IMG/VR virus record: IMGVR_UViG_3300028920_000047
Span: 1-64,000 of that record
DNA from: a virus
DNA length: 64,000 nucleotides
Reading direction: 5' to 3' (one strand)
Shown here: positions 1 to 64,000 of the stretch, one piece after another
Position numbering within the stretch: the stretch's first letter is position 1
How the letters are laid out: the number at the start of each line of letters is the position of its first letter
The notes under the pieces: model-generated
The model's database searches: none
The model's input: only the letters and a program-made list of their open reading frames with translations
What the model was told of the DNA's origin: nothing
Translations under genes and position numbers: made by a program

Positions 1-126
1 TAGCAGTTGGGTCAAATTTTAACAAACTATTAAAAATATTCTCATCTATTTTACCGGTATCAAGGTATAGTCTTTTAGCACTGCTTTTTGATTCTCTCCA
101 TAATGCTTCAAAATATTGTTTTAACA

Positions 127-1227
127 TTAACTTAATAAGTCCTTTCGTTTTTGTTTCTTACCTTGTATAATACCCACTTTTGCTAAAGTAATATTTGATA
201 TCACTTCTCTTGATATATTAGTATTGATTCCATATATTATAAATTTTGTAGTATATTCATCTTTTATTCTGGTTTTTTCGCTGGTAAAGTGTTTAGAACT
301 TAAATTTAACGGTTTACCTGGAATTAATAATATATGATTTTTTATAAATATTTGAAACATATTTAATAAAATTATTTTTTGTTGACTTTTAATTTTGTTT
401 AATCTTTTTCTTTCGTCGGCTCCACCGCGGCCATATACTGTTTTAATCAAATAGCGAGCAAATATTTTATCTTTGTTCTTTTCTGTATTTTTTAAAGGTA
501 GACGGCCATCGTATAAATCTCCTGCAAAATCTTTTACAAATAAATTTTGTTCCTCAAATTCACCGGTTCTAAAATTATAAAAAACATAAATATGATTTTT
601 CATATATTTATCTAAAACCGCTTGATTATAAGAATAAGGTGAAACTCCAGACACATTATCAGAAGGGCTAACAAAATTATAGCCTTTATCTACCGGTCTA
701 TTAAATATATCTTCCCATAACAAATAATTAATACTATTATCTAAACCAAAAAAGAAGTAAACATCAGGATTTATATTTCGTATAAATTCACAATTATTTT
801 CAGCCTCAAAGCGAAAAACTTTTTGTGAATTTACTACACTATTAGCTGTAAAGTTTACAGTTGTAAAATCATCAAATAATTTACCAATAAAATTTCGTGG
901 ATTTTTATTTTTATAAGCAAGTTCAGTTTTTACCGATTCATTACCAGGACATAATTCAGCAGTTATTTTAACTGCTTCTTTATAATCAACTAATTCTATT
1001 TTACTATAATTTTTAATTTGAAACCTTGTTTGATATTGTTTTTTATTATCGTCTTCAATTAAAACATCAATATAATCATTTCCTATCAAAGAATAACTAA
1101 AAGGTAGATAATAAACCATTGTTAAAATGGGTTTAATTATTTCAATAGATTGTATTATATTAACTTCGGTTACATTTTCTGATGGTACCAAATCTATTTC
1201 AGAATTTAACCTAAAATGAAATTTCAT
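127..1227 (-). CDS. Putative baseplate hub protein (T4 gp27/VgrG-like position)
   Basis: 366-aa ORF downstream of tube/TMP/LysM-like genes. Assigned mainly by synteny. Confidence 0.4.
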   Translation of the reverse strand: MKFHFRLNSEIDLVPSENVTEVNIIQSIEIIKPILTMVYYLPFSYSLIGNDYIDVLIEDDNKKQYQTRFQIKNYSKIELVDYKEAVKITAELCPGNESVKTELAYKNKNPRNFIGKLFDDFTTVNFTANSVVNSQKVFRFEAENNCEFIRNINPDVYFFFGLDNSINYLLWEDIFNRPVDKGYNFVSPSDNVSGVSPYSYNQAVLDKYMKNHIYVFYNFRTGEFEEQNLFVKDFAGDLYDGRLPLKNTEKNKDKIFARYLIKTVYGRGGADERKRLNKIKSQQKIILLNMFQIFIKNHILLIPGKPLNLSSKHFTSEKTRIKDEYTTKFIIYGINTNISREVISNITLAKVGIIQGKKQKRKDLLS

Positions 1228-1238
1228 AAACCACCTTT

Positions 1239-1321
1239 AAATTTTTGATTTAAACGGTTTTATATAGCTACCTACACAAAACCATATATATACTTTAAAT
1301 CTCTTTATAAATCGCATATTT
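1239..1321. repeat. Intergenic ~83-nt element, copy 1 of 2
   Basis: Aligns with 38909-38991 (gatttaa-cg-tt...acctaca-aaaaccat-tat...aaatctctttataaatc). Confidence 0.75.
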
Positions 1322-1345
1322 CTTTGTTATATATTAAATTTTTAG

Positions 1346-1645
1346 CTATTCATTATAAAATATCCTCATAAACTCGGTTAATTCCGGTCCGACTGGATAA
1401 AAAATTGTTTTTCCATCAACTAATTCATCTACATCTTTAATATTATTTATATCCATTAACAACTCCATATGTTCACTATCCTCAATACCTGGAATCATAT
1501 TTACTATAATATCTGGTCTATACTCTTCCCGTTCAGATATTCTAATCATACCTGATAATCTTAATTTATCTCTTTTAGCAAAAGATTTCTTACCTAAAAA
1601 AATAGGTTCTACTCTTCCTAATGTTTGTGTTTTCTTTAAATACAT
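1346..1645 (-). CDS. Baseplate wedge / LysM-like protein (gp53/tail X-like)
   Basis: EYRPDII...LMDINNIKDVDELVDGKTIFYP resembles the LysM-like gp53/gpX motif. Synteny agrees. Confidence 0.6.
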   Translation of the reverse strand: MYLKKTQTLGRVEPIFLGKKSFAKRDKLRLSGMIRISEREEYRPDIIVNMIPGIEDSEHMELLMDINNIKDVDELVDGKTIFYPVGPELTEFMRIFYNE

Positions 1646-1660
1646 TATTTCCTTATCCTT

Positions 1661-2518
1661 TTATTTAAGATATTTTTTTACTATTTTTTTAATATTCTTT
1701 TTACCAGAATTAGTCGGGCTTATTCTTGAACTTGGATTACCTAATTCTTCATTACCCTGTCCTTTTTTTTCTTTCTCCTCTACTTGTATTTTAAATAATT
1801 TATCTATCTCATTAGCTGCTAATACCTTTTGAGTCGTTATTATTATATCAACATTAGCTGAAACAGGATATCCTAAATAATCAAAAGTTTCTGAAAAATT
1901 AACTCCGGTTATTCTTATAAAAGCGCCTGTAATAAACAATATATTACCCACTTTAACCGTTATATCCTCTCGAGGTTGTAATAAAATTTGGTCAGCCATT
2001 AAACTACCTTTTTTATTTTTAACCATTTTTGTATCTTCTTGGTTCAATCCTAAATCACTTATATAATTTTCCCAGTCTTTGTAAATTAAATAAGTCTTAT
2101 TTGTTTCTTTCTCATCGTTAGATAAACTACTTAGTTCAATAGGACTACCTAATTTCATTAAAGTAACAACTTTATCGATTACATCTGTTTTTCCATTACC
2201 ATTTTCTATAACAAATTTCATTGTTAAATTTAGTCTCAAAGGTTCGCCCGGGCCTAACCATATTTGTTTGGCACCCCACTTAACATGACCGGTAGGTAAA
2301 TCGGTTCCCCATTTACCCGCTAATCCTTTTATTCGTGCCCAAACATTTAATAATCCAGAACCAAAGCCGGCAGCAATTGCTCCCCACCGCTGGTCATTAG
2401 CAATTCTTATATTACCTACCAAATAAGCTATTATAGGAGTAAAATTAGTATCACCAGCTCGGTCAATAGTTATTTGATATTGGTTTTTCTTATTTCCCTT
2501 GGTTACCCAATACTGCAT
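1661..2518 (-). CDS. Tail tube initiator / baseplate tube-cap-like protein
   Basis: Tube-fold-type C-terminus (ITGVNFSETFDYLGYPVSANVDIII). Lies between TMP-like and LysM-like genes. Confidence 0.5.
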   Translation of the reverse strand: MQYWVTKGNKKNQYQITIDRAGDTNFTPIIAYLVGNIRIANDQRWGAIAAGFGSGLLNVWARIKGLAGKWGTDLPTGHVKWGAKQIWLGPGEPLRLNLTMKFVIENGNGKTDVIDKVVTLMKLGSPIELSSLSNDEKETNKTYLIYKDWENYISDLGLNQEDTKMVKNKKGSLMADQILLQPREDITVKVGNILFITGAFIRITGVNFSETFDYLGYPVSANVDIIITTQKVLAANEIDKLFKIQVEEKEKKGQGNEELGNPSSRISPTNSGKKNIKKIVKKYLK

Positions 2519-2530
2519 TGTTTACCTCTT

Positions 2531-3703
2531 TTAATATGATATTGTATCATTTTTTTCAGAATTTTTAAATTTGGTAGCGTCTGGTATATCTACAGACGAA
2601 TTAGCCGTTCCCTGATTCAGATTATTAAATCCCATCCAACTTGTAACTAACTTATCTAACTTATCTACTAATTCTTTTAATATAGATTGATTAAAAGCTT
2701 CTATAAAAGCTTTCTTAAATATCTGAGATTCATTACCTACGTTACTTATATTAGTTTGATTTTTTTTACTTTCTGCTAATAAGCTTTTTTGATACTCCTT
2801 ATTTTCATCAGCGTATTTCGTATACAATTCCTGTAATTTAGTAATTTCAGCTTGTTGCTTCTTCTTTTCAGATATTGTCCAATTCCAATCAATGAAATCT
2901 TCAATATTTTTTACTAATTTATCTTTAACATCACCAATTTGTTTAGCCCAATACCACCCAGCAAAATTTAAAAAATTTTTTGTTTCTTTTATATCCGTTT
3001 CTGTTTTTTCTTTTAATTCGGATTCACGTTCTGTTATTATGGGTTTATTATGTTCCTTTTCTTTTTCTGTCTGTTCATAATCCAGATTTGGAAATAATTT
3101 CCAATATTCTTTTGGTATAACTTTTCTAAATAAATATCCAGTTTTACCACTTCTTTCAAATGGTATAGTACCTATGGTAAAGGTAGTATCTTTTTCCCAT
3201 TGTTCGTCTGAGCCTTTTTTTGGTTCTACAGGAATTTTTGATAACATACCTAAAGCATTTAAAACTTTACCGGCCTGGTCGCCTATGTGCTCACCGCCCT
3301 GTTCGAGAAACTTTTTCCATATAGGCATAGTAATAAGAATAGCCAACGCCCCTAATCCTTTAGCAAAGGTCAAAACTGAGCCTAAAGTTAAACCAGTTAC
3401 GCCATAAAATACACTTGATAATAAACTACCGCCTCCACCAAATAAACCATGATTACTGTTTTTATCTTTTATAATTTGTTGCTGTTGTTCTTTATCTTCT
3501 TGTTCTAACCGTTCATCAATTATTCTACGTTTTTCTATTAAGTCGACCTGCTTCTCTAAACTGGTCGAAACACCCGTCATAATCGTAGTTAATTTACCTA
3601 TATTATTAGATAGAGAATTTAACCTATTATTATTATCTTCTGTTAACTTAATACTATTATCTAATCTCTCAATAACACCAGTTAATAATTCATCATTATC
3701 CAT
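2531..3703 (-). CDS. Putative short tape-measure / gp29-like protein
   Basis: Coiled-coil N-terminus and Gly/hydrophobic segment, located after a gp26-like chaperone. Confidence 0.4.
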   Translation of the reverse strand: MDNDELLTGVIERLDNSIKLTEDNNNRLNSLSNNIGKLTTIMTGVSTSLEKQVDLIEKRRIIDERLEQEDKEQQQQIIKDKNSNHGLFGGGGSLLSSVFYGVTGLTLGSVLTFAKGLGALAILITMPIWKKFLEQGGEHIGDQAGKVLNALGMLSKIPVEPKKGSDEQWEKDTTFTIGTIPFERSGKTGYLFRKVIPKEYWKLFPNLDYEQTEKEKEHNKPIITERESELKEKTETDIKETKNFLNFAGWYWAKQIGDVKDKLVKNIEDFIDWNWTISEKKKQQAEITKLQELYTKYADENKEYQKSLLAESKKNQTNISNVGNESQIFKKAFIEAFNQSILKELVDKLDKLVTSWMGFNNLNQGTANSSVDIPDATKFKNSEKNDTISY

Positions 3704-3705
3704 AA

Positions 3706-3816
3706 TTATTTATCTAAATACCTTTTAATAAAAAATTCAATAATTCTAAAATTCATCAATAAAATTTTATCCCAACTATCACCAAATATTATTTTATATG
3801 TATAACACTGATTCAT
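3706..3816 (-). CDS. Small ORF, gp51-like / second half of a tail-assembly chaperone (not in ORF track)
   Basis: MNQCYTYKIIFGDSWDKILLMNFRIIEFFIKRYLDK fills the gap between the gp26-like and TMP-like genes. Its frame is open into the 3' end of the upstream gene. Confidence 0.5.
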   Translation of the reverse strand: MNQCYTYKIIFGDSWDKILLMNFRIIEFFIKRYLDK

Positions 3817-3838
3817 TAAATGTTTAATATTTAATTTT

Positions 3839-4528
3839 TTAAATACTGAAGAAATTATTGTTGAAGTTGAGGCGAAGTCGCACCTCTTTTTTACATTTTG
3901 TACATATTACTGTAACTATGGGGCTAATACCATGAGAAAAACTTTGCATTTGACTTTTTGTTTGTTTTATAAATGATATAGCTTTGTTCCTATCAGGTTT
4001 ATATATATCATTAAAAATTTGTAAACATTCTTCAAACGTTTTTCCTTCAATACAATTAAATATAGTTAACATAAACATCGGTATGTTTGAATATTCAAGT
4101 TTTTGAACACGTGCTTGAAGTACGTTTTGATAAGTAGGGACTTTAATTTTACCAAAATCCTCTAAAACCTGTTCCTTATAATTTACCAACGGGTCAATAT
4201 CTATATTTGTCAAATGCACATCAACTTCAACATCTTCTTCCTTACATTCCGGACAATCAATTCTTGCCTTATAAATATCACCGCCAGGAAAACTGTTTAT
4301 TTTGTGCCATAATTTTAAATATAAAACATCGGACGATGTAAATTCTGTTAAATTATAATTTGTTATGGAGTTATCAATTTGTTGTTCATATAAATCATCA
4401 AACATTTCTTCAGGACATTCCGATAATTCAAGTACGTTATCAACAGTTAATAGATTAATATTTAACGCATCATCCCTTGGTAATACCGAATTTCCTCTAC
4501 TTGGTAAATTACTTAATTCAATATACAT
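3839..4528 (-). CDS. Baseplate hub assembly chaperone (T4 gp26-like)
   Basis: LPSRG N-terminal motif, CPEC and CTKC pairs, C-terminal FF. Confidence 0.7.
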   Translation of the reverse strand: MYIELSNLPSRGNSVLPRDDALNINLLTVDNVLELSECPEEMFDDLYEQQIDNSITNYNLTEFTSSDVLYLKLWHKINSFPGGDIYKARIDCPECKEEDVEVDVHLTNIDIDPLVNYKEQVLEDFGKIKVPTYQNVLQARVQKLEYSNIPMFMLTIFNCIEGKTFEECLQIFNDIYKPDRNKAISFIKQTKSQMQSFSHGISPIVTVICTKCKKEVRLRLNFNNNFFSI

Positions 4529-4556
4529 TATCTTAACTACCTCCTAAAAACACTAA

Positions 4557-5459
4557 CTATGGAAATAATTTTAATTTTTGAAATTTTTCCAATAATCCTG
4601 CAGAACTGGTAGATGATTTTTTTTCTGAATCGCTGAAACCCTTTATTTTTTGATTATCCTTTTTTTCCAGACCGTTCCAAAAGGCGTTATCGTCAATATT
4701 AAACTGAGCAGTAAATTTTAACGGTTTATCATTATTTCTATCAAATGATACAGATGGAAAACTGGCTAAACTTACTCCTATTGCTTCATAAGTAAATAAG
4801 GTTCTATCAGCATCACCTATAACTGTTCTTAAAGCATTTACAATTTGCTTACCTCCTATCTTTCCGCCGCTCTTTGCAACTCTATCTGCTATTTTAAGTA
4901 AAGTCTTACCAGCACCTTGTTTATTTTTTTCCCAAATCTTTTGTGCATTAAATCCTTTAAAAGGATTGCTTAAACCTTTAAATGGTTCGGTAATAGACCA
5001 TTTATCAGTCTTTTTATCTTTAAAATGGTCTTTAAGACGCCACGCTGCTTGTACTGGATTATTTTTCATAAAAGCCAAATCTTCCATTAACTGTGGTAAT
5101 AATGTTGAATGTATTTTTACTATAGTTATATTTTTTTTATAAAGCCGGGGAATACCTGTTTCCATACATAATCCCCAGGCTAACAACCAATTAAGAACTA
5201 AAGCCTTCCTTTTTTTAACAGTTTCTATAAAAGTTATACTCATTGTTTGCGGCTGCTGCCCATCCCAAATATGAGTTACTTTATTCATAAATTTAAACGC
5301 ATCTATATTATAAACAAAAGGGTCAAAAGTTACATTTTGTACCTGCTGAGATAAAGGAGCGGTAACAACTACATCGTCTAAAGTTATTTCCGGTAATTGA
5401 ACATCAAAATATGATGTTGGTGTTGGTACCAACTCTTGTAATTTTTGTATACTACTCAT
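4557..5459 (-). CDS. Tail tube-like / baseplate tube initiator (gp54-like)
   Basis: Tube-protein-like pattern (MSITFIET...WLLAW...YKKNITI...KFTAQFNID), adjacent to the tube gene. Confidence 0.55.
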   Translation of the reverse strand: MSSIQKLQELVPTPTSYFDVQLPEITLDDVVVTAPLSQQVQNVTFDPFVYNIDAFKFMNKVTHIWDGQQPQTMSITFIETVKKRKALVLNWLLAWGLCMETGIPRLYKKNITIVKIHSTLLPQLMEDLAFMKNNPVQAAWRLKDHFKDKKTDKWSITEPFKGLSNPFKGFNAQKIWEKNKQGAGKTLLKIADRVAKSGGKIGGKQIVNALRTVIGDADRTLFTYEAIGVSLASFPSVSFDRNNDKPLKFTAQFNIDDNAFWNGLEKKDNQKIKGFSDSEKKSSTSSAGLLEKFQKLKLFP

Positions 5460-5474
5460 TACTTTCTCTTAAAG

Positions 5475-5584
5475 ATGGAGAAGGGTTATTTTAAAAAATT
5501 TATTTATAGGAGGTAGTTAATTATACAACGAACGCCATAAAAACTTTGTAAAAAACTGCCAAAAAAAAATAACCGCTTCTCCAT
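5475..5584. promoter_or_regulatory. Long inverted repeat enclosing an anti-Shine-Dalgarno sequence
   Basis: ATGGAGAAGGGTTATTTT (5475-5492) pairs with AAAATAACCGCTTCTCCAT (5566-5584) with one bulge. The loop has TAGGAGGTAGTTAA on the + strand. Confidence 0.6.
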
Positions 5585-5594
5585 TGAATTAACT

Positions 5595-6110
5595 TTATTC
5601 ATTTGTCCAAAGGTCATAACTCCACTCAACAGAAAATTTCATTCTTTTTGCATCTTCATCATGACTAACCGGGTGGTCTGGGCGCTTCCGTGGAAATAGA
5701 CCAACTATTCGACAGTTTTTAACCACAGTCTCACCATCATCGCTGTATAACATAGCCCTGGCTGTGGCCTTTGCTAACTCAATAGAAACAGTCATTAAAC
5801 CCGTTTCCGGGTCATAAATTGCTCGCCACCAGGTATCTATTGTATTAAAAAGACCTAAAGTTTGGGTATCAATAACTGTAGATGGTATTATATGATTAAA
5901 TTTAACTGCGTTTGTTTTAACTATTTCAGCACCCATATATTTTAATACTTCTGTTTCTACTTCTGCTCCGGGTATAACGCCGGTTCTTATTTGTATAGGA
6001 AATTGATTAGGTATAGAAACTCCAGGAACAGTCGGTCCCGCAGTTATTTCCAACTTCCACCTATGGTCGTGTATGGGGTCACCAAGATTTTGTAACGATT
6101 TTATTGACAT
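5595..6110 (-). CDS. Tail tube protein (gp19-like)
   Basis: 171 aa, directly after the sheath. Contains GLFP...KFSVEWSYDLW. Confidence 0.85.
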   Translation of the reverse strand: MSIKSLQNLGDPIHDHRWKLEITAGPTVPGVSIPNQFPIQIRTGVIPGAEVETEVLKYMGAEIVKTNAVKFNHIIPSTVIDTQTLGLFNTIDTWWRAIYDPETGLMTVSIELAKATARAMLYSDDGETVVKNCRIVGLFPRKRPDHPVSHDEDAKRMKFSVEWSYDLWTNE

Positions 6111-6128
6111 TACTTTTTTACCTCCTTT

Positions 6129-7796
6129 TTATACTATAGTGGTTGATAACTCACTTGATTGTTTCATAACTATTAACCTCTGTACTACATATCGAGCATT
6201 TGGGTTTGGTTTAAATTTATAGGCCACTATAGCTATATGCTGGTCAATTTTAGATGTTGGATTATTTGTAGCATTAGCTATAATTTCATATTCAGATATG
6301 GCTCTTTCTTCATCACTAAGCGGTATATCAAGTACCGGTTTAGCCAAGTCATAAATTTTATTACGCATATTTGACTCATCTTCTCTTAAATCGATTATCA
6401 AATATTTAATATACTCACCAACATATTGCAAACTATATTGTAACCAGTTTAATAAACCCCGCACACCTACAGCATTAAAATAACTTTCACTTCCATACAT
6501 ATTTTTATCTCCATCAAGATATAACTGAGAACCAAATCTGTGAATACAATTTACATCTACATCCCATAGAACATCTCGAGTAGTTTGTGCTTCCAAATCT
6601 ATAGTATTACCTAAACTATCTTCAATATACCCTATACCATCTCTAATACCAGCAGGCGTGTGCCAGGGATAAGTAAATTTAGCATCACGTTTTAGATAAC
6701 AACGAATAGCAAAAAAGCTGGCTGGTATATTTAATACATTACCATAAATCGAATGAATACCTTTTTGATAAGGTGCTACCGGACTAATATAACTCCCATT
6801 ATCACTGGTAACAGTAGCTCGAACCGTTGTATAAAAAGTAACAATATCACTATAATCATTTACTAATGGTGAATCCGCAACAGCTTGGCATAATATCTTT
6901 TGGGTACAAATGGTGTATAATTCTGTTAATAAAGCTATAAACTCAGTTGTTTTGGTAGTAGCATCACTATTACCTGCGGTTATTAAATAACCGAAAGCTA
7001 TTTCAGTATCTCTAAACTTTGCATAAGCGGTAACAATATCAGCATCAGTTACACTACTATAATCAGCACCCTCCGCCAAACTAACCGCTACGCCCTCATC
7101 ATCCGGCACAACCGCTGTAGCCGAAGGGTTAACATAAGCTCGAACATAATCGGATTCTCTTTCCAAAAAATCAGTAATAAAAATATTTTGATTATATTCA
7201 TTTGTAGCATTTACATCAGTAGAAATACCTTCCCAGGTTTCAACCAGTACACCATCGTCATAAATTAATAAATCAAATGTTAAATTTACCGCATCAGAGT
7301 TTTCTATCTTGTAGCTCAAATCATTTCCCCAGCTTCCGGGATTTCGAGCCATAAGTACCGCATATTCAGTAACACCGCCAAAAGTAAATACATTAGCAGC
7401 ACCTACTTCGTCCGCAGTAGGTATACGCTCATATTCAGTAGCATACATATAATTTAAATCCTCAGCCTGAGCAGCAGAAATTGCTACACCACCATCATCG
7501 GCAACACCATCACCATCTAATACACAACCGGCGGTCAAATCATCAGTCATTAAAGGTCTAACAAATAATACTGCACTATCCTTTAATACTAAACGCAAAC
7601 CTTCCCTTTGATAATTGGTTCTACTCTCTATATCAATAAATTTATTAAAATTATCACTATTTGATAAAAGTTTTGGTATTAGTACATCACCTTTATCACA
7701 AGGAAAGGATATTCCCACAATAGAAGACATTGATGGAAAAATGGATATGGTTCTGTCATAAATTTCAAATTCTGATTTTGGAGCTTTGTAAGCCAT
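6129..7796 (-). CDS. Contractile tail sheath protein (gp18-like)
   Basis: NPGSWGNDL, PWHTPAGIRDG, VRGLLNWL, NATNNP and C-terminal FKPNPNARYV motifs. Confidence 0.9.
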   Translation of the reverse strand: MAYKAPKSEFEIYDRTISIFPSMSSIVGISFPCDKGDVLIPKLLSNSDNFNKFIDIESRTNYQREGLRLVLKDSAVLFVRPLMTDDLTAGCVLDGDGVADDGGVAISAAQAEDLNYMYATEYERIPTADEVGAANVFTFGGVTEYAVLMARNPGSWGNDLSYKIENSDAVNLTFDLLIYDDGVLVETWEGISTDVNATNEYNQNIFITDFLERESDYVRAYVNPSATAVVPDDEGVAVSLAEGADYSSVTDADIVTAYAKFRDTEIAFGYLITAGNSDATTKTTEFIALLTELYTICTQKILCQAVADSPLVNDYSDIVTFYTTVRATVTSDNGSYISPVAPYQKGIHSIYGNVLNIPASFFAIRCYLKRDAKFTYPWHTPAGIRDGIGYIEDSLGNTIDLEAQTTRDVLWDVDVNCIHRFGSQLYLDGDKNMYGSESYFNAVGVRGLLNWLQYSLQYVGEYIKYLIIDLREDESNMRNKIYDLAKPVLDIPLSDEERAISEYEIIANATNNPTSKIDQHIAIVAYKFKPNPNARYVVQRLIVMKQSSELSTTIV

Positions 7797-7832
7797 AATA
7801 CATTACCTCTCTTTTTAACTTGGTTTTTACAT

Positions 7833-8486
7833 TTACATATTTATTCTTCCTATTTCATTTCTTATTTGCAATAAATGTTTTTCTATTATATCTATCACTT
7901 CTTGGTCATTATAAGAATAATTGGATAATTTAGATAATCTCATTACCTCTTGATTTACATGCCACAAATGAGATTTAATATTTGTTATATTACCTTCTTT
8001 AAATTTCCTTTTACTTTCAGGCACATAATCAGCATCTATCCCGGTATCGCCACCAAAAGATTTTGGTTTAATAGGTTCAAATATACTACTTGGATACCAC
8101 TCCTCATCACCGTAATCATTCCAAATTAAATAATGTGTTTCATTATTCATAGTCTTAGTATCTTCAACATCATATAATTCATTAAGTGTTAAAGCGTAAT
8201 CATCAACGTCTACACATTTGACCTCAGTAGGAGGTTCACCCTGATACCTTTCTTCATTTTCTACGAGCTGCTGATTTCTTTTACGATGTGCTATTTTTGG
8301 TTTGTTAAATGATTGGAAAAAACCAAGTTCTTTCTCATAATCATCTGCTTCTAACGGTTTATTATACGAAGACTGTATTGTTGATGGTTCAATAACCGGT
8401 TTACCTCCAACAAGCCGTTCACCATCAATACCCAGTTTATCATTCATAAGTTTCATCATATCAGTTTCCACACTATTTGCTCCCAT
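7833..8486 (-). CDS. Hypothetical acidic virion/head protein
   Basis: 217-aa ORF with PESKRKFKEG-type motif like the neighbouring cargo proteins. Confidence 0.5.
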   Translation of the reverse strand: MGANSVETDMMKLMNDKLGIDGERLVGGKPVIEPSTIQSSYNKPLEADDYEKELGFFQSFNKPKIAHRKRNQQLVENEERYQGEPPTEVKCVDVDDYALTLNELYDVEDTKTMNNETHYLIWNDYGDEEWYPSSIFEPIKPKSFGGDTGIDADYVPESKRKFKEGNITNIKSHLWHVNQEVMRLSKLSNYSYNDQEVIDIIEKHLLQIRNEIGRINM

Positions 8487-8496
8487 ATTATCCTCC

Positions 8497-9084
8497 TTAT
8501 ATAGTTAAATCTATAGTATAACTATCATCAATAGTTAAACAAATTTTACCACCATCTACATCATCGTCTATTAAAAATGTACTATATTCAAAAGATGCTC
8601 GAAATTCATAATAAGTAGTACCTTCATATATACGCTGAGCGGTAGGTGTGGTCTTATCAAATTTTAAATTAAGATAAAATGTATAATCGATACTTTCGTT
8701 AGTAAAAGTTAATTGAGGATTTTTACGCTGCATAAAAAAGAAATTCTTTAAAAATGGTATATACTCAGTTAACACTTTTCCATAATTAAAAAAAGCATAA
8801 AAATTCATTGGTGCTCTTATTGGCACTAAAGGTTTTTTTGTGGCAACATCATCATCATGAGACACATAAATACCATCATAATATTCTGGATAATCTATGG
8901 ACTTATCTATTTGCACCTGGTTATCATTAAACCATAAACAATAGAATGGACATAATATTTTATTATTAGCCTCGGCATTTTTACGAAAAGCTTCCTCAGG
9001 TTGAGCTATACGAAAATTATTATCATCAATATCCAACAAATCTTTTAAATATGCTTCTAAAGCTAATACCGACACTTTTAACAC
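8497..9084 (-). CDS. Tail terminator / sheath stabiliser (gp15-like)
   Basis: Position between neck gene and sheath, size, and P-F-x-C-L-W pattern. Confidence 0.5.
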   Translation of the reverse strand: MLKVSVLALEAYLKDLLDIDDNNFRIAQPEEAFRKNAEANNKILCPFYCLWFNDNQVQIDKSIDYPEYYDGIYVSHDDDVATKKPLVPIRAPMNFYAFFNYGKVLTEYIPFLKNFFFMQRKNPQLTFTNESIDYTFYLNLKFDKTTPTAQRIYEGTTYYEFRASFEYSTFLIDDDVDGGKICLTIDDSYTIDLTI

Positions 9085-9087
9085 TTT

Positions 9088-9534
9088 TTACCAAACCTCC
9101 TCTTTATCAAAATCTATTACATAAATTCTTTTGACCTCGTTTATCCTGGAACTAACTAAAACATCAACAACCTTATAATATTCAGTAATTGTCGTATCAT
9201 CAATATTATTTCTAATCGATTTAAACTTGGCACCCTTTTGAACATCATCAATATATTTAAAATGCGCCAACATTACTTCCGGTGTACCAATACCCGGCCC
9301 CTCCTCTTTCAATAAACCATAACTTCTCAATAATTTTCTATCTCTAACATTTCTAATTAAAGCCGTAGTTTCAATAGGGTCATCATATGTTATAGTTTCT
9401 TCATCAAAATCATTTAGAGTAACACTCGCTACGTTTTTTAGTTCTACATCAATATTTAATAATGGTATACGTACCAACACATCGTTTATTCGCCGCATCG
9501 CTGCCGCGAATGCTTTACTTATTATTTTAGCCAT
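9088..9534 (-). CDS. Neck / head-closure protein (gp14-like)
   Basis: NDFDE..TYDDPIET..LLRSYGLL pattern and synteny. Confidence 0.55.
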   Translation of the reverse strand: MAKIISKAFAAAMRRINDVLVRIPLLNIDVELKNVASVTLNDFDEETITYDDPIETTALIRNVRDRKLLRSYGLLKEEGPGIGTPEVMLAHFKYIDDVQKGAKFKSIRNNIDDTTITEYYKVVDVLVSSRINEVKRIYVIDFDKEEVW

Positions 9535-9938
9535 TATTGTGGTACCTTTACTTCAAAACTTTGTAAAGCTGTTTCTTCAAAATAATCTACAGCTTGTTTA
9601 AAATCAATGAGGGATTGCTCCTCAATCAAATAAAATTGCATTACAAAACTACCATCAATATTAACCATAAAATTATCCCCCAAATTAGAGGGTTGTGAGT
9701 TAATATTGACTCTAACTGTCCACTTATCTTCCTCTATAGATATGAGTTCACAAGTTAGTATAATATATTTATTTTCCCAGGCTCGTGTATAGACCAAAAT
9801 ATTTTCATTTGGTTGTTCTATTAACCGATAACCATACTTACTAATAATATCCTCAATTTTATCCTTCATATATCTACGGTTAACACGACCTGCTTCATAA
9901 ATTTTCTTATTTATCCTATCTATAATTTTTTTAATCAT
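9534..9938 (-). CDS. Hypothetical protein (possible head cargo)
   Basis: Basic leader ending KIYE. Confidence 0.5.
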   Translation of the reverse strand: MIKKIIDRINKKIYEAGRVNRRYMKDKIEDIISKYGYRLIEQPNENILVYTRAWENKYIILTCELISIEEDKWTVRVNINSQPSNLGDNFMVNIDGSFVMQFYLIEEQSLIDFKQAVDYFEETALQSFEVKVPQ

Positions 9939-9940
9939 TT

Positions 9941-12900
9941 TTATATTTCCTCTTCCATATCTGACGGCACTCTTGAGCCAGGCTCATTAACTGGTAAAGC
10001 TTGTTGAGATTCGCCGGTATCATATGGTTCTATTATTTCATTTTCAATAAGCTCAGCAAATTGGTCCTGACTGAAATATACTTTCTCACCTTCAACAGAA
10101 ATTTCTACATAAGTAGCCGGTACTTCCTCAAGTTCATTATTGTCATCAAAACCTAATACATCGTCACCCAACAATTCGGGTTCAACCAATATATCATTCT
10201 TTTTATCTTCTATATCATTTCTATCAATAACTGGATATTCATCACCCGCTGTAATATTACCGACCTCTTTTTTTATCCGCTTTTCGAGCTCAATATAATC
10301 ATCATCTTCAAGCTCATTATTATTATCATATTCAGAGCCAGATAATTCGTCTACAAATCTCTGTATAATGGAAATCAATTTTTCATCACCTAATGCTTGA
10401 ATAAGTTCTGGATTATTGGCGAATATTGATATAACTTTTTTATCAACACTATCTAAATCATTATACGATTTTTTATCATAATGCCAGGCATAAAACTTTC
10501 CTAACAATTTTGATATAAACCCTTCTTTTTTCAATCTCTGATTTTTGATTTGTTCAGTTAACTTATCAAATATTGTTTTAGCCCACTGTTTAAAGTCTAA
10601 AGCTTCACCACCCATTTCTGCCATATCGTTTTTATATTCCTGATAATTTGTTTTTAAATTTTTATCAGTTTTATATTTATCAAACCATTCAGTAAAAGAA
10701 TCGCCGTTTGGTACCCAGGTTTTGACCCATTCACCTTCTTTAATAGATTTTGATTCACCTATTAAATTTACATTACACTTTGGACATTTTATTTCATTAC
10801 AAGGTTCCCCTTTTTTATGTACTTCTTTATATCCACATTCCGGACATACGCAGGTAATAGCTCCTCCATCACCTTGTCGGCGTCCACCTTTTCCTAAACC
10901 TTGACCACGGCCTTCCTTTTTGGCTTTATGACCTATACCCATTAACTCATCACTATCCTGAATAGGTGATAAGTTGTAATCAATACCCTCTTCTTCCATG
11001 CGTTTAAATAATTGTAACGCTTCATATTGGTCAAGTATTATTTTAACAACCGGTATCTGCTGGTTTTCATTTTGTTTTTTATAAGCTCTAACTCGATGAT
11101 GTCCGTCTAATATAAAATTATCTTCACTTATAAAAACAGGAGTGGTAAAATTTTCTTCACCTGATTCAATAGCTTTATAAATATTATCAACTTTTTCCTG
11201 CACAAAATCTTCCTGACTTGGTTTCAGGTCGGAAACCTTAGCTATTGTCTCCTTGTACTGAATTGCTAAATTATCTAAAATCTTTTTAGCAGCATGCCAT
11301 TCTTTATCCCTGATTTGAGAAATTTGATTACGTTTAAGTTCAGTCTTTTCACTAAACCCATCTTCCTGCTCTTCCTCATCTTCTTCAATTTCTTCTTCCG
11401 GACCAGAACTTTCCACATTATCCACTATAAAGGTCTGACCCTCGGCCACTAACTGTTCTATATAATTATCAAGCTGTGTTTTTGATACAATTTCTCCTTC
11501 CGGCGCTTTACCGATTCTATAAATATCTTCATTAGCTATAAACTGGTCGCCATCATTTACTTCCAATATTTCATCTTCCTCAATATCTTCTTCCGGTTCC
11601 ATAGGTTCTTCAGCTACCGGGTCACTAAATTCATCAATATCTTCATCCTGTTCTTTTTTTAACTTTTTTTTCTCAACTTCTAAACCTACATCCATTAATA
11701 TTGTATCAGTTAACTCCCCGCCGGGAAAAGCGGCATCTAAATTATCTGTTAATTCTTTTAAATTGGTAGCAGACAAAACACCAGTTTTTGCCTTATCGAA
11801 ATCCGCTTTTTTTGGAAAAGCGGTTGAATCAGATTCCCATTCCGGGTCATCTTCTAATATTGATTCATATTCTTGATTAAGTCTGTTAATTACTTTATTC
11901 TTGATACTTTTACTAACCGTTTCTTTTAACTTTTTTTTCTCAACCGGCGTTAATTTCGGAACCCTATTTACATCCACCGACGTCTGATTTAATGTTGGGG
12001 GTTCCTCCCCAGGTCTTGGTAGTCTGGTCTTAGGTTCAAGATTGGCGTTTATAACCACACTATCAATATTCATAAATTCATCAAGCGTATTGATTTGAGT
12101 ATCAAGTTTATTAAAAATATTTTCCCATTCATTTTTAGAATAACTACTTCTGGCTATTTCCGTTGAACCGTATTTAGATAAATTATTGAAATCAGTCGGT
12201 AATAAACAAAACTGTGCCGGTTTAAGCTGGTTTTCTCTAAATGATTTTTCTTTTAATGTTGCTTTAGCATCTTTAGCGTTAGGATTATCTATCATGAACT
12301 TCTCCAAAGCTTGTCGAACATTTTCCGCTTCTACTGTTTTAGAGCATTCCTGACCATCCTGGTCGATATAATCTATTATAATTGTCGCCTCGTTTAAACC
12401 CATTAACTCATCACTGCCCTGAATAGGTGATAAATTGTAATCAATTTCTTTAAACAATTTATCTAAAACCCTTTTAACATATTCAACTCTTTTTACATTA
12501 TTTAAAAGTACACCTTTTTCAGTTTTTTTAAATCCCTGGATATGTCCAATTTTTTTCAATTTACTTAAACAATAACGAATTGGTACAACATTTTTAACTT
12601 TAGCAAAAGATAAAACATAATTACTTTCCTGCTTTATACCCTTTTTGCCAGGTATACCAATTCCCATAAGCTCATCAGAACCGGACATTGGGCTTAGATT
12701 GTAATCTACCTCATAAATCTTCATATCAATATCCCTAAGCTCTTTTTCCAACTCTTTTAATCTACTTACCGGGCCAATAGCAGTTATACTATTATCTTCA
12801 AAATTTTCTTCTAATTTACAATCCTGATAACGGTACATAATATTAACAAACACTTCGTTCATTACGCCCTCAAATACCAGTTTACCCGATTCCTTTGATA

Positions 12901-13204
12901 CTTTAGATTCTTTAAAAGTGTGGTATTTATCATCCTGTTCATCAATCATTCGTACAATGGTTTTACCCGCTGCTGCTAATACTATAAATTTTTCACTGCC
13001 AAAGAATCCTTTACCCTCATTAAAACTATCAATAAGATTTTTAGCGTATTTATCACTATCAAACTTTTGTACCTTATCATATTTATTAGCCACTTTTTTA
13101 AGAGTATATACTTTACCCTCAAATTTTAACTTTTCGCCCGGTATCAATTTTTGTTTTGGTTCAATCTTTTTATTGAACTCTTTGAAAAATCCTTTTGTAC
13201 TCAT
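9941..13204 (-). CDS. Large acidic multi-module protein with ParB/Srx-like domain, Cys-rich Zn module and triple peptide repeat
   Basis: LKPSQ...ILDGHHR (ParB-N-like); CVCPECG..H..GEPC..IKCPKC; DYNLSP...SDELMG three times. Confidence 0.75.
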   Translation of the reverse strand: MSTKGFFKEFNKKIEPKQKLIPGEKLKFEGKVYTLKKVANKYDKVQKFDSDKYAKNLIDSFNEGKGFFGSEKFIVLAAAGKTIVRMIDEQDDKYHTFKESKVSKESGKLVFEGVMNEVFVNIMYRYQDCKLEENFEDNSITAIGPVSRLKELEKELRDIDMKIYEVDYNLSPMSGSDELMGIGIPGKKGIKQESNYVLSFAKVKNVVPIRYCLSKLKKIGHIQGFKKTEKGVLLNNVKRVEYVKRVLDKLFKEIDYNLSPIQGSDELMGLNEATIIIDYIDQDGQECSKTVEAENVRQALEKFMIDNPNAKDAKATLKEKSFRENQLKPAQFCLLPTDFNNLSKYGSTEIARSSYSKNEWENIFNKLDTQINTLDEFMNIDSVVINANLEPKTRLPRPGEEPPTLNQTSVDVNRVPKLTPVEKKKLKETVSKSIKNKVINRLNQEYESILEDDPEWESDSTAFPKKADFDKAKTGVLSATNLKELTDNLDAAFPGGELTDTILMDVGLEVEKKKLKKEQDEDIDEFSDPVAEEPMEPEEDIEEDEILEVNDGDQFIANEDIYRIGKAPEGEIVSKTQLDNYIEQLVAEGQTFIVDNVESSGPEEEIEEDEEEQEDGFSEKTELKRNQISQIRDKEWHAAKKILDNLAIQYKETIAKVSDLKPSQEDFVQEKVDNIYKAIESGEENFTTPVFISEDNFILDGHHRVRAYKKQNENQQIPVVKIILDQYEALQLFKRMEEEGIDYNLSPIQDSDELMGIGHKAKKEGRGQGLGKGGRRQGDGGAITCVCPECGYKEVHKKGEPCNEIKCPKCNVNLIGESKSIKEGEWVKTWVPNGDSFTEWFDKYKTDKNLKTNYQEYKNDMAEMGGEALDFKQWAKTIFDKLTEQIKNQRLKKEGFISKLLGKFYAWHYDKKSYNDLDSVDKKVISIFANNPELIQALGDEKLISIIQRFVDELSGSEYDNNNELEDDDYIELEKRIKKEVGNITAGDEYPVIDRNDIEDKKNDILVEPELLGDDVLGFDDNNELEEVPATYVEISVEGEKVYFSQDQFAELIENEIIEPYDTGESQQALPVNEPGSRVPSDMEEEI

Positions 13205-13253
13205 TATAAATTACCTCGCTTTTAAAAATTTAATATTTTTCCCATACTCATTC

Positions 13254-13721
13254 TCATTTATTTTTTTCGAACTCAGTTTTAGCCAACTGTTGTACTCTTT
13301 TTATAGCTGCATCCAAATAGTCAAATAATGTATCATCACCAACAACATCATAATATTTGTCCTTTAATTGATTTACAGCGCTGATAAATTGTTCTATCTC
13401 TTCACTATTACCGATTGACCAGGTTCCTTCTTTTTTTAGTTTTTTCTCGAACACAGCCTTTAGATATTTCTCCGTTTGGCCGTCAGGATATTGAAAAGTT
13501 ACTGTTGTATCATCCAGCTCTATTATTTTTACTTTTGCTTCTTTACCGGTTAATGAACTTTGAGCTGGTAAGGTTATAATTTTATCAAGTGTCAACTTTT
13601 GCTTTTTAATATCAGCATCACCGCTTTGTAACTCTTCCTTACCTGCGTCTGTATCCGGTTTAGGGGTTTTAGTTTCTTTCTCATAAACAGCTTTACCTTT
13701 TTTCTTAAATCTTATTTTCAT
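13254..13721 (-). CDS. Hypothetical head-cargo-like protein
   Basis: KKLKKEG motif divides two apparent modules. Confidence 0.55.
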   Translation of the reverse strand: MKIRFKKKGKAVYEKETKTPKPDTDAGKEELQSGDADIKKQKLTLDKIITLPAQSSLTGKEAKVKIIELDDTTVTFQYPDGQTEKYLKAVFEKKLKKEGTWSIGNSEEIEQFISAVNQLKDKYYDVVGDDTLFDYLDAAIKRVQQLAKTEFEKNK

Positions 13722-13737
13722 AATTACCTCACCTTTT

Positions 13738-15579
13738 TTATATTATTTTATCAACAATACCATACTCTACTGAATCATCGGCTGACATCCAATAATCACG
13801 TTCAATATCTTTTTCAATCTTTTCTGTGGTATGTCCACAAGCTTCAGCCAAAATATTAACAATTTGTTTCTTTAATCTTTTAGTCTCTTTTAACTCAATT
13901 TCCTGGTCGGTAGCTGATTCCATGGAAAAGAATTTAAAAGTAGCTATATCATGGATTAAAATCCTACTATGTTCGGTAATATATCTTTTACCTTTAGTAC
14001 CACAAGCAAGTAAAATTGCCCCCATTGAGGCAGCTTGCCCAATACAAATAGTCTTGATTTCACACTTACATCTTCTCATCACGTCTATTAAAGCCAGACC
14101 AGACACCACGGCACCGCCAGGACTGTTTATATATAACTCAATAGGTTTTTTAGGATTTTCAGCTTCTAATAATAATATATCCTGCATCAGCCTATTTACA
14201 CTATCACTATACACACCATCTACAAAAAACAATTTTCTATTTTTACGTAATTTTTCTTCGGTCGTCATTTCTTTTTCTTCTTCATAAGTTTTTTCTACTT
14301 CCGTTACCAACTGTTCATTAAATAATTTTTTTTCAGCCGCGGCCCTTACTGTTTCTTTAATATTATGGTCTCTCATTAGCTGGTCAAGTCTTTGTATAGC
14401 ACTGATAATATCATCGGTAGAAGTATGTCTTATATCCTGAATATTAGCGGTACTATTCATTACTTCATCAACCTGCGGTTCTAATGCTGAATAGTTTTCG
14501 ATTATATTATCAGCCTTATCTATTAGTAAATCAATCAATTTACGACGGCTATATTTACTATAACTATATTTACCTTCTTTTTTTAAAGGTTCGTCTGCTA
14601 CCAATGTATGAACCTCGGCGTTTGGGGTCAATTCGTAGTTATAAATCTTACCGGTTTTGTGGTTAACCAGGTTCCATTTATTATCAATATCAACAATGAT
14701 TAACTTTGTTGGGTCTACCTTATCTAAACTTTGTTCTAATTCTGAAGGTATTTCAAGCTGCATATAACTTTTGCCGTAATCAACATTTTGTGGTTCACCC
14801 TTTACTTTTATAATAACATCTTTATCATTTACTTTAGTGGTAAATGATGTATAAGGTGCTGGTGTTACTTTTGGGTTTTCTTGAGGCCCACGAGCATCTT
14901 GGGACGGTTCTTCATAATCTTTAGGTGTATCCTGTTTTACATCTTTTTCAATAATACCACGCCTCTTTAAAATCTTTTTTATTTTTTCGCTCATACCTTC
15001 TTCGCCTCCTAAAATTAAATCACCATTATCATTTTTTTTAATATTTTTAGCCATTTGTTGCATTGTTTCAAACGCATCTTCGTAATCATCGGTATAATAA
15101 GATTTTTCTTCGTCAATCTTATCGCCCTCTATCCACTGTATAACCCATTCATCCCGCTCTTTATTCCTTACCATTTTTAAAGTTATATCGTTTATAGTTA
15201 TTTTTTTATCAGTACTCTCTTTAATAAATTTACCATTTAAATTTTTCATTTTTACTAACCTCTTATCCGTATACCAAAATACATAATTAAAATTAGTTAT
15301 ATTTTTGTTAATATATCTCAATACCTTTCGCCAATCGTTTTCTAATGTTTCGTTATTTGAATATATTTGTATTTCACTTTCATCTTTTTTAACTCGTAAA
15401 GCAATTTCACCAAGTCTAATTAAATCCTTACGATTACCTTTTTGTATTCGGGTTGAATAACTGCTATGGGTATCATCCGGGTGTAATTCTATTGTTCGAT
15501 AAGTATCACCTACCGGTGTTAAAAAGTATCCATCATAATCTTTTGATACATACTGGTCCCAATTAAACATTTTCCACAT
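13738..15579 (-). CDS. clpP: Multi-module protein with C-terminal ClpP protease domain
   Basis: LYINSPGG, QAASMG (Ser), ILIHD (His), ERDYWMSA, EYGIVDKII. N-terminal extension of about 430 aa. Confidence 0.9.
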   Translation of the reverse strand: MWKMFNWDQYVSKDYDGYFLTPVGDTYRTIELHPDDTHSSYSTRIQKGNRKDLIRLGEIALRVKKDESEIQIYSNNETLENDWRKVLRYINKNITNFNYVFWYTDKRLVKMKNLNGKFIKESTDKKITINDITLKMVRNKERDEWVIQWIEGDKIDEEKSYYTDDYEDAFETMQQMAKNIKKNDNGDLILGGEEGMSEKIKKILKRRGIIEKDVKQDTPKDYEEPSQDARGPQENPKVTPAPYTSFTTKVNDKDVIIKVKGEPQNVDYGKSYMQLEIPSELEQSLDKVDPTKLIIVDIDNKWNLVNHKTGKIYNYELTPNAEVHTLVADEPLKKEGKYSYSKYSRRKLIDLLIDKADNIIENYSALEPQVDEVMNSTANIQDIRHTSTDDIISAIQRLDQLMRDHNIKETVRAAAEKKLFNEQLVTEVEKTYEEEKEMTTEEKLRKNRKLFFVDGVYSDSVNRLMQDILLLEAENPKKPIELYINSPGGAVVSGLALIDVMRRCKCEIKTICIGQAASMGAILLACGTKGKRYITEHSRILIHDIATFKFFSMESATDQEIELKETKRLKKQIVNILAEACGHTTEKIEKDIERDYWMSADDSVEYGIVDKII

Positions 15580-16426
15580 CTCTCCTAATATCTTTATATT
15601 GTTTTAATTTCAGAATATACCCGGTTTTGTCTAACATTTTATAAATCATATTTTGTATACTTTTATTACCTTTACCTAAACCTCCGTGAAGCTCAAGTTC
15701 TTCACCGGCGTAAGCACCACTACGTAAATCCTTTAACATTTTCTTTTGTAAGAATAAAGCATCTAAATCACTTTTTAGTTCCTCCTGTTTTTGAGCTATC
15801 CTTGTTTCTATTTCATCTTTTTCCCACTCTTCTGCATAATTTAGATAATCCTGGTACATTTCTATTTCCGCTTTATCGGCTTCATACTCCTGTATCCTAT
15901 CATCTATACCACTCATAAATATTTTAGCTATTTCCATTATATGGGATACCGGCGGTTTAATCTTTTCATATTCGGGTTTTTCTATCCACTTATTATTTAA
16001 CAAATCATAGACCGAACCCTTACCAACACTACCAACAAATTCATCACCTACATGAGCATAATATTCTATACGATGGCCGGTATCGGCTAAATTCTCCTGC
16101 GGGCCAGCGGTTACTAATCTTACCGCCTCTTCTACCTCATCGTCAGCTACTTCAATATGTATATCTATATCAGTACTATCATTATATTGATATCCTGTAT
16201 TAGAACCGGTAAAATGAACATTAACTATTTTATCTTTCATTCGCTCTGGCAAATCTTTAAATATAGGATTTAATAATTCTTCTCTTACTTCCGGTTTTAT
16301 CGTCATATCATCATTCCAAATAGCCGGGTTTAATTCCTTATGTACCGGGTCTAAAATTGATTCCATTTTTAACTTTGGTATCTTACTATTTCTTATTTGA
16401 TTAAATTTTCTAAAAAATTCCTTCAT
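15563..16426 (-). CDS. Pol-beta-superfamily nucleotidyltransferase
   Basis: HFTGSN..YQY...DIDIHI (GS + DxD); GSVYDLLNNKWI. Confidence 0.8.
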   Translation of the reverse strand: MKEFFRKFNQIRNSKIPKLKMESILDPVHKELNPAIWNDDMTIKPEVREELLNPIFKDLPERMKDKIVNVHFTGSNTGYQYNDSTDIDIHIEVADDEVEEAVRLVTAGPQENLADTGHRIEYYAHVGDEFVGSVGKGSVYDLLNNKWIEKPEYEKIKPPVSHIMEIAKIFMSGIDDRIQEYEADKAEIEMYQDYLNYAEEWEKDEIETRIAQKQEELKSDLDALFLQKKMLKDLRSGAYAGEELELHGGLGKGNKSIQNMIYKMLDKTGYILKLKQYKDIRRDVENV

Positions 16427-16452
16427 TATTTATCATACCGGCCTTAATATTT

Positions 16453-17541
16453 TTAAACTTTTGACCACAAAGGTATTATTTCACTAACATCTTTCAACTT
16501 CTTATTTTCATTTTGTTGATTTTGTACAAAGTTTATATCAAAATTTTCCTCTAAACATTTATACACCTTATCAGCTGTTTTGTCATATTCGGGAGCTACA
16601 TCAACTAACAAATCATATCCGCCGGCCATATTGCCCTGTATATACAAATGAACTTCGTGGTCAGTAAATTCAGGTATGTCGCCGGTTAATTGTTCCATTA
16701 TTAACTCCCAGGCTTGCCAATCTTCTACATGTTCACCATTTATTTCCGCATAATCAATACCTTGCCCACTCATTTTGATATGGTCAGTATAATAAAAAGT
16801 TATTTTAGATTTGTTATTCTCTTCTGGATAATAATCTTCGTCGGTTGAATTCATTGCCCAACTCATTTCATCTTCCTCTTTTTTTACCTTTTTGTTTTCA
16901 CGTAAAAAATAATTATTACTTATTTGTACAACTTCATCAGATGTTAAATCCTTTATATTATGTTGCCAGGCAAAATTGTTAACAAAATTAGGACTGGCTT
17001 CGTCGGTTAAAACTTCTTCTTTTCTCATCATTTGTATAATTTTATCTATTACATTCTGTCTTATATTCTGTTCTTTTTTCATTTTTTTCTTATCATATAT
17101 ACCTACGAAGTCTTCTTCATCTTCATCCGTTTCACGGCTATCTTCCTTTCCTGCGACAAATATATGACTACGATGTGGATATTTACTCCAGCTTTCACCG
17201 TTCCAATAATCAGTACCACCGAAATAACTATAGTATACCTCACCATCAGTATCAGCAACAAAAATAACCTGTATATCTTCAGCGGTAGGATTATCATTCC
17301 ACATATTATCTATTTGTTCAGCCAAACCATTAACGAAGTCATCATTTTTAAACTCTTCACAACTTTGTTCAATCATATTTATAATTTCATCAGGCTCATC
17401 ACCATCAAAAGTTCGTTCAAACTCCATAAAGATATCGTTTACAATTCTTTTAGCTTCTTCACGAGCTTCATTACTTGCACTTTCTTTTATAACTCTTCTC
17501 TTCTTTTCCCAAAACTTTTTAAAATAATTTTTAACCGTCAT
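16453..17541 (-). CDS. Acidic multi-module putative head-cargo protein
   Basis: Shared N-terminal leader; VIKES, KKMKKEQ and KKVKKEE motifs. Confidence 0.6.
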   Translation of the reverse strand: MTVKNYFKKFWEKKRRVIKESASNEAREEAKRIVNDIFMEFERTFDGDEPDEIINMIEQSCEEFKNDDFVNGLAEQIDNMWNDNPTAEDIQVIFVADTDGEVYYSYFGGTDYWNGESWSKYPHRSHIFVAGKEDSRETDEDEEDFVGIYDKKKMKKEQNIRQNVIDKIIQMMRKEEVLTDEASPNFVNNFAWQHNIKDLTSDEVVQISNNYFLRENKKVKKEEDEMSWAMNSTDEDYYPEENNKSKITFYYTDHIKMSGQGIDYAEINGEHVEDWQAWELIMEQLTGDIPEFTDHEVHLYIQGNMAGGYDLLVDVAPEYDKTADKVYKCLEENFDINFVQNQQNENKKLKDVSEIIPLWSKV

Positions 17542-17545
17542 TGTT

Positions 17546-17776
17546 TTAACTCCTTACATCTAAATATAAACCTTTTAATAGTTTAAAATTTCTAACACCG
17601 GAACTGGTGCTAACCGGTCCCTTGTTTATATGATTAACACTTAATTTCTTATTTGTATTTGATACATTTTTTACAGCCTGTACTACAGTTTCGTTTTTTG
17701 GTAATACCTCAGATGCTTTCATTATCATTAAATTATTAAAACTTCCTTTTATACCAATATTACCTACTACATTCAT
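17546..17776 (-). CDS. Hypothetical protein
   Basis: 76-aa ORF overlapping the upstream stop codon. Confidence 0.45.
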   Translation of the reverse strand: MNVVGNIGIKGSFNNLMIMKASEVLPKNETVVQAVKNVSNTNKKLSVNHINKGPVSTSSGVRNFKLLKGLYLDVRS

Positions 17777-20700
17777 GCTAACCTTTTCTCCTTATTATAA
17801 GCCCGGCCTTTAGGCAACTCTTTACCCTGCATTTTTAAAATACGAGCAAAAGTTCGATAAAACTCATCATAATGCTGCTCCGCTGCTTTTAGATTTTTTT
17901 CAAACTCTTCCTTAGGTATTAAATAATTACCCTCGTCGTCTAAATATTTTTCGTCAAAATAAGTTTCTATATCCATATACAAATGAGCTAACACCGGGTA
18001 ATCAATATGAACCTGATTAATAGCATTATCTATGGCAATACTTAACTTGTTTGTATCATTTTTTTGTATAGCCTGGGACAATTCATCTCTATTGGCCTTA
18101 AAATCATTTATTACTTTACCTTCACCTTCATCCCATCTTATACTGCCAGGATAATCCTTATACCATTGTAAATAATCGTCAAAATAGTATAACAAATCAT
18201 TAGCTATTTTAAACAAATCGACTTTATCCGGCATCAGCCCCATTTCATAATCTCTATATATTTTGTTTAAAGTTTTAAAATCGACAGTAGCAGCGCGTTC
18301 TTTTTTTAACTTCTTTTCACTTAACTGGTCCAAAGTTTGTCTTCCTCCTTCAACCCATTCATCGCCATAATCAATTCTATCGTGAGCAAAATTTATAAAC
18401 TGGTCGAGCGCTGTCATTTTTTCTTTATTTGTTTTAGCGTAATACATTAAATTATCCCAAAGTATAATACCTGGGCCACTATCATAAAAACTAAATAACA
18501 TATCAGTATTATCTTTTTTAATATCACTGGTTATGTTATATGTTTGTTCCCAAATGTTAAAATGTTCTCTCTCTTCTTCGTTGGTTAAATTATTATAATA
18601 ATCTTTAAATTGTTTCACATTATTTATAAAATTACTTAAATTTCTGTAAATAGTTTTTATAATTAGGTCTAATAATTTTTCATCTATATAACCTTCAGCT
18701 TCTTTTTTATATAATCTTTGTAACCAGTTTTTCTTAATAAACCCGGTATCAGTGGATAAATCCAAACTTTCAGTCCATTCCCATAACTCTTGTGGTGATA
18801 AATGTTTCTGTTCCTTTTTTAATTTTTTCTGTTCATTTAAATCCTCTATATCCACATCAACTAAACTACTGCCGGTATCTATTTTAACTACATTAACGTC
18901 AACATTTTTTACAACGCCGGGCTTATTGGCTTCAGAAGAATATTTTGCCATATTAGGAATAGTAATTTCGTCCCCTATTTCATATTCTTTTTTAAAACCT
19001 TTTTGTTTTCTTACACTGTCCCAGTTAATTATATTTATAGCATCCTCCAATTCCTGTGAACTATAACCCGATATATCTACGTTTAAATTACTTGCTGTAT
19101 AATAAATCGCTTTTTCTTTTGCATGGGCAACATTTTTTATCTTGGCATACTGCTTTAATATATCATCCCCATATATCATAACGAAATCCTTTATAGTACT
19201 GCTTCCACCAGATGTTTTTTCTTTTACCTTAGGCCAATTGATTAAAGCCGCCAATTTATCATATTTATAATTTTCTGTTCCCGATAATCCTTGGCTCATT
19301 TCATTAGCAGTTGCAAATATTGCGTCCATTTTATCCTCAATTGTGTTGGAGTAATCATGTATGTGCCAGAACTCGAGTATCTGGTCTTCATATTTTTTAA
19401 TAAAAGAAGCAATATCCATCGTTCGATTTGTTGAAACAATACCTACATAATGCCCGGACAACGAAGGATTGTGGGCACAATAACTACGCAATGAATCATT
19501 AACCTCATCATACCAGTCCGGGTCGTTCTTTTTTGAACCGTCGATAGTGACTATTACCTTTGTCCCGCCATCTACAATTTGTCCGACTTCTAAAGCCAGC
19601 TCGTGGTGCTTAATTGCGTTTTTTATTGTTTGTATATTATCTTCAGTAACAACCTTATCATCGAATATTAAGTAATATTCATTTTTCCATTCTTTAGCTG
19701 ATTTACCTTTTTCAACATTACTAAGAAATTCTTTTGCTGATATAATAAAATTATCGGCTTTATTTTGAGCCCAATGCGGTTTATTACCAATATATAATTT
19801 ACCAAAATTAACAATATCCAGTTTAATTAATGTATTATCTTTATAATCATTAAACATATCCCCTAAGTCTATTTCGGCTTCCGACCAGCCCCATTCGTAA
19901 TCATCTATTAATATTTCAACAATCTTGTTAAATTCCTGTTGAGTGGGAGTATGTATGAACACATTTTTACCACAATGTTCCTCAATTTCTTCAATAGCTG
20001 TAGGAAATGGGTTTTTTAATAAATCCTTTATCATGATTTCATTTTTTTCATTCTGTTCTAAAGACAGGGTTAAAAATTCACCATAAGATAATTTAGCTCT
20101 TTTTTCTTCATCATCGGATAATAAAAAAACATAATCATCATCATAATCATCAACGTTCATCAATATACCATTATATTCAATAATATTACCCATAGAATTC
20201 TTTATAATATCTTCTATATCTTCATCACTTAACTGTTCTTCTTCTTCCTTAGATTGAACATCCGGTTCAGAAATTTTTTCAATTTCAGAAGCATTAACAT
20301 ACCAACACGCTTTATCCTTCCCAACTATCTTTTTTCCATTATTTATATCAATTAAACCATTTCCATTATGCCCTGTATTGTAATTCTCAAATTCAACACA
20401 GATGGACTTCGAATCGTGTGCAATCGCAATTATTTTTCCAATACTATCAGTAGATGGTGCCATTTTATTCTTAGTAGACAACGACTTTAAAATTACCTTA
20501 TCACCTACTTTAAATTCTTCTTTCTTACCAACAACGTTTTGTTCGGGTTCAGGAGCAGTAATATTTACATCTTTTGAAAGTAGCTCAACTAATTCAAAAA
20601 AAGATATACGAGCTTCTTTAGTGATGAACAGGCCTTCCGGGTCTGTGTCGGTCATAAGAATGACTTTACCACCAGAAACCGGGTCAGAGTCAATACTATC

Positions 20701-23604
20701 AACAACATGCATTAGTACACCATCAAAAAGTACTTCATCACCTATTGCATCAGTAGCAAGATTTTCCAACTGTTTATTACTAAGGTCTTCAATATAAGTA
20801 AAATTCGGATATTGAGATTTAACCATTTTATAAACTTCTTCTGTAGACACACGTATATTATCTTTCATCGGGTCTATTAAGATAATATTTTCATAATCCT
20901 CGTCCCAATATTCTTCAATGGTTACGTTAACACCCTCGTATTCAATATTTAACCCAATCAAATTATATTTAGTATAAACTTTGTTAGGTAATATTGACGG
21001 AACTGGACTAACTGAAACCTTTTTAGTAGCTGTTTTTAATATTATAGTGCCATATTCTTTTTTATTTAAAAAATCCTCTAACGTTGTACCCTCCACATCT
21101 TTTAAAGCTTTGGCAAAAGGACCTTTCAACTGAGTACTTATTTTTTCATATATTTCCCATATATCCTTTAATTTGGCTTTAAAATCCAAAGCTTTTTTAA
21201 TCCAATTATAACCATTGCCATAATATGATTTAATCTTATTAAAAACTGTATTTGTATTATGCTGTAAATCATATACATGGTCAACAGCTATTATTTTATC
21301 CTGCTCATTATCCGCATCAATTAACATTATTAACCCTTTAGCTATACCACTCCACGCAGCGCCGCCATAGGCCGTGCGCCAGCGAATGTTTCCATAATCG
21401 CCACCAAAATCAAATATATTTGCTATCATATACGCAACTTCTTTAATAGTGGTACCAGTTTTACTCATAGCTGTAACCAATGCCTGATAACTTTTTTTAT
21501 AGGATGATTGATTATCTTTTAAACTTTTTCTTATCCTATCCAGGTCAAACACTATATCATCCGGGTCTTGAGTATAACCACTTATATAATATTGCCAGAA
21601 TTTAGGATTACCATAATTTTTAAACCAGCTACGCAGAAGTTTTTTAGAATTTTCGTCAAACATATGTCTTAGTTCTGCAGAAATGGCAAACAATAAACTC
21701 TTTTTAAACTCCTTTAAATGAAAATCAATTATCGCGTCCTTAGCTTCCTGTAAAGCGGTTCTTAAATCCATGTCGTTTATTGCATTTATATTCAAATAGG
21801 TTAAAGCATAAAAATCAAATAATCTATCCTTCGGGTTATCGGGAACTTTATAAACCCAGTTTGCATATGCTTCTTTAAGTTCCCCAGGTTCCCGACCCGA
21901 CGCAATAAATTGGTTTAGCGCGTCTATCTGGTCAACAAAATTATTATATAATTTAGTAGTGTCCATATATTTATCAATCCAATTATATTTATCAGTTTCA
22001 ATAAATGTTTCTAAGGTCGGTAAAACTACTTCATCAAGAAGAGTATCCGCCCATAAATCAGAATCAATTGCAAAAATCTTACCGTTACTAATCTCACCAG
22101 AACCGGATATCCATTGTGTTGATTCCTCTTCGTAATCAATATGCCCAATAATTTCTTTATAAAAGTCAACATGAATTTTCTCATATGCGTCCCAAACATA
22201 AACCTTTTGATTTCGTAAATCAGCGGCAAACCTTATTTCATATGGCCATCTTAACGATTGTTTCATCATTTTTATAAGCTTTGCTACATCCCGGCTATTT
22301 GGGTTTACAAAAACAGCTACACCATCTTTAAAAGTATTATAATATTTCTCATTTATCCTTTTATTTTTTTCTAACGTCATGGTCGACCAATCGATATATT
22401 TATGTAACCACGGCGGATATAATTCATTATCGTTCATTGTGTGAGAACTAACCATATCAACTTGTATACGGTCTCTATATACCGTCCCGTCAAATAAACA
22501 ATTTGAATCCGATACCGGTATTAAAGCCTTTTCAAAATCTTCATGTAAATGGTCATATCCATCAAACACGTATAGTGTTTGTGCTTCATAATCTATTATA
22601 CCCTTTATCTCATTACTTACAGAATTTTTTCTAAGCTCAATTATATCTTTTTGATTAGGGTTAATAAACACATCTGTCGATTTTCCTTCTGGATTAGTTA
22701 TGGTTTCAAACCACTTTTCATTTATTTTTTTACTCTCTTTTCTAAATCCCTCATCATCAACTTCTTTTTCACCAGGTGGATTGAAATGCCAATCATTTAA
22801 ATACTGGTCAACTGTTTTTAACTTTTTAGCATTTATATCAAGTTGTTTTTCTATTTCCTCATCCGGTACTTCTAAAGGTTCCTCCGTCTCCGGTAATTCC
22901 TCCCCAGGTTCAACCCTCTGTACCTCTTTACCAAAATTTTTCAAATGAAATGATGGTTTAGCACCTTTTATAGAAGCTGCTGTTATTTCTGCTTCAGTAG
23001 GCGGTTCAACTTTTAATTCCCGGTCTGGTGTAGCTGGTGCTTTTTTGTCTATTAAATATTTTCTAATATCATGTGTTATAGTCATCATTACAAATGGTAA
23101 TACTTTTAATACTCTATACAAATGCTTACATACCGTGCCGGCTAATCCAGGATTTCTAACATCGGGAAATCTATCTTCCGGTTCAATACCCGCATCAATA
23201 TTCCATAATATATATTGTGGCCCCCAGTAGAGAAAAGCGGGACAGCTACAATATAATGCAACATCACCAAAAACCAGTAGCCTTATTTTTTCATTAGGTT
23301 TTAATGTATCATCATTCAATATATCTTTTGTTTCTAACAATTCTATCTTCTCTTCATATTTAATACCTTTCTTATACCTGCTATTATCCCCTTCTCTATC
23401 CATACTGGGGGTGATGAAAAGTATTTCAATATTACCATTATCATTTATATAACTTTTTTCATAATAGGTAGGCCAACCATCAACTCTGTCCTCTATTTTT
23501 GTTTTAATAGGCGGAGAGTCATCAGAGTCGGCCAATAATTGTTTAAATGTTATTTCATCTAAACGTTCCTTATGTAAAAAAGCATTTAATGTTTCAGCTA
23601 TCAT
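17773..23604 (-). CDS. 1943-aa polyvalent protein with N-terminal SWIM Zn finger
   Basis: YCSCPAFLYWG...VCKHL (SWIM), internal duplicated domains, YGGAAW...DHVYDLQHNT domain. Confidence 0.75.
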   Translation of the reverse strand: MIAETLNAFLHKERLDEITFKQLLADSDDSPPIKTKIEDRVDGWPTYYEKSYINDNGNIEILFITPSMDREGDNSRYKKGIKYEEKIELLETKDILNDDTLKPNEKIRLLVFGDVALYCSCPAFLYWGPQYILWNIDAGIEPEDRFPDVRNPGLAGTVCKHLYRVLKVLPFVMMTITHDIRKYLIDKKAPATPDRELKVEPPTEAEITAASIKGAKPSFHLKNFGKEVQRVEPGEELPETEEPLEVPDEEIEKQLDINAKKLKTVDQYLNDWHFNPPGEKEVDDEGFRKESKKINEKWFETITNPEGKSTDVFINPNQKDIIELRKNSVSNEIKGIIDYEAQTLYVFDGYDHLHEDFEKALIPVSDSNCLFDGTVYRDRIQVDMVSSHTMNDNELYPPWLHKYIDWSTMTLEKNKRINEKYYNTFKDGVAVFVNPNSRDVAKLIKMMKQSLRWPYEIRFAADLRNQKVYVWDAYEKIHVDFYKEIIGHIDYEEESTQWISGSGEISNGKIFAIDSDLWADTLLDEVVLPTLETFIETDKYNWIDKYMDTTKLYNNFVDQIDALNQFIASGREPGELKEAYANWVYKVPDNPKDRLFDFYALTYLNINAINDMDLRTALQEAKDAIIDFHLKEFKKSLLFAISAELRHMFDENSKKLLRSWFKNYGNPKFWQYYISGYTQDPDDIVFDLDRIRKSLKDNQSSYKKSYQALVTAMSKTGTTIKEVAYMIANIFDFGGDYGNIRWRTAYGGAAWSGIAKGLIMLIDADNEQDKIIAVDHVYDLQHNTNTVFNKIKSYYGNGYNWIKKALDFKAKLKDIWEIYEKISTQLKGPFAKALKDVEGTTLEDFLNKKEYGTIILKTATKKVSVSPVPSILPNKVYTKYNLIGLNIEYEGVNVTIEEYWDEDYENIILIDPMKDNIRVSTEEVYKMVKSQYPNFTYIEDLSNKQLENLATDAIGDEVLFDGVLMHVVDSIDSDPVSGGKVILMTDTDPEGLFITKEARISFFELVELLSKDVNITAPEPEQNVVGKKEEFKVGDKVILKSLSTKNKMAPSTDSIGKIIAIAHDSKSICVEFENYNTGHNGNGLIDINNGKKIVGKDKACWYVNASEIEKISEPDVQSKEEEEQLSDEDIEDIIKNSMGNIIEYNGILMNVDDYDDDYVFLLSDDEEKRAKLSYGEFLTLSLEQNEKNEIMIKDLLKNPFPTAIEEIEEHCGKNVFIHTPTQQEFNKIVEILIDDYEWGWSEAEIDLGDMFNDYKDNTLIKLDIVNFGKLYIGNKPHWAQNKADNFIISAKEFLSNVEKGKSAKEWKNEYYLIFDDKVVTEDNIQTIKNAIKHHELALEVGQIVDGGTKVIVTIDGSKKNDPDWYDEVNDSLRSYCAHNPSLSGHYVGIVSTNRTMDIASFIKKYEDQILEFWHIHDYSNTIEDKMDAIFATANEMSQGLSGTENYKYDKLAALINWPKVKEKTSGGSSTIKDFVMIYGDDILKQYAKIKNVAHAKEKAIYYTASNLNVDISGYSSQELEDAINIINWDSVRKQKGFKKEYEIGDEITIPNMAKYSSEANKPGVVKNVDVNVVKIDTGSSLVDVDIEDLNEQKKLKKEQKHLSPQELWEWTESLDLSTDTGFIKKNWLQRLYKKEAEGYIDEKLLDLIIKTIYRNLSNFINNVKQFKDYYNNLTNEEEREHFNIWEQTYNITSDIKKDNTDMLFSFYDSGPGIILWDNLMYYAKTNKEKMTALDQFINFAHDRIDYGDEWVEGGRQTLDQLSEKKLKKERAATVDFKTLNKIYRDYEMGLMPDKVDLFKIANDLLYYFDDYLQWYKDYPGSIRWDEGEGKVINDFKANRDELSQAIQKNDTNKLSIAIDNAINQVHIDYPVLAHLYMDIETYFDEKYLDDEGNYLIPKEEFEKNLKAAEQHYDEFYRTFARILKMQGKELPKGRAYNKEKRLA

Positions 23605-23650
23605 AATTTAATCCGAATTCATTTTAAATCTGACTCCCTATTTTTTAAAA

Positions 23651-24421
23651 TTATGAGAAATCAAACCCTTCAATACCTAAATTTTGACAAAACTGTTCCC
23701 AGGCCATGACCTCAATTTGTAGTTGTTCATTATCTTCATCCATATCTAATTGGTTTGATAGCTCATCATGAATTTGTTCACATTTATTTTGCACGAACTG
23801 GATACCCTCATCTGTTAAATCATAATAAATATTACCCGCAGCTGATTCTTTCTTTAGCTTCTTTTTACTTTCATTTAATTTTACAACAGATTGAACGGAA
23901 CCTTGACCATAATCCGAATACTCTGAATCAATAATACCAAACAAGGATAAAGTATCACTATCCCCTAAATTATTGATTGCTGTTATCTTTAATATATCAC
24001 CTTCGTTTTGTACGTCTTCAATTTCTATACCATACTCACTTGAAGCATATCTTAACGCCTTTTCTAAGTCCTGTGAAGCCGTTTCCTTTGCCCGGATTGT
24101 GATTAAAACTTTGTCACCTTTATTTAGTGGTACATTTTCCGGCTCAGTTCCATTACTTGAAATTTCATTTTTAGTATTTTTCGACTCAGCCATAGGAACA
24201 ATTTCTAAATTATCAAATAAATATGTCCAAATAGTTTGATTTTGAGCTGCTAAATCATCTTCAAAATTTGTTAAAAACTCATCAATTATTTCGTCCTTCT
24301 CCGCTGCGTCTGTAACTACTTCAGGAAAAGAAACAGAAAGTTTAAATTTCTTTCTATCTTGTTCCTTTTTAATCTTCTTTTCCTCGTTAAACTTTTTCAT
24401 AAATTCTTTTTCACTACTCAT
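23651..24421 (-). CDS. Acidic putative head-cargo protein
   Basis: Leader KEFMKKFNE; KKIKKEQ and KKLKKES motifs. Confidence 0.6.
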   Translation of the reverse strand: MSSEKEFMKKFNEEKKIKKEQDRKKFKLSVSFPEVVTDAAEKDEIIDEFLTNFEDDLAAQNQTIWTYLFDNLEIVPMAESKNTKNEISSNGTEPENVPLNKGDKVLITIRAKETASQDLEKALRYASSEYGIEIEDVQNEGDILKITAINNLGDSDTLSLFGIIDSEYSDYGQGSVQSVVKLNESKKKLKKESAAGNIYYDLTDEGIQFVQNKCEQIHDELSNQLDMDEDNEQLQIEVMAWEQFCQNLGIEGFDFS

Positions 24422-24433
24422 TTTAAAATCCTC

Positions 24434-25591
24434 CTACATACTTACATACCAATAAATATTATCTTCGTTCAAATATTTATTAACCACGTATAACATTTTA
24501 TCATAAGTTATATCATTTAAATTATCATATACACTCCAATAATCAGGCCGCAAAAATTTATCAATATGTTTATATCTTTCTATTTCATATATTTGATGCT
24601 GAATCTTAACCGATTCCTTAAACCCGTCAAAACTCTTTTCACTTATTTCACATTTTTTAAAAACCTTTAGTGTATCATCTATTAAATTATTTAAATTTTC
24701 TTTTGCTGTTGTTGTACCAAGTATTGTTAACATCTTATTTCCCAACCATAAACAATTAAGACCAATACTATAAACATACTGCTTCTCTTCACGAAGTTTT
24801 TTGTATAAAGGAGATTTTAACCCATCGACCATCATTTCACAAGCTGTTCGCAGTACTGCCACCTCATTTTTAAGTGGATTTTGTTTTAAAATGGCGTGTA
24901 TATTAGCATTACCGTCGTTTATTTTGTTTTTAACCTGGTGAATATGCGATTTAACAGCTTTAAATTGTAAATCAACTGTTTGATGTAGGTTAGCTTGATT
25001 TTCGTGAAATTTCAAAGATTTTAAAGGTATTTCAAAGGGTTTATTTGTGACAAACACTATCTTAGGATTGTTATGTTGGTCTTGCCAAAAATTTTCTACT
25101 TGTTCAAACTTAAAATTAGTTATATCATCAATATTACCTATCTCACTATGATAATCCAAATAATACTTTAACATATCATAATAGTTTATATGACTAAACG
25201 ATGAGTAGCTATCAAAATATTCCTGCATTACAATCTTTTTCTCCCGGTTAAAAATATCCTGATTGGGTTTAAACTTAAAAATATTATTAACAAACTTTTC
25301 TATAAATGTATTTACCTTTTCATTTAGACCCACCAAATGATAAACTATTTCTGTTTGACTGGTATAAGCATTAGCACTAATCGCATTATGATTAAAATCA
25401 TCAAACAACATTTCATTTTGATAATAGGTTAAATGCTCAAGTAAATGGCTAATACCCCTAAATCCTTTTTGTTCATTTAATGTTGAACCGGGAAAACTAA
25501 TATAAACCCCGCTCATATCGGTTTTACTTGGAACAACCAATACTATATCGTTTTGTTCCTTATTAAATTGTTCAAAATACTTTTTAATCAT
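24434..25591 (-). CDS. M16 (insulinase-family) zinc metallopeptidase
   Basis: GISHLLEH (HxxEH), NAYTS, REKKIVMQE, SPLYKKLREEK..VYSI. Confidence 0.9.
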   Translation of the reverse strand: MIKKYFEQFNKEQNDIVLVVPSKTDMSGVYISFPGSTLNEQKGFRGISHLLEHLTYYQNEMLFDDFNHNAISANAYTSQTEIVYHLVGLNEKVNTFIEKFVNNIFKFKPNQDIFNREKKIVMQEYFDSYSSFSHINYYDMLKYYLDYHSEIGNIDDITNFKFEQVENFWQDQHNNPKIVFVTNKPFEIPLKSLKFHENQANLHQTVDLQFKAVKSHIHQVKNKINDGNANIHAILKQNPLKNEVAVLRTACEMMVDGLKSPLYKKLREEKQYVYSIGLNCLWLGNKMLTILGTTTAKENLNNLIDDTLKVFKKCEISEKSFDGFKESVKIQHQIYEIERYKHIDKFLRPDYWSVYDNLNDITYDKMLYVVNKYLNEDNIYWYVSM

Positions 25592-25596
25592 TTTAC

Positions 25597-25713
25597 TTAT
25601 AGTCCTAATAATTGTTTAGCTTTATCAAATCCTACCCACATACCTTCAGTATCATGACCACGGTCAGTCAAAGTTTGTTTAGCTATTTGTATTATATCAA
25701 TTTCGCCACTCAT
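25597..25713 (-). CDS. Small 38-aa ORF (not in ORF track)
   Basis: MSGEIDIIQIAKQTLTDRGHDTEGMWVGFDKAKQLLGL, with GGAGG upstream. Confidence 0.55.
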   Translation of the reverse strand: MSGEIDIIQIAKQTLTDRGHDTEGMWVGFDKAKQLLGL

Positions 25714-25717
25714 TTGT

Positions 25718-26131
25718 TTAAAACCTCCATCCTAAAGATAGTGACGGCATTACTTTTTCTGAATTTATATCTAAAGCCGTAGCCACATATAAACTATCAC
25801 TTAAATAAGTATTAAATTTTAATCTACCGGAAAACTGGTATTCGGTTGAATAACCTATCCCCGGGAAAAATAATATATCCACATTTTCAATTTCTATAGG
25901 AACGGTTATAGCTGCATACAAACTAATATTATCCCGATAATTATACTGAAGCGCTCCCTTTAGTCCCAAAACATTTAAAGATGATTCAACCATTACATTG
26001 TTGTATTTATACCCAGCCTCAAAATTTATAGCTGCGTACCAAAAATCTGCATAACCATGAGCATATAAAGAATTAGTATATATAGTTATACTCAGAACTG
26101 TTAAAAAAATTATTAACCATACTTTTTTCAT
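25718..26131 (-). CDS. Secreted small beta-barrel outer-membrane-like protein (start revised to 26131)
   Basis: AAGGAG RBS, signal peptide MKKVWLIIFLTVLSITIYTNSLYA, amphipathic strands, C-terminal SLSLGWRF. Confidence 0.65.
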   Translation of the reverse strand: MKKVWLIIFLTVLSITIYTNSLYAHGYADFWYAAINFEAGYKYNNVMVESSLNVLGLKGALQYNYRDNISLYAAITVPIEIENVDILFFPGIGYSTEYQFSGRLKFNTYLSDSLYVATALDINSEKVMPSLSLGWRF

Positions 26132-26156
26132 TTTTATGTTCTCCTTATTTATAATA

Positions 26157-27116
26157 TTATCCTCTCGCTTTACTTGATAAGGCAATTGGTTGCCTCTCTC
26201 TAAACTCTTCCTCAAGTTCCTTTTTTAATGTATAACCCTGGTCTTCTAATCGTGGCCCACCTACTTTTAAGTCAACCGCTTCACTTTTTAATAATATTCT
26301 ACCTTCTTTTATCATAGTTAATATTGATGCATACCGTAAAATAAAATCCACATCATCTTCAAACACTATTTCCATATCATTAGCAAAGGTATATCCATAA
26401 ATATATCTTATAAAAAGTTTACTGGTGCCGGTAGGGGCTCTATGGATTAATAAATAATCACCATAGTGGTCAAAGTCTAACAATAAACTTGCCCATTTTC
26501 GCATTGCTTGATGAGTTCTTTTTAATATTAAATGGTCAATAAAGTTTACATCTATATAGTTAACACCAAGTAGTTGTGCTCGTAAATCCGTTGCCCAAAT
26601 TGATACTTTCTGGTCCGGATATACTTTTACTACTTTAGTAATTTTATAGGGAGCGTCAGGAGTAGGAAGGGTTAACTTCTCTTCACCATTAAAATCTTTT
26701 TCTATATAATGGGTATTACCATTATATTTATTAAAAAATCTTAAAGCATCTTTTATACTATAAATTATCCCCTCAATACTTTTATCAGTAGAATAATCAG
26801 CAGTAACCGCCTCACTGGTTACTGCGGCAAAACTTACGTTATAATCACCGGTTATATAATCAATAGTATTAACACCACTTTCATCAACATCCCCAATTAA
26901 ATTACCATTACCATCATCCGTTACTGTTTGAGTACTACCTTCTTTTATGGTAACACCATTTATCTCAACCGGATAATAAGTAAAAGTGCCGGAATAATCA
27001 GCAACCCCGGCACTTCCAATTGCTTCATCAGCTACCTCAGAGGATTCGTCTCCTTCAATTAGAGGTATAGGTTTAAACTGTGCTTGTATATACTTTATTA
27101 TTTCCAATAAAGTCAT
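26157..27116 (-). CDS. Neck / head-tail adaptor (gp13-like) with inserted beta domain
   Basis: IKDALRFFNKY...FILRYA...EGRIL...GGPRLEDQG..LKKELEEE; downstream of the capsid gene. Confidence 0.65.
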   Translation of the reverse strand: MTLLEIIKYIQAQFKPIPLIEGDESSEVADEAIGSAGVADYSGTFTYYPVEINGVTIKEGSTQTVTDDGNGNLIGDVDESGVNTIDYITGDYNVSFAAVTSEAVTADYSTDKSIEGIIYSIKDALRFFNKYNGNTHYIEKDFNGEEKLTLPTPDAPYKITKVVKVYPDQKVSIWATDLRAQLLGVNYIDVNFIDHLILKRTHQAMRKWASLLLDFDHYGDYLLIHRAPTGTSKLFIRYIYGYTFANDMEIVFEDDVDFILRYASILTMIKEGRILLKSEAVDLKVGGPRLEDQGYTLKKELEEEFRERQPIALSSKARG

Positions 27117-27562
27117 TATTCACCATCCGGTTTATTATTATCTTCTTTATTAAGTTCTTTTTGAACTTGTTCAAACCTGGCAACCAAAGCATTAATTAAA
27201 ACACTTTTTTTAACCTTATTATCATATTTAACACCAGCTTTATCAGCCAGGGTTTTCAGCTCATCAACATTAAAATTATTTTCTAAATGCTCAGCGGGAC
27301 TAATCTCTTCGGCTTTTTTGGCCTTTGGTGTGAGCTTTATTGGTTTGGGTACATGAAGTACAGACGAAACTTCACCAGCCTGGGTTTGATATGTTTGACC
27401 TGGATAAATTGTTATAATCTCTCGATTTGTTCGAACTATTTTTGTTTGGCTATATTTCTCACCGTCACATGTAATAGCCTGCGCCTTGTGCCACTTACGT
27501 GCTTCCTTAGCATTTTTCTCCTTTTGTGTAGTAATAACTTTTTCACTAATTTTTCTTGGCAA
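27116..27562 (-). CDS. Protein with C-terminal HeH/Rho-N-like motif
   Basis: FNVDELKTLADKAGVKY..KVKKSVLINAL; TTG start with strong RBS. Confidence 0.6.
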   Translation of the reverse strand: MPRKISEKVITTQKEKNAKEARKWHKAQAITCDGEKYSQTKIVRTNREIITIYPGQTYQTQAGEVSSVLHVPKPIKLTPKAKKAEEISPAEHLENNFNVDELKTLADKAGVKYDNKVKKSVLINALVARFEQVQKELNKEDNNKPDGE

Positions 27563-27592
27563 CTTTAACTACCTCCTCTTTCCTTGATATCT

Positions 27593-27629
27593 AAAAAAGG
27601 AAAGGGTGGCCTGTTAAATCGACCACCCT
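27593..27629 (-). terminator. Intrinsic terminator after major capsid gene
   Basis: AGGGTGG...CCACCCT stem followed by TTCCTTTTTT on the minus strand. Confidence 0.75.
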
Positions 27630-27659
27630 ATCTCAAAAACAAAAAACACACAAAGGTTT

Positions 27660-29156
27660 TTAACTGTAATTACTTATAGCAAATTTACCAAACATTTTAT
27701 CGTTAATCATCTTAAATTTACCCTTCGAGGCAATACCTCTACGATATTTCATATCATCCGGGAATAATATTGGGTCAGTGATAAACAGTGGTAAATAATT
27801 GGCCCAAACAGCGCCAGCTTCTAACCAGTTGTCACCCTTAAAGTTAATAAACGCTTTATCACTATTAGGTGAACCAGCAGTAGTAAACGCGGGTACCTTG
27901 TAAACCTTAAATTTATTTAGAAAAGTACCGATATAATGAGGACCGGTTGGCACACGGTCAGAAGTTAAAGCGGATTTAAACATTGTATCGGGTAAACTTT
28001 CTAAAATGGTACAAATATTAACACCGGCTGCAATTCTGTTACCGGTAGCTTTCTGAGTACCTGATAAAATTTTATTACTGGCTTCCAGTATCTTTCGAGC
28101 AATAGCCTGGAACTGCCAAATTTCAGGAACATTACTAATAGCTGTACAGTCAAAAGTAGTAGTAGATAATCCAGCACCATTATAACAACTTTCTAAAATT
28201 AAAGTATCAATTGCAGCTCTAATTGTAGCAGTCATTGAAGCTAACAATTCCTGACCTGAATCCTTCCCATGAGCTTTCATCAAATCATAAGCGGAATCGA
28301 AAGACCAAATAGCCTTCAATTTGAAATCTTCAACTTCAACTAACTCGTAACCAACATCCCAAACAACTGTTCCGATATTATCGGGAGCTGTTTCAAAATT
28401 GGTACGGTAAGTAGCGGTAACACTGGCGGTTGTGATAGCATTAAAATTAAAACTCAAAGCACCGGTTGTATAATTGATTGTACCGCCCGGGTCAACGTCG
28501 CCCTCCATTACTCCGGCACCATCGTCGGTAGCAACCAGAGTACCATCAGTAACCGTTATAGACGATGCTCGAACCGGTATTTGTAACAACGCGCCTGAAT
28601 TTGAACCGGCAACACCTTTAGTTCCAAGTGTGTTAGTACAGGGCTCGCCCTGTAACTGTTCAGAAGGATACCAATATTTGATATCCGGACCTGTTTTGTA
28701 ATGAAATAAAGAATCATCAGCAGTAACCGAGCCTCGGGTAGAACCATAAAGAATGTTCATATAATAAATTTCAGCACTACGTCTATCAATAGTCTGAAAA
28801 TTTATTATTTCCGGAGCAATAAGGTTAGGTAATAAAGCAGATATAACCTGGAAACCGTATTTGATAAAAGATGCAATATCAGTAGTTACGTTATACTCAT
28901 TAGCTTCAGTAAACATACCAATACCACGTTTAAATCTTTCACTGCAAACAAAGTCTTCCAGATTTTCCAATGATTGAGCAATATCCATTTTCATTCTGTT
29001 GGTAAATGTTTTACTGGTACCTCTGTTTAAATGCTCAAATACCTCTTTAGCGGTTCCAACATATCTACCCCATTTCTTATTTGCTAAGTACAATGCTCGT
29101 TTATCACGCTGTTCAATCTTCTCCATTATAATCTGTTCTTTTGTCTTGCTTGGCAT
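27660..29156 (-). CDS. Major capsid protein (T4 gp23-like); likely start 29156
   Basis: PNLIAPEIINFQ, KLKAIWSF..AYDLMKAHGKD..QEL...IRAAID, EAGAVWANYLPL. GGAGG precedes MPSKT. Confidence 0.92.
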   Translation of the reverse strand: MPSKTKEQIIMEKIEQRDKRALYLANKKWGRYVGTAKEVFEHLNRGTSKTFTNRMKMDIAQSLENLEDFVCSERFKRGIGMFTEANEYNVTTDIASFIKYGFQVISALLPNLIAPEIINFQTIDRRSAEIYYMNILYGSTRGSVTADDSLFHYKTGPDIKYWYPSEQLQGEPCTNTLGTKGVAGSNSGALLQIPVRASSITVTDGTLVATDDGAGVMEGDVDPGGTINYTTGALSFNFNAITTASVTATYRTNFETAPDNIGTVVWDVGYELVEVEDFKLKAIWSFDSAYDLMKAHGKDSGQELLASMTATIRAAIDTLILESCYNGAGLSTTTFDCTAISNVPEIWQFQAIARKILEASNKILSGTQKATGNRIAAGVNICTILESLPDTMFKSALTSDRVPTGPHYIGTFLNKFKVYKVPAFTTAGSPNSDKAFINFKGDNWLEAGAVWANYLPLFITDPILFPDDMKYRRGIASKGKFKMINDKMFGKFAISNYS

Positions 29157-29277
29157 GATAAAAAAATCCTCCATTAAAAAATTTTAAAACATTTGATTTT
29201 TTCACTACTACCTATGTAGCTCCGGAAAAGATTTATAAAGCATGAACAGATTGTTTTATTACTTGTGTAATCGCTTC

Positions 29278-30729
29278 TTACATCTTGTTCATAATTGCTT
29301 CCATATTACTTTTTATTTCTTCATCTTCTTTACTTATTGGTGAATTACTACTACCCGCTTCTAATTTTAAATTATCGGGTAACTCTATATCATCGTCAAA
29401 ATTTGTTTGTAAATCATCAAAATAAGATTTCAAAATATTTTTAACTTGTTCTTTATCCTTTGCTTCCTTTATACGATAAATAAACTTATCATCAATTATT
29501 TTATTCAAAACTATCACTTTAAATTTATATAACTCCAGTTTAAGATTTTTATTTATTTCCTGAAAACGTTGATTATTTTTATTTTGTGCTTTGAGGCCGT
29601 CTACCTGCTGTAAAATTTGTTTAGAATTTTTTCTCAGCGATTCATATTTCTCCCGCTTACTTTCATAATCTTTCTTCAAGTCTTCGTTTTGTAGCCTCAA
29701 AGCATTATTATCTCTTTTTAACTTTTTTAACTTTAATCTTTGTAACCTGGATTTTTTTTCTAATATAGTTAAAGTATTATCCAGCCTTTCAATCGCTTCT
29801 TCATATAATTCTTTTTCCTGCATTATTTTATCAAATTTATCCTGCAAATCGAGTTGTTGGTTTAAAATCTTTTTAGCAATGGATTTGTGAAAATCCTTAC
29901 TTCTTACCAAACTATCGGTCTCGTTTTCTAATAATTTATTTTTATCAATATAGTCAGCAATAACGTTCTCCAAACTTTCTTTAACTTTTTTAATTTTCAT
30001 AGTCACCTCGTCTTTACTTTCAGTAAAATGTTGGTCTTTAGTACTTGTTGACGGTTTATAGTGACTTTCTTTTTTTAAGGAGTTTAAAATATGTTCACAT
30101 TGTTTACCAATAATCTTATCCTCTTTATGTTCGTATAAAAATTTCTCAACTTCTTTTTTCTTTTTATTCTCTAAATAGGAAATAGATTTTACTACAGACG
30201 GGCCAATAACGTGGTCATATGTTATAAGTTCAAAATCATCTGGGTCAACAATTTCTGTTCCTTCTTCAAAATAAGAACTACCTACTCCCCTGGAACTCCA
30301 GCCTATATTACCACCGGCTTTTAAAATAGTATAAACTAAATTACCGGCTGGTGTATCAAGTATATCTTCGTAAATATGATATTCTTTATCTTTTTTCTCT
30401 ATATTAGTTATTAAATGAGATGCTCTATGTATTGATACATCTATTTCATCAGGATGGTCAGCCTCCCCGTATAAACCCCGGCTTTTCATTTGTTCTGTAA
30501 AAGGACTATCAAAATGAGCTTTATCAAATAGGTCTTCCGAATAAAATCTATCATTCTCATTTTTTATATCGGCTATAGTACAAATACCGTAAGCCCGACC
30601 TAACACTCCTTCTGGTAATGGTTTATCCGTTTCTTTTTGTTCAACTAATTTAAACTGAGAACTCTTCCACTGTTTACCTTTTTCACAAATAAGTCGCTTT
30701 TCTATTATCTTAACTCCGTCAAGCTTCAT
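29278..30729 (-). CDS. Prohead protease (gp21-like) fused to coiled-coil scaffold (gp22-like)
   Basis: NENDRFYS, GEADHP, GWSSRGVGS, FELITYDHVIGPS, then a long coiled coil. Confidence 0.9.
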   Translation of the reverse strand: MKLDGVKIIEKRLICEKGKQWKSSQFKLVEQKETDKPLPEGVLGRAYGICTIADIKNENDRFYSEDLFDKAHFDSPFTEQMKSRGLYGEADHPDEIDVSIHRASHLITNIEKKDKEYHIYEDILDTPAGNLVYTILKAGGNIGWSSRGVGSSYFEEGTEIVDPDDFELITYDHVIGPSVVKSISYLENKKKKEVEKFLYEHKEDKIIGKQCEHILNSLKKESHYKPSTSTKDQHFTESKDEVTMKIKKVKESLENVIADYIDKNKLLENETDSLVRSKDFHKSIAKKILNQQLDLQDKFDKIMQEKELYEEAIERLDNTLTILEKKSRLQRLKLKKLKRDNNALRLQNEDLKKDYESKREKYESLRKNSKQILQQVDGLKAQNKNNQRFQEINKNLKLELYKFKVIVLNKIIDDKFIYRIKEAKDKEQVKNILKSYFDDLQTNFDDDIELPDNLKLEAGSSNSPISKEDEEIKSNMEAIMNKM

Positions 30730-30911
30730 TATTTAAAACACCTCGCAACAAACTAATAATTAAATTAAACAACCTTCATTCTTCATATATTATATAATAT
30801 AAATAACTATAATACAAAAGACGGATATTCTGTACAACTTTTATCAGACTTTTCTCCGGATTTTTTAGTATTATATTTTATATACTGTTTTTAAAGTGAG
30901 GGTTTGGTAAT

Positions 30912-31040
30912 ATGAATTTAAAAATACAAATACATTATTTAAAAACAATAAATCCATATTTTGTAGAAGTATTATTGGGATATAAAAATTTTGAATTAAG
31001 AAAAAATGATAGAGATTTTAGAGTAAAAAGGGAAGTTTAG
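30912..31040 (+). pseudogene. Truncated ASCH/DUF3850-like gene
   Basis: HYLKTINPYFVEVLLGYKNFELRKNDRDFRV then a stop at codon 43. The family normally continues VGD.L.L.E. Confidence 0.65.
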
Positions 31041-31118
31041 TATGAATGTTGCAGTTGCGGGTAGCATTGTTTTATATGATAGAATATCAAAAAATAATAA
31101 AAAAGTCGGAGGGCAAAG

Positions 31119-31559
31119 ATGATAACCGGTAAACAAAAGCAGTATGCGGCGTTGTGGAAACGGGTTGCGAAGAAGTTAAAAGAAGATATAAGTATGTGTA
31201 AAAAAATTTGTTTATTATGTCAACGGTCAATTCCAAAACCTGATATTGATGAAAAGTATATTTCCGAACTCGAACAAGACAACAAAGATTTAGAAGTGAT
31301 TGCAAAGAATTTAGCACATAATACAGAATTGTTAAGAGAAGAAAACAAAGAACTACAGATTAAACTTGATGAGTCAGAAGGTTGGCAAACTTTTCATTTC
31401 AACAGGGCAAACAAAGTTGAAAACGAACTTATGCAATGTAAAAATAACAATTCCGAATGGACTATTGCTAATGACGCATTAACTTTTGAGAATAATATGT
31501 TAAGAACTGAAAACGCTAAACTGAAAGAACAGTTAAAGGAGGCACAAAATGGACAGTAA
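31119..31559 (+). CDS. Hypothetical coiled-coil protein
   Basis: GGAGG RBS, coiled coil, part of a plus-strand islet. Confidence 0.65.
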   Translation: MITGKQKQYAALWKRVAKKLKEDISMCKKICLLCQRSIPKPDIDEKYISELEQDNKDLEVIAKNLAHNTELLREENKELQIKLDESEGWQTFHFNRANKVENELMQCKNNNSEWTIANDALTFENNMLRTENAKLKEQLKEAQNGQ

Positions 31560-31716
31560 TATGAAAAAATCAACTATTTTTTTTGATTATTGCAAAGGGT
31601 TAGGAATTGCGATAATTATATTATTACACCTTGTTTGGTTAATTATTACTTTGCCACTTTTCTTAGTGGATGAAGAAAAATATAAAAAGATAACTGATTG
31701 GTTAAATATAGTATGA
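31549..31716 (+). CDS. Small membrane protein, 55 aa (not in ORF track)
   Basis: AAGGAGG RBS; MDSNMKKSTIFFDYCKGLGIAIIILLHLVWLIITLPLFLV... Confidence 0.55.
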   Translation: MDSNMKKSTIFFDYCKGLGIAIIILLHLVWLIITLPLFLVDEEKYKKITDWLNIV

Positions 31717-31904
31717 AGATAAATCCTTGTAGAGAAAAAACTAAGTTAGAAAAACTACTTATTGAAATAGTATATTATATATTTGTTCTTATATTTCTTT
31801 TATTTTCACCGGTATTTTTAATAATGTTTTACTTTCAAGAAAGAAAAGATAGATTAACCAATAGGAGGCAAACTAATGAATCCAAAATACGAAAGATATT
31901 TTAA
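31713..31904 (+). CDS. Small membrane protein
   Basis: ATGA overlap with the previous ORF; one hydrophobic segment. Confidence 0.5.
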   Translation: MKINPCREKTKLEKLLIEIVYYIFVLIFLLFSPVFLIMFYFQERKDRLTNRRQTNESKIRKIF

Positions 31905-31972
31905 ATGTGGGAAATGTAGGGTTAAAATTAAATTTAGTATGAGTAACGAAGAACGAATACGATTACGCCGTT

Positions 31973-32182
31973 CTATTTATCGACTTTTTTAAAAATCAAA
32001 GATAATTGAAAAGTACCTTTATACTCATACCCCTGGCTATACATATAATTTAATATATCGTGTAACTCTATTTTTTGATTATCCGGTGTATTTGTTGCTT
32101 CCTTCATAGTATTAAGAATATCATTATCAATAGTATTAATTACTACATACTCGTCCTTAACTGGATTTTCAAATTCTGACAT
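31973..32182 (-). CDS. Hypothetical protein
   Basis: AGGAGG RBS; ILNYMYSQGYEY...LIFKK. Confidence 0.6.
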   Translation of the reverse strand: MSEFENPVKDEYVVINTIDNDILNTMKEATNTPDNQKIELHDILNYMYSQGYEYKGTFQLSLIFKKVDK

Positions 32183-32275
32183 TATTAATCCTCCTATTTT
32201 TTATAGGGCTAAGATATATTCTGATTTTACGTGGAAGAAAAAAGAAAAATCTACATAAATATATAAAATAACATC

Positions 32276-32644
32276 TTAGCCCATTTTTTTATATATTTTT
32301 GTTAGTGTATCGTTCATATTATCAAATGATTTAGTCAAATTATTCAATCCCCTAATAATAGCTTTAACCTGGGATTGGGTATCTTTTTTCACATCGCCTA
32401 ACGGTACCAATTTTGTTTTTAATGCTTCGCTTAGATTATATGTTGGGGGGTTATCGTTTGGAGCCATTCTCAGCTTGAGTAAAATCCTTCGCCAGGTATT
32501 CATAACATTATTCGTTATATCATTATTATCTTCATTAAAAAATCTTTTATTACTTACTGATTTAGGGGGCATCTCTACAGACCCGCAAAATTCGTCTACA
32601 ATAATACCTAATATTTCTTTTTCTATATTTTTTGTTATTTCCAA
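32276..32644 (-). CDS. Hypothetical protein
   Basis: Coupled ORF downstream of the portal. Confidence 0.55.
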   Translation of the reverse strand: MEITKNIEKEILGIIVDEFCGSVEMPPKSVSNKRFFNEDNNDITNNVMNTWRRILLKLRMAPNDNPPTYNLSEALKTKLVPLGDVKKDTQSQVKAIIRGLNNLTKSFDNMNDTLTKIYKKMG

Positions 32645-33207
32645 TCCTCAAACCTCCTCTTATATTTTAATACTTTTTTTAATTGTTGTTTGGCGGTTTT
32701 TTCCGTAACAAAATTTAATTGTATAACCTTTATAAAATCTTTTAAAAATCGATTTAATGGGAAATCTTTGTTTTCCTTTTTATATAAAGCTGCATAAGTA
32801 CCTATTTGAAATAAAATTAAAGTTTGTTCCTCATTACTAACATCCTGCTCCATAATCTTATGAACGTTTGAAAATTTATTTTTAGCTTTTAAAAAATCAC
32901 GAAATCCAAACACATGTTCTTCAAACTCTACTTCCTTATTAACCAGGGTGTCGGTTATACCTAATAACATATGCCCATATTTTTCAAACTCATTATAACC
33001 ATTTATAAGGGAATAGTCTATTATCTTTTGTACTAATTCTAAAAAGATATTTTGCTTTTTCTCAATCAAATAACTTTTTAAATTGTATAAAAACGATAAA
33101 TAGTCGTTATCTATACCTACTTCTTTTAGTAAACTATAAGAAGACTTATCAAGATAATACATATAATAAAATCTTTTTAATTCTTTTTTTATACTCTTAC
33201 TATCCAT
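32635..33207 (-). CDS. Hypothetical protein
   Basis: TAATG coupling to the portal gene. Confidence 0.6.
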   Translation of the reverse strand: MDSKSIKKELKRFYYMYYLDKSSYSLLKEVGIDNDYLSFLYNLKSYLIEKKQNIFLELVQKIIDYSLINGYNEFEKYGHMLLGITDTLVNKEVEFEEHVFGFRDFLKAKNKFSNVHKIMEQDVSNEEQTLILFQIGTYAALYKKENKDFPLNRFLKDFIKVIQLNFVTEKTAKQQLKKVLKYKRRFEDWK

Positions 33208-34862
33208 TATTCTTCACCATCTTCTTTTTGTTTTTTTATAATAACCTTTCCATCCAACTTTTCAATTATTTTATGCTGTACATATCTTTTTTTATTAACA
33301 TCTATTTTATAAGGTAGATAAGATTTAATATCCCCATTTCTATGATAATATTTTAACTCTTGTTTATCTTTTTTTATTTCGGTTAAAATAGTTTGAAAAT
33401 CTATTTTATTAGTCATGAAACTTTTTACATCAAACTCCGGTAAACTTAAATACTTTAACAACCAGTATATTACATATTTTACCTGAGCATCATTTTCTAT
33501 ACCAATACTACGAAAAAAATCTAACACTTCTCTGGATACATCGAGCTGAGATTTTAAAGCGTTGGTTAATTCCAACTCTTCAGCAGTAGAGGTTGTACCC
33601 AGCATAACATCAAATTCATTAGGATTTATAACTTTTTTATATTTCCAGGATAAATGAATTAAAAACATACGCTTCATTGCTATTAAATCGGCATTTTGTA
33701 AACGTTTACTCATTCTTGCATATCTTAACGAAGTCCATTTTAAACTACCCTCACCAACTTGAAACCCTTCATTAGTAAATCCTAAATATTCTGGCGGAGT
33801 TCGTAAGGCGCCAAAATAGATTTTAGTAAAATAATCAATATCAACCATCCCCCGCACCTCTACATCACCACCAATAGTATCAGCTTTAACATCACCCTTA
33901 CCTGATGCAGTTACAGGTAAAAATAAATCATCAGTAAAGTTTAAAGGATTGTACTCACTATAATATTGGTCAGCAGAAAAATTTATAGATTTTGATTTTT
34001 TAAATGTTTCTTCATAATCATTTAACATATCAGTAGCTTCAGTTGTATTAGCATTACCTACATTTACATAAAACACTCTTATAAACGGAGCCCGGGCTAA
34101 ACGAGCCATTATTATACTATCCTGGGATAATTTTAATTGTTTAAAAATTTTTCGAGCAGCTTCAAAAAAACTTATACCATATTTTGTTGTTAATCTCAAT
34201 GGATGCCCTTTCTCATCTAATTTTAATGCCCCAAATATTTTTTCCCTATCCAATAATCTATATTTTCTACGCGGCCCTAATAATCTAAAATGCACCACTT
34301 CCCAGGGTTCCAATAGATTATCAGCACCTATTGCTCCGGAAAAGCCCGCCGTCTCTAATAAAGCAAAACCGAGTAATTTACCATTCACATCAAACCTATA
34401 AACATCCTCAGGATGATGTTGGTCATCATAACCAGTAATCCCTTTACCAGGTTCACCATATAATTTAATAAACATATCTCCATACAAAGCGGTTTGCCAT
34501 GTCCAATCTATTAAATTATCTTCTAAATTAATTATATTAATAAATCTATCCCATTCTCTTTTATAATCTTTTACATTAGTCTCTAACCACATTGTGGCTC
34601 TATGTAATTTTGAATAAATTGCAGAATCCTCAACAAGTAATTCCAAAGCACCGCCTGCAATCCCATCAGATAACATGGACTCATAATCCAAATACCTGAT
34701 TTTTCTATCATGGTCAACAGAAGTCATAGTCCCATAAAATGACCATAAATAATTATATAACTCCCGGCGTTCATGCTGCCCATGATTCTTAGAAGGAGTC
34801 TTATTAAAAACTATATCTATTACTTCCGCTAAATGATTTTTAATCAAATTCCATTTTGCCAT
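33207..34862 (-). CDS. Portal protein (T4 gp20-like)
   Basis: YGDMF, VVHFR, YGISFFE, RLARAPFIRVFYVNVGN, DIDYF..ALRTPPEYLG, RYARM. Confidence 0.93.
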   Translation of the reverse strand: MAKWNLIKNHLAEVIDIVFNKTPSKNHGQHERRELYNYLWSFYGTMTSVDHDRKIRYLDYESMLSDGIAGGALELLVEDSAIYSKLHRATMWLETNVKDYKREWDRFINIINLEDNLIDWTWQTALYGDMFIKLYGEPGKGITGYDDQHHPEDVYRFDVNGKLLGFALLETAGFSGAIGADNLLEPWEVVHFRLLGPRRKYRLLDREKIFGALKLDEKGHPLRLTTKYGISFFEAARKIFKQLKLSQDSIIMARLARAPFIRVFYVNVGNANTTEATDMLNDYEETFKKSKSINFSADQYYSEYNPLNFTDDLFLPVTASGKGDVKADTIGGDVEVRGMVDIDYFTKIYFGALRTPPEYLGFTNEGFQVGEGSLKWTSLRYARMSKRLQNADLIAMKRMFLIHLSWKYKKVINPNEFDVMLGTTSTAEELELTNALKSQLDVSREVLDFFRSIGIENDAQVKYVIYWLLKYLSLPEFDVKSFMTNKIDFQTILTEIKKDKQELKYYHRNGDIKSYLPYKIDVNKKRYVQHKIIEKLDGKVIIKKQKEDGEE

Positions 34863-34885
34863 CTAATATCAACACCTCTTTTACT

Positions 34886-36325
34886 CTACTTAGAAAATAA
34901 CCAAGCCAAATCTTCGTTAATAATTCCTTTTCTATTATGGTCGCGTTCATCTTTTTGTTTTTCTAATACCGATTTAAAAGTGTCCAATAATATACGTGGA
35001 TTACTAACCGTATCTACTAAAGCGTTCCAACAAGCACCACAAAAAGCATCCGCCACACCCTTATCACCAATTTCACCTTTAAGATTTTTTTCTGGAGGAT
35101 AAACCTTTCCTTTTTCTGTATCATGTAAAAGGTCTCCAAGTTCCATAACTAATACTTCATAATCATATATATCCACTCTCTCTTCAAGAATACAATCGCG
35201 TAAACTCTTATATTGAACATCATTTCTATCTACAGACAATAACGATGAGGGAATACCACCAAGTACCATTGATTGTATACTTTCCTCCGACTGGAACTGG
35301 TCAAATGTTCCCCTTACTATGTTTACACCTTTTTTTCTTAACCAAAAATAAAATTCTCTAATCTTATAAATAGGTATTTTTGAATCATACGGAGGTCTTA
35401 TTTGAAGAGCAAAATCCAAATATAATCCCGGAGCCTGAATTTCCTTTACTTGACCAGTATCTATATTTACTTTAACTGTGTTTACCATGCCCCGCTTACG
35501 CACCATTGCCATTCCTAATTCATTGCCCGATTTAGATAAATCTGTATGAATATAACGAGCAGCAGTTATATCTTCCAATTTGTTAAAAATAAAATAATCC
35601 TGAATTTTTTGTTGTTTATTTTTATAATCAAGAACCAAATACTCTTTTGTAAAAGGATGAGCTTCATACTCCCGCCTAACTGCTTTACTAACATATGTTC
35701 TTTGTGGTATCAACCTTTTTCTTACACTATGTCTGGCCAGTATCCCCGCCTGGCGCTTTAAAAAAGTTGATAAATCTAATTTTGCTAATCTTTTTAATTC
35801 CACCGGACAGTCGTTTAATATAGCATGACCTTCTCGTACATAAACACTTATATCTTCACCTTTCTCAATTATTTTTGGTGGATGATATTCAGTACCGCAG
35901 GCAATAGTAAACGTTATACCACTATAAGCTTTCCTTTTAATTCGCCATATTGGGTCATTATATATAAGTACGTGCTCCTCGTCTTTTACCATCTCAATAT
36001 AATTATCTAAAAATGAAGCCACATCCTCTTCTACCTGCTGAATCATAAACAATTTACTTATTAAAGGTAAAATACCTTTATCCATAAATCGAGATATAAT
36101 ACGAGAAATAGTTTCGGTATAAACTTTAAAAACCTTAGTTAGTTCAACACGCCTGGTACTAAATTGAGCGGTTTTATTATCCGCTGCTGATAACTCGTCC
36201 AAACAATTATGAACAATTATGTTATGTGGTCCAACATAAAGATGATTACCACCCACATCTTTAACATCATAACTATCCTGAACACCAATACTTTTTATAG
36301 ACTTTATTTTAATTGGTTTTAACAT
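34886..36325 (-). CDS. terL: Large terminase C-terminal half preceded by split-intein C fragment
   Basis: First 40 aa end IIVHN, then CLDE (rest of Walker B). Nuclease motifs YIHTDLS, TFDQFQS, VADAFCG. Adjacent to the portal. Confidence 0.92.
   Translation of the reverse strand: MLKPIKIKSIKSIGVQDSYDVKDVGGNHLYVGPHNIIVHNCLDELSAADNKTAQFSTRRVELTKVFKVYTETISRIISRFMDKGILPLISKLFMIQQVEEDVASFLDNYIEMVKDEEHVLIYNDPIWRIKRKAYSGITFTIACGTEYHPPKIIEKGEDISVYVREGHAILNDCPVELKRLAKLDLSTFLKRQAGILARHSVRKRLIPQRTYVSKAVRREYEAHPFTKEYLVLDYKNKQQKIQDYFIFNKLEDITAARYIHTDLSKSGNELGMAMVRKRGMVNTVKVNIDTGQVKEIQAPGLYLDFALQIRPPYDSKIPIYKIREFYFWLRKKGVNIVRGTFDQFQSEESIQSMVLGGIPSSLLSVDRNDVQYKSLRDCILEERVDIYDYEVLVMELGDLLHDTEKGKVYPPEKNLKGEIGDKGVADAFCGACWNALVDTVSNPRILLDTFKSVLEKQKDERDHNRKGIINEDLAWLFSK
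36206..36325 (-). other. Split intein C fragment (IntC, 40 aa)
   Basis: MLKPIKIKSIKSIGVQDSYDVKDVGGNHLYVGPHNIIVHN|C: block F (YDV..NHLY), block G (VHN) and +1 Cys. Confidence 0.93.
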
Positions 36326-36861
36326 TATTTTAAATCATCTCTATTTGAACTTAATAATTTATATAAAACAAATCCTATTATTGTCGATAGAGGAATAAAA
36401 CCAAACGGAAGTAATATTTTCCAGCCGGAAAGAGTATCCATTGTGAAACAAAAAATTGTTAATGATACAATAATACCAAAAATGGTTGAATTAACTAACG
36501 TCTTAGATATATTACCACCAAACGACGATACCCATTGACAAAATTTATTATCTGAAGTTAATCCAAGCATAGTTATAAAACCAAGTATAATACCGGTTAT
36601 TGCACCATAGACAACACCTTCCTTGATTTTCTTATTATCCTCCATTACATAATCCATAACCGCCTTTTTTTCTTGTTGCTTTTCCTGCTGCTTTATAAAA
36701 TTTATAAGTTTATTTAAATCCGCTTGAGATACTTTAGACCAATCATCCTCTACCGCTTCAACAATTTTCTTTAAAGTATCATCTATACCAGACATATCAA
36801 TTGCTTCTAATATAGCTTCCACATCTTCCCGTTTTTCGGTTTTATAAAACTCCTTGTTCAT
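36325..36861 (-). CDS. Hypothetical membrane protein
   Basis: Soluble N-half, KKIKEG, three hydrophobic segments. TAATG-coupled to the IntC-TerL gene. Confidence 0.6.
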   Translation of the reverse strand: MNKEFYKTEKREDVEAILEAIDMSGIDDTLKKIVEAVEDDWSKVSQADLNKLINFIKQQEKQQEKKAVMDYVMEDNKKIKEGVVYGAITGIILGFITMLGLTSDNKFCQWVSSFGGNISKTLVNSTIFGIIVSLTIFCFTMDTLSGWKILLPFGFIPLSTIIGFVLYKLLSSNRDDLK

Positions 36862-37081
36862 CTAACTCTCTCATCTTTCTTAATAAATTTCTTATCAACA
36901 CTTTTAACAAAGCATTTCTTAACTTAAAGTGGGGCTTACCCTTTAACTTTTTTAACTCTACATTACACTCATCCCGAAATGTTTTGTTCTCTCTTGCTAT
37001 ATCAAAACACATTTGTAAATAAGTATCTAATTCAGTATCATTAAATTTTAACTTATCTACAAGTTTATCTACTTTACTCAT
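36842..37081 (-). CDS. Hypothetical protein
   Basis: 79-aa coupled ORF. Confidence 0.55.
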   Translation of the reverse strand: MSKVDKLVDKLKFNDTELDTYLQMCFDIARENKTFRDECNVELKKLKGKPHFKLRNALLKVLIRNLLRKMRELDEQGVL

Positions 37082-37857
37082 ACTTTATTACCATTTAACT
37101 TCTTTTCTTTAAATTCGTCTTTTTCTTGAATCACTTCTTTAAATTTATCTTCACCAAGTTCCATAGCCATTTTTGACAAATAAAACTGATTTGATAAAGT
37201 TTTAGAAAGCAATTCACTTTGAGTATCCATATACTTCTTTTGCCATTTACGATTACTAATAATAAGTGCTAAACAAATAGTTGATAGTATAGATAGAGCA
37301 GATAAAGCAACTTCGGGATTATTTGTAATAATGTTTCCCTTAGCTTCAAATTTTTGGTTTATCGAATTATCGAAACCGGCAAATAGTTTTGCATTAGCAT
37401 CTACTTTATTACTTACTTCTAAAATATTATCTGACATTGCTTTAAAATCTATTTTAACAAAATTATCAGATAAAGCTTTTACATTAGTCTTTATATCTAA
37501 TACATTATTTGACATTGCTTTTAAATCTAACTTAAATTCGTCAAGTAATTTTATTTTAACATTTAATTCTTTTATCAACTGCATATCGGTTTGAATCTTA
37601 CCAATATTAGCATTCATATTATTCTGGAGCTGAATAAAATTATCCCTTAAATCATTTAACCCTGATTTATTATCATTTACTCCTACCTGAACTTTAAGCA
37701 TAACATCACTAATTTTAACTACATTATCTTTAGTAGCTCTAACATCACTTTTAATCGTCGCCAACGATGGTAAAAGAGAAAAAGAATACCCAAAAGAAAG
37801 GCAAACAAATATATAAAAAATAATTAAAGCAATTACTTGCCAATGAAAAGTACTCAT
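37078..37857 (-). CDS. Membrane-anchored coiled-coil protein (spanin-like candidate)
   Basis: N-terminal TM, heptad repeats (KAMSNN/KALSDN/KAMSDN), second TM; in the lysis cluster. Confidence 0.45.
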   Translation of the reverse strand: MSTFHWQVIALIIFYIFVCLSFGYSFSLLPSLATIKSDVRATKDNVVKISDVMLKVQVGVNDNKSGLNDLRDNFIQLQNNMNANIGKIQTDMQLIKELNVKIKLLDEFKLDLKAMSNNVLDIKTNVKALSDNFVKIDFKAMSDNILEVSNKVDANAKLFAGFDNSINQKFEAKGNIITNNPEVALSALSILSTICLALIISNRKWQKKYMDTQSELLSKTLSNQFYLSKMAMELGEDKFKEVIQEKDEFKEKKLNGNKV

Positions 37858-38279
37858 TATATGACCTTCTTTTGTTTTAATTCCATATAAACATCTTGAA
37901 TAAAAGTTATAAAATATGATGGCTGTTTAATCTTTTCTTTTAACTCACCCTTCACACCAGTACTAAGAACTTTTAAATCAGCCTTTAATATTTTTCCTAT
38001 CTGAGCAATTAAATCATCTTTTGCACTATCCAATTTTTCAAGACCGTTACCATCTCTCTTATCCCACTCTATAATTATTTTAATCGCCATTTCTTTCAGC
38101 TGCTCTAAATCATCATCAGTTGCTAAATGAAATAATCTTCGAGTCCACACTTTAAAATACTTTTCATAAATATTTTTTACCACTTCTAAAAAATCTTGAA
38201 CCTCAGGTTTCTTATAAAACCTCACAACCCTGACCGGAAAAGCACAAATATTTTTCCACGCCCTCTTAAAAAAATTCAT
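37857..38279 (-). CDS. Hypothetical protein, weakly holin (LL-H)-like
   Basis: GNGLEKLDSA...IQDVYMELK pattern; no clear TM. Confidence 0.35.
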   Translation of the reverse strand: MNFFKRAWKNICAFPVRVVRFYKKPEVQDFLEVVKNIYEKYFKVWTRRLFHLATDDDLEQLKEMAIKIIIEWDKRDGNGLEKLDSAKDDLIAQIGKILKADLKVLSTGVKGELKEKIKQPSYFITFIQDVYMELKQKKVI

Positions 38280-38315
38280 CTTTAACTACCTCCTCTTTTT
38301 ATCAAAAAATCAAAA

Positions 38316-38510
38316 TTATATTTTAACTACCATTCGAATTTTATAATAATTAGCGTTTGTATTATTTGATACATCTCTCAAAAAGGCTAAATGCTCCACA
38401 TCCAGTTTTGTATCCTGAACAAATTTTTCAATAATTTTTTGAATAGCTTTTTCAGATATCTGACGCTTTCTCTGCACCTCTTCAACGGATAAACTTTTTT
38501 CCTTACTCAT
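38316..38510 (-). CDS. Hypothetical protein (probable start MSKEKS)
   Basis: GGAGG RBS upstream of MSKEK. Confidence 0.5.
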   Translation of the reverse strand: MSKEKSLSVEEVQRKRQISEKAIQKIIEKFVQDTKLDVEHLAFLRDVSNNTNANYYKIRMVVKI

Positions 38511-38523
38511 AATTTTTAACCTC

Positions 38524-38895
38524 CTATTTATATTTATCTTTTTGATAATAGGTCGGCCACTTATAACCATATCCCCATCTCCAATAAGTAGGCAAAAGCG
38601 GATGACCAAAAATTCTTACACCTATATAATATATTTTAGCGATTATTGGATATCCGGATTTTTCTATATCCTTTTTAAATATTTTATCAGCATATCTTCT
38701 ATCCTTTTTAGAACCACCCTGCCAATATAACCAATCATGTTTTATTCCTGCCCAGGTAAAATTGAAATCAGGAACCAAAGTACACCCGTCGGATTTAAAA
38801 GGTCTTATATGCTCTCTTCTGGTAGGAATATGGGAACAATGGATAAGGAAAAAAAGAAGAAATAAAAATATTATAAAATTACAACTATTTTTCAC
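38524..38895 (-). CDS. Lipoprotein with phospholipase-A2/DUF1353-like motif
   Basis: Hydrophobic signal ending LIHC; SDGCT...KHDWLYWQGG..DRRYADKIF...YYIGVRIFG. Confidence 0.6.
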   Translation of the reverse strand: MKNSCNFIIFLFLLFFLIHCSHIPTRREHIRPFKSDGCTLVPDFNFTWAGIKHDWLYWQGGSKKDRRYADKIFKKDIEKSGYPIIAKIYYIGVRIFGHPLLPTYWRWGYGYKWPTYYQKDKYK

Positions 38896-38908
38896 TTAAC
38901 TACCTCCT

Positions 38909-38991
38909 AAAATCTTCGATTTAAGCGATTTATACTAATTACCTACATAAAACCATGTATTATATAAAATCTCTTTATAAATCATATATTT
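38909..38991. repeat. Intergenic ~83-nt element, copy 2 of 2
   Basis: Aligns with 1239-1321. Confidence 0.75.
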
Positions 38992-39049
38992 ACACGATTT
39001 TACTGGTTATTTTAATGTTAATTTAAAATAAAACCAAACTTCTTTATGT

Positions 39050-39652
39050 TTATATCGATTCATTTAACCCTTTTATTTGTATTTCCTGCTGTTCTTTCAA
39101 CAAAGTATGTTTCATTATTTGGAGTAACTGCCAACTATTTCTACAATTATCATCTGCTGCAGATTTTATATAATGATATGCTCGTTGCCCCCTTAATTCT
39201 GGTTTAGATTTATTATAATGATTAGCATAATACTCACCCTGTTCATAAATTGATACTGGTATTATTACAGGAACTTTTAGATAACTTAATCGACAAAATA
39301 ATATTGACCAAAGGGGTGAACCGTCTAATTGATAAGCAACAGTTTCTGTATCTATAAAAAATCTATAATCAATTTTTAGTTCTTTCAACTTATCTTGCCA
39401 ATCAGGCTTTCTTTTAATTCTATTTAATAACTCAGCAATTTCTTCTTTATCATGTTGACATAAACCATGACCTTCAGATATATAACCATCTGGATAATCG
39501 CCTAACTGAGTTTCGGCATAAATAGTTCTAAGAATCATTTCACAAGCATTATCGTTTTCACCATAACCAAACACACCACACACCGCAAAAATACTTTTTA
39601 TAATAAAAATTTCATTTGAACTTCTATCATTTGGTAATAATCCATATCCCAT
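39050..39652 (-). CDS. Putative endolysin (lysozyme-like fold)
   Basis: TIYAETQLG (candidate catalytic Glu), GHGLCQ, SILFCRLSY..P..IP, YYANHYN. Confidence 0.65.
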   Translation of the reverse strand: MGYGLLPNDRSSNEIFIIKSIFAVCGVFGYGENDNACEMILRTIYAETQLGDYPDGYISEGHGLCQHDKEEIAELLNRIKRKPDWQDKLKELKIDYRFFIDTETVAYQLDGSPLWSILFCRLSYLKVPVIIPVSIYEQGEYYANHYNKSKPELRGQRAYHYIKSAADDNCRNSWQLLQIMKHTLLKEQQEIQIKGLNESI

Positions 39653-40173
39653 TATTTTCTCACCCTAACCTCTTTACCTAAATTGTTATAATTTGAATAC
39701 ATTTTTTGAACAGCCGGACAATGTGAAAATAAAGATAAAATTAACACAATCACCAGCCCACTAATAACAAATATTACTCCACGAGAAAAACCTGCTTTAA
39801 AATCTTTAAAAGCACCGAGAGCAGCTGAATCTTCGACCGCTTTAACAACAGATACTCTAAAATCACGAGCAATAAATTCTTTTTGAGGATTATACACTTC
39901 TTTTTTAAAATAAGTTTCTATATCTTTTTGATTCTCTTTTTCACGAATCTTCTCACACTGTGAAGTATGTTCATGAAAAGCAAGATTTTGTTTTTCTAAT
40001 AGTGATTCTTTAAGATACTCACCTAAATTATTTATCGATTTTTCCACATTTTGTATTGATTCTTTAATAGTCACTTCAAGATGTTCAATTTTTTTACTAA
40101 TCTCATCCTTAGCTTCTTTTACTTTTTTATCTACAATTTCTATCACTTCTGACCTTAAAACATTTTCTGGCAT
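39652..40173 (-). CDS. Coiled-coil protein with C-terminal TM (holin candidate)
   Basis: Single TM, coupled to the endolysin gene. Confidence 0.4.
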   Translation of the reverse strand: MPENVLRSEVIEIVDKKVKEAKDEISKKIEHLEVTIKESIQNVEKSINNLGEYLKESLLEKQNLAFHEHTSQCEKIREKENQKDIETYFKKEVYNPQKEFIARDFRVSVVKAVEDSAALGAFKDFKAGFSRGVIFVISGLVIVLILSLFSHCPAVQKMYSNYNNLGKEVRVRK

Positions 40174-40216
40174 ATTCTACAGCTCCTTAATAATTATTAT
40201 TAGTAAGTATTATCTT

Positions 40217-42337
40217 TTAGTAATCCGCCTTTAATTTACTAACAAACTGTGGCCAGGTGTATTTTGTATTGGCGCCATAGGTTTTATTCATCATTTCTCG
40301 TTTTGTTGAGGTTGCTGTTATTCCCAAACCTGAATTTATGGGTGAAGAAAGAATTCGCCTAACCACTGCGGCTGATGGAACATTTGTTATTGTATCTGGC
40401 ACAGTTACAGTTGAATAATTAACCGTTATAGTATCGGCTGTTTCCAATCCCATTTCAACCATACTACCAAAATATACAGAAATACTATCACCCAATCCGT
40501 TTAAGGAAGTCGTTCCTGACCAAACTGCACCAGCAGTAGGATATGACTGAAAAACCATATTATTAAAAATTACAATCACATCTCTACCATTTTGAGCGGT
40601 AGAAGTTCCACCAATGGTTATTATTGATATATTTGTATCGTGATTATCTGGGGGATAAGTTATTGCAATAGACAGATATTTGACTGTTATTGAATCTTTT
40701 GCAATATTATCTCCATCGAAAAAAACAACTAAAACACTATCATAATAATCATTCAAACTTGCTGTGCCAGACCAAGCGTTTGAACTGATATTCACAGAAT
40801 CGTTATATACCCAACCCATACCGTTTTCGCCAACATATATGCCAATTGAGTCATAATCGTCTGCGTTTGTAGTAGTTCCGCCGATATGTATTAAAACTAT
40901 TTCTGTTTCGTGATTGTCGTCTGGATATGTAATACTCATTGCTATATAAGTAACACCAATAGTGTCATAAGCGATATTAGTTCCATCATAGAATTTTACC
41001 ATAATAGAATCTGCACCAGTCAGACTTGCAGTTCCACTCCAAGCATCACTTGAAACTTCAACTGTATCTTGATATACTCCATTGACATATATTCCAACGC
41101 TATCGTGGTCGGTAGCGTCTGTTGTTACACCATCAATTTTTATCAGTTTTTGTGTTGTGTCGTGGTTATCAGCAGGGTGTGAAAATGATATAGTCGGAAC
41201 AGATGGAGAAGGATATTGACCATTAAAAAAAAGAGTAAAAAACGAATCGCCGGTCGCATCAAAACCAACAGTATCACTACCAGTTACCAAAGGCACTGTT
41301 TCAGCACTATCGCAGTTCGGCTCTAATAAATCCGTTCCTGATTCCCTTGCAAAAAGATTAAGTCCAACAGGGTCGCCCGTAATATTATACACCACATTGT
41401 CCGTATCATTATAATATATATCTTGTCCATTGTCTTGATTAATATAATAATCATCAAAATATGAATTTCTAATATAATTAGATTTAATTTGCGAATTATA
41501 ATCTTTTTCATCGTGTTCATTAAGCCACGAACCTGCCGAATAACAGCTATCAAACACATTTGAATCGCAAGCACCAGCACCAGTAAAAAATATGTTTGCA
41601 TACCACGAAGTCGTGCCAGTAACCTTTATATTATATACATAATTGTTCCGAAAATATGATGTATCACTTGTATCGTTATCATAGAGAAAAATGTTCCCGC
41701 GAGTATTTTTAAACACAGTAATAAAATTATAAGTAAAAACTGATTTTTTACCAAACCAATCCCCATAAGTACTACCACCATTAAATCGCATAAATCCTAT
41801 AAATCCAGTTGAATCACTTGTAGCAGAGTATATTACTTGGTTTGAGCCTGAATTTTGTTTTAACCTGCCTCCATTAGAAATAAAAATAACCGGTTTTTCG
41901 ATAGTCAGTCGTGAACTGATATAATAACTATCACCAATAAATGTCGAATAATCAAAAGTTCCAAATTTGATACACCACACAACGATTTGAGTTCCGTCAG
42001 CAGGGACAGTATCATCAGCATAGTCATAAGCATAGGGAATTGATTTAAGCGGAGCAGGCGGAGTTGCTTGATTAGAATTGTTATTTGCGTCATTGCCGGC
42101 TGCAAATGTAAGTGATGTATCAACCATAGTATATTCGCCACAGGTGCAGTTCATAGATAAGTCGGCAAAATCAACATTAACAAGAGGGAAAGCACAAGTT
42201 GTTTCACTTCCGCCATTAACAACTATTCTATACAATTTTTGCCCGTTGACATATATTGTATCCCACGCATATATATTTGACAAAAACAGCAACATAAATA
42301 ATATAGATATTATAATTCTCATTTTATTTTTCCTCAA
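40217..42337 (-). CDS. Secreted beta-helix + 3 Ig-like repeat protein (paralog A)
   Basis: Signal peptide, Asn-ladder repeats, three P..NHDT/NHET Ig-like units. Confidence 0.75.
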   Translation of the reverse strand: MRKNKMRIIISILFMLLFLSNIYAWDTIYVNGQKLYRIVVNGGSETTCAFPLVNVDFADLSMNCTCGEYTMVDTSLTFAAGNDANNNSNQATPPAPLKSIPYAYDYADDTVPADGTQIVVWCIKFGTFDYSTFIGDSYYISSRLTIEKPVIFISNGGRLKQNSGSNQVIYSATSDSTGFIGFMRFNGGSTYGDWFGKKSVFTYNFITVFKNTRGNIFLYDNDTSDTSYFRNNYVYNIKVTGTTSWYANIFFTGAGACDSNVFDSCYSAGSWLNEHDEKDYNSQIKSNYIRNSYFDDYYINQDNGQDIYYNDTDNVVYNITGDPVGLNLFARESGTDLLEPNCDSAETVPLVTGSDTVGFDATGDSFFTLFFNGQYPSPSVPTISFSHPADNHDTTQKLIKIDGVTTDATDHDSVGIYVNGVYQDTVEVSSDAWSGTASLTGADSIMVKFYDGTNIAYDTIGVTYIAMSITYPDDNHETEIVLIHIGGTTTNADDYDSIGIYVGENGMGWVYNDSVNISSNAWSGTASLNDYYDSVLVVFFDGDNIAKDSITVKYLSIAITYPPDNHDTNISIITIGGTSTAQNGRDVIVIFNNMVFQSYPTAGAVWSGTTSLNGLGDSISVYFGSMVEMGLETADTITVNYSTVTVPDTITNVPSAAVVRRILSSPINSGLGITATSTKREMMNKTYGANTKYTWPQFVSKLKADY

Positions 42338-42664
42338 AGGTTACTAAATTTCCAGTTGCAATTCCACCAATAATTATATATCGAAAATGCCATTGTATCT
42401 TAAATGGAAACTCATCACATTCAATTATCTTTTTTGTCGGTATTTTTGTTCTGATATATCCAGGCCGAAATTGAAAATTGTCTTTACAGGCATAATATAC
42501 TATGTCGGAATCGTTTGTCGTTGAATATACATACAATTCGCTATCGGCAGTTACAATTTCAAACAATATATCAACCGAATTGGAATCGCTGATTATCCAA
42601 CTATCGCCAGTAACATTATCCACAACATAGTTGTCCGCAAAACAAACCGAACACATAAGTAATA
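41016..42664. repeat. ~1.65-kb direct duplication, copy A
   Basis: Colinear with 45224-46872 (offset 4208 at both ends). Confidence 0.9.
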
Positions 42665-42689
42665 GTATCAAAAAAACAATCATTCTCAT
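42324..42689 (-). CDS. Small secreted protein (paralog A)
   Basis: Signal peptide; near-identical to 46532-46900. Confidence 0.75.
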   Translation of the reverse strand: MRMIVFLILLLMCSVCFADNYVVDNVTGDSWIISDSNSVDILFEIVTADSELYVYSTTNDSDIVYYACKDNFQFRPGYIRTKIPTKKIIECDEFPFKIQWHFRYIIIGGIATGNLVTFEEK

Positions 42690-42790
42690 TACTTATCACC
42701 TAACCAAAATTTTTGTGGAATGACATACATCAGCAATATTACAATCACCGCAAATAACGTAATTACTATTTCATCAATTATCTTTCTCAT
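42689..42790 (-). CDS. 33-aa membrane peptide (not in ORF track)
   Basis: MRKIIDEIVITLFAVIVILLMYVIPQKFWLGDK, TAATG-coupled on both sides. Confidence 0.5.
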   Translation of the reverse strand: MRKIIDEIVITLFAVIVILLMYVIPQKFWLGDK

Positions 42791-44238
42791 TATTTATATA
42801 ATCCTCGCAAAACAACATTATTGACAACATTATCCGAATTGTTGTATATGAAAAACTCGTCTGTATCATTCTTTATCTCACACCAAGTTGCCGAGTATGG
42901 AGCTGAATCACCGCTATCAAGTTCAACAAAATAGTCAAGACCACGAAGGTCATCAAAAATTGTTGATACTGTGTTGGATATGTTTGGCACATAAACTGTC
43001 CAAGTGTCGTAAGGAGCAATACCAGAACCGCTATCAGAAACACAATTAGTATCCCACTCACGAGCATATACACCATACGCCACACCCTTTACATTAAGCG
43101 AATCAGCAAGTATTCCGCCGGCCACTTCTAAACTATCTGATGCTATATCATCTAAACCAACACCAATATTTCCATAACTTGAAACTGTTACCCAATCAAT
43201 TCCTCCGAGCTGGTCAGAAAATCTTAAAGAATTATCACTTGCTTTATGCCTTATTGTCCAGCCATCGGCAACTTCAGCTAACTGTAACATCGCATCTCCT
43301 GAACTTGCACCATTCCATCCTATTACGATTCGAGAACTATTTGCAATTCCATCTATAGTTTCTTTATGCCTAACTTGTAACCCTGCACCATTCGTTATAT
43401 TTGCGCCTCCTATAACGGCTGTTTCGCTTATTTGGACAGTTCCTACAACATGAAAACTATCACTGGGATTAGCAATACCTATACCTACATGACTATCGCT
43501 GTATAGCCAGCCAGTTACTACATCAATATCCCACCAGCCGCCAACCAGTCCTGTTAATCCTGAACCATCGCCTATAAATGCATTAGCATACACGCTGCTG
43601 GCAAATGTCGCACTGTCCGCAAATAAATCATCTGATAAATATAAATTCTGAAACTGATACATACCGGAACCACCAGTGCCTCCTAAATTCATTTGTAATC
43701 CACTTCCACGAGGAGCAATTCCCATACTACCAAGCCAAATAAGAGGAGTATCCGCTTTTCTAAATTCAAACATTTGACCACTACCATTGAGATACCAAAT
43801 TTTACCCTGAGTATCTCCAGGCGAACCTCCGGTAGCAATTTCAAAATATATAAAATTTGAATTATTGCTCGAAGCACCAAGCATTCCAATATTACCATCT
43901 CCAGTAGTAACTCCGTAAGGGTCCGTTCCATCACCCCAAATTTCTAAAGAATTGTTTGGTTTAGTAGAACCTATACTTACATAGGAATCAGTCGATATAG
44001 CATTATCGGAAGCGCTAATAGTCCAATCTGAATCTCCTGAGCCAGAAGTTGAAATTTCAATACCGCTAATATATACCTTACCGGTGTAAGTGGTTGTTCC
44101 CGCAGTAATACTTACACAAGAATCCGATACAGAAAGATATTTATTTAATTGTGTCAAATCATCAGACGTACCCACTTCAGAAAATAAAGGTAAAGTAAAA
44201 AGTAAACATAAAAATATAATTAAATAATTTTTCATCAT
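42790..44238 (-). CDS. Secreted tail-fibre-like protein
   Basis: Signal peptide; VGIGIANPSDSFHVVG, GNIGVG and ANAFIGDGSGLTG fibre-type motifs. Confidence 0.7.
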   Translation of the reverse strand: MMKNYLIIFLCLLFTLPLFSEVGTSDDLTQLNKYLSVSDSCVSITAGTTTYTGKVYISGIEISTSGSGDSDWTISASDNAISTDSYVSIGSTKPNNSLEIWGDGTDPYGVTTGDGNIGMLGASSNNSNFIYFEIATGGSPGDTQGKIWYLNGSGQMFEFRKADTPLIWLGSMGIAPRGSGLQMNLGGTGGSGMYQFQNLYLSDDLFADSATFASSVYANAFIGDGSGLTGLVGGWWDIDVVTGWLYSDSHVGIGIANPSDSFHVVGTVQISETAVIGGANITNGAGLQVRHKETIDGIANSSRIVIGWNGASSGDAMLQLAEVADGWTIRHKASDNSLRFSDQLGGIDWVTVSSYGNIGVGLDDIASDSLEVAGGILADSLNVKGVAYGVYAREWDTNCVSDSGSGIAPYDTWTVYVPNISNTVSTIFDDLRGLDYFVELDSGDSAPYSATWCEIKNDTDEFFIYNNSDNVVNNVVLRGLYK

Positions 44239-44244
44239 AATCTC

Positions 44245-46545
44245 CTATTCCGATAATCTCTTTATAAATCCACTTAATGTTTTATAATTTCTTAAATCTG
44301 GTTTAGTTGGTTCTTGTTTACAAATATGATTTACTGTTGAAGCTGAAGAAGAACTTTTATAGCCATAAATTTCATATGCTTTTTGTTTAAACTGAGTTAC
44401 GTTTTTTATTGTTCTATAATTAAAAGTAGAAGTAGAATAATTAACAGTTATTGTATCTTCATCCATTCTGCCAAAACTATCATTTAATCTGGCAGTAATG
44501 CTATCACCAATTCCCGATAACGCAACTGTACCTGACCAAGCGTTTGAAGAAATAGTAGCTATTGAATGAACTGTATCACTACCTGTCAACACACTAATTT
44601 GAACTTCGTCTAAGTATAAAGCATCACCGTCGCCATTTCTATGAAAAGCTATTGCCTTAACTGTTTGTTCTGGATAATCTATTTCTACCCAAGTATTTTT
44701 TGAATGGTTTAATTCTGTATCTATTTCTGTCCAATTTGTAGGGTCTCCTGCACCATCTGAAGAAATAGATATTGTACATTCCCAATCACTAATCATATAA
44801 TTTTGTTTAGAAGCCCACACTCTTATTTGATTACTTGTAACAGCTGAAGTAAGTATAAGCTGAAACCAACTATGATTCCCTGGTGGTGGACCTGATTCTT
44901 TACAAACTTTTGTTGAACCATCTGGATAACTATCATTATATGCATTAGCTTCATTATACCAAGTTGCTCCGCCATCATTATGACTATCAAAACAACGCCA
45001 CTCATAATGCTCTAAACTCGTTTCATAAAGGTATAACTGAACAGTATCACCATCTTTACAGTTTACAGTAGTGCCACTAACAATTATTATCTGAGTATTA
45101 GTATCGTGATTATCAGAAGGAGCATTTATACTAATGTCTATTGAACTATAATAATTGACGGTAATAGTATCCCAGTTAATATTAGTACCATCCCAAAACT
45201 TGACTTGAACAGAATCACCAAGTCCAGTCAGACTTGCAGTTCCACTCCAAGCATCACTTGAAACTTCAACTGTATCTTGATATACTCCATTGACATATAT
45301 TCCAACGCTATCGTGGTCGGTAGCGTCTGTTGTTACACCATCAATTTTTATCAGTTTTTGTGTTGTGTCGTGGTTATCAGCAGGATGTGAAAATGATATA
45401 GTCGGAACAGATGGAGAAGGATATTGACCATTAAAAAAAAGAGTAAAAAACGAATCGCCGGTCATATCAAACCCAACAGTATCACTGCCAGTTACTAAAG
45501 GCACTGTTTCAGCACTATCACAGTTCGGCTCTAATAAATCTGTTCCTGATTCCCTTGCAAAAAGTTCAAGACCAACAGGAGCACCCGTAATATTATACAC
45601 CACATTGTCCGTATCATTATAATATATATCTTGTCCAGCATCTTGATTAATATAATAATCATCAAAATATGAATTTCTAATATAGTTAGATTTGACTTGC
45701 GAATTATAATCTTTTTCATCGTGTTCATTAAGCCACGAACCTGCCGAATAACAGCTATCAAACACATTTGAATCGCAAGCACCAGCACCAGTAAAAAATA
45801 TGGTAGATTTCCACGCATCTATACCAGTCATTTTTACATTATATATATAATTATTCCTAAAATATGATGTATCATTTTTATCATTATCGTATAGATGAGC
45901 ATTCGAGATAGTATTTTTAAACACAGTATAAAAATTATAAGTAAAAACTGCTTTTTTACTAAAATAATCTGGTTCAGGCGCGCCTCCATTAAATCGCATA
46001 AATCCTATAAATCCAGTTGAATCACTTACAAGAGAAGTTATTAATTGGTTTTTGCCGGGATTTTGTTTTAACCTGCCTCCATTAGAAATAAAAATAACCG
46101 GTTTTTCAATAATCAGTTGTGAACTGATATAATAACTATCGCCGATAAATGTTGAGTAGTCAAAAGTTCCAAATTTGATACACCACACAACGATTTGAGT
46201 TCCGTCAGCAGGGACAGTATCATCAGCATAATCATAAGCATAAGGAATTGATTTAAGCGGAGCAGACGGAGTCGCCTGATTAGCATTATTATTTGCGTCA
46301 TTACCAGCCCCAAATGTAAGTGATGTATCAACCATAGTATATTCACCACAGGTGCAGTTCATAGATAAGTCGGCAAAATCAACATTAACAAGAGGGAAAG
46401 CACAAGTTGTTTCACTTCCGCCATTAACAACTATTCTATACAATTTTTGTCCGTTGACATATATTGTATCCCAAGCATATATATTTGATAAAAACAGCAA
46501 TATAAATAATATAGATATTATAATTCTCATTTTATTTTCCTTCAA
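44245..46545 (-). CDS. Secreted beta-helix + Ig-like protein with inserted discoidin/CBM-like domain (paralog B)
   Basis: N-terminal ~440 aa paralogous to 40217-42337; SWFQLIL...QIRVW...ISSDG...NWTEI insert. Confidence 0.75.
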   Translation of the reverse strand: MKENKMRIIISILFILLFLSNIYAWDTIYVNGQKLYRIVVNGGSETTCAFPLVNVDFADLSMNCTCGEYTMVDTSLTFGAGNDANNNANQATPSAPLKSIPYAYDYADDTVPADGTQIVVWCIKFGTFDYSTFIGDSYYISSQLIIEKPVIFISNGGRLKQNPGKNQLITSLVSDSTGFIGFMRFNGGAPEPDYFSKKAVFTYNFYTVFKNTISNAHLYDNDKNDTSYFRNNYIYNVKMTGIDAWKSTIFFTGAGACDSNVFDSCYSAGSWLNEHDEKDYNSQVKSNYIRNSYFDDYYINQDAGQDIYYNDTDNVVYNITGAPVGLELFARESGTDLLEPNCDSAETVPLVTGSDTVGFDMTGDSFFTLFFNGQYPSPSVPTISFSHPADNHDTTQKLIKIDGVTTDATDHDSVGIYVNGVYQDTVEVSSDAWSGTASLTGLGDSVQVKFWDGTNINWDTITVNYYSSIDISINAPSDNHDTNTQIIIVSGTTVNCKDGDTVQLYLYETSLEHYEWRCFDSHNDGGATWYNEANAYNDSYPDGSTKVCKESGPPPGNHSWFQLILTSAVTSNQIRVWASKQNYMISDWECTISISSDGAGDPTNWTEIDTELNHSKNTWVEIDYPEQTVKAIAFHRNGDGDALYLDEVQISVLTGSDTVHSIATISSNAWSGTVALSGIGDSITARLNDSFGRMDEDTITVNYSTSTFNYRTIKNVTQFKQKAYEIYGYKSSSSASTVNHICKQEPTKPDLRNYKTLSGFIKRLSE

Positions 46546-46872
46546 AGGTTACAACGTTTCCAGTTGCAATTCCACCAATAATTATATATCGAAAATGCCA
46601 TTGTATTTTAAATGGAAACTCATCACATTCAATTATTTTTTTTGTCGGTATTTTTGTTCTGATATATCCAGACCGAAATTGAAAATTTTCTTTAAATGCA
46701 TAATATACTATATCAGAATCGTTTGTTGTTGAATATACATACAATTCGCTATCGGCAGTTACAATTTCAAACAATATATCAACCGAATCTGAATCGCTAA
46801 TTAACCAACTATCACCAGTAACATTATCCACAACATAGTTATCCGCAAAACAAACTGAATACATAAGTAATA
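45224..46872. repeat. ~1.65-kb direct duplication, copy B
   Basis: Colinear with 41016-42664. Confidence 0.9.
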
Positions 46873-46900
46873 AGATAAGTATAAATAAAATTTTATTCAT
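46532..46900 (-). CDS. Small secreted protein (paralog B)
   Basis: Signal peptide; near-identical to 42324-42689. Confidence 0.75.
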   Translation of the reverse strand: MNKILFILILLLMYSVCFADNYVVDNVTGDSWLISDSDSVDILFEIVTADSELYVYSTTNDSDIVYYAFKENFQFRSGYIRTKIPTKKIIECDEFPFKIQWHFRYIIIGGIATGNVVTFEGK

Positions 46901-48538
46901 TTATTTTTCTCGTCCTCTTAACTTTATTGTATTAGCCGCATAATCTTGAATTGGTGACATAACATAATAACAATTTTTCCACTCTACAACAGTTACTCCA
47001 AAAACAGGCTCAGTTATCCACACACCCTCAAAAGGTTCAGTATCACCTAATACCCAATTAACTGCTAATAACTCATAATCTACATTAGAAATACAAAAAC
47101 TATCAGCAGTAGTAAAAGTATCGGTATAAGCACAGGAATCAAAAGCTGTATTATAAATCCAAGTATCATTTGTTGGAAATATTTTACAATAAACATTATT
47201 AGTAAAGGTAGCAGAATCAGCAAATATATCTTCTGTTAAATATAATGACCGCCATTGATAAATTCCGGAACCACCAGTACCGCCTAAATCTAATTCTCCA
47301 GTATACTCATCAGTTGGAGCTAACCCTAAAACACCCGCAGTAAATATTGTAGAATCACAATGAGCAAAATGAAACTGAACTCCGGAACCATTATGAAGCC
47401 ATATTCTACCCTGAGTATCCCCATCTATTCCTTGTGGGTCAGCCTGAAAAATTAACTCATTAGATTCATACCCACTTGAAGTCTGTATTTTAACATTATT
47501 GCCATATACATGAATTTTTTCATCTGGTAACAAAGTACCAAACCCAACATAACCGTTTATACCCTCCATAAAAAAATTTGTTTGTCCACCAGAATTTGTA
47601 AAAGGTAATCCACCAGCAAGGCGGCAATTAAAAGCTAAATCTACAAATAAAGTCTCTCCCACTAAAGCATTTGAATCAATATCCAAATTATTAAAATCAC
47701 CTTGACCGGTTACGTCTAAATCACCTATAACATTTAAACTTCCTGCCATAGTATCTTCTTCGTAATTCCTCACAAAAGAATCTGATAAACCAACTATATA
47801 ATATCTACTAATATAAGATACCCTTAATATTTCACCGGTATCAGGAACATACCCTCCGTGGAAAGTTATCTCACTATCTCCACTTTCATAATAATCTACA
47901 CCAATAACTTTAATAACTCCATCAATAGTAACAATAGTTGAACTATCCTCCCAGACATCTAAAGGGTCTGTTAATTCAAATATAGTATCAAAACCATTAG
48001 CAGTATCAGAAAACTCCTGATTAACTTTCATTTGCCCTGTAAAAAAAGTATCAAAAGAAGCACCCGAAACACCTGTTAATAAAGAACCATCGCCAACAAA
48101 AGCATTCGCATATACTGTATTTGTAAATGTTGCCGAATCCGCTTTTAGCTCCTGAGTAAGACTACAACTGCCTGTTGAAATTATTCCACCAACGGTTAAA
48201 GTATCAGTTGTTATTGTCCCTGTATTATCTATTTCTTCAGAATATATTTTAGTGGATATTATTACTGTACCACTAATAACTAATGTTCCTGATATATTTT
48301 CACTTTCAATAGAACCAGCGGTTAAAGTACCTCCAACTTCTAATTCTGTTCCAACAATTCCCGAATCTACTCTTATCCTTCCGGTTGAGGGATTATCCTT
48401 GACTTTTTCAATTTCCTGTTTATTTTGGGAAATTTTACCATCCTGGTCATAATTATAAGTAGTACCTTCAAAAAATCCATCAGCGTAAGAATAACCCAAC
48501 AAAAAAGCAATCAATAATAATACAATTATATATTTCAT
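46901..48538 (-). CDS. Secreted tail-fibre-like protein
   Basis: Signal peptide; VTIDGVIKVIGVDY...ITF...PDTGEILRVSY; shares GDTQG.IW..NGSG and LGGTGGSG.YQ with 42790-44238. Confidence 0.7.
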   Translation of the reverse strand: MKYIIVLLLIAFLLGYSYADGFFEGTTYNYDQDGKISQNKQEIEKVKDNPSTGRIRVDSGIVGTELEVGGTLTAGSIESENISGTLVISGTVIISTKIYSEEIDNTGTITTDTLTVGGIISTGSCSLTQELKADSATFTNTVYANAFVGDGSLLTGVSGASFDTFFTGQMKVNQEFSDTANGFDTIFELTDPLDVWEDSSTIVTIDGVIKVIGVDYYESGDSEITFHGGYVPDTGEILRVSYISRYYIVGLSDSFVRNYEEDTMAGSLNVIGDLDVTGQGDFNNLDIDSNALVGETLFVDLAFNCRLAGGLPFTNSGGQTNFFMEGINGYVGFGTLLPDEKIHVYGNNVKIQTSSGYESNELIFQADPQGIDGDTQGRIWLHNGSGVQFHFAHCDSTIFTAGVLGLAPTDEYTGELDLGGTGGSGIYQWRSLYLTEDIFADSATFTNNVYCKIFPTNDTWIYNTAFDSCAYTDTFTTADSFCISNVDYELLAVNWVLGDTEPFEGVWITEPVFGVTVVEWKNCYYVMSPIQDYAANTIKLRGREK

Positions 48539-48562
48539 TTCTATTCTCCTAATACCAATAAT

Positions 48563-48679
48563 TTATCTTAATCTATTAACAAATTTTACAAATCCTTTTA
48601 TTAATAAATATGTGACACCAATGCCACCTATAAATACCGCTACTAAAATTCCTACTATTAATAGACATTTTAAAAACAT
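48563..48679 (-). CDS. 38-aa membrane peptide (not in ORF track)
   Basis: MFLKCLLIVGILVAVFIGGIGVTYLLIKGFVKFVNRLR, TAATG-coupled. Confidence 0.5.
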   Translation of the reverse strand: MFLKCLLIVGILVAVFIGGIGVTYLLIKGFVKFVNRLR

Positions 48680-57605: not shown

Positions 57606-59288
57606 ATGGCAATTGATGTTACAGGTATGCAAAAAAGAGCAAAAAGTCGAGGGGGGAAACGTAGCCGTGGTGGCGGCAAAGGTAATCGTAAACAGCGGGC
57701 AAAAAAGGAATTTGTGCTTCAGGAAGGAACTAACGATATTCGAATAGTTCCGTATATTATGGATTATTTTAAAAAGGATTTAAAAGATTTTTCCTATACT
57801 TATTGGGTTCATTGGGGTGTTATTGCCGGAGAGCCTATACTATGTCCGAGAAATGTAGGTAAACCTTGTCCAGTTTGTGAACTGGTTAGAGAACTTTGGG
57901 ATAGTGATGATGCAAATGATAGAGAGCTTGTCAGAAAACGATTAAAAGGTCAAAAGGAACATCTTTTTGGAATTATGAGTCGGGATAATCCCAAGGGTAT
58001 TCAACCAATGTTTACCGGTCCAGATATTCATAATCAAATTGAAGAATTACTTTTTACTCCAAAGTGGACTCGTAAAGGTGATTTTTTTGATTTCAAAAAT
58101 GGACGTGACTTATCCATTACAAAAAAAATTGATGGGCCAAGTCCTCGGGATACAAGTTATAATGTAATACCCGATGCTGTTAGAAATTGTACTAAAGATT
58201 TACCAAAGGACTGGAAAAAGGAAATTGAGAATCTTGCTAAGGCGCTACCAAAACTTTATAGCTATGATGAATTACAGGAAATGTTAAATAATCGTGGTCA
58301 AAATAAAAGCGAAGCCACATTACCGGAAGATATGTACGATACTACTTCAGTTGCTACAAGTAATTCAACTAATGACGATGATGGTGATGATGGAACGGAA
58401 TTTAATAAAAATGATAAAGTTGTTTATGACGGTGATAAAGCTATTGTACTTGAAGCAAGTGAAGATTACATTAAAATTGAAATGATTGATACCGGTGAAC
58501 AATTTGAGTTTGAGCCTGATGAATTTAATTTATTAGAACTTGTTGAATCTGATGAAGAAGAGGAAGATTATGAAGAAGACGATGAGGAAGAAGAAGAAGA
58601 TTATGAGGAAGAAGATGAAGAAGAAGAAGAAGAAGAAGATGAGGAAGAAGATGAAGACGATGAGGAAGAAGAAGAAGACGATGAGGAAGAAGAAGAAGAC
58701 GATGAGGAAGACGATGAGGAAGATGAGGAAGATGAGGAAGATGAAGACGATGAGGAAGATGAAATCCCATCCGGCATGATTGTGTGCCCCGCTTGTGAAG
58801 GTTCGGGAACAAGCTCGCGTGGAAAAACTTGCCGACCATGTAAAGGCTCAGGATACATTCCTGCACCTGAAGAAGAACCAGGTAATAATGAAACAAAATG
58901 TCCCTTTGCTAAAGGTGATGAGGTTATTTACGACGGTGATAAAGGCACTGTTCAATCTGTTAATAATGATGGCGTAATTACGGTTATGTTATACGATAGT
59001 GGTGATGTGTTTGAATTTGAACCGGATGAATATAGTGAGTTAAAACCGGCACCAAAATTGAAAGAAAAATCGAAAAAGAAAAAGAATATAAAAAAACCCG
59101 CAAAAAAAAATCCGGTAAAAGCCTCACCAGTAAAAAAGAAGCAAAAAAGTAATAAGAAAAAAGGTAAAAAAACCCCAAAACCTGGCGGCAGAAAACCAAA
59201 ATGTTTTTCAAATTATCAAGGTAGAACTAAAAAGTGTAGGGAATGTCCTCACAAAAGGTCATGTCAAGAAAAATTTTTAGAGAAGTAA
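57606..59288 (+). CDS. gp32-like single-stranded DNA-binding protein with long C-terminal extension (start revised to 57606)
   Basis: AGGAGG RBS; EGTNDIRIVP, HWGV, CP..VGKPCPVCE, NGRDLSITK, TSYNV. Confidence 0.8.
   Translation: MAIDVTGMQKRAKSRGGKRSRGGGKGNRKQRAKKEFVLQEGTNDIRIVPYIMDYFKKDLKDFSYTYWVHWGVIAGEPILCPRNVGKPCPVCELVRELWDSDDANDRELVRKRLKGQKEHLFGIMSRDNPKGIQPMFTGPDIHNQIEELLFTPKWTRKGDFFDFKNGRDLSITKKIDGPSPRDTSYNVIPDAVRNCTKDLPKDWKKEIENLAKALPKLYSYDELQEMLNNRGQNKSEATLPEDMYDTTSVATSNSTNDDDGDDGTEFNKNDKVVYDGDKAIVLEASEDYIKIEMIDTGEQFEFEPDEFNLLELVESDEEEEDYEEDDEEEEEDYEEEDEEEEEEEDEEEDEDDEEEEEDDEEEEEDDEEDDEEDEEDEEDEDDEEDEIPSGMIVCPACEGSGTSSRGKTCRPCKGSGYIPAPEEEPGNNETKCPFAKGDEVIYDGDKGTVQSVNNDGVITVMLYDSGDVFEFEPDEYSELKPAPKLKEKSKKKKNIKKPAKKNPVKASPVKKKQKSNKKKGKKTPKPGGRKPKCFSNYQGRTKKCRECPHKRSCQEKFLEK
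58551..58763 (+). repeat. Low-complexity GAN codon tract encoding 71 residues, nearly all Asp/Glu
   Basis: GAT/GAA/GAG/GAC codons with two Tyr interruptions. Confidence 0.95.
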
Positions 59289-59294
59289 AAGGTT

Positions 59295-59331
59295 TAAATA
59301 TGGGTGTGATTTAAAACCACACCCATATTTA
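59295..59331 (+). terminator. 14-bp perfect hairpin after SSB gene
   Basis: TAAATATGGGTGTG...CACACCCATATTTA; weak U tail. Confidence 0.6.
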
Positions 59332-59343
59332 TATAATGTTATT

Positions 59344-60351
59344 ATGACAAATAAAAAACTATTAAAACAAATTCAAAAAAAATATACCAATTATAAATTA
59401 ACTCAAACTTTTAATGAATGGTTAAATTTTCCAAATTATGCTTTAAACTATATATGTTCGGGAGATTTCTTTAAAGGTATACCAAAAGGCATAATAATTG
59501 AATTATATGGAGAACCCTCAACTGGAAAAAGTTATTTATTAAATACTATATTAGGAATGATACAACAAGCCGGTGGTTATTCTGAATTAGATGATGTTGA
59601 AAAAAGATATAAAAAGGAATTTGGTGCTATTGCCGGTATAGATAATAACGAGTTAATTTATTTGAGAAGTAAAACTATAAAAGAACATTTTGATACGACT
59701 AAAGATACAGTACGAGATATTAGAAAAATTGATAAAACTTCATGGATAGGAATAGCTTTAGACAGTTTAGCAATGTTAGTAGATGCTCATGAAGAGGCAA
59801 CAAGATTTGATAAGGAAGATATGGGTAAAAAGGCTAAAAATATAAAAAAAGGTATAAGATTAAATTTTGTTGGTGAATTTGCCGATTTAGGAGTAGTATA
59901 TATAATTACTAATCACGTCTATTCCTCAATGAGTATGTTTGGACCAGCCAAAAACACCAGCGGTGGCCGGGGTGTTCCTTTTGAAGCTACTATTAGATTA
60001 GAAACAAATATAAAAAAACATATAAGAGATGAAAGAGGAAATACTAAAGGCGTAATATTTGAATTAGTAGCTACTAAAAATTCACTAACCGCACCTTTTA
60101 AAAAATGTGTAATAGAAGTAGATTACAATAGAGGAATAAAAAAGTATTCTGGTCTGGCAGATATATTATACAGGTTACATACTTTAGATAAAAGTAGAAA
60201 AAAGTTTAACAAAGCTGATAAAAAAGCAGGTAAATATACTGGTCTATATTTTTATAAAGATAAAAAATTTAGTGATGATAAAATTAAATATATGATAAAA
60301 AAATATCCACAGCTAATGGTAATACCCAAACCAAAAAGGAGAGAAAAATGA
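59344..60351 (+). CDS. uvsX: RecA/UvsX recombinase
   Basis: GIPKGIIIELYGEPSTGKS, IALDSL, IITNHV, SGGRG.PF.ATIRL, KNSLTAPFK. Confidence 0.9.
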   Translation: MTNKKLLKQIQKKYTNYKLTQTFNEWLNFPNYALNYICSGDFFKGIPKGIIIELYGEPSTGKSYLLNTILGMIQQAGGYSELDDVEKRYKKEFGAIAGIDNNELIYLRSKTIKEHFDTTKDTVRDIRKIDKTSWIGIALDSLAMLVDAHEEATRFDKEDMGKKAKNIKKGIRLNFVGEFADLGVVYIITNHVYSSMSMFGPAKNTSGGRGVPFEATIRLETNIKKHIRDERGNTKGVIFELVATKNSLTAPFKKCVIEVDYNRGIKKYSGLADILYRLHTLDKSRKKFNKADKKAGKYTGLYFYKDKKFSDDKIKYMIKKYPQLMVIPKPKRREK

Positions 60352-60791
60352 TAAATATTGAACAAATTGTAAATTCTGTCGAAATATCAATTAACTCAAT
60401 GATATATGTATATTTAAAAAATGAGGATAAAAAATTAGGAGAAGAAATGGATATATCTAAATATCCACTATCAGAGGAAATTAAAACTTCTTTAAGAATA
60501 GAGATTAAAGATAAAATAATGAAACAACTTCTAATTCCATACTTTCAACCAGTGATTAATGATGACCAATTTTTTGCAATAGGACAAGCAACAAGGTCAG
60601 CGCTGCTTCATAATAATCTTAAATCTATGGACTACGATATAAACAAATTGATGGAGTTTCTTAGTGATAAACCTAAACATTATTTTTGTTACGAAACTAC
60701 AGAAAATTCTTCAACAAAAAGTTATATAAGTAAGAAAGAGTATAGTAAAAGAATACATAAACTATTTAAATTTATAAAAAATGAAGAATGA
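60348..60791 (+). CDS. Hypothetical protein
   Basis: ATGA-coupled ORF. Confidence 0.55.
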   Translation: MINIEQIVNSVEISINSMIYVYLKNEDKKLGEEMDISKYPLSEEIKTSLRIEIKDKIMKQLLIPYFQPVINDDQFFAIGQATRSALLHNNLKSMDYDINKLMEFLSDKPKHYFCYETTENSSTKSYISKKEYSKRIHKLFKFIKNEE

Positions 60792-61089
60792 TATACCAGA
60801 TAGATATTGTGCTAATTGTGGAACAAAGCTAAAGTCCAGGCAACCAACGGCTAAATATTGTAATAAAAGCGAATGTCAACTCGCCAGAAAAAGAGATAAC
60901 AGAATAGCAAAGGCTATTGAAAAAGCAAAAAAAGTAGCTAAAATAAATTTGTTAATTTGTCGTAAATTAAATATGCCTGTTGAAAATAGAATACCAATGT
61001 GTAATGGTTGTAAATTTTATAAACAATGTGAAAAATTTTTATATAAAAAAGTTGAACTATTAAGAGATGGTAGAGAATATGAACAATGA
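60781..61089 (+). CDS. Cys-rich zinc-finger protein
   Basis: CANCG...AKYCNKSEC...CNGCKFYKQC. Confidence 0.65.
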   Translation: MKNDIPDRYCANCGTKLKSRQPTAKYCNKSECQLARKRDNRIAKAIEKAKKVAKINLLICRKLNMPVENRIPMCNGCKFYKQCEKFLYKKVELLRDGREYEQ

Positions 61090-61146
61090 AAAAGAGATGA
61101 AGTGGTTACAAAGAAAAGAAATTAAAAAGGATATAGAAATTATAAA

Positions 61147-64000
61147 ATGAAATTTATTATTAGCTCAGACCACCATCACCATAATTGGCGCCAATACGCT
61201 AAATATGTAAATGGTTATAATACAAGATTATTGGATAGTAAAAAAGCCCTGGAAATACTTTTTGAGGAAGCTTATAAAAGAAATATAAAATATCATTTAT
61301 TCGGTGGAGATTTATTTGAAACCTTTGGACAGGTTAAGAACGATGTAAAAAATACTATATTTGAAGTATTCGAAAAATCAGGTATAACTACTATTGCAAT
61401 ACCCGGTCAACATGATTATCAAAATAAATATACAATGCAGAAAAAAGATATAGCATTTTTAAAGTTTACTAAGCTGCAAAATTTCGTTTTACTGGATGAT
61501 AACTGTTATTGTATAGTGAACTCTATAAATAAGCAAAAAAACAGTATAATAAGCAAATATAAAGGTTTTACCATAAGTATTTATGGATTGGGTTATAGAC
61601 CAGTTATAAAATTTAATAGACTAATGCAAAATTTAACTACAAAATTTGATATTGGTTTATTTCATCAAACAGTAATTGGTTCTAATAGTGGACAAATCAC
61701 TTTTACCAGGGGTATAGATAAAGAAGCTTTTAATAGGTTTAAATTAGCAATAATAGGAGATATTCATAAACCACAGAGGTTAAAGCCTAACATATTGGTT
61801 CCAGGTTCATTATTACAGCAATCATTTCAAGATATTGGTAAACGTGGTTTTTGGATTTTAAATTTTAATCCCAATATTAAAAAATATAAGTTAGCTTTTA
61901 ATGAATTAAAAATTAGAAAATTTATTAAGGTCTCTTCGCCTGCAGAAATAAATGAAGATTCAGATAATTATTATTGGGTTGCCGGTGCGGGTAAAAAATT
62001 GAAAAATAAAGTAGCAAAGTTAAAAAATAAAACCAATATAAAAGTTGTACCGTTACCTGATACTAAAAAGCACAGGGAATTTAGTATTGAGGATAAAACT
62101 AATATAGAAACTATTATGAAAAACTACATCGATATTGAAGAAAAATTAAAGACGTTCTATTTAGTTACTTATAAGAACCAAAAGAAAGAGGACCGTGAAA
62201 CACAAATAATTTTTTCCAGAACAGCAATTAAAGAATTTAAAGAGAAGCATCCAAATTTTACTAATGTGAAATTTAAAAAACAAAATCTATTTAAAATAGA
62301 TAAAAAGAGATTAATTGAGTTTGCTAAAAAATATGTACCGAGAACAATAAGTAGAATTTTAAATATTAGTGACTATAGATTACAAAAAATAATTATAAAT
62401 AATTTTGGGCCTTTCCAAGGTAGACATAGTTTTAAATTACAAAATAATATATACACCTTTTCCGGTAAAGTGGGAGCAGGAAAAACCAGCTTTATAGGAG
62501 AAGCTGTTGAATGGTGTTTATTTGACTGTACCTCAAAAGATATATCTGTGAAAGAGATTATTAATAAGTTTGCTAAAAAAGATGGTTGGGTAAAACTTGT
62601 TCTCGAAAATAACAGGGGCAAATCATTAAAAATAAAACGTGGCCGGCAAACAAATGGTCAAACGAAGTTATTAAAAATATGGTCGAATAATAAGGAAATA
62701 ATGCCAGGGCAGGATACAGATGATTTAAATAGTAAGTTAGGTGATTTAATTGGTGTACCTCATTATATATATAAAATAATGAATTATTTTTCCCAGGAGA
62801 ACAATTCGTTTTTTAGTTCTGCTAAAGATAAGCAGCAAAAGGAAATTTGCACTTTATTACTTGGTCTGGAAATATGGGATAAAAGTTATGAAAAATTAAA
62901 TAGAGAATATAAGGGGATAAGCGACAAGATTGAAAGTTATAAACAACAATTAACCGATATAAAATCCAGAATAGAAGAGAATACAAAACTTTTAAATTTG
63001 GAACAAACAAACTATGATAAATTTGAAAAAGGCCGGGCTGTTCAAGTATCTGATTATGAAGCACAAATAAAAAAAATTGAAATAGATAAAAAACATTATT
63101 TACAAAAAGACAAACAATTACAGGCTGAAATTGCTAAACTTAGAAATAAAATTAAACCTCTACATATAGAAAAAGTTAAAGCTAATATCCAATTTACTGA
63201 AAAAGGAATTAAGACCTTAAATGAGAAGATTGAGGAGTTACAAAGTTTTATAGAGAAAAATAAAAATATAAAACAGAAGATACAAACTGTTAAAAAACAA
63301 CAAGCGGAAAATGAAAAAGAGAATGAGATAAAAAATAAAAAAATAAAACTTATTGAAGAACAAATAACCAAGTTAAATATTAAAGTTGATTTATTAGTAG
63401 AAACCCGGAATAAGCAAAATCAGATTTTAATTGATGTAGAAAAAAATAAAAATAAACCTTTGTGCGAATATTGTGGAGCTAAATTAACTAAGGTTAATAT
63501 TCAAAAACATATTACCAAAATTAAAAAAGAGTTGAAAACTAACAAAAACAGCCAGGATAAAATAATCTGGCAGAAGCAAACCCTACAAAAACAAATTGAA
63601 AAAATTGAAGACTCTAAAAAGGAAATTGATTTTGATATTGAATCAAATATTAAAGCTTTAGAAAACAGGTTAGAAAAAAAATTAGAGAAGGAAAAGGAAA
63701 TCAAAAAACTAAAAAATTGTAAAAAAGAACAATCTGAAAAACAATTAAATTTATTAAATATATTAACAGAAGAAGAGGAGAAGAGGGTTAATAATGAAAA
63801 AGTAGAAGAAAAAGTCGACACGCTGCAAAAAAAATTGTATAAAGTTGAAGCTCAAATAGAGATTCAAGATGTGGACCACGAGGAACTTAAAAATACATTG
63901 AATGATTGTATTAAATCAGAAAATCCACATTATAATACTATAGATAATTTAAATAAAAAAATAAAACAATTTGAAAAACAGCAGGATGATTTTTTAACCT
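61147..64000 (+). CDS. Fused Mre11/SbcD-Rad50/SbcC (gp47-gp46) exonuclease, runs off the window (not in ORF track)
   Basis: Manual translation is uninterrupted: SDHH, GGDLFE, PGQHD, FHQ, GDIH, PGS, then INNFGPF, Walker A GKVGAGKT (62464-62487), FSQ, coiled coil and CEYC zinc hook (63463-63474). Confidence 0.9.
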   Translation, partial: MKFIISSDHHHHNWRQYAKYVNGYNTRLLDSKKALEILFEEAYKRNIKYHLFGGDLFETFGQVKNDVKNTIFEVFEKSGITTIAIPGQHDYQNKYTMQKKDIAFLKFTKLQNFVLLDDNCYCIVNSINKQKNSIISKYKGFTISIYGLGYRPVIKFNRLMQNLTTKFDIGLFHQTVIGSNSGQITFTRGIDKEAFNRFKLAIIGDIHKPQRLKPNILVPGSLLQQSFQDIGKRGFWILNFNPNIKKYKLAFNELKIRKFIKVSSPAEINEDSDNYYWVAGAGKKLKNKVAKLKNKTNIKVVPLPDTKKHREFSIEDKTNIETIMKNYIDIEEKLKTFYLVTYKNQKKEDRETQIIFSRTAIKEFKEKHPNFTNVKFKKQNLFKIDKKRLIEFAKKYVPRTISRILNISDYRLQKIIINNFGPFQGRHSFKLQNNIYTFSGKVGAGKTSFIGEAVEWCLFDCTSKDISVKEIINKFAKKDGWVKLVLENNRGKSLKIKRGRQTNGQTKLLKIWSNNKEIMPGQDTDDLNSKLGDLIGVPHYIYKIMNYFSQENNSFFSSAKDKQQKEICTLLLGLEIWDKSYEKLNREYKGISDKIESYKQQLTDIKSRIEENTKLLNLEQTNYDKFEKGRAVQVSDYEAQIKKIEIDKKHYLQKDKQLQAEIAKLRNKIKPLHIEKVKANIQFTEKGIKTLNEKIEELQSFIEKNKNIKQKIQTVKKQQAENEKENEIKNKKIKLIEEQITKLNIKVDLLVETRNKQNQILIDVEKNKNKPLCEYCGAKLTKVNIQKHITKIKKELKTNKNSQDKIIWQKQTLQKQIEKIEDSKKEIDFDIESNIKALENRLEKKLEKEKEIKKLKNCKKEQSEKQLNLLNILTEEEEKRVNNEKVEEKVDTLQKKLYKVEAQIEIQDVDHEELKNTLNDCIKSENPHYNTIDNLNKKIKQFEKQQDDFLT

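Follow-up and report, generated by a model that had tools for sequence, protein, structure and literature searches.

A seven-residue lysine-rich signal that most likely marks capsid-maturation protease cuts in packaged multi-module proteins of an uncultured phage

Introduction

What is the function of a short lysine-rich sequence that recurs in a run of genes lying among the head genes of an uncultured phage? The window analysed here is a stretch of 64,000 nucleotides, positions 1 to 64,000 of record IMGVR_UViG_3300028920_000047, from a genome of 106.6 kb. A first-pass annotation had described repeated KK(L/I/V/M)KKE linkers between 7833 and 24421 and had read this region as head cargo, encoded as strings of small modules that a gp21-type protease would cut into many effectors during head maturation. 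We followed up this reading computationally, and conclude that the seven-residue signal, Lys-Lys-hydrophobic-Lys-Lys-Glu, most likely marks the positions at which the capsid-maturation protease would cut packaged, multi-module proteins. The principle is already known from phage T4 and the giant phages; the signal itself is new. What we computed directly comprises the motif statistics, the family assignments, the common leader, and the agreement between certain sites and the ends of modules.

Results

Distribution and form of the motif

Open reading frames (ORFs) were called with our own greedy longest-ORF caller, which is not a trained gene finder and which returned 128 ORFs of at least 50 aa at 95.5% coverage. 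The motif block consists of eight ORFs at 9941-24421 on the minus strand (4,779 aa; Lys 10.7%, Glu 10.1%). It is flanked on one side by the genes for a gp23-type capsid protein and an S77 protease-scaffold protein and on the other by the tail sheath gene, with every one of these genes on the same strand, and sequence comparison supports placing the block genes within the head module of a T4-type myovirus. The span originally proposed holds for 9941-24421 but not for 7833-9938, where four ORFs each lack the core motif [LIVM]KKE, and it has to be widened at the other end, the core motif being present also in the ORF at 26157-27116 and in the protease gene at 29278-30729. Promoters and terminators predicted in 12500-31500 were about as numerous as expected from shuffles.

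Every motif string listed earlier is present in translations of minus-strand ORFs of the sizes given, and the motif is far denser in the block than in the rest of the proteome. The strict form, KK[LIVM]KKE, occurs eight times in the eight block ORFs, whereas 1000 within-protein shuffles yielded 0.02 on average and never more than 1, and zero copies were found in the remaining 120 ORFs (29,243 aa; 0.12 expected). It was equally absent from 857,195 aa of open frames of at least 100 aa in 161 other phage loci, 65 of them low-GC loci contributing 290,038 aa. A chance product of Lys- and Glu-rich proteins in an AT-rich genome, for which the composition of the block would speak, is rejected by both the shuffles and the low-GC loci, and we regard its probability as negligible. 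The core [LIVM]KKE is likewise enriched in the block (11 copies against 1.3 ± 1.1 expected), with a mild enrichment also in the rest of the genome (13 against 6.2 ± 2.5), where two of the 13 copies belong to the protease and to a 319-aa capsid-like protein. Of all 5-mers in the block, KKLKK is the most enriched (5 against 0; KLKKE, 5 against 1), and a relaxed pattern, [LIVMF]K.E[GSQ], is found 12 times in nine block ORFs (2.1 ± 1.3 expected) and 8 times in the other 119 ORFs (7.8 ± 2.5 expected).

The copies are written in varying codons (AAA or AAG; TTA, CTA, TTG, ATG, GTA, ATT, or ATA), and these differences indicate selection on the protein or peptide and not a DNA repeat. This bears on an alternative in which A-rich runs such as AAA AAA TTA AAA AAA GAA act at the nucleic-acid level, either as ribosome sliding or frameshift sites or as recombination joints for module shuffling. 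Several copies do contain runs of 6-8 A, and the Zn-ribbon module and the N-terminal module of the 1943-aa protein described below are clearly mobile between phages. However, AAG AAG ATT AAA AAG GAA and AAG AAG CTA AAG AAA GAA have no long A run, and conservation is seen in the amino-acid pattern and not in the DNA, which makes a nucleic-acid signal highly improbable.

At the strict sites the terminal Glu is invariant and the next residue varies (Gln in four; Gly, Ser, Glu, and Arg in one each), which is the pattern that a P1-specific protease would impose. An acidic residue is present at P7-P9 in all eight. The tandem arrangement LNE-xKKLKKE, previously described as frequent, is real but less common than that, with LNE upstream of two of the eight strict sites, FNE upstream of one, and neither at the remaining sites; [LI]NE, taken as a second, T4-like code, is weakly enriched (8 against 5.1 ± 2.2). 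Over 12 residues on each side of 12 core sites, hydropathy and polarity show no difference from random positions in those proteins (P = 0.54), which counts against our main reading.

The prohead protease and capsid proteins

The ORF at 29278-30729 (minus strand) encodes a prohead protease of the S77/T4 gp21 type (aa 1-221) followed by a coiled-coil, scaffold-like tail (aa 222-483). Residues 47-181 match Pfam PF03420 at 43.7 bits (cut-off 27), which places the protein in the S77 family; it matches the head maturation protease family phrog_207 at 2e-30 and is 31% identical to T4 gp21. Its DHP (aa 91-93) and SSRG (aa 145-148) align with NHP and SSRG of T4 gp21, which we take to contain the catalytic residues, and the His and Ser motifs of the family are therefore in place. 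Against the S80 family (PF20034) the score of 18.6 bits lies below the cut-off of 23.4. A core site, LKKE221|S (codons 30067-30078), falls at the protease-scaffold junction, just past the catalytic domain. According to PMC9026906 and PMC10052503, T4 gp21, phiKZ gp175, and SPN3US gp245 all cleave after Glu, SPN3US gp245 cuts off its own C-terminal propeptide (PMC10052503), and C-terminal processing is expected for T4 gp21 (PMC9026906).

The major capsid protein (27660-29174, minus strand) is of the gp23 type (Pfam PF07068, 5e-33), and BLASTP aligns its predicted maturation site, MFTE90|A91 (28902-28916), with FLTE65|A66 of T4 gp23, whose maturation removes a 65-residue propeptide according to PMC9026906. 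The capsid protein lacks the core motif, and the predicted MFTE90|A contains no lysines, having in common with the motif only a hydrophobic P4 and Glu at P1, which counts against our main reading. So does the T4-type site consensus, in which the hydrophobic residue is at P3, not P4. A 319-aa protein (26157-27116, minus strand) with a capsid-protein insertion domain (41% identity over 86 aa to aa 177-259 of the major capsid protein) carries LKKE300|L (26217-26228), 19 residues before its C-terminus. The idea of a gp21-type protease cutting after Glu is thus strengthened by the S77 assignment, by the specificity of studied members, and by LKKE221|S, but is weakened by the lysine-free capsid site and by two rival cutters, the ClpP and M16 proteins described below.

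A common N-terminal leader

Five of the 128 ORFs, all within the nine-ORF block, carry the leader [FYM][KRQE][KEQ]F in their first 15 residues (0.39 expected genome-wide), although the pattern was set post hoc, after viewing the sequences, which counts against our explanation. In the 256-aa, 362-aa, 287-aa, and M16 proteins a hydrophobic-x-x-E site follows 12-22 residues from the start. In the T4 record NC_000866.4, ipII and ipIII begin MKTYQEFIAE|A and ipI begins MKTFKEF, and according to PMC9026906, T4 capsid targeting needs residues 4 and 7. With this post hoc pattern, the block leaders agree with the T4 CTS in being short, common to otherwise unrelated proteins, built on key aromatics, and followed by a protease site. 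A homologue of the 287-aa protein in record LR756504 has a similar N-terminus, and the leader of the 287-aa protein may be an inherited family feature. The description of these proteins as head cargo is consistent with the head-module position and the five T4-CTS-like leaders, packaging itself being what these features suggest.

Candidate cargo proteins

The M16 (insulinase-type) peptidase (24434-25591, minus strand) matches Pfam PF00675 and PF05193 above cut-off, its HLLEH (aa 49-53) aligns with HMLEH of PDB 5euf, and its leader reads MIKKYFEQFNKE|Q. The 256-aa putative cargo protein (23651-24421, minus strand) has the leader and two strict sites, IKKE20|Q (24362-24373) and LKKE192|S (23846-23857). 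In the 1943-aa putative cargo protein (17773-23604, minus strand), strict sites are found at E1598 (18811-18822) and E1769 (18298-18309), with no core site before E1598 in residues 1-1598. In the nearest relative, the counterpart of its N-terminal module (aa 1-182) forms a protein by itself, and a tandem duplicated domain (aa 288-405 and 411-535), both copies of which open with K[KR]INEK, gives a direct pairwise alignment score of 127, compared with 31.5 ± 6.4 in shuffles. The leader of the 362-aa putative cargo protein (16453-17541, minus strand) ends in VIKE20|S and is followed by strict sites MKKE157|Q (17071-17082) and VKKE222|E (16876-16887). The 287-aa protein (15563-16426, minus strand; phrog_36119, 1e-13) has the leader and LKME22|S, lacks the core motif over its whole length, and is the one with a homologue in the huge-phage record LR756504.

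The 613-aa protein (13738-15579, minus strand) is a fusion of an N-terminal part without assignment and a ClpP domain (aa 423-613; 13741-14313), with LKKE335|G (14575-14586) and a degenerate site, KKLFNE422|Q (14314-14331). The ClpP domain is a full-length match to Pfam CLP_protease (8.5e-56, 189 bits), placing it in family S14, and 110 PDB ClpP sequences are matched at E ≤ 1e-5 (best 2.5e-44), with the GQAASMG, IHD, and RDYW stretches, presumably containing the catalytic Ser/His/Asp triad, aligned. The 155-aa putative cargo protein (13254-13721, minus strand) has one strict site, LKKE98|G (13428-13439).

The 1087-aa multi-module putative cargo protein (9941-13204, minus strand) is ordered as follows: the leader; three DYNLSP(I/M)xGSDELMG repeats (12656-12706, 12392-12442, and 10931-10981); the strict site LKKE518|Q (11651-11662); a ParB-like module at aa 618-745 (10970-11353; phrog_2859 at 1.8e-18, Pfam ParBc_2 at 5e-4, below cut-off); AKKE764|G (10913-10924); a Zn-ribbon module at aa 765-823 (10736-10912) ending in SIKE823|G; LKKE894|G (10523-10534); and IKKE980|V (10265-10276). 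In a Pfam search of 23 predicted fragments, the only matches were ParBc_2, below cut-off, and others at chance level, including MuF_C (E = 0.017).

Coincidence of sites with module ends

Weaker variants of the motif coincide with some module ends. AKKE764|G and SIKE823|G bracket the 59-aa Zn-ribbon module, which elsewhere forms stand-alone proteins of 54-80 aa whose conserved block begins at the residue aligned with R766; the ParB-like module is also stand-alone elsewhere. In the 193-aa E. coli ClpP chain 1tyf_A, residue 7 aligns to residue 9 of the query, so that its residue 1 is projected to aa 422, the position of KKLFNE422|Q. The claim that the sites fall at domain boundaries is thus verifiable only in part, with agreement at the Zn-ribbon ends, the ClpP start, and the K[KR]INEK domain copies. 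Around seven of the eight strict sites the flanking sequence has no homologues from which a boundary could be supported independently, and this counts against our main reading. Structure prediction gave confidence too low for placing sites, with AlphaFold2 pLDDT values of 39.3 for the 362-aa protein and 41.2 for aa 1450-1943 of the 1943-aa protein. The ESM Atlas had no usable match for the 256-aa protein (pLDDT of the protein's own model, 0.53) and no model of the 1943-aa protein. Self-comparison of the head region for repeated modules returned only the capsid insertion-domain paralogue and weak matches.

The view of the region as strings of small modules can be kept for the eight ORFs that core sites would divide into about 20 pieces, but not for residues 1-1598 of the 1943-aa protein or for the 287-aa protein, which contain none. 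The term effectors fits at most the ParB-like, ClpP, M16, and Zn-ribbon modules, the only recognisable ones in the block, and would be conjecture for the rest.

Relatives of the block

The best relative of the capsid protein that we found is 35% identical. Among 505 viral loci, 80 were kept, all with capsid identity of at most 33%, and the nearest relative (32%) lacks the cargo block, which counts against our explanation. When the 19 head-region ORFs (7833-30729) were compared by tblastn with 82 loci (the 80 capsid-relative contigs and two T4 stretches), only the protease and the capsid protein matched, together with three partial domains. No relative was confirmed when viral contigs were scanned with either the capsid protein or the 256-aa protein as the single query. 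For the 1943-aa protein, tblastn against 50,697 phage records gave one partial match, a word-index search recovered only the protein itself with no homologue of near or shorter length, and residues 1400-1943 had no match among shorter proteins. HMMER searches with the 1087-aa protein against 1.84 billion representatives returned 826 matches, none full-length, and the best 150 of these are all confined to the ParB-like or the Zn-ribbon part; cultured phage records contained no tblastn match to the Zn-ribbon module. The 48 kb analysed of the huge-phage record LR756504 encode homologues of the M16 and 287-aa proteins, but have no cargo block and no [LIVM]KKE in 45 ORFs.

Discussion

We propose, with a probability of about 0.55, that the block proteins encoded from 25591 down to 9941 (the M16 peptidase, then the proteins of 256, 1943, 362, 287, 613, 155, and 1087 aa) are packaged in the prohead interior and cut by the gp21-type protease after the Glu of the motif. 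Packaging, cleavage, the identity of the cutting protease, and ejection are what we infer from the sequence features described above. In the proposed mechanism, most block proteins would be recruited through a short amphipathic N-terminal leader with two aromatics three apart (F/Y/M-x-x-F), like the T4 CTS. During head maturation, the gp21-type serine protease would then cleave after the Glu of KK-hydrophobic-KK-E and, less stringently, at hydrophobic-x-K-E variants. Such cleavage would take off the leaders, part the protease from its scaffold tail, and yield about 20 pieces from the large proteins, among them the Zn-ribbon, the ParB-like nuclease module, and a ClpP with a free N-terminus; the pieces would remain with the DNA and would probably be ejected into the host. 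A bolder version, which we hold only tentatively and regard as doubtful, is that the capsid-maturation protease doubles as a polyprotein processor with a long (P7-P1) lysine-rich code, producing about 20 modules, activating ClpP, and releasing M16, so that a proteolytic and nuclease toolkit is carried in the virion and probably injected. If true, this would merge T4 targeting and trimming with the polyvalent-protein strategy, without an embedded peptidase.

The motif could also be a processing site with a different cutter, either the ClpP-domain protein (13738-15579) or the M16 peptidase (24434-25591), the S77 enzyme being left with only the capsid protein and scaffold. Both candidates look intact, given the 2.5e-44 match and aligned conserved stretches of ClpP and the HLLEH of M16; ClpP-family enzymes are the annotated head maturation proteases in many phages (phrog_94, 2e-39), and a capsid site, MFTE|A, so unlike KKLKKE fits two proteases with two codes. 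This division of labour is nevertheless rather improbable. The core motif is found at the domain end of the S77 protease itself, and the ClpP domain appears to need a like cut (KKLFNE422|Q) for its own free N-terminus. The sequence specificity of ClpP by itself is low, and short peptides are the main substrates of M16 enzymes, properties that also speak against either as the cutter. A Glu at P1, moreover, is a hallmark of S77 and S80 proteases in the literature cited above.

More weight, though still that of an unlikely reading, belongs to a motif that remains uncut, as a charged helical linker or a docking element for the scaffold, the capsid interior, or DNA that is reused among virion proteins. 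KKLKKE is basic and helix-prone, the low-confidence AlphaFold models (pLDDT 39-41) place the sites within helices or at helix ends, and the motif flanks are no more polar than the remaining protein. There is also precedent for uncut packaging, in N4 vRNAP and some polyvalent proteins (PMC5512222). A pure linker or DNA-binding patch, however, would have no need to end in an invariant Glu with a variable residue after it. Nor would one expect it to recur where the protease domain ends, to stand directly after the leader as in the 256-aa protein, or to bracket modules that are free-standing elsewhere.

If the cuts are real, the motif is a readable code for head-loaded proteins and their separation points, and about 15 kb of orphan sequence becomes a parts list of packaged modules, including a ParB-like nuclease, a Zn-ribbon, ClpP, M16, and many unknowns. 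It would also follow that recognition by a gp21-type protease can evolve towards a long and highly specific site, and that such an enzyme can process internal joints as well as terminal propeptides. The leader and the seven-residue site could then be combined into a compact tag-and-release cassette with which foreign proteins are loaded into capsids, as has been done with the T4 CTS.

The closest known parallel in protease family is the T4 gp21 system, with which the locus has in common an S77 protease, a gp23-type capsid protein with an aligned cleavage position, short leaders in which aromatics at i and i+3 precede a Glu site (compare MKTYQEFIAE|A), and a protease that is trimmed C-terminally, as predicted here from LKKE221|S. 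It differs in its seven-residue lysine-rich motif with a hydrophobic P4, where T4 has the two-determinant (L/I)-x-E, in sites deep within proteins of 1,000-1,900 residues and not near the termini only, and in the fusion of the protease to the scaffold. Pfam and PHROG scans of the block proteins found no IPI-III or Alt family, and the resemblance to T4 internal proteins is functional only. In SPN3US (gp245, A-X-E) and phiKZ (gp175), according to PMC10052503 and PMC9026906, many head-internal proteins are likewise processed after Glu by a gp21 relative, at several sites per substrate, and the protease removes its own C-terminal part, as is predicted here. In those phages, 13 of 14 mapped sites take off N-terminal propeptides (PMC10052503), whereas the sites predicted here would release C-terminal modules too. 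The motif given there is (S/A/G)-X-E (PMC10052503), and the sites described here depart from it in having Lys at both P2 and P3 and a hydrophobic P4. The protease here belongs to S77, not S80, and the genome is 107 kb compared with at least 240 kb.

Polyvalent proteins (Iyer et al. 2017, PMC5512222; e.g., DdrB of phage P1) provide the third comparison. As presented in that paper, these large multi-domain proteins have genes next to those of the virion, are predicted to be packaged and then delivered along with the DNA, include ParB-like nuclease modules, and have been suggested to be cut into separate units. The 1087-aa protein agrees with this description in combining ParB-like and Zn-ribbon modules and in being encoded between the capsid and sheath genes. 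The cutter proposed there is an embedded zincin-like metallopeptidase (MPTase; PMC5512222), whereas we propose the capsid-maturation protease acting at a repeated linker code; Pfam and PHROG searches of the block proteins and their fragments detected no such metallopeptidase. The Zn-ribbon module also occurs in fusions in other viral contigs; among 19 host ORFs examined, five join it to a head maturation protease and one to a portal protein, which speaks for our explanation.

Organization of the head module

The analysed window, the initial 64 kb of one 106,581-bp contig, has a G+C content of ~31% and the gene content of a tailed phage. For the contig as a whole, a simple greedy caller gave 128 ORFs of ≥50 aa (coverage 95.5%). 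Read from high to low coordinates on the minus strand, the gene order is portal (33207-34862; phrog_213 and phrog_1497), protease-scaffold (29278-30729; Pfam Peptidase_S77 43.7 bits, cut-off 27; phrog_207 2e-30), gp23-type major capsid protein (27660-29174; PF07068 5e-33), two small ORFs listed together with that of a 319-aa protein (26157-27116), an M16 peptidase with intact HLLEH (24434-25591), ORFs of 256, 1943, 76, 362, 287, 613, 155, and 1087 aa (24421 down to 9941), four small ORFs (9938-7833), tail sheath (6129-7796), and tail tube (5595-6110). The 319-aa protein has the capsid insertion domain in common with the capsid protein (41% over 86 aa), may be a vertex or decoration protein descended from the capsid gene, and carries LKKE300/L close to its C-terminus (here and below, the slash marks the proposed cut after Glu). 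The closest capsid-protein matches reach 30.7% identity among 50,697 phage records, 33% among IMG/VR contigs, and 35% among 5.8 billion clustered proteins; by these comparisons, the phage lineage is isolated.

A Glu-terminated lysine motif is concentrated in the putative cargo block

The strict motif KK[LIVM]KKE is present in eight copies in the eight ORFs at 9941-24421 (4,779 aa; the block), against an expectation of 0.02 and a maximum of 1 in 1000 composition-preserving shuffles. It is absent from the remaining 120 ORFs (29,243 aa; 0.12 expected) and from 857,195 aa in the open frames of 161 other phage loci, 65 of them low-GC. The core motif [LIVM]KKE is found 11 times in the block (1.3 expected) and in mild excess outside it (13 versus 6.2 expected), where two of the 13 copies lie in the protease and the 319-aa capsid-like protein; the top enriched pentamer of the block is KKLKK. 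In all eight strict copies the terminal Glu is invariant and an acidic residue is present at P7-P9, the next residue after the Glu being Q (four copies), G, S, E, or R. The repetition is genuine and far from random. The first-pass annotation had read such strings as joints of protease-cut polyproteins; every string it quoted was found in the translated ORFs, and the density comparison with the rest of the proteome that it proposed showed the motif concentrated in the block. Its motif-bearing span, 7833-24421, was too wide, as the four ORFs at 7833-9938 have no core motif.

A shared N-terminal leader

Similar leaders open the 1087-aa (MSTKGFFKEFNK), 287-aa (MKEFFRKFNQIR), 362-aa (MTVKNYFKKFWE), and 256-aa (MSSEKEFMKKFN) proteins and the M16 peptidase (MIKKYFEQFNKE). 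The pattern [FYM][KRQE][KEQ]F, defined post hoc once the sequences had been inspected, occurs within the first 15 residues of five of the 128 ORFs, all five inside the block extended by the M16 peptidase ORF (0.39 expected); a caveat is that a similar N-terminus is seen in the homologue that huge phages have of the 287-aa protein. Behind the leader, 12-22 residues in, four of the five carry a hydrophobic-x-x-Glu site (FNKE12/Q, IKKE20/Q, VIKE20/S, and LKME22/S). T4 ipII and ipIII begin MKTYQEFIAE and ipI begins MKTFKEF (read from NC_000866.4). For T4 IPIII, the first 10 residues are reported to be enough for packaging, with targeting dependent mainly on residues 4 and 7 (Y, F) and processing on residues 8 and 10 (PMC9026906).

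Position of the sites relative to module boundaries

Compared by HMMER with 1.84 billion representatives, the 1087-aa protein gave 826 matches, none full-length, and the best 150 of the 826 all fall on its ParB-like part (~aa 616-762) or its Zn-ribbon part (~aa 735-891). The Zn-ribbon module (10736-10912, aa 765-823; RGxGxGxGGxRQGDGG...CxCPxC...H..G.PC....CPxC, with viral contigs L083-L162) matched no Pfam or PHROG family and is widespread, with 92 cluster representatives at E <= 1e-10 and at least 120 viral contigs, often as an entire protein of 54-80 aa. Alignment of the module to 13 relatives shows a conserved block that begins at R766, right behind AKKE764/G, and stops at G816, seven residues ahead of SIKE823/G; in many of the stand-alone forms, the conserved RG is immediately preceded by the final Glu of a short N-terminal extension. 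PHROGs, run on 19 of 43 Zn-ribbon-bearing ORFs in other viral contigs (many of the 43 being repeats of one 608-aa protein), identified a head maturation protease as fusion partner in five, a portal in one, and a DNA methyltransferase in two, the others having PHROGs of unknown function (five) or no family (six). These fusions fit a capsid-internal role, and the Zn-ribbon may serve generally as a module inside capsids or for their loading. The 1087-aa protein also contains three copies of a 17-residue repeat, DYNLSP(I/M)xGSDELMG(I/L) (12656-12706, 12392-12442, and 10931-10981), absent from the rest of the genome and followed within 2-10 residues by a Glu site (IKQE/S, GLNE/A, and AKKE/G); the repeat may serve as a docking element or exosite.

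The last 191 residues of the 613-aa protein (13738-15579) are ClpP (Pfam 189 bits; PDB chains of bacterial ClpP at 2.5e-44), a domain that is genuine by these matches and is preceded, inside the head module, by a 422-residue extension without family. Residue 7 of 1tyf_A (193-residue chain), which we take to be the mature form, aligns with query residue 9, and therefore chain residue 1 projects to aa 422, coinciding with the Glu of a degenerate motif copy, EKKLFNE422/Q. In the S77 protease, LKKE221/S lies 40 residues C-terminal to the Pfam protease match, ahead of the coiled-coil tail. The 1943-aa protein contains a tandem duplicated domain of ~120 residues per copy (aa 288-405 and 411-535; 22390-22743 and 22000-22374; alignment score 127 versus 31.5 ± 6.4 for shuffles, maximum 67), whose copies open with KKINEK and KRINEK; simple inheritance through duplication could also account for the motif in both.

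The earlier claim that the sites fall at domain boundaries finds partial support at the Zn-ribbon, ClpP, protease, and tandem-domain junctions. It fails to extend to seven of the eight strict sites: with boundary assignment limited to regions with homologues, only IKKE20/Q, directly after a leader, has independent support, and flank hydropathy and polarity equal background. Two AlphaFold models (pLDDT 39 and 41) were too low for use. The earlier picture, with small modules filling ~16 kb, was overstated: core sites are absent from aa 1-1598 of the 1943-aa protein and from all of the 287-aa protein.

A proposed cleavage code and its alternatives

The best explanation is that the motif is a lineage-specific cleavage code, by which a gp21-type protease is predicted to act on capsid-targeted multi-module proteins. 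We assign a probability of roughly 55% to the reading that leader-tagged proteins enter the prohead core, where KK-hydrophobic-KK-E and its weaker variants are cleaved behind their Glu by the S77 protease. Cutting would remove the leaders, detach the scaffold tail from the protease, and split the large proteins; with twelve core sites, the eight ORFs would yield ~20 pieces. The protease aligns with T4 gp21 at 31% over 136 aa, its DHP and SSRG matching NHP and SSRG of gp21. In the capsid protein, MFTE90/A91 aligns opposite FLTE65/A66 of T4 gp23, from which a 65-residue propeptide is removed (PMC9026906), and the predicted capsid site therefore has the P1 Glu and P4 hydrophobic residue of the block motif, without its lysines; seven more distant capsid relatives have M/L-x-E, then T, S, A, or E, in the neighboring column.

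Chance carries virtually no weight given eight strict copies against 0.02 expected, and a signal operating at the nucleotide level is very hard to credit: the copies use differing codons, and therefore the peptide is the conserved object. A role for the motif as a charged linker or docking element that stays uncut accords with the background-like flanks and is rather unlikely, since a linker should have little need of a fixed final Glu ahead of a varying residue. With ClpP and the intact HLLEH of M16 in the block and S77 nearby, one head module holds three apparently intact proteases, and the cutter might be the M16 peptidase or the protein with the ClpP domain. We consider this improbable. 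Among the papers listed by a full-text literature search, none tied an M16 peptidase to a phage virion or prohead protease.

Cleavage by the S77 protease would make the cargo block function like T4 (CTS and gp21 trimming) and the giant phages: a variation on a known principle, in which the motif itself is new. In SPN3US, 14 sites mapped in nine proteins are cut by gp245 behind A-X-E; 13 of these cuts take off an N-terminal propeptide, and gp245 trims its own C-terminus as well (PMC10052503). The large ParB-bearing proteins also fit the concept of polyvalent proteins (Iyer et al., PMC5512222), for which that paper proposes an embedded metallopeptidase as cutter; Pfam and PHROGs found none of this type in the block proteins.

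Relatives and origin of the block

In L002, the nearest capsid-protein relative with gene context (capsid 32%), the capsid gene is followed by a 163-aa protein and then by neck and sheath genes, with no cargo block. The 163-aa protein (L002 11210-11701) is homologous to residues 2-182 of the 1943-aa protein (33% identity), whose N-terminal module (aa 1-182; 23059-23604) matches phrog_1722 'tail protein' (2e-7) and no Pfam family; a CxC...CxH pattern was read there by eye. Because this module stands alone in L002, the 1943-aa protein has the appearance of a conserved virion module to which ~1,760 residues were added. Just upstream of its protease, L002 encodes a 630-aa acidic protein (L002 5833-7725) with two LKE/G strings (HEKLKEGN and GSLKEGK), which may be that phage's own version of the joint motif.

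Uncultured huge-phage records of 595-735 kb contain homologues of three parts: the M16 peptidase (26-30% identity), the 287-aa protein (15563-16426), and residues 581-850 of the 1943-aa protein (21055-21864). As these records (LR745206 and LR756501-LR756511) hold the sole phage-record homologues of all three parts, they hint at gene flow with the huge-phage group. A 48-kb stretch of one of them (LR756504) contains neither a comparable block nor the core motif. By these comparisons, the block gives the impression of a lineage-specific insertion, made up of modules that were recruited and fused.

The 287-aa protein, which gave no Pfam match, contains a GS...TDIDIH string that, read by eye, resembles the G-S...D-x-D signature of pol-beta-type nucleotidyltransferases. 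Residues 758-807 of the 1943-aa protein (21184-21333) give a sub-threshold Pfam match to the MuF C-terminal domain (E = 0.017; 15.7 bits, cut-off 27.6), which, if real, would tie this giant protein to portal-associated MuF-type head proteins.
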